A program made the position numbers and the translations under genes. A DNA stretch of 35,989 nucleotides from a virus. Taxonomy: Duplodnaviria > Caudoviricetes. The stretch is from the IMG/VR virus record IMGVR_UViG_3300010398_000022, positions 1 through 35,989 of that record. The stretch is one strand, 5' to 3'. Shown piece by piece: positions 1 to 35,989 of this stretch (position 1 is the stretch's first letter; every line of letters begins with the position of its first letter). The notes under the pieces are model-generated. The model was not told where the DNA came from. It did no database searches and saw only the letters and a list, made by a program, of their open reading frames with translations.

Positions 1-1839
1 AACTCCAGTATTCCAGTTCATGTGAACATTTGTTTTGAATGAAGGCATGTAACTTACTTCTGTCATCTGTGGTCTACCTCCAAATGATATAGCAACAATA
101 ACACCAGCTGTCATTGTTCTTTGAGCTCCACCAGATGGGACCCAGTATTCAGTGCAAAATTGAGCACCAGAAGAATAACCACCAGCAGCTACTCTGCTTT
201 TGTCAATTGGATATTGTGAATAAATAAAATTAACAAGGTCTTCAACCCATTTAGCATAGCCTGGTGGGTCACCTTGATACCAGCATGAACCATCACCATC
301 AGCACATGCTTTGTTGGGTGAGAAGGGTGTTAACAATATCATATTATTTTTCTTGGCTATGGCTATCATGCCATTGCTACCAGCCATCAAGTAAGTATCA
401 TTAGGATGGTGTAAGCCAAATTCAGCAGAGCCATCAGTATATAGCAATAGACCAACAGGCTTTTGCCAGTTTAGACCAGCAGCATAAAGATGATATTCTG
501 ATGTGTATTTGCCATTTGCAAATGATAGATTTGTTCTATCTGTTAGTGGGCCAGTTGTCATTGGTGGTGAAGGTGGTTGACCAGGACCTCCTGCACCTGT
601 TCCTGGAGGAATATCTGTGAATGTTGTATTGTCTGTGCTATAGCTTAAGTTGAATTTAGCCTTACGTTCATCACCCTTATACCAGGCTATTTTTACTCGG
701 TCTACAGGGTGGTTTTGGCCCATGTCTATTGTCAGTTGAGCATTGGTTGAATTTTGTGACCATCTGGTTGCTAGATTTCTGTCTATAGCTCCAGTGGCTT
801 GATTGCCATCATTGCCATTGTCTGTTGCACTAGTAAGGGCATAACCATGCTGTATAGCACCTCCTCCCCCTCCTGCAACTGGGACTGTCCCTGGTGGTGC
901 ATTTACAGCTCCACATGTTCCTGGTGGTGGGGTTCCACCTCCTGGTGGTGGTGGATTACCACCTTGAAAACATGCTCCACTGTTGGTATAGAGATTGAAC
1001 ATTGGTGAATTAGCAGCAAAGTCTAGCCACTTGCTGCCATCCCAGGCTTGAGCATAACCACCATTATATTTGGCAGGTGGAATTGTTCCTAATACATTTG
1101 GTTGTGAAGTTTGAGCTATGTCAACATGGTTGGTTGCTGTTCCATCCATGTATTCAATGCCTATCCTCCAGCCTACTGATGGTAATGGGTTAGAAGCCAC
1201 ATCAGTTGGAGTGTTGAAGGTTTTAGTGGTCATTGTTGTAGAAAGACCTGAAACATCCAGTGTTCCAAGTGTTCTTATCACTGTGTTGTCTGTTGCTGAT
1301 GGTATTACTGTTCCAGCAGCCATAGCCCATACCTTTACTGTAGCTGTGCCAGTTGGTGAGCCTACCTTTGCCATTTGGATATCTATTTTATCTGGAAATT
1401 GATTGTATGCAGGATGTTTTACAGTGGCTATGTTTAGAACAACACGCTTATTGGTTTGATTTAGACTTATTAGAGCAGCTGGTGTTTCTCCTATGTTTTG
1501 CCAGAATTGATAATAGTCAGTAACAGCATCAATTGCAGAGGCAAGTTGAGGCACAGCAGTGTTGGCTGTTGTTGAGGATAGAATTGCTAGACCAACAAAA
1601 TTATCTAGTTCACCAAAATAGGCTTTCATATCTGCTAGAGGTGCACCACTAACATTTTTTACGAAAATAACTCTATGGTCAGTTACACCAGTTTCTGAAT
1701 CAGACTCAGAAACATCAGACCATAAATTATTTAGAAGGCCATTAATAATTTCTGTATTTGAAATAGAGCCTCCAATACTTGCAAAAGGGTTAGTGTTGGA
1801 AGACCCTCCACTGAGATAAAACTTGATCTCGTTAGCCAT
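1..1839 (-). CDS. Multidomain virion/adhesin protein (3'-truncated by window, >613 aa): 'YLSGG' carrier domain, Pro/Gly linker, partial F5/8 discoidin domain, alpha/beta-hydrolase (esterase) domain
   Basis: Not in the ORF track. Manual translation from ATG 1839 (MANEIKFYLSGGSSNTNPFASIGGSISN...) stays open to base 1. It contains the discoidin-like NGNDGNQATGAIDRNLATRWS...LTIDMG...IAWYKGDER and the nucleophile elbow YPIDKSRVAAGGYSSGAQF (GxSxG at 166-180). Confidence 0.85.
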   Translation of the reverse strand, partial: MANEIKFYLSGGSSNTNPFASIGGSISNTEIINGLLNNLWSDVSESDSETGVTDHRVIFVKNVSGAPLADMKAYFGELDNFVGLAILSSTTANTAVPQLASAIDAVTDYYQFWQNIGETPAALISLNQTNKRVVLNIATVKHPAYNQFPDKIDIQMAKVGSPTGTATVKVWAMAAGTVIPSATDNTVIRTLGTLDVSGLSTTMTTKTFNTPTDVASNPLPSVGWRIGIEYMDGTATNHVDIAQTSQPNVLGTIPPAKYNGGYAQAWDGSKWLDFAANSPMFNLYTNSGACFQGGNPPPPGGGTPPPGTCGAVNAPPGTVPVAGGGGGAIQHGYALTSATDNGNDGNQATGAIDRNLATRWSQNSTNAQLTIDMGQNHPVDRVKIAWYKGDERKAKFNLSYSTDNTTFTDIPPGTGAGGPGQPPSPPMTTGPLTDRTNLSFANGKYTSEYHLYAAGLNWQKPVGLLLYTDGSAEFGLHHPNDTYLMAGSNGMIAIAKKNNMILLTPFSPNKACADGDGSCWYQGDPPGYAKWVEDLVNFIYSQYPIDKSRVAAGGYSSGAQFCTEYWVPSGGAQRTMTAGVIVAISFGGRPQMTEVSYMPSFKTNVHMNWNTGV

Positions 1840-1855
1840 CTGCTGTTATAAAGCG

Positions 1856-1883
1856 ATAGTTATATCATTATGGTAATAACTAT
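1856..1883. promoter_or_regulatory. Divergent promoter region with inverted repeat ATAGTTAT-N12-ATAACTAT
   Basis: Perfect 8-bp inverted repeat between divergent starts 1839(-) and 1901(+). Each TAGTTAT arm begins 43-44 nt upstream of one start codon. Confidence 0.5.
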
Positions 1884-1900
1884 TTACTGTCTGAAAAAGA

Positions 1901-2908
1901 ATGGGTAGAATAGGCATAGATGGTGTTTTTCAGATATGGCCTTCACAAGATCAAGGTGAAGTTTGGTATTTCAATGTCTTTAACTTTAATGGTGATACAA
2001 GACTAAATTGTGATGGTGTTATCAAGGGTTCAAATCAAGATGGTTTTGCTGTTATTGATAATCCTGCTCCTCATGTTTATGTTGAGACTTCTACAGGTTA
2101 TACCTTAAAATCATTACCACAGCGCATAAGCCACAAAGAAATAGCTTCACGTGGCTATATGTATAAGGTTAATGATTGGGAGCAGGTTGAAATTACTACA
2201 TATTTTAATGTGCTTCAGGCTGATGATGATCTAACCATAGCAATATTTGCTCGTGGTGCTGAATTCACTACTCCAATGCCTTGGTGTCCTGGCTCTAGCT
2301 ATAAGTTGGAAATAAGAAAAGATGGCAAGTTTAGGTTTGTTAAACAGCAATATTTCTTGCAGGCCACACCATGGTCTCAAGGTTGGGTTGATGTTCCAGA
2401 TTTGTTTGATCCCTTGGTTTTGAATGGTTGGTTTGGTGTTAAGTTTGCTGTTTATAATAAAGACATTGGTGGTGGTAAACAGGGTGTTAAGTTAGAATTT
2501 TATCTAGACCCTGGTTCTTCTAATGCTTTTGCTAAGATAGGTGAATATACTGATAGTGGTGGTTGGGGTGGGTCTGATAGTGCCTGTGATGGTGCTGCTG
2601 ACCAGATAATTACATGGGGTGGTCCTCTTATTGGGTTTAGCTGGGATGCTGCTCAAAATCTTAAATTTAGATTAATGAGTGTTAGAACAATAAATCCTGG
2701 TGGCACATTTGGTGATCCTGTTCCTCAACCTGGAAAAGTTCTTGTTGCCTCAACACATGTTTATAGAATAGGAATTGCCGCTAAACAAACATGTGAAAGT
2801 GTTATTCCGCAAGACCCGAATCCGCCGCCTCCTGCTCCTGGCGGCGGTCTTACGACAACAGTAAAGCAATTTGCAGAACAGCATGATATGAATAAATTTC
2901 CTAGCTAG
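1901..2908 (+). CDS. Putative carbohydrate-binding/jelly-roll protein resembling a Nitrososphaera-type secreted protein family
   Basis: 335 aa. Motifs DWEQVEITTY, IFARG, WFGVKFAVYN and DSGGWG..CDGAADQIITWGGPLIGFSWD match, from memory, a family expanded in Nitrososphaeraceae. Pro/Gly-rich tail. Confidence 0.6.
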   Translation: MGRIGIDGVFQIWPSQDQGEVWYFNVFNFNGDTRLNCDGVIKGSNQDGFAVIDNPAPHVYVETSTGYTLKSLPQRISHKEIASRGYMYKVNDWEQVEITTYFNVLQADDDLTIAIFARGAEFTTPMPWCPGSSYKLEIRKDGKFRFVKQQYFLQATPWSQGWVDVPDLFDPLVLNGWFGVKFAVYNKDIGGGKQGVKLEFYLDPGSSNAFAKIGEYTDSGGWGGSDSACDGAADQIITWGGPLIGFSWDAAQNLKFRLMSVRTINPGGTFGDPVPQPGKVLVASTHVYRIGIAAKQTCESVIPQDPNPPPPAPGGGLTTTVKQFAEQHDMNKFPS

Positions 2909-2913
2909 CTAGT

Positions 2914-2997
2914 CTAGTTAATTCTGGATAGTTCATCAGCCCTAACCTTCCGCTGCAGCGCCAACCTTTCTAGCATAGTAGCTTTACTATCCAGCAT
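2914..2997 (-). CDS. Possible 27-aa microprotein MLDSKATMLERLALQRKVRADELSRIN
   Basis: ATG overlaps the upstream stop (TAATG at 2999-2995) and the ORF fills the intergenic gap. Confidence 0.35.
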   Translation of the reverse strand: MLDSKATMLERLALQRKVRADELSRIN

Positions 2998-4031
2998 TAA
3001 CTATTCCATTCTATTGTTATTTCACTCTTGTCTTTTAGGAAATAAGCTGAACGTGTAGGCACTTCAAGTTGCATCCAAAATCCAACAAATGCTCCTGGTG
3101 CTAAATCAGGTAGAGCTATGGCTGTATCTCTTGTGTTAGGGGTTGAGAAGGTTACACCAGTGGGAGCAGTTGTATCCACCCCACCTGGTGTTACGAGAGC
3201 TGTGCTTACCTTCATGCATAAATCAAAGTCAGGCACATTCCTAATTATCTGGCCATCATAATTTACTTGATGAGAATAGGCAACTGGGTCTGTTGGGCTT
3301 CTATTCACTGCTATATAATCAGTTAGTGTTCCAGATTTATATTCAAACCATATTATGTCATCAAGTCTAAGTTTGTAAGTGTTTGATAGATTTGTGAATG
3401 TAGTTACTGTGCTAGTTGTTGGTATTGATGATGCAGCTACTTGTCCAAAGTCTGCTCTTGTAGCAGTTGCAATATCAGCATCAGCAAAGAATGATCTAAC
3501 AAAACATTTCACTGGTGTGCTATCTGATGGATTACCATGTTTTATGAGATAGGCATCTATCTGAACTGGAGCTACATTATATAATGAAGATCTAGTGCTA
3601 TCAACTGATTGACCTGATCTAGTTCTATCATTATCCATCCTGGCTTCTGAAGAATTGAGAGGCACATCATATTTTGGCTGAATTGAGGCACCACCAATTG
3701 ATTGTTCCAGAGTATTTGGGACTGTCCCTGCATAGCCAAGCTTGATTTTGTCGGGTCCTGTTGTATCAGCATCTATGTATAGTTTTATGGCTGTGGCTGT
3801 GTTAGTAGCATTATTATTTTTTAGATAAAAACAATGGTATTTCTTTATTCCCAGCATACGTTCATCAAATGTGACATTTTTCCACATTGTTTCTGTTGTT
3901 AGTGTAGGTATTGTTAGATCTTGATCAAAGACTGCTACACTACTGATGGCTCCTCCCTGGTTGCCATCTGGGGTTGCTTTTGAAGCACCACCACTGTAGT
4001 ATATTTTCATATCACTTGCTGCTACTGGCAT
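2997..4031 (-). CDS. Virion structural protein, 'YxSGG' carrier-domain paralogue with inserted domain
   Basis: 344 aa. N-terminus MKIYYSGG..GGAISS..MWKNVT.DERMLG..YHCFYLKN is shared with 1-1839 and 4044-4589. C-terminal LAPGAFVGFWMQLEVP matches the end of 4044-4589. Confidence 0.65.
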   Translation of the reverse strand: MPVAASDMKIYYSGGASKATPDGNQGGAISSVAVFDQDLTIPTLTTETMWKNVTFDERMLGIKKYHCFYLKNNNATNTATAIKLYIDADTTGPDKIKLGYAGTVPNTLEQSIGGASIQPKYDVPLNSSEARMDNDRTRSGQSVDSTRSSLYNVAPVQIDAYLIKHGNPSDSTPVKCFVRSFFADADIATATRADFGQVAASSIPTTSTVTTFTNLSNTYKLRLDDIIWFEYKSGTLTDYIAVNRSPTDPVAYSHQVNYDGQIIRNVPDFDLCMKVSTALVTPGGVDTTAPTGVTFSTPNTRDTAIALPDLAPGAFVGFWMQLEVPTRSAYFLKDKSEITIEWNS

Positions 4032-4043
4032 CTTACTATGAAA

Positions 4044-4589
4044 TCAAGACCTTGATTCAATTATTAACTTGTATTGTGCTTCTATGTGGCTATCTGTTCC
4101 AGCAGGTATGAATCTTAGCAGGCTTATTGCTACCCATTGTAATGGGCCTAATTGGGTTAGAGATTCCAAAGTCGTATCAAAGTTATCAGTTATGCCTCCC
4201 CATGGTATTATTTGGTCAGTGTTAGCTCCAACTTCTGCATCAGCTGGTCTTGTGTGTTCATCTGGTTGTAAAATAGGCACAACCATGGGTCCAGATTTGT
4301 GAAATGTAGCAGCAACAAATGGGTCTAATTGTTGAAAATACATTTTCAAATTATAAAGAGTTTCAAGACTATTGTTGTAGAAATATATCCATCTGTATGA
4401 GGTATCACCTCCAAGTCTTTCTTGAACTGTTATATCATCCCACACATTATCAAATGTTCCAGAAACTATTTTGGCATCTGGAATGGCATTAGACATAGCT
4501 CCACCCAGACTTAGGAATGGATTAATATTTATTTCTCCACCACTGAGTCTAAATTCTAATTGGTCTAGAATTGTTGTTAGGTCAACCAT
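4044..4589 (-). CDS. Virion structural protein, minimal 'LSGG' carrier-domain paralogue
   Basis: 181 aa; FRLSGG..NPFLSLGGAMSN..DNVWDDIT.QERLGG.TSYRWIYFYN. Confidence 0.65.
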   Translation of the reverse strand: MVDLTTILDQLEFRLSGGEININPFLSLGGAMSNAIPDAKIVSGTFDNVWDDITVQERLGGDTSYRWIYFYNNSLETLYNLKMYFQQLDPFVAATFHKSGPMVVPILQPDEHTRPADAEVGANTDQIIPWGGITDNFDTTLESLTQLGPLQWVAISLLRFIPAGTDSHIEAQYKLIIESRS

Positions 4590-5051
4590 CTATTTTTTAC
4601 CCTGCCATAATCCTATTCTATATTCATAGACATTTTTGGTGTATGATGAAGTTTTCAGTTCTTTTTCATATTTGAATCCCAGTTCTCTAAGTCTGCGATA
4701 TTCTTCATTTGATACAATCTTGGTGTATTCATCTTGATAGTTGTCTCTGCCTTTTAGCATAGGGTTTGTTAAGGCTTCACCAATTTTCTTCATATCCATA
4801 GCAAAGTTTTTCGGCGTCGAAAGATTTTGTTTTAGTAGGAATGCTCCATATCTCCTGATTATATACTCTTCGAGATCCTCACGATTATGACAAATGTGAG
4901 GGTCAGCATAGTCATCTGAGCATGTGAAAGTTGCTGTTACCTCGTCTTTATTATAATCAAAAGTGAAATCAACATTATAGCCTATTTCTTGGGTTATGTA
5001 TTTTCTTATGTGTCTGGCTTTACACATTGTTACTGTTTTGGTATACATCAT
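4590..5051 (-). CDS. Hypothetical protein
   Basis: 153-aa ORF tightly packed in the operon; no recognisable motif. Confidence 0.6.
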   Translation of the reverse strand: MMYTKTVTMCKARHIRKYITQEIGYNVDFTFDYNKDEVTATFTCSDDYADPHICHNREDLEEYIIRRYGAFLLKQNLSTPKNFAMDMKKIGEALTNPMLKGRDNYQDEYTKIVSNEEYRRLRELGFKYEKELKTSSYTKNVYEYRIGLWQGKK

Positions 5052-5137
5052 TTTTGTTCACTCTTAGGACAGTCACAGTCACAATTTGGACATTCTTCAC
5101 AGATACAGGCTTCACAACAACCACACTTTAGAGTCAT
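5048..5137 (-). CDS. Metallothionein-like Cys-rich microprotein MTLKCGCCEACICEECPNCDCDCPKSEQK
   Basis: 29 aa with 9 Cys in CxC/CC/CxxC arrangements. Starts 1 nt after the stop of 5139-6095, and its TGA overlaps the next ATG (ATGA). Confidence 0.7.
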   Translation of the reverse strand: MTLKCGCCEACICEECPNCDCDCPKSEQK

Positions 5138-5138
5138 G

Positions 5139-6095
5139 TTAAAGCACAGCAACTGGACTAAAATATTGGTCTGGTAATGCGCCTTCCATTCTCATACCAA
5201 AGATATAGTAGAATTTTTGAATGCTTTCATTTGTCTTGAATCCACAGCTAACAACTTTACCACCAGCCAATGCACCGCTGTTAGGAACATTCGTAGTTTT
5301 GACTGATACTGTTTCAAGGTTGGAGATGTAGCGCGATAGATTAACACTAACATTCGGATTATGAATGATTGTAAGACCCTTTGCAGCAGTTTGCAATATT
5401 TCTTCCGTTGTCGGGTCGGCATCCCAGCCAACACCGTTGCTTGAGACGATAGAATATTGTCTAGCTGTTCCTGCAGTGTCACAAGCCTCGAGTCCATATC
5501 TTTTATCGAGTCCTTCCTGGACATTGACATTTTCCATGCCTATGCCTAGTTTTACTGTTATCTTTGTGTTGCTTGGTGAATAACCATTTATAGCAAATGC
5601 ACTTTGTTTGGATAGGTCAAGTGTTCCTCCTTGTGCTCTAATGTGGATATAATCGCCTGTTGCTGTTCCTGTGGTAAGGGTGAGGTTATCCTGCACATCA
5701 GCGGCATTTGAAGTTCCTTGGCTAAGACTTTTGAAGGCAGCTGCGCGTGGAAATACCATATCAAAGTTGACCCAGCTTGCAAAATTGGCCAGCCTAATCT
5801 TTCTGTATAATCCGCCGTCATCTGTTGCATCTGAGTTATGAAGGTGGAATATTCCTGAGTCTGGGACAAGATGACTACCATCTGCGCTTAGAAAATATGT
5901 TCTATCAGGCTTTAAACCACCACTCTCTGTGTTACCTATTGTTCTGAATGGCTTACCTGGGTTTATCTGGCTTAAATCTAAACTATTGATGTATTGGCAG
6001 GTTCCAATGGCAAAGGTTTTGGCATTTAGTTTACCTGGGCTGAGATAGGCTGTATTAATGTCAAGGTCATGGCCTATGTCTATGCTGGCACTCAT
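5139..6095 (-). CDS. Putative tail fibre/receptor-binding protein with lectin-like beta domain
   Basis: 318 aa, G/T/S/N-rich beta-type sequence. C-terminal region loosely resembles the C-termini of 22300-23859 and 25561-26535. Confidence 0.5.
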   Translation of the reverse strand: MSASIDIGHDLDINTAYLSPGKLNAKTFAIGTCQYINSLDLSQINPGKPFRTIGNTESGGLKPDRTYFLSADGSHLVPDSGIFHLHNSDATDDGGLYRKIRLANFASWVNFDMVFPRAAAFKSLSQGTSNAADVQDNLTLTTGTATGDYIHIRAQGGTLDLSKQSAFAINGYSPSNTKITVKLGIGMENVNVQEGLDKRYGLEACDTAGTARQYSIVSSNGVGWDADPTTEEILQTAAKGLTIIHNPNVSVNLSRYISNLETVSVKTTNVPNSGALAGGKVVSCGFKTNESIQKFYYIFGMRMEGALPDQYFSPVAVL

Positions 6096-6120
6096 CTGGT
6101 TTTATCCCCCCAAACGAGTT

Positions 6121-6128
6121 TATTTATA
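6121..6128 (-). promoter_or_regulatory. Possible archaeal TATA box (TATAAATA)
   Basis: Lies 26-33 nt upstream of ATG 6095 in a 45-nt intergenic gap. Confidence 0.35.
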
Positions 6129-6140
6129 CTAGCATTGCAA

Positions 6141-7526
6141 TTAGTGGCCAACATGAATATTCTCCGTTAGTTGAACTACAACATCTTTACCATGATAACC
6201 TGTGTCATATCCTGAGCCATCAAAACCATCAGCATCATAGCCACAACAACCTTGGGCTGTTGGCAATAATAAAGTGTAGCCTGCTAGCGCAATCTGGCCA
6301 AATGGATATTGAGCTATGCTTAATTTATTATCAAATAAAGCTTGTATATCTCCAACTGTGAGTTGCATATCTCTATACATTCTAAAATCTTGAATTCCAC
6401 CAATCCACTTATACCATGTTTGTTGATCTCCTGAGAATGGGTAAGCTGCTCCTATTCTCAACCTATAATTTTCGTGATAGTTAGGCACTCTTAATGTGGC
6501 TAGAGGGTCATCAATATCATCTGGTATATCTTCTTGGTTTCCTGTGAATAAGTCTAGGTGGTCTATGCTTTTCTGGCTGTAGTAAGTGACAACAGCATGT
6601 GGCTCTTCTGGAAAGAAAAATTGGCTGTCTACTGCTATTTGTATGTCATTGCCTGAGCCTGTTATATATCCATTAAAATCATAGCCATTTGGATCATAGC
6701 CTTCTTGCACATTGCATAGAATTGCTACTTGAAACATGGCTATAGTTTGAGAAGCCATATCTTCTGGGGTTTGTTGTTGTATGGCTTCAACATCATATCC
6801 AGTTGCTGTGTAACCTGTGTTTGTATAACCAGCGTGAGTTGTGGCTATAGTGCCTTGAGGTGTTACGACTGTAGTTCTTACTCCAGCTTTTGACCATGTG
6901 AATTTTATCGAGCCATCAGAATACATAGCACAGGCATAACCAAATTGCTGATGGTCATCATCTGATTTGGCGAATATATAACGTGGCTTTGATTGGTCTT
7001 GTGGGTCTGATAGAGTCCAGCTATTAGGCTTTAGATATATTCTAAAAGTAAAAGTCATAGAATTTACTTTCTGTGCTCGTAATTTGGGAGCATCTTCTAC
7101 AAAAACAAATGTGTAAGTTCCATCAAAATCAAAATATTGTGAGTTTTCACCAAAGCCAATGTCTATGCCATCATCCATTATCTTTTGTGGAGCATAGCCA
7201 GCTCCTGCATATTTTCCTCTATTACCAAAGCCTGATGCATCTATAGCATATCTACCCATCTGCATTAATGGCAGCATTAAAACAACATGGTTAAAGTCTG
7301 GTTCATATGGTGCATAGAATTGTGTTGTTACTGGTTTTACCTTTGATTGTAGTGTTAATTCATTATACTTTAGCAAGCTTTGTGTTGAACGATGTATAGC
7401 TTTGAAATCAGTGTTTTCTATTGTTACCTGTCTAGCTACAAACTTTTGATATTCTGCAGCTAAACCTCTTACAAGACTAGTGAGAGTGCTTTGTTTTCCT
7501 AATTGCCTAAAGCCTACACTGCTCAT
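6141..7526 (-). CDS. LamG/concanavalin A-like domain tail protein
   Basis: 461 aa; DASGFGNRG, YFDFDGTYTFV, LRIGA..WIGGIQDFRMYR..LTVGDIQALF are LamG_3-like motifs. Confidence 0.7.
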   Translation of the reverse strand: MSSVGFRQLGKQSTLTSLVRGLAAEYQKFVARQVTIENTDFKAIHRSTQSLLKYNELTLQSKVKPVTTQFYAPYEPDFNHVVLMLPLMQMGRYAIDASGFGNRGKYAGAGYAPQKIMDDGIDIGFGENSQYFDFDGTYTFVFVEDAPKLRAQKVNSMTFTFRIYLKPNSWTLSDPQDQSKPRYIFAKSDDDHQQFGYACAMYSDGSIKFTWSKAGVRTTVVTPQGTIATTHAGYTNTGYTATGYDVEAIQQQTPEDMASQTIAMFQVAILCNVQEGYDPNGYDFNGYITGSGNDIQIAVDSQFFFPEEPHAVVTYYSQKSIDHLDLFTGNQEDIPDDIDDPLATLRVPNYHENYRLRIGAAYPFSGDQQTWYKWIGGIQDFRMYRDMQLTVGDIQALFDNKLSIAQYPFGQIALAGYTLLLPTAQGCCGYDADGFDGSGYDTGYHGKDVVVQLTENIHVGH

Positions 7527-8173
7527 TCTGAACTACTCGTGTATACTGAATGAGTTATTGAAAAGAAATCTTCATTTTGATTATGGTCTACACCTTTGTT
7601 AGCTGGAAAGACTGAGCGATTCCACATCATTTGTTCAGGGTCAAAAACAGCCATGTTAACAAAGCCTATCTCATAAACAACCATTGAAGTTTCTCCAGGT
7701 GACATTAACCCACTATGTTTTATTATGGCTCCTGCTGCTGATATGAAACCACCATTCTGCCTAACATTTACTCTTAGAATTTCATTGTATAATCTAAAAT
7801 CAGCATCAGTCACAGCAACTTGTGAAGTCCCAAGTGCTAAGTAGTCGAATCTGTCGCCTCGTTCTCCCGTTATTATAGAGGCAGCTAATGTCCTTCCTGA
7901 ATTTAAAACACGGTCGAATTTCATTGTCTGTGCTATTGGTTCTGGAATAATATTGTCGTGAATAGTCTGATCGTTCCAATATCTATCTAGTTCATTTTCA
8001 AATGAATTGATTAATAGATATTTGTCTATGTGCATTTTTTTCTTTTGGTAATAGTTTATCTGGTCATATATTTTTCGTATTCTAGTGTAGGCATTTGATT
8101 GCCATGTTGTGCCTTGAGTTACATCAAGAAAATCCAGGCTTGTTATCATCTTATATTTATGTTCAAAAACCAC
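7523..8173 (-). CDS. Putative tail/fibre-attachment structural protein
   Basis: 216 aa; VLNSGR..FDYLALGTSQVAVTDADFRLYNEILR..YEIGFVN resembles phage tail-fibre N-terminal/collar-type domains. Related to 32380-32859. Confidence 0.5.
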   Translation of the reverse strand: MVFEHKYKMITSLDFLDVTQGTTWQSNAYTRIRKIYDQINYYQKKKMHIDKYLLINSFENELDRYWNDQTIHDNIIPEPIAQTMKFDRVLNSGRTLAASIITGERGDRFDYLALGTSQVAVTDADFRLYNEILRVNVRQNGGFISAAGAIIKHSGLMSPGETSMVVYEIGFVNMAVFDPEQMMWNRSVFPANKGVDHNQNEDFFSITHSVYTSSSE

Positions 8174-10058
8174 TGCTTTCTAGCCTCCAATTATAATATC
8201 CAATTGGGTTAACCTTAACATATTGTGCTCCCAATGCTGTATCTTCATCACCACCAAAATTATATTCTAAATCTGCTAGCTCAGCCTGAAAGTTTTGAGC
8301 TGGTGCTATTCCACTAACTGTGTCTTCTATGTTTATCAAAATACCAGGCATGAACAAGGCATTGGGAATTGTGACATTGCCAGGGGTTGTTGTCATCTTT
8401 GGCATTGCTGAATATTGTAGCAAGCCATCCAAATAGCGTTGTGCTGCTAGTGGGCTTTCTTCAAAGGGTGTGGCTATGGTTTGTTCAACTAGTCCAAATT
8501 GTTCCTGAGATTCTATATCTTCAGCTACTATGTTGTGAGTGAAATTATCAAAGATTGTGAAAGCTAGCATGCTTGGGTTATTTAGTATAACTTCCCAGCC
8601 ATTGTTTAGGTTATGATTAGCTGCCCATGGTAAACCCTTTGCTACAACCCTACTAGCAATATTTGAAACCATTCCATCTGGTGTTGGCACAGTATACCAG
8701 TTTATTGTGTTATCTAGGCTACCTCCTCTATTGTAGATGGTTATCCAGTATTTCTTTGCGCTGTTTATTGTCTGGTTTCCTGTGAATACTATATTGGTTA
8801 GAAACATGGCTGTTGGTGTGTTCTTTGGCACTCTGGCTAGTGGAATATCCCATACTGCTACCTGCTGGCCTATTGGTGCATCATCAATATCTTCAACAAT
8901 GTGGCCATGAACTGTTGTGACTAGCTCGGGGTCTGTTGTGCCTGCTCCTTTCTTTTCTATTACTACTGCTAGATTTTGGATTCTGGTTTGCTTAGGGTCT
9001 ATCTGTAAGGCATAATCTTTTTGGTTGAGAGAGACAAAGCCATTAGTGTTGAATGCTCCTGATGTGGTGTTGGCATTGCCACCTTCTATCGTCATGCTTT
9101 TGGTTTGAGATATGAATCTGTTTGTAAAGCCATCTTCCTTAAGCCAGCTTAATTCCCAGTCAAATGCATCCACAAAATAAGAGTTAATGTTGGCTGATTC
9201 CAAGCCCTGTCCAGCTATATCATCATTCCATGATCTTAGTGTTATTCCAGAAAGTTGGGTGTTGGGCCATTTCAGGTAAGGCTCATTATAACTATTTATT
9301 CCACCATCAGCACCCACAGTTTCAAGCATACTTTGAAGAGCTGATGAGGCTGTAACATATTTTTGATTAATTGCTAGAATTTTTATTAATACAGGTGAAG
9401 CATCTAGCAGGTTTATAGTGTCATCAGACATGTTTAGCTGCTCTTGAATTGTTACATCTGGGACTACATATGATGATGTATCTGATAGTAAAGCTTTGAA
9501 TAAGTTGTTAGTCTGCATGTCTATATCATTAGCAAATGGGTCTATTGTTGTGAAATCAGTTGTTGTGGTGGTGTTGGTTGCTGTTGTTGTTATTGATGCA
9601 TTTGCTATCTTTTGTATATTGACTATTCTTTCATCTAACACACCTCCTGCTCCTATACCTGAGAATTGATATTGTAATTGATTTCCACCAGGTCTTAGTG
9701 CTTTGACTTTTTTAGTTCTACCATATAGCAGATTTAGATAATCTTGATTTGGATATTTCTTGGCTTTAATTATGACTATGTTAGCTCGTCTTGTTAGGTT
9801 AAAGTCAAGACTTTTCTCACTGTCTTCTATCAGAATATCAAAACTGCCTACTGAGGCAACACCTGGTGGGTTTACTCTGCATGCTATGGCAAGAGCTCCC
9901 CCAGAAGAACTGGGTGGTGAAAATGAATCATATGAATATCTAAGTTCAAGGTTTTGTAAATCCCAAAATTCTATGCTGCATCTAGCAGGTTCAATATAAT
10001 CGTCTAGGTTGGTTTTCTGTGGTATTCCAGATATATAATCAGGTGTGATTGTTGACAT
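8163..10058 (-). CDS. Putative tail tip / baseplate hub protein
   Basis: 631 aa, directly downstream of the tape measure. VAEDIESQEQFGLVEQTI and FMPGILINIED are hub-like motifs. Confidence 0.6.
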   Translation of the reverse strand: MSTITPDYISGIPQKTNLDDYIEPARCSIEFWDLQNLELRYSYDSFSPPSSSGGALAIACRVNPPGVASVGSFDILIEDSEKSLDFNLTRRANIVIIKAKKYPNQDYLNLLYGRTKKVKALRPGGNQLQYQFSGIGAGGVLDERIVNIQKIANASITTTATNTTTTTDFTTIDPFANDIDMQTNNLFKALLSDTSSYVVPDVTIQEQLNMSDDTINLLDASPVLIKILAINQKYVTASSALQSMLETVGADGGINSYNEPYLKWPNTQLSGITLRSWNDDIAGQGLESANINSYFVDAFDWELSWLKEDGFTNRFISQTKSMTIEGGNANTTSGAFNTNGFVSLNQKDYALQIDPKQTRIQNLAVVIEKKGAGTTDPELVTTVHGHIVEDIDDAPIGQQVAVWDIPLARVPKNTPTAMFLTNIVFTGNQTINSAKKYWITIYNRGGSLDNTINWYTVPTPDGMVSNIASRVVAKGLPWAANHNLNNGWEVILNNPSMLAFTIFDNFTHNIVAEDIESQEQFGLVEQTIATPFEESPLAAQRYLDGLLQYSAMPKMTTTPGNVTIPNALFMPGILINIEDTVSGIAPAQNFQAELADLEYNFGGDEDTALGAQYVKVNPIGYYNWRLESSGF

Positions 10059-10059
10059 T

Positions 10060-13000
10060 TTACATCAAGGCACCTATATCCAACTCCAACAATTTCTTAT
10101 TGATTACTTTTATCAATTCTCTTGAATCTAGATTTATGACTGTTGGCTCTCTAAGCTCTACAATTATACGTCTACCTCCTCCTCCAGCTCCTCCTGGCAA
10201 TACTACTCCTGGTGTTAATATTGTGCCTCTTGTTTCTGTTGTAAATGTTGCTGATCCTGGTATTCCACCTAATACTGTGGCTGCTGTTGCTGTTGCTGGT
10301 GCTGGTATTGTTCGTTGAACTACTGTTCTATGTTCAATTATGTTGATAGTTACTGTTTTAGATGAAGGTATGCTGTTGATTGAATTAATAAGAGATTGAA
10401 CCTGGCTTCTGGCTGAACTTGCTGCTGAGCCTATATTGTTCATGGCACTTGCCACCCTATTCAAGGATGATATCATGTTGTTAGAATTAGAACTTACATT
10501 ACTTGCTAAGCTGTTCATTGCTGTTCCAGCATTTCTAGTGCCTGTGTTGAAATCATTAGTTAGGGCTGTTGCTGCTGCATTGAAAGCTTTGATCCAATTT
10601 GCTGTATTGCCATTGATGTTTGTTGACAGGCCATTCATAACAGTGCCTACTGCTTTGGTTGCTGCATTGAAACTGGTAACTAGAGCAGTGGTGGCTGTAG
10701 TCCAGTCTTTTATCCAGGTTGCTATGTTACCATTTATGTTTACAGTGAGAGAGTTCATGGCAACACCAGCATTCTTGGTTGCTGTGTTGAATGCTAAGGT
10801 GAAGGCTGTGGCTATCTGGCCTAATGCTGTTATGATGTTAACAAAGGCAGTTGCTATGTTTTGTTGAAGAGTAAGCATTGCCGCAGTGGCATCACCCATT
10901 CCTTTCTGGAAGGCTAGACCAAATGCACTAGAAAGTTGGCCTAATGCTGTAATTATGTTTACAAAGGCAGTCGCAGCATTGGTTTGTAAAGTTACAAATG
11001 CAACACCAGCATCACCCACTGCCTTCTGAAATCCTAATTGGAATGCACTAGCGACTTGACCTAATGCTGTAATTATATTTAGAAAGGCAGTTGCTGCGTT
11101 AGTCTGAAGGGTTATGAATGCTCCTGATGCATCTGCTATGCCTCTAGCAAAGCCCTGATTAATTCCTGCTGCTACTAAAGCCACTTCTTGTATAATTTGG
11201 GTGAAAACTGTTGCTGCTGTTTGGCCTAGTGTTTGCATAGCTCTGTTGGCAATGTTGAGAGCTGCTGTTAGTTTGTTGATCTCTTCTGGGTTGCTTCCAG
11301 CTGGAATTTGAATAATATTAGGTCCTCCACCTCCTGGGCCTTTTGCCAGTGCTGGTTGACCACTTAACAAACCCTGTATAAATTTGGCTGCACCTTGCAA
11401 GCCTGCGATAATTTTATCTCCTATTGTTTTACCAATATCCCCAATGTTTTTTGGAATGTCTAGAATTGGTTGAACAATAAAGTTCCTAACCTTCTCTGCT
11501 ATCTGACTCCAACCTTTTTCTACAGCATTAACTATTCCCTGGCCTACTGCTCCTAATGCTGCTGGTATATTCTTTAGTGGATTAGTCATGAATTGCGTTA
11601 CTGAATTGGCTATCTGAGTCCATCCAGTTACAACAGCACTGACAATAGATTGGCCTACTGAAGAAAGAGCTGATGGTATCTTTAGTATTGGATTTATGAA
11701 AAAGGTCTGAACTGAACTAGTTAATTGAGTCCATCCTGTTACAACAGCCTGAACTATAGCCTGTCCAACACCACTTAATGCTGATGCTATCTTTAGAATT
11801 GGATTTATGAAGAATGTTTGAACTGATGCTGCTACCTGTGTCCAACCTGTAACCACTGCTGTAACTATGGATTGCCCAACAGAAGATACAGCTGAAGCTA
11901 CCAGCAATATTGGATTTATGATATAAGTCTGGACTAGACTTGCGAACTGTGTCCAACCTGTAACCACTGCTGTAACTATAGCCTGACCTACTGAGGCAAC
12001 TGCTGATGCTACTAGTAGAATTGGATTTATAATGTAAGTTTGAACTAGACTTGTAAATTGAGTCCATCCTGTTACAACAGCATTAACTATGGATTGACCT
12101 ACTCCTGCTACTGCTGTAGCAACTAAAAGTATAGGATTTATGATATAAGTTTGCACTAGACCAGCAACAGGTGCTAATGCCTTTCCTAGTGCTGTTACTA
12201 ATTCATTGAATTTGGCTGTTGTTTCAGGAAATGCTTTAGCTAGCTCTGCTGGTATTTGTAGAAATATCTTGCCTACCTCTGCTAGCCATTTACCTGCTGC
12301 TGATTGACCATTTGAGGTGAATAAGCCTTCTATAGCACTAAACGCAGCTAGTAAGGCTCCTGGTGCAGCTGCTGCTAATTGGCCTAGACCTGTTGCTAGT
12401 TGCTGGCCTAGTTTAGTTGCAAATGGAACCACTGTGCTAGAAAACCAGGAATTAAATGCACCTGCTGCCTTGGCTAATTCACCAGGAGCATTTTCAACAA
12501 AATAGGTTATTCCACTTAGTATCATTGCTCCAAGTTTATCTGCAAATTGTTTTGCTGGTCCTGTGATAAACTGTGTTAAACTATTACCAAGATCTACCAG
12601 GTTATGTATTGCTACCTCTATGGCTTTCTGGAAATTACCCTTGAATGCTAAATCAGCAGCTATTGTGAAGCCTCTAAAGTCTTCTGCTAGTGGCCCAAAT
12701 TCAGGGTGAAATCGCTTAATCTGTCTAACTGCCTCATCTACTGAAGTTCTAAACTGACCAAATGCTGATTGAGTTTCTCTGCCTAAACCTTGGACTGCTA
12801 GAACTGCTCCTCCAAATACTGTCTTTAATGCTCCAACAACATCACCACTTCCTAGCTGGTTTACAAATTGTTTTGCACCAGCAACAACAAAATTGAATGC
12901 TCCTACAACATCATCCTTGATTTTGTTTATTGCTGGAGTTACTGCCTTTGCTAGACCTTCAAAGCTTTTTTGTATACCACCTAATGAGTCTCTGATTTGT

Positions 13001-13938
13001 TTATCAGCATCTTTTACATCATTACCTGCTAGACCAAATTTAGCTCCAATGCCTTGAATGAGTAGAAGAAATGGTTTTAGGCCTGGTATAGCATTGCCTA
13101 TTGCTACTCCTACAGCATTTAGAGCATCTCTAAATCCAAATGCATTAGTGGCTATTGCTGTTAGTAATAATGATAATGCAGTCAGGGCTATAGTGAAAGG
13201 GTTTAATAAAATACCTTTTAATGCAGTTCCAAAGCTTGAAAGTCCACTAGATGCACCTGGTAATGCCTTGCCAGTTGTTGCGAATGCATTACCTAATCCA
13301 GCTACTGCTTTTTCAGCTGGTGCTGCCTTTGATGATAAGCCTCCAAATAATGAAACAATGCCTCCTACTCCTGTTAATAAACTTGGAACAAGATTCTCTA
13401 CAAAGTTTAGATAGGCTTCATTAACACCTCGTTGTGCTACTTCTACACTGTGAGCTAATGGGGCTTGTTTAGCCTGTAAATTAGCCAGTTTTTGAGCTGC
13501 TATTCTGGCTTGGTCTGAGTTAGGTCCATACTTGGCTATTGCATTGTTTAATCTGATTTGTGCTGCTTCTATCGCTGTGTTGTTTCTTGCTACAGCATTC
13601 TGTGCTTTTGTGAGGTCATTTTGTGCATCAGCAATAGCATGCCAATTGCTTATCAGAGTAACACCAGTTCCTATGAGAGTAGACATGGAACCTGCTACTG
13701 TTGTAATATTTGCTCTTAGAGTTCCTAGAACACTTCTTAATCCACCAGCAGAAGTTCCTACTTTACTAACTCCAGCTGCTGCTGTTTGTGATTTAGTTCC
13801 TAGTCCTGCTACTTCATTTGATGCTGTTTGTGAGCTGGTTCCAAGTGCTTTAACTGCTGTATTAGCCTCATTAGCATTAGTGGCAATCTGGTTACCACCA
13901 GAAGCAACAAAATTAACTGTGACAGTAGCACTAGACAT
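10060..13938 (-). CDS. Tail tape measure protein
   Basis: 1292 aa, Ala/Gly-rich and helical, with hydrophobic segments and periodic W/F repeats. Lies downstream of the tail tube and chaperone. Confidence 0.9.
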   Translation of the reverse strand: MSSATVTVNFVASGGNQIATNANEANTAVKALGTSSQTASNEVAGLGTKSQTAAAGVSKVGTSAGGLRSVLGTLRANITTVAGSMSTLIGTGVTLISNWHAIADAQNDLTKAQNAVARNNTAIEAAQIRLNNAIAKYGPNSDQARIAAQKLANLQAKQAPLAHSVEVAQRGVNEAYLNFVENLVPSLLTGVGGIVSLFGGLSSKAAPAEKAVAGLGNAFATTGKALPGASSGLSSFGTALKGILLNPFTIALTALSLLLTAIATNAFGFRDALNAVGVAIGNAIPGLKPFLLLIQGIGAKFGLAGNDVKDADKQIRDSLGGIQKSFEGLAKAVTPAINKIKDDVVGAFNFVVAGAKQFVNQLGSGDVVGALKTVFGGAVLAVQGLGRETQSAFGQFRTSVDEAVRQIKRFHPEFGPLAEDFRGFTIAADLAFKGNFQKAIEVAIHNLVDLGNSLTQFITGPAKQFADKLGAMILSGITYFVENAPGELAKAAGAFNSWFSSTVVPFATKLGQQLATGLGQLAAAAPGALLAAFSAIEGLFTSNGQSAAGKWLAEVGKIFLQIPAELAKAFPETTAKFNELVTALGKALAPVAGLVQTYIINPILLVATAVAGVGQSIVNAVVTGWTQFTSLVQTYIINPILLVASAVASVGQAIVTAVVTGWTQFASLVQTYIINPILLVASAVSSVGQSIVTAVVTGWTQVAASVQTFFINPILKIASALSGVGQAIVQAVVTGWTQLTSSVQTFFINPILKIPSALSSVGQSIVSAVVTGWTQIANSVTQFMTNPLKNIPAALGAVGQGIVNAVEKGWSQIAEKVRNFIVQPILDIPKNIGDIGKTIGDKIIAGLQGAAKFIQGLLSGQPALAKGPGGGGPNIIQIPAGSNPEEINKLTAALNIANRAMQTLGQTAATVFTQIIQEVALVAAGINQGFARGIADASGAFITLQTNAATAFLNIITALGQVASAFQLGFQKAVGDAGVAFVTLQTNAATAFVNIITALGQLSSAFGLAFQKGMGDATAAMLTLQQNIATAFVNIITALGQIATAFTLAFNTATKNAGVAMNSLTVNINGNIATWIKDWTTATTALVTSFNAATKAVGTVMNGLSTNINGNTANWIKAFNAAATALTNDFNTGTRNAGTAMNSLASNVSSNSNNMISSLNRVASAMNNIGSAASSARSQVQSLINSINSIPSSKTVTINIIEHRTVVQRTIPAPATATAATVLGGIPGSATFTTETRGTILTPGVVLPGGAGGGGRRIIVELREPTVINLDSRELIKVINKKLLELDIGALM
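10500..11230 (-). repeat. Degenerate 120-bp (40-aa) tandem repeats in tape measure
   Basis: Unit LQTNAATAFLNIITALGQVASAFQLGFQKAVGDAGVAFVT; CTAATGCTGT recurs at 10821, 10941 and 11061. Confidence 0.8.
11420..12156 (-). repeat. 111-bp (37-aa) tandem repeats in tape measure, 6 full copies plus a partial one
   Basis: Unit VQTYIINPILLVASAVASVGQAIVTAVVTGWTQFASL. Confidence 0.9.
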
Positions 13939-13957
13939 TTTTGTTTATTTATATTAC

Positions 13958-14311
13958 CTACCTGATTGCTGTTCCTATCTCTCTCAATGCTGTATCAACT
14001 AAGGCTTGAATAGACTGATTTATTGATGGTCTCATATACGGTCTTGCTGACATGTATCTAGTTCCAAATTCTACATATCCAGCATAATCTACTCCAGCCT
14101 CTACTTCAACACCATGGGCTGATGCTGGGCCTGGTTGAATGCTTTCTCTTAATGCACCAGTTCTAATTGGTGCTAATGCTCTAGCTGAAAGTTGGAGTTC
14201 TACTGCTGCAGCTGTAAAGGCTTTAATTGGAATATCTGATTGTGCTTTAATTGATAGATTTGTAAGCTTTGGCACTACCTTTGATACATCAACAGTTATT
14301 TGCCATGGCAT
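13958..14311 (-). CDS. HK97 gp10-like tail completion protein
   Basis: APIRTGALRESI..VDYAGYVEFGTRYMSARPYMRPS signature. Confidence 0.9.
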   Translation of the reverse strand: MPWQITVDVSKVVPKLTNLSIKAQSDIPIKAFTAAAVELQLSARALAPIRTGALRESIQPGPASAHGVEVEAGVDYAGYVEFGTRYMSARPYMRPSINQSIQALVDTALREIGTAIR

Positions 14312-14314
14312 TAG

Positions 14315-14599
14315 TTAGAGACTCTTAGACCTCCTTGTTTGTTTTTGGTTTTGGCTCTCCTGTTTCTGTTTTTCCTTCTCATAGTCCATACGCTGTCTAT
14401 CACTCTGAAATTGAAGCATTATAATCATGCCCTCCAACTCTCCAGCATAAGGCTCTCGCTGTTCTATTTCCCATCTATGTCTCTTTAGCATACGAAAGTA
14501 AATGTATGAATTAACCCACCAAATTTCTTCCTCAGTGGCTTCTTTGCTTAGCTGCTGCCTGAGGTAGAACCACTCTTTAATTTTTCGGGATGTAAAGGG
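14315..14599 (-). CDS. -1 frameshift extension of tail assembly chaperone (gpGT-like, ~244 aa total)
   Basis: Slippery heptamer C-CCT-TTA at 14599-14593 in the chaperone frame. The -1 frame is open for 94 codons (PFTSRKIKEWFYLRQQ...RRSKSL) and ends 3 nt before the next ATG. Confidence 0.8.
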   Translation of the reverse strand, partial: PFTSRKIKEWFYLRQQLSKEATEEEIWWVNSYIYFRMLKRHRWEIEQREPYAGELEGMIIMLQFQSDRQRMDYEKEKQKQESQNQKQTRRSKSL

Positions 14600-15048
14600 A
14601 CTGGATGCAGCACTTTGTAGGTTGCAGCGTCACCTACCATCCTGGCTTCTCCTGGTGGGACTAGGTCAGCCTCATCTGTGGTTAAACCAAACATATCTGT
14701 AAGCACTCCCATATAATATTCAGTTAGGAGATCTGTTTGTTTGTCAGGGTCTTTCTCAGCATCACCCTTTACCTTTAGCTTGGTTAGCTCTTTCCATCTC
14801 TTCATGCCTACCTGTTTGAATTCATATTGTTTGTTGTTGATTGTGTAGAGTTGGCCTGGGTTTAATTTATCAGCTATCTCTATGGTTTTCTTTTGCTCAT
14901 CATCAATAACATCTCCCCAGAAATTGTTGTATTTATCCTCCATCTTTTTGCGGATGAGGTCTAATGTTGATTTATCTACTTGAAATGTAACTGATTCTTC
15001 TATTGGCTCTTGTTCTAGCTTATCTTCTTCAGCTTCAGATTCAGACAA
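14548..15048 (-). CDS. Tail assembly chaperone (gpG-like)
   Basis: 166 aa, acidic, TTG start; immediately after the tail tube gene and carries a slippery site near its 3' end. Confidence 0.75.
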   Translation of the reverse strand: MSESEAEEDKLEQEPIEESVTFQVDKSTLDLIRKKMEDKYNNFWGDVIDDEQKKTIEIADKLNPGQLYTINNKQYEFKQVGMKRWKELTKLKVKGDAEKDPDKQTDLLTEYYMGVLTDMFGLTTDEADLVPPGEARMVGDAATYKVLHPVPLHPEKLKSGSTSGSS

Positions 15049-15064
15049 TAAAATAGAGAAAGGA

Positions 15065-16003
15065 TTACGTGCCTGTAAATGTTATGCCATTGGTTGCTTG
15101 GGCTTCATACTCTTCCATCCAGACTTCATCAGAGTCACCTGCTATTGCTCTACTGTAGGTATCGAAATTGCATTGATTAAACTTCATTTTGTTAACTCCA
15201 GCAGCAACTATTGTATATTCTATATCTCTTGCTGTAAAGCCTCTCAAATCTCCCACTAGTGTGCCTCCAATAGTTACAGTGTTGAATGATAGTTTGATTT
15301 CTCTTTTGATAGGCTTACTAACCTTGTAGGTAGTAAGACCATTGAAAGACGGTCTTGCTATTGTCCAATTTACATCAAATTTGAAGCTGGTAGTATCATA
15401 TTTTACGCTGTTAATGTCCAGTGGGTCTGCTCCACTGGTTATGCCTGACCATGGTGTTAGTGAAGGTGCAGCTGCGTATGTGGCTGCTGGTGCAAAGGTT
15501 GGTGTTACAATCCAGTCTGTAACATCCTTGGCATGGAATGGCATCGTCACTTTAAAGCCTGATTCACGTTCTATAGTGCCAGAACAACCATCAAAACGAA
15601 CACCTTTGAATATCTTCCACTTTTCTACACCATTGATTAATGCTGTAAATAGAATTGAAATACTGACACCATTAGTGCCATTAGGTGCAACCATTGTTGG
15701 GTCTGCTGGTGTTGCTGAAGGTGCTACTGGGGTTAAGATGCCTCGTTTCATTAGTTTGAAATCTGAGGGTTGGAAAGCAATTTCACCTGTTATTTCTTCA
15801 TTAAGCCTAATCTTCTTTTGAACATCATATGAGCCTAATGGTCTAATCTGATTATTTGCTTCTGCTACATTTTCATTTAATGATTCAACAAATCCACATG
15901 ATACAAATGTTGGTCCTGATAATGGTAGTGTGCCATCTACAAGTTCCTCTGTAAACTGCGGCTGTTTGATAATGTCAGCTGCAGCAGTTGGGATATAGCT
16001 CAT
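15065..16003 (-). CDS. Major tail tube protein
   Basis: 312 aa, beta-rich two-domain pattern (ITGEIAFQP, IFKGVRFDGCSGTIE, FKFDVNWTI, REIKLSF); position before chaperone and tape measure. Confidence 0.75.
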   Translation of the reverse strand: MSYIPTAAADIIKQPQFTEELVDGTLPLSGPTFVSCGFVESLNENVAEANNQIRPLGSYDVQKKIRLNEEITGEIAFQPSDFKLMKRGILTPVAPSATPADPTMVAPNGTNGVSISILFTALINGVEKWKIFKGVRFDGCSGTIERESGFKVTMPFHAKDVTDWIVTPTFAPAATYAAAPSLTPWSGITSGADPLDINSVKYDTTSFKFDVNWTIARPSFNGLTTYKVSKPIKREIKLSFNTVTIGGTLVGDLRGFTARDIEYTIVAAGVNKMKFNQCNFDTYSRAIAGDSDEVWMEEYEAQATNGITFTGT

Positions 16004-16026
16004 TTAATAAAGCGAGGACTTTTTGA

Positions 16027-16039
16027 AATATGGGAACTA
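16027..16039 (-). promoter_or_regulatory. Late-promoter-like motif TAGTTCCCATATT
   Basis: Begins 36 nt upstream of tail tube ATG 16003; matches copies at 21636, 22302 and 33183. Confidence 0.55.
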
Positions 16040-16045
16040 TCAAAA

Positions 16046-16507
16046 TTGGCTTCACCGTATTCTACTGAATCAGAAGTTAGAGCATTATTAGGTAATTTAC
16101 GAAATCAGGTTGATGCTACTACCATAACCACTGCTATTGCCAGTGCTGATTCTCAGATTGATAGAATGACATTTAAGAGCTGGGTTGTTGGTGAAACTGA
16201 TTATCCAGCTATTCAGAAAGCATCTAGATATCTGGCTGCTGCTGAATGTATGATAAACATACAGGGCACTGAACCTACTCAACAAAGACTGTGGGATGAA
16301 GCAATGCTTATTATTCAGAGCATTACCAAGTTTGATACATCTAGTTTAACAGGTGATTATGTATCTTCTAGCCAGCCTGTAACCTATCCAATGAATCCAC
16401 AGGGCATAATATGGGCCAGTTCTAAATTTCCAAAGCTTAAGAAATCCTCTAATATGGAAAACTCTCAAATTACCGATGGCTTTTACTGGGTTAGTGGCAA
16501 TCCATAG
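16046..16507 (+). CDS. Head-tail adaptor (HK97 gp6/SPP1 gp15/Mu gp36-like)
   Basis: YSTESEVRALLG..ITTAIASADSQID..PAIQKASRYLAA helical pattern typical of adaptors; TTG start. Confidence 0.7.
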   Translation: MASPYSTESEVRALLGNLRNQVDATTITTAIASADSQIDRMTFKSWVVGETDYPAIQKASRYLAAAECMINIQGTEPTQQRLWDEAMLIIQSITKFDTSSLTGDYVSSSQPVTYPMNPQGIIWASSKFPKLKKSSNMENSQITDGFYWVSGNP

Positions 16508-17013
16508 TGGTATTACTATATCCAGATGAGTTAATCTATAATTATTTGAGATCATTATACACACCCTATCGCAATGCTTTGCCTGACCCTACTGTTTTGC
16601 CACTAGAAACTGATATTATGTGGAATTTCTTTGCTGGTGGGGTTAAAGACACTTCATTCATAGTGGCTGAAGACTATCAGCAGCCTGAGAGATTCAATTT
16701 AGGTGCTAGTGCTGCTAATTGGAAAGCTTCCTCAACCATTTATGTTATAACATTATGGACTAAGGAAGGTAAGCCACAATATTTGAAAGAATTTGCTAAT
16801 TTCTTAGAAAAGAAGTTGGTGGTTGTTGGTGGGTTGTCTTCTACATTGGCTATAACAGGTTTAAATGATTTGAAAGTTACACAGTTTTCTCTAAGTCAGG
16901 GCTTGAATAATTTTCATGGTTATGGCACCTTTAGCAATATACAAAATCCTGAAACAGATTGGTGGGTGTTGTCTGTTAATGTTCAGACAAGATATTTGAA
17001 GCCTGCTAACTAA
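16507..17013 (+). CDS. Putative tail terminator/neck protein
   Basis: 168 aa, coupled to the adaptor; alpha/beta pattern (IYVITLWT..EFANFLEKKL..WWVLSVNVQ) resembling tail terminators. Confidence 0.45.
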   Translation: MVLLYPDELIYNYLRSLYTPYRNALPDPTVLPLETDIMWNFFAGGVKDTSFIVAEDYQQPERFNLGASAANWKASSTIYVITLWTKEGKPQYLKEFANFLEKKLVVVGGLSSTLAITGLNDLKVTQFSLSQGLNNFHGYGTFSNIQNPETDWWVLSVNVQTRYLKPAN

Positions 17014-17490
17014 TTAATTAGCGGATAGGGTTTTGGTGCTTTCTCTAGGCAAGTTATCTATTGTGTTAGCTTGAGCTTCTTTGGGCACTAATGGCAATAG
17101 TCTGTTAAGCTGTTGCTGTGATATGTCTGCCTTTTCTTTCCAGTAGTCAAGGTCTTTTTGATGCTGATCTAGTATTTTCTTGGCTTCTGGTGACATTGTT
17201 GTTATTACTTCAGCCACAGTTCTAAGATCTTTTTGCTGTTCTACTGTTTTCTGGCCCATGGCTGTTGCTAGTTTTCCAACATCAACTACTGAATCAAGAG
17301 CCTTGCTTATCTTGGGATCATGGCTTTTGCTTTTTAGAAACGCTGCTACGGCTGCTATAATGCCACCTATTGTTGCTACTAGTGAACCTATAGCTGTGGT
17401 TAATGCTACTGCTGAGTCTACTGCTGTTTGTTGAATTACTGGCGGTGTAGCAGTAGGTGCTTGCATCAGTAGGGAACCGAAATCCATCAT
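17014..17490 (-). CDS. Single-TM membrane protein with coiled coil (holin-like candidate)
   Basis: Hydrophobic AVALTTAIGSLVATIGGIIAAVAAFL followed by KSK and a helical soluble domain. Confidence 0.55.
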   Translation of the reverse strand: MMDFGSLLMQAPTATPPVIQQTAVDSAVALTTAIGSLVATIGGIIAAVAAFLKSKSHDPKISKALDSVVDVGKLATAMGQKTVEQQKDLRTVAEVITTMSPEAKKILDQHQKDLDYWKEKADISQQQLNRLLPLVPKEAQANTIDNLPRESTKTLSAN

Positions 17491-17541
17491 ATGTTGTATG
17501 TTATAACCATAGGTAATCCAAGATAATTACTGCAAAATAAC

Positions 17542-17805
17542 ATGACTGAAGATGGCATTAATTGGGGTCTGATATTAATTCCAGCGGTAATTGGCATGAT
17601 AATTAGTGTTGTGTTGAATGGTATGAGCAAGATGAGTAAGACAGCAGATAACACACTAACAGGTTCAATAAAGATTAATGAAGTGGAGAAACGAGTTGAG
17701 GGTATTGAAAGTATAGTAATGAAGCAGGGTGAAAAGATAGAAAACATGTCTAGCAAGCTAGAGCTTCATAGTTATCGTTTAGACAAATTAAATCATACTC
17801 AATAG
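17542..17805 (+). CDS. Small single-TM coiled-coil protein
   Basis: 87 aa; WGLILIPAVIGMIISVVL followed by a heptad-like region. Confidence 0.6.
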   Translation: MTEDGINWGLILIPAVIGMIISVVLNGMSKMSKTADNTLTGSIKINEVEKRVEGIESIVMKQGEKIENMSSKLELHSYRLDKLNHTQ

Positions 17806-17818
17806 ATCGATTAAAAAA

Positions 17819-18346
17819 ATGCCACTATTCCCAGGATTACGTAATATTTCAATAGGGAAGCTAATCATGATATTTCTTACTATCAATTTCTTGTTTCTTG
17901 CCATACAGGGTGGATTGTCCAATTATTATTATCAGACTAATAGGTTGTTGAATGAAGAGATACTAAATCTTACACATCAAGTTCAAAGACAATCAGATCT
18001 CGAAGAATTAAAGATTAGATTGTTGCTAAACACTTCGATAGCTGAGCTAATAAGAAAAATAGATATTACAACACAAGCAAACCTGAACCTCTCTAAACAA
18101 TTGCAACAACAAAATATCTATTTCTTCAAGGCTGCAGCCACACAGGATAAATTCAGAAGTAATGTAACATCAAACATGCAAAATGTCCAACGAGATATAG
18201 ATGAGATATTAGCTAATCAGCAGGTCTTGTTTACACGTCTAGCATTCATAGCTGGTAATAAGACACTGAATCAAACACTTGATACTGTGCTACGTCATGA
18301 GCATGAACTAGCTAAATTATTACTTTTTGCTAATCGAACCCGATAG
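17819..18346 (+). CDS. N-terminally anchored coiled-coil membrane protein
   Basis: 175 aa; LIMIFLTINFLFLAI followed by an L/Q/N-rich helix with several N-x-S/T sequons. Confidence 0.6.
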   Translation: MPLFPGLRNISIGKLIMIFLTINFLFLAIQGGLSNYYYQTNRLLNEEILNLTHQVQRQSDLEELKIRLLLNTSIAELIRKIDITTQANLNLSKQLQQQNIYFFKAAATQDKFRSNVTSNMQNVQRDIDEILANQQVLFTRLAFIAGNKTLNQTLDTVLRHEHELAKLLLFANRTR

Positions 18347-18494
18347 CTTTTCTCTCTGCTTTTGAATGAGTATATTTCCATCGTTCAATCATTTTATATG
18401 CTCCACAATAGTCAGAGGCTTCATCTTCATGGTTACATGTGAAGCCATTTGGTTGAACATAAGGGCAGTTGAAAAAGTATTTACATTTCGACAT
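18330..18494 (-). CDS. 54-aa Cys4 microprotein MSKCKYFFNCPYVQPNGFTCNHEDEASDYCGAYK...
   Basis: Manual translation; C-x5-C-x9-C-x9-C. Start overlaps the end of 18481-19089 and the ORF fills the gap. Confidence 0.55.
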   Translation of the reverse strand: MSKCKYFFNCPYVQPNGFTCNHEDEASDYCGAYKMIERWKYTHSKAERKAIGFD

Positions 18495-19089
18495 TGGTTC
18501 GCTTGTTCTTTATTTGTTGTGTTGGACTTGTTGTTACATTGGTAGTTGTTGTAGTTATTTTGCCATTTTTCATTAGGTCATCAAACTCACCATTCAACCA
18601 ATCCTGGTATGAGTCTACTGTTATCTTTGTGCCTCCTTCTGGCATTATGTGATAAACTGTTCTTAGGCCTGCCTTCATTGTTATATCATTACATAGCTTG
18701 TGAAGGTTTTCAGCATGTTCTTTGTCAAATGGTATGAAATAGGCTATGGTTGTGTTTTTGCTTATTAGGCGTTGTTCATATGTGTTGTCTTCATTGATAA
18801 AACGTTCATAGATGGGTTCAAATTTTGGATAAACTCCTACTTCTGTTTGTGAATCACTCACATACGAACCTATTGGATTTTTTCCAGACCACATATGATT
18901 GTATACTATGTATTCTTCTCCTGGTGCCACAGCTATTCTTGTCATCTCTTGAATGGTTTCTTTCTTATCTGGGTCTGATTGTATTTGCTTTAGAATGAAT
19001 TTCCAGTGTTTTTCTGGTTCACTGTCTTCATAGGTTTCACCTATCTTGGCATATTCCTGTCTTAATTGTTCAGAGTCATTAAAAATCAT
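18481..19089 (-). CDS. Hypothetical protein downstream of major capsid gene
   Basis: 202-aa ORF; no recognised motif. Confidence 0.65.
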   Translation of the reverse strand: MIFNDSEQLRQEYAKIGETYEDSEPEKHWKFILKQIQSDPDKKETIQEMTRIAVAPGEEYIVYNHMWSGKNPIGSYVSDSQTEVGVYPKFEPIYERFINEDNTYEQRLISKNTTIAYFIPFDKEHAENLHKLCNDITMKAGLRTVYHIMPEGGTKITVDSYQDWLNGEFDDLMKNGKITTTTTNVTTSPTQQIKNKRTNVEM

Positions 19090-19127
19090 AAAATAATAAG
19101 ATATGAAATGAAGTGAAGTAAAAAGTT

Positions 19128-20354
19128 TTAGATGCTAGTGAGTTTCTTGCCCCATGCACTTCTGGTTGAAGGCACTACAATATCAAACCATTCCTTCTGT
19201 ATGAATATTGTTTGGTCAGGGTTGTATGTGTTTATTTGCTGGGTCTTTCTTGGTCCTTCAATATCTACTATGTATCTATGGTCTAGGATGTAAGCTGTAT
19301 CATTGGGAACGTCCTCGTTAATGATCCACTGTCGCGCCCATGGCACACCTGGAGGACCAGCAATTATCTGGTTCATGTCTGGTGTTAGTGAAGAATCTTG
19401 GTTGAATAGTCCACGAACCCATGTGTTTGTGTAAAAGTCAATCCATTGCTTTTCGTTAGTTACTATCATATCTACAGTTGCTAGTTTATCACTGTTTACT
19501 GCTAGTCTTACTGCGTTAAGATCGTTGTATGGTCTGTTTGTTGATTGAAGATTGCCAGCTGTATATGCTGCCCAGTCTGCTCCTGTTGCTGAGCCTAATG
19601 CTGCTAGTTTTGTGTTGATTCTGTTATATCTTGCTGCAGTAAAGTCTATAGCAATTTTTTCTAATATAAGAGCTTGAATATCCATTGTGAATTGTCTCAT
19701 ATAATATTCCTCTGTAAAGGCCATTCCTGCTCCTGCCTTTTTCAGCGTAACATTAGTCTGAGTAAATGCCCCATAACCTGAGGTGTCTATTGCTTCATTC
19801 TCCTTGTATCCAACTCTCACAGTTTGAGTTGTGTTGTTGTATTCAGGATAGACAATGTTTATGGTGTCTGATACAGTAAGCTTTTCTGGTATTCCCAGTA
19901 GGTTGTATTTCTGTGCTACTAGTTGCTGTCTGTTTAACAAGGCTTGAGAAACTTGGGTGACTGTTATCTGGGGAAATTCTGTTGAGGTTATTACTGCTGC
20001 TCCTTTAGCCTTGAATTTTTCATAATATCTTAAAGCCTGGTCTTGGAATTCAGGCATTATGTAGTCATAGGTTGCTTGGTCAGCATTCTTTTGTCCGCTA
20101 GCATTCTGGGCTTTCAGCTTCTTATAATTTTCATAGTTGGCTACTTTTGGCCAGTTATTCCAATGTTCACTGCTAATCTTTTCTACTGATTCAGTTGTTA
20201 CATGTATGAATCCTGATTTAGGATTATACATTGCATTCTGGACTTTGCCTTGGTCTTGATACTTCTTTACCTCTTTTGATACTAAACTTTCAATATATTC
20301 TGGATTGCTATTATATCCCATGCCAGAATATTGTGGGCTGTAAATCTGGCTCAA
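19128..20354 (-). CDS. Major capsid protein (HK97 fold) with ~120-aa N-terminal extension
   Basis: 408 aa, TTG start. GYKENEAID..TNVTLKKAGAGMAFTEEY, DMIVTNEKQW and WIINEDVPNDTAYILD follow the HK97 pattern. Follows protease and decoration genes. Confidence 0.85.
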   Translation of the reverse strand: MSQIYSPQYSGMGYNSNPEYIESLVSKEVKKYQDQGKVQNAMYNPKSGFIHVTTESVEKISSEHWNNWPKVANYENYKKLKAQNASGQKNADQATYDYIMPEFQDQALRYYEKFKAKGAAVITSTEFPQITVTQVSQALLNRQQLVAQKYNLLGIPEKLTVSDTINIVYPEYNNTTQTVRVGYKENEAIDTSGYGAFTQTNVTLKKAGAGMAFTEEYYMRQFTMDIQALILEKIAIDFTAARYNRINTKLAALGSATGADWAAYTAGNLQSTNRPYNDLNAVRLAVNSDKLATVDMIVTNEKQWIDFYTNTWVRGLFNQDSSLTPDMNQIIAGPPGVPWARQWIINEDVPNDTAYILDHRYIVDIEGPRKTQQINTYNPDQTIFIQKEWFDIVVPSTRSAWGKKLTSI

Positions 20355-20882
20355 TTAAGCTATCAACTCCACTGATTTCTCTAGAACATCTATCACTATG
20401 ATATCCCCATCAATTGTTGATGGTAATACAGCATCCATATCATGATGCTGCGTTATATTCAGAACATATGTGCCTATTACAGCATCATTATCAGTTCCAG
20501 CATAGACTTTTACCTTGTCTAGAGGTGTTGTGGCTCCTGGCATAACTGCTTGCCCTGGAGGTATGACTCCTTCAGCAACTCTCAGAATACGACCTGCTAC
20601 TATAACACTGCAAGTTGTATCTGTGTCTGCTGTGCCTCTTGTATAAGTTACAACACCAGTGATATTGTTAGTGCTTTGTGCTAGAATGGTTGTGTTGCCA
20701 CAAAAGCCAAATCTTCCAACACTGGCTGCTGCTCCTTTATCCCATCTACTGCTGGCTTTATTCCATACTAAGAGATCGCCATATAGTTGGCCTGTTCCTC
20801 CTGTTGTTGCTTTAGGTTGTGCACCTATTTGCTTAAAACTGAATCCTGGTTCAGCTAATGAATATCCTGATGGAACACCCAT
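20355..20882 (-). CDS. Putative capsid decoration/cement protein
   Basis: 175 aa, Gly/Thr/Val-rich; sits between scaffold and capsid genes (lambda gpD-like position). Confidence 0.6.
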   Translation of the reverse strand: MGVPSGYSLAEPGFSFKQIGAQPKATTGGTGQLYGDLLVWNKASSRWDKGAAASVGRFGFCGNTTILAQSTNNITGVVTYTRGTADTDTTCSVIVAGRILRVAEGVIPPGQAVMPGATTPLDKVKVYAGTDNDAVIGTYVLNITQHHDMDAVLPSTIDGDIIVIDVLEKSVELIA

Positions 20883-20885
20883 CGA

Positions 20886-21596
20886 TTAGGCAACTCCTTG
20901 ACTGGATTCAAACATATCCATTACCTCAATGATTTTTCTGTTATTATCAGAACTATTAGATGAGGCATTCTTAGCATTGAAATCTGGCACATCATGATTA
21001 GTATCGGCTACAATAGCAGCTGATTTGGCTACTGGAAATTGGGTCTGAGATTTACCAAATTTGTCAGCTAGATATTGCTCTAGTTCTGGCTCTGACATTA
21101 CTGAGGAATATCTTAATGCAATATCGACTTCCTTTTCGAAAGCATCTTTTGATTTGAATTGACTGCCATATCTTGCTACTTTTGAAGCTGCGTAATAGCG
21201 TTGCTCAGTTTGTTTCCTAATGTTATTGTCTTTCTCTAAGGCTGTGAATCGTTTGTTTAGGTCTTGAATAAGTTCTTGTTGAGTTATAATCATTTTCTGT
21301 AATTCAGGAACTGATTCAGGCAGGCCTGCTATCCTAGCTTCTTTTGGTTCTTCCTTATCTGGAGGACCATCTCTAACTCTAGTGTCACCTCTTTCTAGAC
21401 CTGGCTTTTGCTGGTCTGATTGTGGTTCAGGCTCTTGTTTTGATGGTGGTATATTGTTGATAATTGGTTGAGTGTTATTGCTTGTTGTAGTAGAAACAGG
21501 TTGCCATGCATAAACCAGTCCTGATGTATTATTTGTTGAGCCAACTTCTTGCGAGTTGCTTCTTATGGGACTCGCATTAGTAGTCTGTTCAGACAT
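20886..21596 (-). CDS. Nested in-frame scaffolding protein (236 aa, MSEQTTNASP...)
   Basis: Internal Met223 at the protease/scaffold boundary, with the conserved TAGTTCTCACAAT motif 40 nt upstream. Confidence 0.6.
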   Translation of the reverse strand: MSEQTTNASPIRSNSQEVGSTNNTSGLVYAWQPVSTTTSNNTQPIINNIPPSKQEPEPQSDQQKPGLERGDTRVRDGPPDKEEPKEARIAGLPESVPELQKMIITQQELIQDLNKRFTALEKDNNIRKQTEQRYYAASKVARYGSQFKSKDAFEKEVDIALRYSSVMSEPELEQYLADKFGKSQTQFPVAKSAAIVADTNHDVPDFNAKNASSNSSDNNRKIIEVMDMFESSQGVA

Positions 21597-22262
21597 ATCT
21601 ATGCTTTGAGTTTGCGAATTTGTATTGTGAGAACTACTAGAGAGAGCCTTTATTGCTCCTGTTACACAAAAGCCAGCAGTGCTTGCATTTTGCAGTTTTA
21701 TCTTACAGTCTTTGATATGGCCATAGCAATTGCCTCGTAGTTGCATCTTCTCTCCATAAGCAGGAACATCAACAAATGCCCAGTGTGAAATTATCCAGTG
21801 TTTGTATGTGTTTGTTCTATCCTCTTCTGGGAAATCTGATGGGAATGTGATAACCTGTGGACTGATATATCTAGGATAATCGGAATTAGCCGAGGCATTC
21901 TTTAGGGCCAGCTTGGCTGTTGGATCGGTAACCTGAAGCCATACTCTCCAATCGGCACCAAGACTGGGTTTATCCAATCTAACTGCTCTGGCTATTGAAA
22001 AAGCCTCTTGTCCTTGTAATAATTCAACTAATGTGGCATTAGGAAATTCAGGATGTATAAAATTGCCTTCTTGGTTTTTATCTAGTGGGTTTAATGGGTC
22101 TTTGGGCTTTATAACGCCTGGTCTGCCTAGTCCACTGGTAATATTTTTATCAATATCTTCTACCTTCCAGCCATTTTTGTTGAATGAATCATCTATAGCA
22201 GTATAAACAAGAAATAAATCATCTGTGCTGGGTTCATAGTGTTTGCTTTGGAATTCGAACAT
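20886..22262 (-). CDS. Prohead maturation protease fused to scaffolding protein
   Basis: N-half has NKNGW, RYISPQV and HWAFVDVPAYG (assemblin/Mu gpI-like). C-half is low-complexity plus coiled coil. Confidence 0.75.
   Translation of the reverse strand: MFEFQSKHYEPSTDDLFLVYTAIDDSFNKNGWKVEDIDKNITSGLGRPGVIKPKDPLNPLDKNQEGNFIHPEFPNATLVELLQGQEAFSIARAVRLDKPSLGADWRVWLQVTDPTAKLALKNASANSDYPRYISPQVITFPSDFPEEDRTNTYKHWIISHWAFVDVPAYGEKMQLRGNCYGHIKDCKIKLQNASTAGFCVTGAIKALSSSSHNTNSQTQSIDMSEQTTNASPIRSNSQEVGSTNNTSGLVYAWQPVSTTTSNNTQPIINNIPPSKQEPEPQSDQQKPGLERGDTRVRDGPPDKEEPKEARIAGLPESVPELQKMIITQQELIQDLNKRFTALEKDNNIRKQTEQRYYAASKVARYGSQFKSKDAFEKEVDIALRYSSVMSEPELEQYLADKFGKSQTQFPVAKSAAIVADTNHDVPDFNAKNASSNSSDNNRKIIEVMDMFESSQGVA
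21624..21636 (-). promoter_or_regulatory. Internal late-promoter-like motif TAGTTCTCACAAT
   Basis: Identical 13-mer to 33171-33183; begins 40 nt upstream of in-frame ATG 21596. Confidence 0.6.
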
Positions 22263-22289
22263 AATACATTGTGCTTTTGTGTTTTAGAT

Positions 22290-22302
22290 AGAATGAGAAC
22301 TA
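22290..22302 (-). promoter_or_regulatory. Late-promoter-like motif TAGTTCTCATTCT
   Basis: Begins 40 nt upstream of protease ATG 22262; its TAG doubles as the stop of the upstream gene. Confidence 0.6.
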
Positions 22303-23859
22303 ATCATTTGCAGCTATTTTACAATAGTTTATTGACAATTGTCTTGCATTGCTACCTATAGCTTCTATGTTGAAGTGTAGAAATAGGGGTGTGGTTGTGG
22401 CTGGGGTGTTGCTAGTTCCAGCTGGGGTATAAACTGTTCCATCTAATGTTACTTTGATTTTGCCTGCTACATTATCAAATTCTAATTGTAAGTCATGGAC
22501 TGATGTATTCTTTGCTACTGTGCTTATGAATGAGCTAGATGAGCCAGATACAGCATAAGTTATTTGAAAATTGCTATGAATATCAGAATAGCCAAACAAT
22601 AATCCAGATGCTCCACCTGATAATGGGTCATCCCCACCAGCATTCAAAGCAATAGTAGATTCAGTTGAGAGACCCATCCATACTCTATTATTTGAATTAT
22701 CTCCTATCTTGAATCTGAAATTAACAACAGGTGTATAGCTTCTTCTGGTAATGCTGCATAATGTTTTGAATCCAGCTATTGCTGCATCACTGCTATCTGT
22801 TGTGAAGGTTGTAAAGTTGTCTGTTGCGCTTGATTGGTCACCAGTTATAGAATTGCCATAGCCTGCTGCTCCTCCTAATATACCTGTTCCTGATGTTGCT
22901 CCACCCCAGAAGCCACCCCACTTTGTAACATCTGGCATAAATGCTGAGCTAGTTCCTGCTGATGGTAGTGCTGCCCATGCTGGTAGACCACCAACCATTG
23001 TTAGCACATTTCCAGCTGCACCATTAGCTATGCCTGAAAATGCTCCAGTTCCTGTGCCTCTTACCAAGCCTGTTAGTGAACTAGCACCAGTGCCACCATT
23101 AGCAACACCAAGAGTTCCAGTTACCTGTGAAGATAAATTCACAGTTCCTGCTAATGAGCCTAAAGTGATAGATGCTAGATTAACATCCAGGTTTATCTTG
23201 TTATTAGCAACATCATCTACTACTGACATGTTGCTAGAGGCAGCAAATAATTTCTTTAGCTCAAAATTAACTCCTGTTTTTTGTTTGAAAACACCAATTC
23301 CAGCAGTGCCTATGTTGCTAACAGTGTTGGTTTCTCCACCTCCTGCTACAACTGCAGGATCAGCATATTCTAGGTCTGTTGCTGCTGCGTTTACCCTCAA
23401 TAATTGTAAAGCTGTGCCTTTTCCTCTTCTGGAATATCTGGTTCCATTGTTTATTAGAATATCTCCTGCTGTGTTTGTTGTTGAGTGGTTTAGTGGGTTT
23501 AGATCAATGCTTATGGTTTTGTTGGTTAATGTTTCTGCTCCTGAAGAATTCCATGTGTTGGCTACTAAGGCATCTAGGTCTATCATTGAGCCTCCAGTCT
23601 TTTGTATTTTTAAATGATTGTCTGCTGGGTCTACCACAATGTGTCTTACTGTAGCTAGAGTTGGTGAAGCTGGTAGTGTTGCTGGGGCTTTTATTTCTAC
23701 ATGGTCTATGAATTGAAATGGATTTAGTATTCTAACTTGTCGTGAAGCTACAACTTTGCCATTGAAGATTTTCATCACTTCGAGCAAATCATTGGAACCA
23801 TACTTGGTTGCAGTTCCAGGATTGGCTATGTTAACCTCTTTAAAATCAGTAAAACTCAT
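22300..23859 (-). CDS. Fibre-like virion protein, paralogue 1
   Basis: 519 aa; shared N-terminus MSFTDFKEV..PG..TKYGS. Fibre motifs GDILINNGT, GETNTVSNIG, VTGTLGVANGGTGA and GNVLT; lectin-like C-terminus. Confidence 0.7.
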   Translation of the reverse strand: MSFTDFKEVNIANPGTATKYGSNDLLEVMKIFNGKVVASRQVRILNPFQFIDHVEIKAPATLPASPTLATVRHIVVDPADNHLKIQKTGGSMIDLDALVANTWNSSGAETLTNKTISIDLNPLNHSTTNTAGDILINNGTRYSRRGKGTALQLLRVNAAATDLEYADPAVVAGGGETNTVSNIGTAGIGVFKQKTGVNFELKKLFAASSNMSVVDDVANNKINLDVNLASITLGSLAGTVNLSSQVTGTLGVANGGTGASSLTGLVRGTGTGAFSGIANGAAGNVLTMVGGLPAWAALPSAGTSSAFMPDVTKWGGFWGGATSGTGILGGAAGYGNSITGDQSSATDNFTTFTTDSSDAAIAGFKTLCSITRRSYTPVVNFRFKIGDNSNNRVWMGLSTESTIALNAGGDDPLSGGASGLLFGYSDIHSNFQITYAVSGSSSSFISTVAKNTSVHDLQLEFDNVAGKIKVTLDGTVYTPAGTSNTPATTTPLFLHFNIEAIGSNARQLSINYCKIAAND

Positions 23860-23860
23860 T

Positions 23861-25171
23861 TTAGATAAACACCACCCATGCCCATGTCAAGTTATTAGTG
23901 CCTGACACTGGAGCATAACCATAATTCACTACAAGATTAACAGAGTCTGCTGTAATCCAATAATGAGCACCATTATGTTCAGCTGGATAAGCTGGTTGAT
24001 AATTAGCATAATTAGCCACTGAGGACGTTGGTGTTACAGCAAACTTTGTGGGGGTTGTGCCAGCTCCATGGGCTATGTTGAAAGTTTTGGTTACTCCATT
24101 ACCTGAGAAAGTAGCAGTGCCACCTAGCACAGTTGGCACAATTACACTTGTCCATCCTATATCAGTTCCTCCAGAATTTACTCGTAAAGCTTGGTTGGCT
24201 GTGCCTCGTGGTATTCTAATATATTTAGCAGCAGTTGTATCATATGCAAGAATATCCCCTTGAGCATTTGTCGTTGAATGTTTTACAGTATTCGTATCAA
24301 TATTGTAAGTCTTGCCTGAAGGTGTGTTGGGATACTGTGCATCTGTTATTGAACCACCTAATGAGCTTAGGGTTAGGTTTGCTTGAGCAACATCAATGTC
24401 TATTTCCTTGTTCACTGTATCATTCGTAACTGTAATTTTGTTAGAACCAGCATTGATGTTCTTAAATTGAAGGTCAACACCAACTTTGGCATTAAATACT
24501 CCTGTTCCTCCCACTCCTTGGTTTGAAGCTGTATTAGCTTCTCCAGTGCTGCTTCCGGGTGGTGTTTGGGCATCCCATCTTGATAGTGAAGTGTTCCATG
24601 TTGGGACTTGGCCATTAGTTGGGTTCATTGTTGAAGCATCAGCCAGGTCTTTTATTTTAGAGCCTGTTTTGTCTATCTTTGTCCAGGCTATTGCTGCTGT
24701 TGTGCTTATATTGGCATTGGCTATCTTCTGGTATTGTAGGTCTGTTGCTCCTACTGTTAATACCTCATCCTGATTGCCTTTTTGAAATCTGATATATTTT
24801 ACACCATTGTTTTTTAGAATATCTCCCAAGACATTGTTGGTTGGGTTGGTGTAGGCTAATGTGTTGGTATCAAGAGAGAATAGTTGTAGGTCTGTTAGAG
24901 TTCCACTAACATCCTGAACTTTTAGGTGAAAGTCAGAAGGGTCTATGAATAAATTGACATAGTTGCTTGAGGTGGGTGCTGTTGGTATGCTGGGTGCAGC
25001 CATCAGTTCTATTCGGTCAGAGAAACGCCATGGATTCTTTATGTTGGGTCTTTTATTGGCTACAACTTTAGCATTTAGAATTTGAACTATTTCTTTTAGT
25101 TGGTCGCTACCATAATGGGTTGAATCTCCTGGATCTACATTTGGGAGTTCTTTAAAATCGGTATACGACAT
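23861..25171 (-). CDS. Fibre-like virion protein, paralogue 2
   Basis: 436 aa; MSYTDFKEL..PG..THYGS; GDIL repeats, PTNGQVPTWN, GEANTASNQG, C-terminal FSGNGVTKTFNIAHG. Confidence 0.7.
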   Translation of the reverse strand: MSYTDFKELPNVDPGDSTHYGSDQLKEIVQILNAKVVANKRPNIKNPWRFSDRIELMAAPSIPTAPTSSNYVNLFIDPSDFHLKVQDVSGTLTDLQLFSLDTNTLAYTNPTNNVLGDILKNNGVKYIRFQKGNQDEVLTVGATDLQYQKIANANISTTAAIAWTKIDKTGSKIKDLADASTMNPTNGQVPTWNTSLSRWDAQTPPGSSTGEANTASNQGVGGTGVFNAKVGVDLQFKNINAGSNKITVTNDTVNKEIDIDVAQANLTLSSLGGSITDAQYPNTPSGKTYNIDTNTVKHSTTNAQGDILAYDTTAAKYIRIPRGTANQALRVNSGGTDIGWTSVIVPTVLGGTATFSGNGVTKTFNIAHGAGTTPTKFAVTPTSSVANYANYQPAYPAEHNGAHYWITADSVNLVVNYGYAPVSGTNNLTWAWVVFI

Positions 25172-25175
25172 ATCT

Positions 25176-25568
25176 CTATTGTTTAGCTTGCTCCTGTTGT
25201 GGTAAAGTGAACTTAAACTTGACTAGAGCTTCAGCATTTTTTCCTGCTGTTATTGTTATGGCTGTATTACTGGTGATTAGTTGGTCATATAATTGTGAAT
25301 GCATTGAATATAGCTCTTGGAATGTTTTGAATAAGTTTTCGTTAATTAAAAGTTGTTTGGCTGTTTCATCCTTTTGTTGGGCTAGTTCTCTATCTAATCT
25401 GTTTACTGTGCCAGCTATTGAATCTCTTTCTGATTTGAGAGTTTCTATTTGAGTTCTAGCCATTTCTAGATGGGCTGTAAGGTCTTCAGCTTGTGTTAGA
25501 GCTACCATTGTTGGGTTTGGGTTAATGCCTATCTTTTGTGGTTTCTCAGTCTGGATTTCATTAGTCAT
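25176..25568 (-). CDS. Coiled-coil protein
   Basis: 130 aa with heptad pattern (LEMARTQIETLKSERDSI..LDRELAQQK). Confidence 0.6.
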   Translation of the reverse strand: MTNEIQTEKPQKIGINPNPTMVALTQAEDLTAHLEMARTQIETLKSERDSIAGTVNRLDRELAQQKDETAKQLLINENLFKTFQELYSMHSQLYDQLITSNTAITITAGKNAEALVKFKFTLPQQEQAKQ

Positions 25569-26535
25569 ATGCTTCTATCCAGGCTCCTTCAGTTGATATA
25601 GTTCTTGCTGTTGTGGTTGTTGTTACTGCTACTTCATTGAAGAATAAGTTAGAAGTTAATGGTGGTAAATCAGTTGTAATGGTTTGAACTACATTATCAA
25701 ATAATACTGTGATGTTTCCTGATGCTGGCCAGTTTATTTCTATTGTATGCATATTGGCGTCTTTGGCTATTGGTCCTGATACATTATCAGCAGTTACTGG
25801 TGATACAGCATCATTATGCCATATTGTCCAGTTTGTTGAGCCAGTTCCAGTTTCAACAAAGCCAACCAAAATACCACCATCACCCGTTGCCAAAGGCTGA
25901 GTGGCTGCTGCTACTGGTAATGTGCTATTAGAAGTAAAGCCAAACAGAAATTTAGATGAAGTGGTAGAATCTATCTTGGCTCTGGTTACTGCTCTAGCTC
26001 CAAATAATCGTCTACCTATTCCAACTCCTGCAGTTGGGCTAACAATACCAGCTATGTTGCCTGCTACTGCTCCACTTGTTATATTTGATAAAATACCATC
26101 TGTTGTATCAAATGTGTTGGTTACAGTTCCAGCTCCAGTAAGAACATGCTGTGATAATATGCCTCCTAATGTGTTGGCTGTTGTTAATGTCGTGCCAGCA
26201 ACAGGCATCCAATAACCTGTTCTTTCTACCATTGGTGAAACTAATCCAGTAACACCAAGGTCTTGTATCAGACCAGTTGAGCTTTTTAATGCTAGTCTAT
26301 GAGTAGTTGAATCAATGTAAAGGCTTTGGTAATTTGTTGATGGGCTTGAAGGTGCTACAATTTCTTTCATATCAAAGCTGGCATCCCATCGCCATGGGTT
26401 TATTACATGGGGTCTTTTGTCTGCTGTAACTTTGCCATTCAATATCTGCATTATATCCAGCAAGTCTTGGCTACCATACTTGGTGGTTGATCCTGCTGCT
26501 GGGGTTGTTACCTCTCTAAAATCTACAAATGACAT
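25561..26535 (-). CDS. Fibre-like virion protein, paralogue 3 (short)
   Basis: 324 aa; MSFVDFREV..AG..TKYGS N-domain joined almost directly to a lectin-like C-domain similar to that of 22300-23859. Confidence 0.7.
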   Translation of the reverse strand: MSFVDFREVTTPAAGSTTKYGSQDLLDIMQILNGKVTADKRPHVINPWRWDASFDMKEIVAPSSPSTNYQSLYIDSTTHRLALKSSTGLIQDLGVTGLVSPMVERTGYWMPVAGTTLTTANTLGGILSQHVLTGAGTVTNTFDTTDGILSNITSGAVAGNIAGIVSPTAGVGIGRRLFGARAVTRAKIDSTTSSKFLFGFTSNSTLPVAAATQPLATGDGGILVGFVETGTGSTNWTIWHNDAVSPVTADNVSGPIAKDANMHTIEINWPASGNITVLFDNVVQTITTDLPPLTSNLFFNEVAVTTTTTARTISTEGAWIEAYD

Positions 26536-26544
26536 TTTCTTTTA

Positions 26545-28662
26545 TTACCTTTTATGATAAATATCGTCTGCTAGTTTAACTAAATCAAGTATGCGCACTA
26601 TTTTCTTAACTCTGGCTGTTCTTATTATCTTGCTATAACGTTTTACTTGTATTCTTGGTGCTATTTCTGATATCTTTACAGTTTCCAAGAGAAAGCGTTG
26701 AACATCTTTGCTGACTGTTGTAACATAACGTAATTCCTGAGCTAGAATGCTTACACTGGGTCTTGGTGGGCGTTTAGCTGGTGGGAATGTGTTTGGGCCT
26801 ACTCCTGTTACTTGGTCTTGAATTGTTGTGGTTTCTGCTAGAGTTCTAATCTTTTTGGCTAATCTTGTTAGGGTTGATATTGCATTAGCTGTGTTAGTTG
26901 CAGTTCTTACTATGCCTCGTATTTTGGTTACTGTTGAGCTTATGGTTACTGACTCTGGGGTTAGTGCACGATTCTTTGATGCTATTTTTGATAATGTGCT
27001 TGGTGTTAGTGATATCGTTTCTGCTAGTAAACGAATTTTGGTTTGTGTTCTCGTAACTGTTGAGGCTATTGTGATAGTTTCAGTGAGGCTTTTGAATATG
27101 TTATGAGCTCCTGCTTTTGTTGCTGTTACAGCATCTGCTACAGTTGCAGTTTGAGTTAATGTTCTAATCTTTTGGGCTAATCTAGCAACTGTTGAGGCTA
27201 TTGTAATGGTTTCTGTTAGGCTTTTTACTGCTCCCTTGATTCTGGCTACTGTTGAGCTGATTGTTATTGAATCAGTAGCACTTCTGGTTTTTGCTGATAG
27301 TCTTGCTGGTATTGCTGCGCTGGTAATTGTTTCAGTTAATGTTCTAGTTTTGTTTCTTAGCAGGTTTAGTGAGGCTGTGGTTATTGTTACAGTTTCAGTT
27401 AGGCTTTTTGATATTGCTCTAGCTCCTAGAATTCTTGATACAGCATCTGTTATGCTAATTGTTTGAGTTAGAGTTCTAATCTTTTGGGCTAATCTTGCAG
27501 GAGTGCTGCTTATTGTTATGGTTTCAGTTATAGTTCGAATTTTGGCTACTAACCTAACTACTGTTGAAGAAATGGTGACTGTTTCGGTTAGTGCTTTAAC
27601 AGCTCCTTTTGATTTGGTGACTGTTGAGCTAATAGTGACTGTTTGTGATAAAGACCTGGTTAATGTTGATAATCTTGTAGGAATTGAAGAAATTGTGATA
27701 GTTTCAGTGATTGTTCTTATTTTGTTTCGTAATAATGGGCCTAAGCTATCTGATATTGCTATAGTTTGAGTTAAAGTTCGAATTATGCCCTTAGATTTGA
27801 CTACTGCATCAGTGATGGCTATCGTTTGAGTTATTGTTTTAACAATTCCTCTAGATCTTGCTACTGTTGAGCTTATTGTAACAGTTTCAGTGAGTATTCT
27901 GACATTTGCTTTCAGTCTTCCTACGGTTGAACTAATGGTTACTGTCTCTGTTAGGCTTCTAATCTTGGCTGTTAGTCTGCCTGGTGTTGATGAAATCGTT
28001 ATTGTTGTGGTTATTGTTCTTATTTTGTTTCGAAGTATAGCTAAACTCGCTGTTGAGGTAGTTACAGTTTCGGTCAAGGCTTTAACTGAGCCTTTTACTC
28101 TTGCTACAGTTGATGATATTGTAACTGTTTCAGCTGCTAATGCTCTGGCTTTAGTTGCTAGTCTTGTTACAGGTGAAGATATGGTTATTGTTGTTGTTAT
28201 TGTTCTAATCTTGTTGCGTAGCATGGCTAGACTTGCTGTTGCTATGGTTACTGTTTCTGTTAATGCCTTGACTGAGCCTTTTATTCGTGCTACTGTTGAG
28301 GAAATAGTTACAGTTTCAGTGGCTAATGGTCGTTGTTTAGCTGCTAGTCTTGTTAGAGGTGAAGATATGGTGACTGTTTCAGTTACTGTCCTGTTTTTGG
28401 CTGCTAATCTTGTTGGGCTTGATGCATCAGAGACAGCAACAGTTTCAGTTAATGATTTTACTACATTGTTGACTGCTGCTGGTGCCTGAATTATATACCA
28501 TAAATCATAGATTTCATCATATGCATCAATTCTAGCAATATCTTGATTGATTGATGCCATTACAGGAGCAGTTACAACAGAGGAAATGTTGGTAGTTACA
28601 CTGCATGAAGTGGGATAGCTATTAACAGCACATAAGGCCATTGTTACTGTTGTAGCTACCAT
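26545..28662 (-). CDS. Thr-rich, basic ~19-aa repeat protein (putative fibre/stalk)
   Basis: 705 aa with roughly 29 copies of (K/R)xLTETVTISSTVxR. Confidence 0.75.
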   Translation of the reverse strand: MVATTVTMALCAVNSYPTSCSVTTNISSVVTAPVMASINQDIARIDAYDEIYDLWYIIQAPAAVNNVVKSLTETVAVSDASSPTRLAAKNRTVTETVTISSPLTRLAAKQRPLATETVTISSTVARIKGSVKALTETVTIATASLAMLRNKIRTITTTITISSPVTRLATKARALAAETVTISSTVARVKGSVKALTETVTTSTASLAILRNKIRTITTTITISSTPGRLTAKIRSLTETVTISSTVGRLKANVRILTETVTISSTVARSRGIVKTITQTIAITDAVVKSKGIIRTLTQTIAISDSLGPLLRNKIRTITETITISSIPTRLSTLTRSLSQTVTISSTVTKSKGAVKALTETVTISSTVVRLVAKIRTITETITISSTPARLAQKIRTLTQTISITDAVSRILGARAISKSLTETVTITTASLNLLRNKTRTLTETITSAAIPARLSAKTRSATDSITISSTVARIKGAVKSLTETITIASTVARLAQKIRTLTQTATVADAVTATKAGAHNIFKSLTETITIASTVTRTQTKIRLLAETISLTPSTLSKIASKNRALTPESVTISSTVTKIRGIVRTATNTANAISTLTRLAKKIRTLAETTTIQDQVTGVGPNTFPPAKRPPRPSVSILAQELRYVTTVSKDVQRFLLETVKISEIAPRIQVKRYSKIIRTARVKKIVRILDLVKLADDIYHKR
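26800..28465 (-). repeat. ~57-bp degenerate coding tandem repeat
   Basis: Recurring GTTACAGTTTCAG/ACTGTTGAG-like motifs on the + strand, encoding TETVTISSTV. Confidence 0.8.
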
Positions 28663-28672
28663 CTTCTGCTAA

Positions 28673-29938
28673 TCAGGCCTCTTCCCATTCAACAAATACT
28701 GTGGCTGGAAGTGTTGTAACTGGTGGAACTATATTAAGAACTGCAACTATGTAGCGTAGAGTTAATGTATGGGCAGTTGTGGCATCAGCATTAACCACTC
28801 TAAAGTTTATTTTGTCTGTTGAAGCTGTTAAGCTGTCAGTGTGAGTTGTATCTGTGAAGATGCCTGTTGCACCACCAGCAATTGATATTGTTTGTGTGCC
28901 TGATGCTGCATTCTTTCTAAAGTCTACTGTTGAGGCTACTGTTGTGGCATTGGCTGATACACTTACTCTCAAAAGCTTTACAATGCAAGTGCCATCTGTA
29001 GCAGTTACCAGTCTGGTTTTTAGTTGTTGATTTGCTTCTGTTGTTTGGCCTTGCTGCATGCTGCCAATCATAACATAGCCAGTTGTGTTGATAGCAAAGA
29101 CCTGAACACCATTGTTAGCACTTGCATAAGCATAAAGCAGTGAATCCCCATTGGTTGAAACATAGTCAACTGTGTTAACTCTTGGGTCTACTGTATCAGT
29201 GCCAGTGCTTGTAATTTGAACAATATCTGTTAAATCATCAGCAGCTACAGCATCTGTGTGGGATGTATCCTCAAAAACACCTGCTGCTCCAGTGGCATTT
29301 AATGTCATGGTTTTGCTGGTTGCATTATCTCTGAATGTGTAGGTTGTGCCTGTTGCTCTATTAGCAGCAGTATTAACATGCAGGTTTTTGGCTGTAACTG
29401 CTACTGGTATTGATAATTGTCTGTTGGCTTCAGTAGCATTAGGAAAGTTATCAGTTCCATGGCCTAGATAGGCAGTGTTTGAGGCTGTTGTGGTTGTATT
29501 ACCACCATGGCAAGTGCCTAGTTTAGATACACAATCAGTTGTGGTGGTTGGAGTAAACTGTAAAGACCACATTAAGCATTTTAGATTAGCTGCACTGCCT
29601 GATAGTTGCTGCATGGCAAACCAATCTCCTGCTGCTACAGCCACAGTGTGGGTTGTATCTTCAAATTCACCTGTTGCTCCTGCTGAAATTGATAATGTTA
29701 TCGCGCTGTTTGCTCCATTCTTTCTTAGCATTATTGTGGCTGCTCCTGTCTGGTTGTTGGTGTTAACATTCATCCAATAGTTTGAGAATGTGCCTGGTGT
29801 TCGCCATACTGTTTTACCATCAGAAGTTTCAGATACATCAGAAAATGATACACCACAACAAACTGAATCATAATCACCAGCTACAGTTGAGCGGATATCT
29901 CCACCATTTGAACTGGAATAAACTAGAGATTTAACCAT
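28673..29938 (-). CDS. Virion protein with three internal beta-domain repeats
   Basis: 421 aa; RKNGA..ISAGATGEFEDTTHT, RDNAT..GAAGVFEDTSHT and RKNAA..IAGGATGIFTDTTHT. Confidence 0.7.
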   Translation of the reverse strand: MVKSLVYSSSNGGDIRSTVAGDYDSVCCGVSFSDVSETSDGKTVWRTPGTFSNYWMNVNTNNQTGAATIMLRKNGANSAITLSISAGATGEFEDTTHTVAVAAGDWFAMQQLSGSAANLKCLMWSLQFTPTTTTDCVSKLGTCHGGNTTTTASNTAYLGHGTDNFPNATEANRQLSIPVAVTAKNLHVNTAANRATGTTYTFRDNATSKTMTLNATGAAGVFEDTSHTDAVAADDLTDIVQITSTGTDTVDPRVNTVDYVSTNGDSLLYAYASANNGVQVFAINTTGYVMIGSMQQGQTTEANQQLKTRLVTATDGTCIVKLLRVSVSANATTVASTVDFRKNAASGTQTISIAGGATGIFTDTTHTDSLTASTDKINFRVVNADATTAHTLTLRYIVAVLNIVPPVTTLPATVFVEWEEA

Positions 29939-29941
29939 TTT

Positions 29942-30382
29942 TTAAACAAAGACCAATGTTACAGTGCCAGCTCCTAATCTTTGGTCTACCTTTTGTTGTG
30001 CTGTATTCTTTTGTGCTTGTGTTAGATTTAGATTTCCAATTGTAACTGTTAGAGTTCTATTTGGAAATGTGCCATTCCATTGATATGAATAAGGCACATC
30101 ATCACGCCAGTCTACTTGTCCCTTGCTATCTGGTGCTTTTCCTACTATTGTTGGAAAATTTTCTAATAGAGTGCTAACACTGTATGATTGTTTTTGATGT
30201 TCTTCTAAGAGTTTATCATGGTGTTGTTGAATGTTAGCTGTGTTTGCTGCTGGGTGCTGACTACAGCGTTGTTTTATGTTTGTAGCTGTGTGTGGTCTGG
30301 TGCTACCTAAGTCTAAATCCCATTGATATTCGATAATACATCCACAAGGTGCAGTCCATGTTGTTTGCTGTATGTTAACCAG
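29942..30382 (-). CDS. 146-aa protein with non-canonical start (CTG, or ATA at 30373); CxC...CxxH motif
   Basis: Not in the ORF track. The frame (M)VNIQQTTWTAPCGCIIEYQWD..QRCSQHP..LGAGTVTLVFV fills the gap exactly and ends 3 nt before the next ATG. In-frame stops lie just upstream. Confidence 0.7.
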   Translation of the reverse strand: MVNIQQTTWTAPCGCIIEYQWDLDLGSTRPHTATNIKQRCSQHPAANTANIQQHHDKLLEEHQKQSYSVSTLLENFPTIVGKAPDSKGQVDWRDDVPYSYQWNGTFPNRTLTVTIGNLNLTQAQKNTAQQKVDQRLGAGTVTLVFV

Positions 30383-30794
30383 CTTGATTAATCACTATCC
30401 CAAATATTGAGCCAGGAGTTATAACGATTTTATCGTCTTCATCTGCTGCTGCCCAGTAAAAGTCAGTGCCAGCATGAACACTTAGAGCATCAATTGTTGA
30501 TGCTACTGTGCCCTTTGTTCCAGGACCAATCTTACATGTTGATACACTAGCAGGTGCATTAGCATCTAGTGCTATAGGAGTATAAGAAGACATTCCAGTT
30601 CCAGCAACAGATTCAGTGATTAAGTCTATTGAATGGTAGTTATCATCGGTTGTTAATCCAGTGCCATCATCTGTTGTAACTCTTATCTTTTTTATTTTGA
30701 GAGTTGTGTTTGCTGGTGCATCTATTTCTATTGCTAATTGGTCTGTGTTAGCTGTAAAGCTGGCAGTAACCACAGCACTGTATATGTTTGTCAT
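30375..30794 (-). CDS. Small beta-sandwich virion protein, paralogue A
   Basis: 139 aa; IEIDAPANTTLKIKKIRV..YWAAADEDDKIVITP. Confidence 0.65.
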   Translation of the reverse strand: MTNIYSAVVTASFTANTDQLAIEIDAPANTTLKIKKIRVTTDDGTGLTTDDNYHSIDLITESVAGTGMSSYTPIALDANAPASVSTCKIGPGTKGTVASTIDALSVHAGTDFYWAAADEDDKIVITPGSIFGIVINQAG

Positions 30795-31282
30795 TCAACA
30801 TGGTCAACACTTACAGTAAACTTTTGTGATACAACTGCTGACTGAATAACAACAGCAAAACATGAAGCTGGTTTAACTACTATCATATCGTCATCATCTC
30901 TCGCTAACCATTCATAAAGTGCTCTTGTATTTATTGAGATTTGGTCTATGATGGTGACATTTGTTGTGCCTAAGGCTAGGGCTGTGGTTGTTGTTTTTAT
31001 CTTACATGAACCTGAAGCTGGCAATACTGAGATAGGTAAGTTAGCGTTTCGTAGAACTGGTGTGAATGCTGTTGAACTGCCAGCTGTTGTTGTATCCCAT
31101 CTGTATAGTTTAACCATGAAATAGTTATCAAGTCCAACAGTTGCTGTTCCATCTGAATAACCAACTCTTACACGTTTTACTTTGATAGTTATACCAGTTG
31201 GTGCCTTTAGTTCTACAAATACATCAGCAGTGTTTATTGTTGTGTTTGAAGTGGCTGATACATTGGTTGTATATTGAACCAT
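30791..31282 (-). CDS. Small beta-sandwich virion protein, paralogue B
   Basis: 163 aa; VELKAPTGITIKVKRVRV..EWLARDDDDMIVVKP, clearly similar to 30375-30794. Confidence 0.65.
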   Translation of the reverse strand: MVQYTTNVSATSNTTINTADVFVELKAPTGITIKVKRVRVGYSDGTATVGLDNYFMVKLYRWDTTTAGSSTAFTPVLRNANLPISVLPASGSCKIKTTTTALALGTTNVTIIDQISINTRALYEWLARDDDDMIVVKPASCFAVVIQSAVVSQKFTVSVDHVE

Positions 31283-31316
31283 TTAGTTAGTTACCTATCT
31301 CATTTCCTTTGCCATG

Positions 31317-32375
31317 TTAATTAAGAAGTGACCTCTTCTTTGAGCTCTTTTTGATAACTGTGCTGTTTATCAATATGTTTTCTATGAGTTTTCTTACTGG
31401 TCTGTTGGGCACTTGAATATAGGTTGGTGTTGATGATATGGTTATGGTTGTTGGAATTACTCTGACTCTTGATCTTAGTTGAGTTGGTGCTACTGCTCCC
31501 ACAGTTACAGTTTCAGTGAGAGTTGCTACTTTGTTATGGGCTAGTATCTTATCAGCAGTTGATAATATGGTTACTGTTTGAGTTACAGTTCGCTTTTTGG
31601 TTGTTAATCTGGTTAAGCTGCTTGTTGTTGAGCTTACTGTTGTTGGTATGGCTTTAATTGAGCCTTTCTTTCTAGTTGGTGCTACAGCTCCTATGGTTAC
31701 TGTGCTTGTTAATGCTGCTACAGCATTATTTTGAAAGGTTATGGTTTGAGGTGTCTCAATGTATGAAGCATGATTGCTTACTGTGTTGCTGTTGGCATTG
31801 TTTTCTGTGGTTCCATCATAGTAGAAGGTTAGGGTTCTGGCTGTTGCATTGTTTTGTGTTATCTGAAACATGCATTCATAAACAATAACACAGCCACTCG
31901 GTATGCTGTTTACTGCTGCTCCTGCAAATGTGCCAAATAATGAGGTTTCTGTGGCTGAAGAACTGGGTTCTGTGTAATCAGTGTTGGTTGAGCCATCTAT
32001 AATGTTGCCTACCTTGGTTTGTGTGACTGGATTCCAGACATAAACACATATTGTTATAGATTTACCTGAACCTGAACATGGGAAGTTGGCATTAACATTA
32101 TCTTCCTCAACAGCAAAAGCATAATTCCATGTGTTTGCTGCTATGCTGGTATTGCTGAATGTTCTAGTAACAAATCTAGTGAAGTGTAATACTTGAGAAC
32201 TGGTTGATGCATTTGAAGGACAGTCAATGCTGTTCTGGGCTGTGCCTATCGTAGTGTTCATAGTTCTGTTGGTGCCTGCTGAATCACCATTGTTGTCTAC
32301 TGCTAGTGAAGATTGTTCAGTAGTTGGTAAGCCAGCTTGGGCGTTAGCTGTAGAATGAAAATAAAGCTTTGTCAA
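31317..32375 (-). CDS. Virion protein with globular N-domain and C-terminal TETVT-type repeats
   Basis: 352 aa, TTG start; C-terminal LTSTVTI/VTQTVTI/LTETVTV repeats like those of 26545-28662. Confidence 0.65.
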   Translation of the reverse strand: MTKLYFHSTANAQAGLPTTEQSSLAVDNNGDSAGTNRTMNTTIGTAQNSIDCPSNASTSSQVLHFTRFVTRTFSNTSIAANTWNYAFAVEEDNVNANFPCSGSGKSITICVYVWNPVTQTKVGNIIDGSTNTDYTEPSSSATETSLFGTFAGAAVNSIPSGCVIVYECMFQITQNNATARTLTFYYDGTTENNANSNTVSNHASYIETPQTITFQNNAVAALTSTVTIGAVAPTRKKGSIKAIPTTVSSTTSSLTRLTTKKRTVTQTVTILSTADKILAHNKVATLTETVTVGAVAPTQLRSRVRVIPTTITISSTPTYIQVPNRPVRKLIENILINSTVIKKSSKKRSLLN

Positions 32376-32379
32376 TAAA

Positions 32380-32859
32380 TCAGCTTAAGTTATTAGTCCA
32401 TGAAATTTTGAGCGTATCATTAGCTACCAGAGTTCCTGAACCTGTTGAGAAGTTAGCAATGTGAGGCATTGTTCCAGCTGATGAGGCATTGAATAAGGCT
32501 GAAGCTAAAACAGAAGTGAATGAACCTGTTGCAGTAAAAGTGTGCTCAACCAATGTTGAATTACTGGCTGCGGTATGTGTTTTAGTAACAGCATCAGCTC
32601 TTGATAAACCATTAGTTACAATCTCTCCAGTTAACGTGGTGTTCCCGACAGCGGGTGTGATTACAGATTCAGTGCTTGCTATAAAGCCTGCTCCTCTTGT
32701 TCCAGTTGAAGTGTTTGTGTAGATTTGGGCATGCATCCAGTCTTTACCAGCATCAGTTAGTAGGTTATGTTGAAATAATGCTATTACTTTTTGTTTACCT
32801 GTTTTATGTTTTGTAACAACTGCTGAGCAAAATCCTGCTGATGCAAATTGCGACATCAT
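32380..32859 (-). CDS. Putative virion structural protein (fibre-base type)
   Basis: 159 aa; NLLTDAGKD..GNTTLTGEI..ALFNASSAGTM..LVANDTLKISW, a pattern seen in phage structural proteins. Related to 7523-8173. Confidence 0.6.
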   Translation of the reverse strand: MMSQFASAGFCSAVVTKHKTGKQKVIALFQHNLLTDAGKDWMHAQIYTNTSTGTRGAGFIASTESVITPAVGNTTLTGEIVTNGLSRADAVTKTHTAASNSTLVEHTFTATGSFTSVLASALFNASSAGTMPHIANFSTGSGTLVANDTLKISWTNNLS

Positions 32860-33144
32860 TTATGTTGCAACCTCTTGTTTAGTTGAACTGCGTTGAACTG
32901 TTCCCATCATCTTTGAATCGCATTCTTCACACCTTAAAGAAATATTCTTAGAACCTGTGTTTGGGTCTATTGGGTGGTAAGGCAATTGTGTGAAATATAT
33001 CTTTACACCACATCTTACACAAGCTGTTTCTCCAGATTCAGTATGAGCAGGATTATCAATACAGTGTTCATTCCATTCTACAACACTTTCTGTTTCAAAG
33101 TCATGAGCTGAGCATTTGAATGCTCCACCTTCTACGAAAGCCAT
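32860..33144 (-). CDS. Zinc-binding protein
   Basis: 94 aa with CSAH..HC..H, CVRC and CEEC. Confidence 0.7.
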   Translation of the reverse strand: MAFVEGGAFKCSAHDFETESVVEWNEHCIDNPAHTESGETACVRCGVKIYFTQLPYHPIDPNTGSKNISLRCEECDSKMMGTVQRSSTKQEVAT

Positions 33145-33170
33145 TTAATAACTAACAATAATGTCTATTA

Positions 33171-33183
33171 ATTGTGAGAACTA
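33171..33183 (-). promoter_or_regulatory. Late-promoter-like motif TAGTTCTCACAAT
   Basis: Begins 39 nt upstream of ATG 33144, the first gene of the 11-kb block. Confidence 0.6.
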
Positions 33184-33193
33184 AGAATAGTAT

Positions 33194-33316
33194 GCAACGG
33201 GAAACCGTGCCGCCAGAACAGAATGTCCTCGGTCATGGCAAGAGCTTTTTCGGTGATACTGTCGGTCACTGTTTTGTGCTCTCATGTGGTCTTGGTGGGG
33301 AGACCTGCCAATGACT
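33194..33316 (+). ncRNA. Candidate structured RNA: GAAA-tetraloop hairpin plus three-way junction
   Basis: ACGG-GAAA-CCGT hairpin; P1 GTCATGGCA/TGCCA-A-TGAC; P2 AGAGC..CGGTGA/TCACTG..GCTCT; P3 GGTCT/AGACC. G-U pairs favour the + strand. Confidence 0.45.
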
Positions 33317-33427
33317 CCCAAGCGGTGTGCTAATTGTGGTGGCAGATTAGTAAATGAATACAGAAGTGGTGGCCATGATTATGTTCATAAAGTTATTTGT
33401 GTGAAATGTAATCAAACTTGTGAGTAG
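33311..33427 (+). CDS. 38-aa zinc-ribbon microprotein MTPKRCANCGGRLVNEYRSGGHDYVHKVICVKCNQTCE
   Basis: CANC...CVKC knuckle pair; manual translation. Confidence 0.65.
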   Translation: MTPKRCANCGGRLVNEYRSGGHDYVHKVICVKCNQTCE

Positions 33428-33438
33428 ATTTGGCCTGG

Positions 33439-33458
33439 TCTTGGTGGGTCTACCAAGA
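33439..33458. terminator. Hairpin between convergent genes
   Basis: TCTTGGT-GGGTCT-ACCAAGA between stops at 33427(+) and 33464(-). Confidence 0.4.
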
Positions 33459-33463
33459 GAGAT

Positions 33464-35479
33464 TTAAATCTCATCTAGTTTCTTCAATATCTTTGGCATT
33501 AGCTGCTCCATTAGTGTAAGGCGTTGCTTGTCTTCTTTCTGTTCTTGTTCTAATCTGCGTTTTATTACTGAAGGCACAAATTCTAATTGTTCAGCTATTT
33601 CTATTGGTATTGAGTCTTGTAATTGCAAAGATGCAGCTTTAGGTGATACTTTCAGGGTGTCTTTTAGGTTCTTGGTTACATCACCTTCAAATCCTGTTGC
33701 TGGTCCACCAGTGTTAGGTGTTGGGTTGTTATCCATCATTGCTGCTCTAACATCTACTATCTTTTGTCTTAATCCAAATTGTGCTTCCTGGAATGCTTGC
33801 TTGTCTAGCTGTCTTTGTTGATAGTCTGGTATGTCCTCATCTAGACCAACACCCTTCAACACACGTTCACCTCCAATTGGGCCAGCTCCATTGTTGAATA
33901 AAATCATGTAAGCTTTGACTTTATCCAAAAAGACATCAAGATTAACTGGGTCAAATACAACCTTAATTTTCCATCTTAATCTGCTTACCTTTATTTCTCC
34001 TGTTATTGGGTCTATAGCACCATCAAATAGCCCAAAGGCTTCTGGCTGTTGTTGTGGTTCTTGTCCTGGTTGATTAGGTTGTTGTTGTTGAGGTGGCAAT
34101 GTATGCTGTATCTCTGTCTTTCTGGCTGGGGTTTTACTTGTTGGGTCATTGGCGAATGTATCAGTGACATTTACTCTGGGTGTTGGTGGTGGTGGAATTT
34201 CAGGTTGAATAGTAAGCTGTTCTTCTGGTGGCACAAAGCCCTCTCCGGGTTCATCTATTATGCCTTTTTGGTCATTGTCTATCAATGTCTTTAAAATGGG
34301 GTCTATCCATTGTTCTTGAATTATGTCAGCTAGCCAGTTTTGGTATGGTTGCAACACGAAAACATTCCAGGCTTCCATCAGTTCTTGGCTGGTGGCTCTG
34401 TTCATAACATCAGGATTGTATAGCAGTTCAGGCATCTGCAATTGTCTAATTATTTCTAGGTTGTTTTGTGAACGTTCAGATGTCATTTCCTGCAAGCTTA
34501 CATTAATAACTACTGGATCTATGTTCACCTGTTGATTAGTGACTATAGCATTACCTGCTCCATTAGCTACATCATCCTGTAGTTTGTTCATTATCGTTTG
34601 GTTTACATTGTTGGGCATCTTGATTAGCAGCATTGGACTCCATAATCGAAAGTTGGTTTCTGGTAGGTTACGCTGGTTTATCACTCGGTTCGTTTCTGAC
34701 AGCGAAATTATTTTTTCAAATAGAGAATAGCCATAATGATATGTCCCTGGGGACATGTGATAATTTCTTAGAGCAACATAAAAGATATCTTCAGACTTTA
34801 AGATTGACTGTGGGAATTTGTAGTCAAGATATTCAAGACCTATTAACTGCCAACTGCGTTTATCGACGAATCTTCGGCCTAAAGACATAGCTGGCAATAT
34901 TTTTAGAGCCATAGGCAGGCTAGTCTTTGGGTCTCTTTCAATAATTGCAGCATCTGATCCAAAGACTGCAGCCTGAATGAACAGTGCTTTGAAGTTGGTA
35001 GTAGCTTTAACGTCTTTGTTTATTATATCAATTTCACGTTTGAAGCTCTTCAGCTTTGGGTTGTTCTTCAGGGCATCTAAAGTGGCTTTGCGTTCATCAG
35101 AGCTATCAAATTCATCATTTACGTCTATGACTGTTCTAAAATGATCTCCTAATATTGATTGAGCTAACACTTCTATGGCCATACTGGTTATGCCATCTTC
35201 TCTCCAGCTTTCATGATATCTTATCAGTTCTTCAAAGCTGTAAGTTGGCTTGAATGCTGCTGATACATTTGGACCTAAAATGCGTTTAATGTCTTTATCA
35301 TCAACAGCAGGCAGGTCTTTGCCATTGCCACTGCCTGTGTCTATTAATTGTGAGAAAAATGCTGATCTGTCAGCTACAAGACCAGCATTACGCATAGAAA
35401 TAATTGAATAAGTAATATCTGGTATGGGTTTTCTTTCAGTTTCTAGGCGTTTAACAAAAGCCTCTTCTTTAACTGTCAC
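33464..35479 (-). CDS. Portal protein
   Basis: 671 aa, GTG start. DGITSMAIEVLAQSILG, LFIQAAVFG, LKILP, EDIFYV..YGYSLFE, IIRQLQMPELL and NRATS..VLQPYQ follow the portal motif order. Confidence 0.85.
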   Translation of the reverse strand: MTVKEEAFVKRLETERKPIPDITYSIISMRNAGLVADRSAFFSQLIDTGSGNGKDLPAVDDKDIKRILGPNVSAAFKPTYSFEELIRYHESWREDGITSMAIEVLAQSILGDHFRTVIDVNDEFDSSDERKATLDALKNNPKLKSFKREIDIINKDVKATTNFKALFIQAAVFGSDAAIIERDPKTSLPMALKILPAMSLGRRFVDKRSWQLIGLEYLDYKFPQSILKSEDIFYVALRNYHMSPGTYHYGYSLFEKIISLSETNRVINQRNLPETNFRLWSPMLLIKMPNNVNQTIMNKLQDDVANGAGNAIVTNQQVNIDPVVINVSLQEMTSERSQNNLEIIRQLQMPELLYNPDVMNRATSQELMEAWNVFVLQPYQNWLADIIQEQWIDPILKTLIDNDQKGIIDEPGEGFVPPEEQLTIQPEIPPPPTPRVNVTDTFANDPTSKTPARKTEIQHTLPPQQQQPNQPGQEPQQQPEAFGLFDGAIDPITGEIKVSRLRWKIKVVFDPVNLDVFLDKVKAYMILFNNGAGPIGGERVLKGVGLDEDIPDYQQRQLDKQAFQEAQFGLRQKIVDVRAAMMDNNPTPNTGGPATGFEGDVTKNLKDTLKVSPKAASLQLQDSIPIEIAEQLEFVPSVIKRRLEQEQKEDKQRLTLMEQLMPKILKKLDEI

Positions 35480-35484
35480 AGAAA

Positions 35485-35501
35485 TTAGTTAGTCTAACTA
35501 A
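35485..35501. promoter_or_regulatory. 17-bp palindrome TTAGTTAG-T-CTAACTAA upstream of portal
   Basis: Perfect 8-bp arms with a 1-nt spacer, 6 nt from the portal start codon. Confidence 0.4.
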
Positions 35502-35565
35502 AAGATACAAACTAAACTAAGAAAAGGAAATAATTGTTTCTTCGCTGCTAGATTGCAGGAAATTA

Positions 35566-35841
35566 TTATTTCTTGGTGCTGCTATCACGATCTTGGTTTT
35601 GGTTGCTGTCTTCACCTTGCTCTGCTAATTCTCGTTGTTTCTTTAGCAACCATGGCACTGAGGCAGAAGCTGGTGCTGTGCCACTGCCTGATGTTGTTTC
35701 ATGCTGTGCTATTTCAGCTATAGCATTGTTCACTATTTCATTTGGGTGAATACCAGTTTTGGAAGTGTTTATTAATTCACGCTTTATGTCTCGCTTTATG
35801 TGCATACCAGCAGTTCTTCTGATTATTGTTGGTGCTACCAC
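35566..35841 (-). CDS. Hypothetical protein
   Basis: 91-aa ORF, GTG start. Confidence 0.5.
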   Translation of the reverse strand: MVAPTIIRRTAGMHIKRDIKRELINTSKTGIHPNEIVNNAIAEIAQHETTSGSGTAPASASVPWLLKKQRELAEQGEDSNQNQDRDSSTKK

Positions 35842-35846
35842 ATAAA

Positions 35847-35987
35847 TTAGTGGTAGGCCACTTCCAATAACCTTATCTCATACTCATATCGTTCAATCAT
35901 GGCTTTGTCATTTTGTTGTTTTGCTCTTGATAGCTTGATAAGATTGTCAGTGATTAGCTTGTCTATTTCTTTATTGTTGAGAGTCAT
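35847..35987 (-). CDS. Small helical hypothetical protein (46 aa; may extend beyond window)
   Basis: MTLNNKEIDKLITDNLIKLSRAKQQNDKAMIERYEYEIRLLEVAYH by manual translation. Confidence 0.45.
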   Translation of the reverse strand: MTLNNKEIDKLITDNLIKLSRAKQQNDKAMIERYEYEIRLLEVAYH

Positions 35988-35989
35988 GG

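What the first reader, a model, noticed from the sequence alone, without database searches (positions are those of the whole stretch)
16003..33183. Conserved non-TATA element TAGTTC(T/C)CA 36-40 nt upstream of structural operons: candidate virus-specific late promoter
Seen: TAGTTCTCACAAT (-39, ATG 33144), TAGTTCTCATTCT (-40, 22262), TAGTTCTCACAAT (-40, internal 21596) and TAGTTCCCATATT (-36, 16003). Weaker variants are TAGTTATTACCAT (-43, 1839), TAGTTATAT (-44, 1901) and TAGTTTAG (-40, portal). No clear TATA box follows most copies. Inference: a binding site for a viral activator or TFB/TBP substitute that redirects host RNA polymerase.
Basis: partly seen in the sequence, partly recalled or inferred. 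Interest (0 to 1): 0.75.

Follow-up and report, generated by a model that had tools for sequence, protein, structure and literature searches.

The report
TATA-less promoter of archaeal virion genes
A short DNA word, TAGTTCTCA, sits 35-47 bases before the starts of particle-building genes, and twice inside the likely capsid-protease gene, across a group of tailed viruses that likely infect soil ammonia-oxidising archaea; it is likely a promoter that replaces the usual archaeal TATA box, and a cultured archaeon's provirus carries it too, so it can be tested.

Summary
Confirmed and extended. Four exact copies lie 36-40 nt before starts (0.67 expected). The word precedes the orthologous protease (12 of 13 relatives), tail-tube (11 of 11) and Zn-finger genes (7 of 7), is strand-specific, and follows genes through rearrangement. 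It also lies in frame inside the protease gene, 37-43 nt before a conserved internal start (14 of 14), marking a nested scaffold gene. A fifth window copy near the gene's end heads the capsid operon. Provirus Nvie-Pro1 of Nitrososphaera viennensis has 13 copies, 12 of them 33-42 nt before starts. A pyrimidine-purine step at motif+35 places the likely start site, so the word would cover the BRE and half the TATA position. Best reading: a TATA-less late-promoter core read by a dedicated factor. A candidate family of unknown fold sits before the terminase genes in all five elements checked. Not shown: start sites, timing, the factor, or absence from host chromosomes. The weak TAGTTAT and portal copies score poorly. 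The scan noted this word before in four other viral genomes; I found no paper on it.

The parts
33175..33183 (-). TAGTTCTCA, -39 of the Zn-finger-like gene 33144 that heads a long structural gene row
   Evidence: conserved before 7 of 7 orthologues
32860..33144 (-). 94-aa Cys/His-rich gene, first gene after the element
22294..22302 (-). TAGTTCTCA, -40 of the protease-scaffold gene
   Evidence: TA[G/C]TTC before 12 of 13 orthologues, the 13th has TGGTTCTCA
20886..22262 (-). Likely prohead protease (N-terminal ~220 aa) fused to a scaffold domain
   Evidence: predicted model matches VZV protease Z 7.0, T4 gp21 Z 6.4 and phage prohead proteases; invariant H70 and S134
21628..21636 (-). In-frame internal TAGTTCTCA (T-AGT-TCT-CA), -40 of internal ATG 21596
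   Evidence: 14 of 14 relatives with an in-frame ATG/TTG at +37, +40 or +43; also G004 and G005 and Nvie-Pro1
20886..21596 (-). Likely nested scaffold gene, 236 aa
   Evidence: inferred from the conserved internal start and the protease fold upstream
20947..20955 (-). Fifth copy, TAGTTCTGA, 70 nt before the stop of the protease-scaffold gene; likely promoter of gene 20882 and the capsid gene
   Evidence: score 16.0; 14 of 14 relatives; absent in G004 and G005
20886..20921 (-). Possible short leader ORF (ATG at +34 or +40 of the fifth copy), ending at the scaffold stop 3 nt before the next ATG
   Evidence: in-frame ATG/TTG at +37 to +46 in 15 of 15; inferred
19128..20882 (-). Gene 20882 (175 aa) and likely major capsid protein (408 aa), downstream of the fifth copy
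   Evidence: capsid label inferred from gene order and size
16031..16039 (-). TAGTTCCCA, -36 of the tail-tube gene, in a divergent gap
   Evidence: 11 of 11 orthologues
15065..16003 (-). Tail-tube gene, first of the tail operon (neck, tape measure)
   Evidence: Pfam Phage_tube_2; 34% identical to the Nvie-Pro1 major tail protein; PHROGs for neck and tape measure
35506..35519 (-). Degenerate copies (TAGTTTAG at -40, TAGTTTGTA at -35) before the likely portal gene 33464-35479
   Evidence: score 0.2; full TAGTTCTCA at -35 in G001
1856..1883 (.).
   Evidence: scores 4.0, 5.1; not kept in G002

Best explanation
TA(G/C)TTC(T/C)CA is likely the core promoter element of the virion-building genes in tailed viruses that likely infect Nitrososphaeraceae, placed about 35 bases before the predicted transcription start, where BRE and the first half of the TATA box normally lie. 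Shown by sequence: fixed orientation, a 35-47 nt distance to starts, conservation with orthologous genes through rearrangement, two in-frame copies inside the protease gene, and no TATA at a fixed offset. Inferred: (1) transcription starts at motif+34 to +37, giving leaderless or 1-12 nt leader mRNAs; (2) host RNA polymerase is recruited by a dedicated factor that reads this word in place of the normal TBP-TATA/TFB-BRE contact, most likely a virus-encoded one; (3) this confines expression to late infection; (4) the middle copy gives the scaffold its own mRNA, herpesvirus-style, and the 3' copy boosts the capsid operon through a short coupled leader ORF. The best candidate factor (about 0.3) is an uncharacterised, mostly helical 280-430-aa family encoded upstream of the terminase genes.
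For: Conservation: protease 12 of 13, tail tube 11 of 11, Zn-finger 7 of 7 orthologues in viruses with capsid identity down to 41%. TAGTT lies within 70 nt of the capsid start in only 2 of 23 rows (one virus, fetched twice) and of the neck start in 0 of 4. Position: 41 of 166 TAGTTCY lie 33-48 nt before a start, against 1.4% pooled for 119 letter permutations and 7 of 166 for the reverse orientation. Nvie-Pro1: 13 copies, all on the coding strand, 12 of them 33-42 nt before an in-frame start, with mode 35 (two starts re-assigned by me). Start-site signature: a YR step at +35 in 21 of 29 de-duplicated sites whose start codon is at least 40 nt away, against 3-31% at +26 to +34. In held-out G004/G005 it is at +35 in 9 of 11 sites. 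Host amo promoters have TATA/BRE 23-24 nt before the ATG (PMC3379541, passages). DNA-level constraint inside the gene: T-AGT-TCY in 30 of 30 in-frame sites although AGT is 46 of 269 Ser codons, and T-ACT-TCT (Thr-Ser) in G004/G005. Structural regions hold 18 copies in 118 kb, the rest 0 in 79 kb. Candidate family present upstream of the terminase in G001, G002, G004, G005 and Nvie-Pro1; P0233 bridges the Nvie-Pro1-1 and G001/G002 forms.
Against: No RNA data, so start site and timing are untested. No host chromosome was examined. Relatives fall into a few clades (several are close), so counts overstate independence. No TFB-like gene in G001 or complete G002. The candidate has no Pfam family or fold match; its direct profile comparisons with the Nvie-Pro1-1 family are not significant (E 0.07-0.48); in G002 its own gene carries the element at -40, so it may be just a late gene; and in Nvie-Pro1 it abuts TerL and could be the small terminase. 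In G004/G005 alone the permutation control is weak: TACTTC 7 of 78, TAGTTC 3 of 46 and not top-ranked. Three of the 7 'structural-region' copies in G002 are not before a start. Many protease promoters have TTTTAT 14-16 nt after the word, so a weak TATA may act there. The protease model has mean pLDDT 58.9 and its Z-scores are under 8.
Confidence: 0.62

Rival explanations
1. It is a promoter element, but read by a host factor, such as one of the many TFB paralogues or a host stress activator. The viruses would have borrowed a host promoter class, so it is not virus-specific.
For: Thaumarchaeal genomes hold 8-11 TFBs (PMC4084955, passage). The word covers the BRE position. It is shared by very distant viruses (portal about 20% identical) and by Nvie-Pro1, which lacks replication genes and may be domesticated (PMC6563490, section 10). 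No viral TFB was found.
Against: 0 copies in 3,865 bases of host flank and 0 in 79 kb of non-structural viral regions, though the host sample is far too small. A conserved viral gene family accompanies the element in 5 of 5 elements checked.
Confidence: 0.22
2. It is an activator site just upstream of an ordinary but weak BRE-TATA promoter, so TBP and TFB still bind in the normal way.
For: TTTTAT follows 14-16 nt after the word in many protease promoters, and positions +18 and +19 are 88-94% A/T in intergenic sites. Archaeal activators recruit TBP/TFB (PMC5569661, part 2).
Against: With the shortest motif-to-start distance at 34-35 nt and the YR step at +35, a canonical TATA would have to overlap the word itself. 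Positions +14 and +16 are often C, and internal and tail-tube sites lack the TTTTAT.
Confidence: 0.09
3. It is an RNA-level signal in a longer mRNA that directs translation initiation 35-47 nt downstream, for example a site for a translational activator.
For: Every conserved copy, including the 3'-end one, has an in-frame start 35-47 nt downstream. In haloarchaeal virus HFTV1 the nested scaffold is made by an internal translation start without higher RNA coverage (bioRxiv 10.64898/2026.09.13.751334, passages).
Against: No conserved RNA structure: mean folding z -0.39, 16% of 63 sites below -2. The YR step stays at +35 while the start codon moves. The word heads operons in divergent gaps and is missing before most internal genes.
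Confidence: 0.04
4. It is a terminator or a protein-level Ser-Ser motif and has nothing to do with initiation.
For: In Nvie-Pro1, 6 of 13 copies use the TAG stop of the upstream gene and downstream bases are 41% T. Internal copies encode Ser-Ser.
Against: Back-to-back divergent copies have no upstream co-directional gene. Downstream T content is only 29% in the window's family. Codon choice is fixed, and Ser changes to Thr while the DNA word is kept.
Confidence: 0.03

Closest known systems
Archaeal BRE + TATA core promoter, e.g. amoA/amoC/amoX of ammonia-oxidising archaea (PMC3379541, passages) and archaeal virus promoters with the SIRV GTC motif (PMC5569661, parts 1-2)
   Same: Same distance class from leaderless or short-leader starts; host RNA polymerase presumably used, as no viral polymerase was seen in G002.
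   Different: The conserved word is pyrimidine-rich TA(G/C)TTC(T/C)CA, with no TATA at a fixed offset. The SIRV motif lies downstream of an intact TATA box.
Virus-specific late core promoters: T4 TATAAATA with gp55, and beta/gamma-herpesvirus late promoters with a viral pre-initiation complex (T4 recalled and named in an earlier scan note; herpesvirus from the search listing of PMC6541308)
   Same: A short virus word marks structural genes and would replace the host core element.
   Different: The reading factor is unknown here; no sigma, TBP or TFB homologue was identified; timing is unmeasured.
Nested protease/scaffold genes: herpesvirus UL26/UL26.5 and OsHV-1 (PMC11565193, passages), HFTV1 gp17/gp17.5 and lambda (bioRxiv 10.64898/2026.09.13.751334, passages)
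   Same: A protease domain of the herpes-assemblin/T4-gp21 fold is followed by an in-frame internal start for the scaffold.
   Different: HFTV1 was read as translational with no known motif. Here a promoter-like word sits before the internal start, pointing to a separate transcript as in herpesviruses.
Ltr/RinA late activators of Gram-positive phages (PMC3753634, abstract; PMC3152322, listing)
   Same: The candidate gene lies near the end of the early region, upstream of the terminase genes.
   Different: Ltr proteins are small and basic and bind repeats at one terS promoter. The candidate is 280-430 aa, the word occurs singly at many promoters, and binding is untested.

Membership tests
Canonical archaeal BRE-TATA promoter | A/T-rich TATA box ending about 23-24 nt before a leaderless start | tested here: not met
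   No fixed-offset TATA in logos of 33 intergenic and 63 total sites; that position is occupied by TCTCA-NNN if the start is at +35. A TTTTAT patch in protease promoters is a partial exception.
Canonical archaeal BRE-TATA promoter | Purine-rich BRE directly upstream of TATA (consensus recalled) | tested here: not met
   Consensus TnnTAGTTCYCAnnnY
Canonical archaeal BRE-TATA promoter | Fixed distance to a pyrimidine-purine start site | tested here: met
   YR at +35 in 21 of 29 and 9 of 11 held-out sites; predicted, not mapped
Virus-specific late promoter | Confined to structural genes | tested here: met
   18 copies in 118 kb of structural regions and 0 in 79 kb of the rest; boundaries set by me
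Virus-specific late promoter | Absent from host promoters | tested here: inconclusive
   0 in only 3,865 host bases; no host chromosome reachable
Virus-specific late promoter | Late timing of transcription | not testable with these tools
   No RNA holder listed
Virus-specific late promoter | Virus-encoded recognition factor | tested here: inconclusive
   No Pfam TFIIB in G001/G002; a candidate family co-occurs in 5 of 5 elements, without fold or family match
Nested protease/scaffold module (UL26/UL26.5 type) | N-terminal assemblin-fold protease | tested here: met
   Top fold matches are VZV protease (Z 7.0, rmsd 3.6, 116 aligned) and T4 gp21 (Z 6.4, rmsd 4.8, 121 aligned), plus many prohead proteases; moderate-quality model
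Nested protease/scaffold module (UL26/UL26.5 type) | Conserved in-frame internal start after the protease domain | tested here: met
   14 of 14 relatives plus the window, G004 and G005
Nested protease/scaffold module (UL26/UL26.5 type) | Separate scaffold transcript | not testable with these tools
   Only the promoter-like word is seen
Ltr/RinA late activator system | Small basic activator binding repeats upstream of terS | tested here: not met
   The candidate is 280-430 aa with no Pfam family shared across its members; the word occurs singly at many promoters

The most novel reading that the evidence does not exclude
Tailed viruses of ammonia-oxidising archaea share an ancient TATA-independent late transcription system: a virus-encoded initiation factor of an unassigned fold (the pre-terminase family) reads TA(G/C)TTC(T/C)CA in place of TBP/TFB, and even drives a herpesvirus-style separate scaffold transcript from inside the protease gene. 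It would be an archaeal counterpart of T4 gp55 and the herpesvirus late complex, testable in cultured N. viennensis.
Probability: 0.3. Interest if true: 0.9.

Novelty: new variant of a known kind. Interest (0 to 1): 0.66.

Why it matters
Archaeal viruses have no RNA polymerase of their own, and how they switch the host enzyme to virion genes is an open question; reviewed archaeal virus promoters keep TATA and BRE (PMC5569661, parts 1-2). A conserved non-TATA core word would define a late-promoter class and point to an unknown initiation mechanism for archaeal RNA polymerase. Its presence 12 times at promoter distance in the provirus of a cultured, harmless soil archaeon turns a metagenomic pattern into a bench experiment. 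It also gives a practical tool: the word predicts true start codons, a hidden scaffold gene and operon borders in viruses of soil nitrifiers.

Tried and rejected
Relaxed matching (1 mismatch) gave no excess over chance. The weak TAGTTAT pair and the window's portal copy score below all training sites; I do not count them. No viral TFB by Pfam in G001, G002 or the genome G003. The 370-aa candidate's model (pTM 0.35) found no match in PDB, PDB-wide or viral fold libraries, none in the protein atlas and none in solved-structure sequences; this excludes nothing. Direct profile comparison of the candidate with the Nvie-Pro1-1 family was not significant in five tries, and a global alignment did no better than block shuffles. 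The Nvie-Pro1-1 family gave no IMG/VR locus. No RNA holder was listed. Sequence search for the protease domain in Pfam and PDB failed (one member DUF2213, E 0.21). Ten paper searches found no description of this word, and 'promoter' occurs 0 times in the main text of PMC11849493, PMC6563490, PMC11705971 and PMC9859776. Their supplements and the 2011 Nvie-Pro1 paper were not seen and could mention it.
Full report
What the window is. The 36-kb contig is the particle-building half of a tailed virus: tape measure and neck genes by PHROGs, tail tube by Pfam, and likely capsid, protease-scaffold and portal genes by order and homology. The host is likely a soil Nitrososphaeraceae archaeon. Among 50,697 phage records, the window's tail tube matches only Nitrososphaera provirus Nvie-Pro1 (34%, E 1e-28), and so does the terminase of the close relative G001 (39%, E 5e-78). 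G001 carries a multicopper oxidase, a gene reported in soil AOA viruses (PMC9859776 and PMC11849493, passages). One relative sits in a MAG labelled Parafilimonas; the same DNA is a separate contig (L020), so I take it as mis-binned.

The observation. Four exact TAGTTCYCA copies lie on the coding strand at -39, -40, -40 and -36 of starts 33144, 22262, 21596 and 16003; 0.67 are expected and 0 of 100 shuffles reach 4. One mismatch gives 16 against 18 expected. A matrix trained on 69 sites from other viruses scores these four 12.4-18.8 and finds a fifth at 20955 (16.0). It also finds one antisense hit of 14.7 at 32261 that is not before a start.

Conservation. A capsid alignment fetched 28 loci. 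I dropped the window's own record, duplicates and short loci, leaving 15 relatives. TA[G/C]TTC precedes the protease gene in 12 of 13 with that region (35-44 nt; the 13th has TGGTTCTCA), the tail tube in 11 of 11 (36-47 nt), and the Zn-finger gene in 6 of 6, plus G001 (40-47 nt). In the distant clade the Zn-finger row has moved next to the tail tube on the other strand, and the gap then holds two back-to-back copies, one for each direction. Genes inside operons mostly lack it: capsid 2 of 23 rows (one virus twice), neck 0 of 4. Over 19 sequence pieces, 41 of 166 TAGTTCY lie 33-48 nt before a start, against 1.4% pooled for 119 permuted words and 7 of 166 in reverse orientation; the runners-up are shifted overlaps of the same word. 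These relatives form only a few clades, so counts overstate independence.

Inside the protease gene. The N-terminal domain folds (pLDDT 58.9) like herpesvirus assemblin and T4 gp21 (Z 7.0 and 6.4, with unrelated MCE domains at 5.2-5.4) and like phage prohead proteases. Right after it, 14 of 14 relatives and the window have T-AGT-TCT-CW with an in-frame ATG/TTG 37, 40 or 43 nt later, giving a 236-aa likely scaffold in the window. A second in-frame copy lies 64-88 nt before the stop in 15 of 15. It has an in-frame ATG/TTG at +37 to +46 in 15 of 15 (13% per four-codon window by chance), and in one clade this is the Leu codon TTG in 8 of 8 although TTG is 22 of 176 Leu codons. This suggests a short leader ORF coupled to the capsid operon. 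G004 and G005 keep the middle copy as T-ACT-TCT-CAC, Thr in place of Ser, but lack the 3' copy. The constraint is thus on the DNA word. Herpesviruses transcribe the nested scaffold separately (PMC11565193, passages), whereas in HFTV1 it was read as translational with no known motif (bioRxiv 10.64898/2026.09.13.751334, passages).

A cultured host. Nvie-Pro1 (FR725450) has 13 TAGTTCY, all on the coding strand. Twelve lie 33-42 nt before an in-frame start, mostly 35, including portal, protease-capsid, major tail, tail fibre and an internal start in the protease-capsid gene; two of these starts I re-assigned. Six use the upstream gene's TAG stop, which raises a terminator reading that the divergent and internal copies elsewhere do not fit.

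Where transcription would start. The shortest motif-to-start distances are 34-35 nt. Among 29 de-duplicated sites with starts at least 40 nt away, a pyrimidine-purine step falls at +35 in 21 and at +37 in 20, against 3-31% at +26 to +34. In G004/G005, not used for that profile, it falls at +35 in 9 of 11 sites and at +34 in the other two. I used 11 of the 17 sites listed, leaving out five before internal starts of other genes and one before a 72-aa ORF. Host amo genes have TATA/BRE 23-24 nt before the ATG (PMC3379541, passages). The word at -35 to -27 would therefore cover the BRE and the first half of the TATA position, and the logo shows no TATA at a fixed offset. A TTTTAT patch in protease promoters keeps the activator-plus-weak-TATA rival alive.

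Late and virus-specific? TA[G/C]TTC[T/C]CA occurs 18 times in 118 kb of structural regions and never in 79 kb of the rest of four genomes. I set the borders and left out 6.5 kb of G001 between portal and terminase; 3 of G002's 7 copies are not at starts. Timing is inferred from gene content. Host specificity is untested: 0 copies in 3,865 host bases, and no chromosome could be reached. Hosts have 8-11 TFBs (PMC4084955, passage).

The factor. No TFIIB match in G001 or the complete G002. Apart from packaging genes, they share few genes, among them a 370/362-aa gene upstream of the terminase genes (28%). Its profile finds 98 clusters. One of them, P0233, joins an N-terminal domain of the Nvie-Pro1-1 family (72 bits; tblastn to Nvie-Pro1 only, E 6e-7) to the C-terminal domain of the G001/G002 family (152 bits with itself left out). 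A sub-alignment fetched three more viral loci (two distinct viruses); both carry the word before portal and protease and inside the protease gene, although the permutation control on them alone is weak. The family is present in all five word-bearing elements whose pre-terminase region was available; the window ends before it. Against it: no fold or Pfam assignment, direct profile links not significant, its own gene carries the word in G002, and in Nvie-Pro1 it could be the small terminase. I give it about 0.3.

Verdict. The element is real and conserved. It works like a virus late core promoter and fails the sequence test for a canonical BRE-TATA promoter. I put 0.62 on a TATA-less late promoter read by a dedicated, probably viral, factor, 0.22 on a host factor, and the rest on lesser rivals. 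Ten paper searches found no description; supplements and the 2011 Nvie-Pro1 paper were not seen. Earlier notes of this scan report the same or a near-identical word in four other viral genomes, one of them also inside a fused protease-capsid gene; these are unchecked notes, not independent proof. New here are the two conserved in-frame copies with the leader ORF, the +35 start-site signature, the Nvie-Pro1 test system and the candidate family.

Noticed in passing
window 20886-22262 and 19128-20354, minus strand: The tripeptide NAS occurs four times in the protease-scaffold protein (residues 122, 192, 229, 432) and once near the capsid N-terminus (84; Ala85 nearly invariant), resembling the Ala-Ser cleavage sites of herpesvirus assemblins (recalled). 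Possible maturation sites.
   Followed up: partly
window 16046-17013, plus strand: Two conserved genes, likely head-tail joining by their place, run opposite to the structural row and lack the element; A/T-rich boxes lie upstream. In the G002 clade the first is fused to a much longer protein.
   Followed up: no
window 1856-1883: Perfect inverted repeat ATAGTTAT-N12-ATAACTAT between divergent genes 1839 and 1901; could be an operator for a dimeric protein.
   Followed up: partly
L038 1353-2245 (Nvie-Pro1-1): The gene reads in two frames in this record, while homologues are single 274-366-aa proteins, several named from Nitrososphaera genomes. N-terminal helical domain and C-terminal CxxC pairs; function unknown.
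   Followed up: partly
L012, L015, L018, L020, L023, L024 tail-tube and internal sites: The word is often followed 9 nt later by a second partial copy (TAGTTCTCA-AAGTTCTC), hinting at tandem binding.
   Followed up: no
L018, L023, G002 portal upstream regions: In this clade the portal gene has GCTTCATTTT(T)ATA about 45 nt and TAGTT about 22 nt before the start instead of the standard element, so it may use an ordinary TATA promoter.
   Followed up: no
window 23861-26535 and 22300-23859, minus strand: Three paralogous structural genes share an N-terminal domain (MS[F/Y]xDF[K/R]E...KYGS), repeated in all relatives.
   Followed up: no
G002 (L037 3286-4914), G004 and G005 early regions: A 543-aa GHKL-type ATPase lies in the early region of G002, and proteins of similar size and start lie at the same place in G004 and G005; no polymerase or helicase was recognised in G002.
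   Followed up: no

What the first reader, a model, noticed from the sequence alone, without database searches (positions are those of the whole stretch)
33194..33316. Candidate three-way-junction RNA next to the portal gene
Seen: a GNRA hairpin (33194-33210), then P1 33232-33240/33306-33315, P2 33241-33282 with a U-rich internal loop, and P3 33288-33305. Junction linkers are 0/5/0 nt. Four G-U pairs favour the + strand, and the stretch is CpG-rich unlike its surroundings. P1 sequesters the ATG of the Zn-ribbon ORF. Inference: either a cis-regulatory leader or switch for that ORF, or a trans-acting RNA reminiscent of phi29 pRNA (a three-way-junction packaging RNA). The pRNA analogy is speculative.
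Basis: partly seen in the sequence, partly recalled or inferred. Interest (0 to 1): 0.75.

Follow-up and report, generated by a model that had tools for sequence, protein, structure and literature searches.

The report
Variable hairpin insert in archaeal virus
This GC-rich stretch is a small insert, missing from most relatives, in a swap-in gene slot of a virus that likely infects soil ammonia-oxidising archaea; it is predicted to fold into simple hairpins rather than a three-way junction, and likely acts as a short leader reading frame that would unlock the tiny zinc-finger-like gene behind it, so it is not a DNA-packaging RNA.

Summary
It wins only when the sequence is cut to 33232-33315; in the five longer contexts tried it has probability 0.00-0.39 and loses to a 12-pair hairpin (33288-33316) that also buries the zinc-ribbon ATG. 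There are three G-U pairs, not four. No Rfam match. The stretch is a 117-base insert in a variable slot between the portal gene and a conserved 94-aa gene: 0 of 7 related records hold it (they carry unrelated small ORFs behind the same TATA-like promoter), one related contig runs from the promoter straight into the zinc-ribbon gene, and one holds a diverged copy in which no compensatory change is visible. The virus family packages with a terminase, so the phi29 pRNA analogy fails. The insert is also a 40-codon frame that starts where relatives' slot genes start and ends in an ATGA overlap with the zinc-ribbon gene; the diverged copy keeps the frame. Best reading (0.4): a translated leader coupling expression of the zinc-ribbon gene. 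Rivals: decaying insert (0.28), non-coding structured leader or small RNA (0.22). Expression is untested.

The parts
33194..33310 (+). 117-base GC-rich insert between the slot promoter and the zinc-ribbon ORF; the finding itself
   Evidence: A contig in run X1 matches the window to 33193 and goes on with a homologue of the zinc-ribbon start; absent from L001, L004-L009; diverged copy in run X2
33192..33314 (+). 40-codon open frame (ATG 33192 to TGA 33314) that overlaps the zinc-ribbon start by 4 bases (ATGA); candidate translated leader
   Evidence: ATG lies 19 bases after the conserved motif, relatives' slot genes start 21-24 after it; indel clusters in the X2 copy are -6 and +9; no homologue
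33164..33171 (.). TATA-like box, near-palindromic, likely shared by the + slot transcript and the - strand 94-aa gene; one base off the relatives' version and without their upstream purine run
   Evidence: alignment of slot starts; promoter function inferred from archaeal promoter anatomy (PMC7289017 passages)
33173..33184 (.). 12-base motif conserved in the window and all 7 related records
33194..33210 (+). GAAA-tetraloop hairpin, 6 pairs; both outer pairs broken in the X2 copy, 4 inner pairs unchanged
33232..33240 (+).
33241..33282 (+). P2 hairpin, 12 pairs with U-rich internal loop; inner stem is followed by a T run; remodelled (+9 bases) in the X2 copy
33288..33316 (+).
33311..33427 (+). 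38-aa ORF with two CxxC pairs (zinc-ribbon-like)
   Evidence: codon use like resident genes; language-model recognition 2535, first hit 0.93; homologous start in the X1 contig; no Pfam family over cut-off
33436..33461 (+). Hairpin H2 after the zinc-ribbon ORF; likely homologous to H1 (13-base exact repeat, 22 of 30 aligned columns identical)
   Evidence: 3 of 3000 shuffles of the slot give a 13-base repeat; 12 of 219 real tiles do
32860..33144 (-). Conserved 94-aa Cys/His-rich gene, left border of the slot
   Evidence: 25 homologues, alignment A2
33464..35479 (-). Portal gene, right border of the slot
   Evidence: 84 homologues, many with PF04860; P0070 and P0031 match PF04860 below cut-off; the window's own protein has no Pfam hit

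Best explanation
The stretch is a 117-base insert in a variable small-gene slot of a tailed virus that likely infects soil ammonia-oxidising archaea, and it likely works as a short translated leader whose ribosomes would open the predicted hairpin over the start codon of the zinc-ribbon gene behind it. Shown: the slot is variable, the insert is missing in most relatives, the 40-codon frame starts near where relatives' slot genes start and ends in an ATGA overlap. Predicted: hairpin H1 (33288-33316) pairs the zinc-ribbon start codon in every context tried. Inferred: the TATA-like box gives a leaderless transcript from about 33192; a ribosome starts at that ATG, unwinds the hairpins, stops at the overlapping TGA and restarts on the zinc-ribbon ATG (termination-reinitiation); the peptide's own sequence matters little; H2 marks the 3' end. 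It is a two-gene version of a one-gene cassette, as L005/L006 (74-aa gene in front of a 71-aa gene) is to L001/L008/L009 (71-aa gene alone).
For: Slot anatomy in 7 records, 4 distinct contents, all behind the same motif. One contig goes from the promoter directly into a zinc-ribbon homologue, the same one-gene/two-gene contrast as L001 against L005. ATG 19 bases after the motif against 21, 22 and 24 in relatives. ATGA overlap; 2 of 23 neighbouring - strand gene pairs of the window also overlap by 4. In the X2 copy no change is listed at the ATG, and all 19 gap letters are seen: +4 outside the frame, -6 and +9 inside it, so the frame is kept overall (1 in 3 by chance on the net change, 1 in 9 for both clusters). 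The G of the ATG is paired with probability 0.98-1.0 in 7 of 7 contexts. ATGA overlaps and opening of a paired start region by upstream translation are established coupling mechanisms in archaea and bacteria (PMC6728339, passages).
Against: A 39-codon open stretch arises in 29% of dinucleotide shuffles, and 3 of the 6 frames are stop-free. The frame has the poorest codon fit of the 39 listed ORFs of the window (-0.29; GC3 0.49 against 0.17-0.43), whereas relatives' slot genes score -0.06 to 0.15. Language-model recognition 1270 is below the level of most known proteins. No true homologue: 14 hits among 1.84 billion were multi-stretch matches, and the 9 of 14 that I read were repeat proteins; neither small ORF is in the called-protein collection. 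Of the 6 substitutions seen inside the frame in X2, 1 is at a third position against 17 of 28 in flanking genes (Fisher p 0.08), so there is no sign of selection on the peptide. The X2 indels are drawn as several small gaps, so short out-of-frame stretches cannot be excluded. The ATG is 2-5 bases nearer the promoter than in relatives and may fall at or before the transcript start; the window's TATA box differs by one base and lacks the upstream purine run. In the X1 contig the zinc-ribbon homologue has no ATG at the matching place. Nothing shows transcription or translation.
Confidence: 0.4

Rival explanations
1. The insert is a neutral or decaying piece of foreign DNA that landed in a recombination-prone slot; its hairpins follow from high GC and a local duplication of the hairpin behind the zinc-ribbon gene, and nothing in it is under selection.
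For: Absent from 7 of 7 related records. In the X2 copy the seen changes respect neither the peptide (5 of 6 change a residue) nor the helices (2 of 6 GNRA pairs broken, P2 inner stem remodelled, no compensatory change seen). CpG level equals that of related viruses, as for recently moved DNA. H1 and H2 share a 13-base repeat. Folding scores like these occur in 2-5% of ordinary tiles. The + promoter looks worn.
Against: Two versions of the insert, under 90% alike, sit at the same place in two viruses, and an identical piece (33245-33575) is in a second study, so it has persisted. The frame and ATG survive two indel clusters.
Confidence: 0.28
2. The insert is a non-coding structured leader or small RNA made from the slot promoter: a chain of hairpins (GNRA, P2, H1) that represses or attenuates the zinc-ribbon gene, with the T runs in P2 as a possible early stop, or that acts in trans as antisense to the late transcript reading through the slot.
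For: GC 0.547, top 0.17% of the genome's windows; z -3.6 for 33240-33319; two GNRA-capped hairpins; the 14-base core of the first hairpin is unchanged in X2 and the 6-base deletion falls in a linker; hairpin plus T run flagged at 33251-33271; short U runs can end archaeal transcription (PMC7289017 passages); poor protein-like scores of the frame. L004 holds an ORF-less slot with a 10-pair stem.
Against: No compensatory change among the pairs whose two sides are visible (4 unchanged, 2 broken); P2 is remodelled; no Rfam family; the 5' half is no more structured than shuffles.
Confidence: 0.22
3. The RNA is a two-state switch between the three-way junction (P1/P2/P3) and the H1 hairpin, driven by two near-identical 8-base arms competing for the start-codon strand and tipped by a ligand such as a metal ion or the zinc-ribbon protein.
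For: Both folds are within reach: junction 0.70-0.86 in the cut core, 0.15-0.39 in 33192-33345. The X2 change at 33235 makes the two arms identical and keeps nine P1 pairs by sliding the bulge, if the unseen 3' arm is unchanged (inference).
Against: Both states bury the ATG, so there is no on state for translation. Junction probability 0.00-0.03 in 4 of the 5 distinct longer end-points tried. No covariation data. The duplicate arms are explained by a local repeat.
Confidence: 0.07
4. The RNA is a prohead (packaging) RNA analogous to phi29 pRNA.
For: Lies 150 bases from the portal gene; about 120 bases long; a junction can be drawn.
Against: Not conserved in relatives whose portals are 80-85% identical; relative G001 encodes a terminase large subunit (PF03237); tailed genome of 36 kb or more with tape-measure gene, unlike the 20-kb terminal-protein genomes of phi29-like phages (PMC5066667 passages); no interlocking loops; no Rfam match.
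Confidence: 0.01

Closest known systems
Translationally coupled gene pairs with an ATGA overlap (termination-reinitiation; upstream-translation-dependent opening of a paired start region), PMC6728339
   Same: 4-base ATGA overlap; downstream start region predicted to pair with the end of the upstream frame; archaeal-type host with likely leaderless start
   Different: The upstream frame is 40 codons, has no homologues and alien codon use; coupling is not shown; it is an optional insert
Moron-like accessory cassettes in the structural region of tailed viruses (term and definition recalled, not taken from a call)
   Same: Small genes with their own promoter-like motif, on the opposite strand, between two conserved structural-region genes, different in each relative
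   Different: Archaeal TATA-type promoter probably shared with the neighbouring gene; new content appears promoter-proximal in two cases; no function known
phi29-like prohead RNA (pRNA), PMC5066667
   Same: Length near 120 bases; a three-way junction can be drawn; near a packaging gene
   Different: Not conserved among relatives, junction not the predicted fold, no interlocking loops, virus uses a terminase and is not phi29-like
Tailed viruses of soil ammonia-oxidising archaea carrying a multicopper oxidase, PMC9859776; provirus Nvie-Pro1, PMC6563490
   Same: Relative G001 has terminase, portal, tail genes and a multicopper oxidase whose best match in the phage collection is the Nitrososphaera Pro-Nvie1 record (38.5%, E 6e-69); holders of the stretch are soil metagenomes
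   Different: The window's portal has no match in the 50,697 annotated phage records; host assignment is indirect, through a relative

Membership tests
phi29-like pRNA | Encoded by a phi29-like phage (about 20 kb, terminal protein, pRNA-dependent ATPase) | tested here: not met
   36-kb partial genome with tape-measure and tail-tube genes; relative has terminase PF03237; definition from PMC5066667 passages
phi29-like pRNA | Structure conserved in all related viruses | tested here: not met
   0 of 7 related records hold it
phi29-like pRNA | Three-way junction is the fold | tested here: not met
   Predicted probability 0.00-0.39 once the 5' part is included; prediction only
phi29-like pRNA | Two complementary loops that interlock between molecules | tested here: not met
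   At most 2 complementary bases between any of the four loops
phi29-like pRNA | Binds the prohead and is needed for packaging | not testable with these tools
   Needs virus particles
Riboswitch-type cis switch | Two folds with opposite effect on expression | tested here: not met
   Junction and H1 both pair the start codon
Riboswitch-type cis switch | Covariation across homologues | tested here: inconclusive
   One diverged copy, 13 of its 28 substitutions visible; 4 pairs unchanged, 2 broken, none compensated; 3' partners of P1, P2, P3 not visible
Riboswitch-type cis switch | Ligand-dependent change | not testable with these tools
   Needs probing
Any Rfam family | Match at or near the family threshold | tested here: not met
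   No match over the finding in the window scan; in 33145-33470 only E 2.7 and 4.7, far below cut-off
HDV-like or hammerhead ribozyme; C/D box RNA | Nested double-pseudoknot descriptor; hammerhead core; C and D boxes | tested here: not met
   0 hits on both strands with my own simple descriptors, written from recall
Archaeal bulge-helix-bulge intron; miniature inverted-repeat element | Bulge-helix-bulge at the insert ends; terminal inverted repeats | tested here: not met
   One descriptor hit, not at the insert ends; 0 inverted repeats in the slot
Translationally coupled overlapping gene pair | Stop and start overlap as ATGA or TGATG | tested here: met
   TGA 33312-33314 over ATG 33311-33313
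Translationally coupled overlapping gene pair | Downstream start region paired with the upstream frame | tested here: met
   Predicted only
Translationally coupled overlapping gene pair | Upstream frame is a real, conserved gene | tested here: inconclusive
   Frame kept in one diverged copy; no homologues, poor codon fit
Translationally coupled overlapping gene pair | Downstream expression depends on upstream translation | not testable with these tools
   Needs a reporter
Moron-like accessory cassette (definition recalled) | Variable content between conserved genes, with own promoter | tested here: met
   4 distinct contents in 7 records behind one conserved motif; promoter activity inferred
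Moron-like accessory cassette (definition recalled) | Own terminator | tested here: inconclusive
   Hairpin H2 (z -1.2) has no T run; no such hairpin was looked for systematically in the relatives

The most novel reading that the evidence does not exclude
The insert is a real, undescribed regulatory RNA of viruses of ammonia-oxidising archaea: a dual-use leader that is both translated and folded, in which two near-identical arms compete for the start-codon strand and a repeated hairpin brackets the zinc-ribbon gene as a mobile cassette, so that these viruses gate and swap small genes at one promoter-proximal site by an RNA-hairpin system of their own.
Probability: 0.12. Interest if true: 0.6.

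Novelty: new member of a known kind. Interest (0 to 1): 0.2.

Why it matters
As it most likely stands it matters little: a small optional cassette in an uncultured virus, working by a known coupling mechanism or not at all. It does show a hypervariable small-gene slot beside the portal in a widespread family of likely nitrifier viruses. If the folded leader proved functional it would be a regulatory RNA in viruses of ammonia-oxidising archaea, for which my two literature searches listed no example. A packaging RNA in a terminase-type archaeal virus would have been very surprising, but the evidence is against it.

Tried and rejected
Rfam: whole window and slot alone, nothing near cut-off; no tRNA or tmRNA; no archaeal RNase P RNA. 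DNA pattern scans for further copies: 17 stretches in genome contigs, 3 and 3 in viral contigs; none extends beyond the pattern, treated as chance. blastn of the slot against annotated phages and plasmids: only E 1-4 matches. Complete distant relative G002 (portal group about 40% identical): no slot, no match. Whole record G001: only the promoter motif matches. Sequencing runs: two DNA holders, one possibly the source of the window; no RNA holder listed. The second read-laying run on a narrower stretch dropped the diverged X2 contig below the likeness limit, so 15 of its 28 substitutions stay unseen. Protein searches for the 40-aa frame and the zinc-ribbon ORF: no true homologues. L003 is identical to the window and was left out of all counts; L002, L010, L031, L035-L037 and L039 are the same record as L001; L008 and L009 have the same slot sequence as L001, and L006 the same as L005. 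Considered and dropped: HDV-like ribozyme (a 3-pair stem around a UCCUCG loop at 33223-33236 looked suggestive, but the full descriptor fails, and the X2 changes at 33226 and 33235 hit that loop and stem); intron; inverted-repeat element; origin of the insert as a copy of the portal 3' end (best local match in G001 and L007, but 7 of 60 and 2 of 150 shuffles reach the score). No structure or complex prediction was run. No host genome could be searched for the insert beyond the exact pattern. Earlier findings of the scan: nothing for this genome or look-alike sequence.

Full report
Setting. The window is part of a tailed virus: tape-measure, tail-completion and tail-tube matches and a portal gene at 33464-35479 (-) with 84 homologues, many carrying PF04860. 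The record is 35,989 bases and about 58% complete. A relative, G001 (portal 84% identical), encodes a terminase large subunit (PF03237) and a multicopper oxidase; the oxidase's best match among annotated phage records is the Nitrososphaera Pro-Nvie1 record (38.5%, E 6e-69), and a soil virus of ammonia-oxidising archaea with such an oxidase is described in PMC9859776 (passages read). Both runs that hold the stretch are soil metagenomes. The host is therefore likely a soil ammonia-oxidising archaeon; this is inferred through a relative.

The observation. The junction, however, is the best fold only for the cut-out core 33232-33315 (probability 0.70-0.86). The winner is a 12-pair hairpin, H1 (33288-33316, GAGA loop), whose 5' arm is a near-copy of the P1 5' arm. 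Both folds pair the zinc-ribbon start codon, so changing between them would not switch translation. Stability is modest: z -2.2 for the region, -3.2 for the hand-cut core, while 32 of 600 fixed tiles of the genome reach -2 and 11 reach -3. Of nine fixed 80-base windows across the region only the one holding P2 and H1 is unusual (z -3.6). GC is high (0.547; 0.17% of windows reach it). CpG is high for this genome (o/e 0.69 against 0.20) but four other places reach the same count, and relatives sit at 0.67-0.84 overall. Rfam gives nothing.

What the relatives show. Seven non-self records span the slot between the portal and the 94-aa gene (L001, L004-L009; portals 79-85% identical). All keep a 12-base motif and six keep a TATA-like box in front of it, but the content differs: a 71-aa gene (L001, L008, L009), a homologue of it (L007), a 74-aa gene plus the 71-aa gene (L005, L006), or no frame of 25 codons (L004). 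None holds the finding, nor does the rest of G001 or the complete distant relative G002. In run X1 a 253-base contig (depth 2.3) follows the window to 33193 and then goes on with a homologue of the zinc-ribbon start: the finding is an insert of about 117 bases in front of that gene. In run X2 a 243-base contig (depth 3.3) covers 33094-33329 with 28 substitutions and 19 gap letters, and another contig is identical over 33245-33575. All gap letters and 13 of the 28 substitutions are visible; those between 33245 and 33329 are not, and a second call lost the contig. Single low-depth contigs can hold errors. Inside the insert: changes at 33195 and 33210 break both outer pairs of the GNRA hairpin, its four inner pairs are unchanged; 33226 is unpaired; 33235 lies in the P1 5' arm and makes it identical to the H1 arm; 33242 and 33243 lie in the P2 5' arm with unseen partners; six bases are lost in the linker and nine gained in the P2 inner hairpin. 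No compensatory change is visible, but only six pairs can be judged.

The missed frame. The insert is also an open frame, ATG 33192 to TGA 33314, 40 codons, overlapping the zinc-ribbon ATG as ATGA. Its ATG lies 19 bases after the conserved motif; relatives' first slot genes start 21, 22 and 24 bases after it. The X2 copy shows no change at the ATG and its two indel clusters are multiples of three. Against it: 29% of shuffles are open over 39 codons and three of six frames are stop-free; codon fit is the poorest of the window's 39 listed ORFs; language-model recognition is low (1270); there is no homologue; five of six seen substitutions change a residue, and only 1 of 6 is at a third position against 17 of 28 in flanking genes (p 0.08). 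The zinc-ribbon ORF looks more like a gene: resident-type codon use, recognition 2535 with a first hit of 0.93, and a homologous start in X1, although that contig lacks an ATG at the matching place.

How it most likely works. Shown: variable slot, optional insert, frame geometry. Predicted: H1 over the start codon. Inferred: a leaderless transcript from the TATA-like box (archaeal promoter anatomy and leaderless starts, PMC7289017 passages); translation of the 40 codons opens H1; the ribosome stops on the overlapping TGA and restarts on the zinc-ribbon gene. Both the ATGA overlap and the opening of a paired start region by upstream translation are described in PMC6728339 (passages). This explains a kept frame with a drifting peptide. 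I give it 0.4. A decaying insert (0.28) explains the poor conservation at both levels and the worn promoter, and H1 may simply be a copy of the hairpin H2 behind the zinc-ribbon gene (13-base exact repeat, 22 of 30 columns; 3 of 3000 shuffles, though 12 of 219 real tiles hold such a repeat). A non-coding hairpin leader or small RNA (0.22) explains the GC content and the two tetraloop hairpins. The two-state junction switch (0.07) lacks an on state. The pRNA reading (0.01) fails four of four testable features, taken from PMC5066667 (passages).

Novelty. The sequence has no catalogued match, but its kind is known: a small optional cassette in the structural region of a tailed virus, probably a coupled gene pair. 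Literature searches for small or non-coding RNAs of ammonia-oxidising archaea or their viruses returned 0 papers and 17 papers, none on this subject among the 12 listed (listings only); a search on archaeal virus non-coding RNA (15 of 93 listed, listings only) showed nothing like it. The library lacks most subscription papers, and no supplements were read; virus tables in the supplements of PMC9859776 could bear on the host. PMC6563490 was read in passages for provirus background. An earlier scan note (e1-6480020) reports structured RNAs beside a zinc-ribbon gene in a marine archaeal-type virus, and another (e1-8011592) an empty gene slot; both are unchecked analogies and no sequence likeness was found. 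The term moron and the ribozyme, intron and box descriptors are from recall.

Verdict. Observation partly confirmed; pRNA rejected; cis role possible in a plainer form. Interest 0.2. The bolder case, a functional folded and translated leader with hairpin-bracketed cassettes, stays open at about 0.12 because only one diverged copy, half seen, was available.

Noticed in passing
L004:2066-2150: In this relative the same slot holds no frame of 25 codons but a perfect 10-pair stem (2074-2083 with 2137-2146) enclosing 53 bases; z -1.25 and -2.21 on the two strands; no Rfam match there; TATA-like box lost while the 12-base motif is kept.
   Followed up: partly
window 1-35989; G001: The 4-mer GTAC is absent from both genomes (0 occurrences); GATC is depleted in the window (o/e 0.38) but less in G001 (0.78); CpG o/e is 0.20 in the window against 0.64-0.84 in relatives, which suggests different host restriction or methylation pressure.
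   Followed up: partly
window 33162-33180 and 35338-35356: A 19-base exact repeat: the slot's promoter region recurs inside the portal coding sequence, where it encodes conserved residues; may be chance.
   Followed up: no
window 33248-33295; G001:C1:24297-24345: The insert shows colinear likeness to the portal 3' end of G001 and L007 in the same orientation, so a + transcript would be partly antisense to those portal mRNAs; not significant genome-wide (7 of 60 and 2 of 150 shuffles).
   Followed up: yes
L002:1412-5572; L036:16062-17018: Relative G001 carries a DNA methylase, an HNH endonuclease and a papain-family protease between terminase and portal, and a multicopper oxidase further upstream.
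   Followed up: partly
window 32860-33144: The 94-aa gene has invariant Cys and His residues including two CxxC pairs in 28 aligned homologues; some sources label it RNA polymerase subunit RpoP, but it has no Pfam or NCBIfam match at E 0.01.
   Followed up: partly
window 33193, run X1 record 2: The relative that lacks the insert has no ATG where the zinc-ribbon gene starts, so that copy may be a pseudogene, use another start, or be an assembly error.
   Followed up: no
window 30098-30374: A 277-base gap without a frame of 60 codons in the otherwise tightly packed late region.
   Followed up: no
window 11504-12200 and 26806-28423: 111-base repeats in the tape-measure gene and about 60-base repeats in the 705-aa gene.
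   Followed up: no
window 16657-16801: Weak Rfam U4 match (29.7 bits, cut-off 46) inside a protein-coding frame; likely chance.
   Followed up: no
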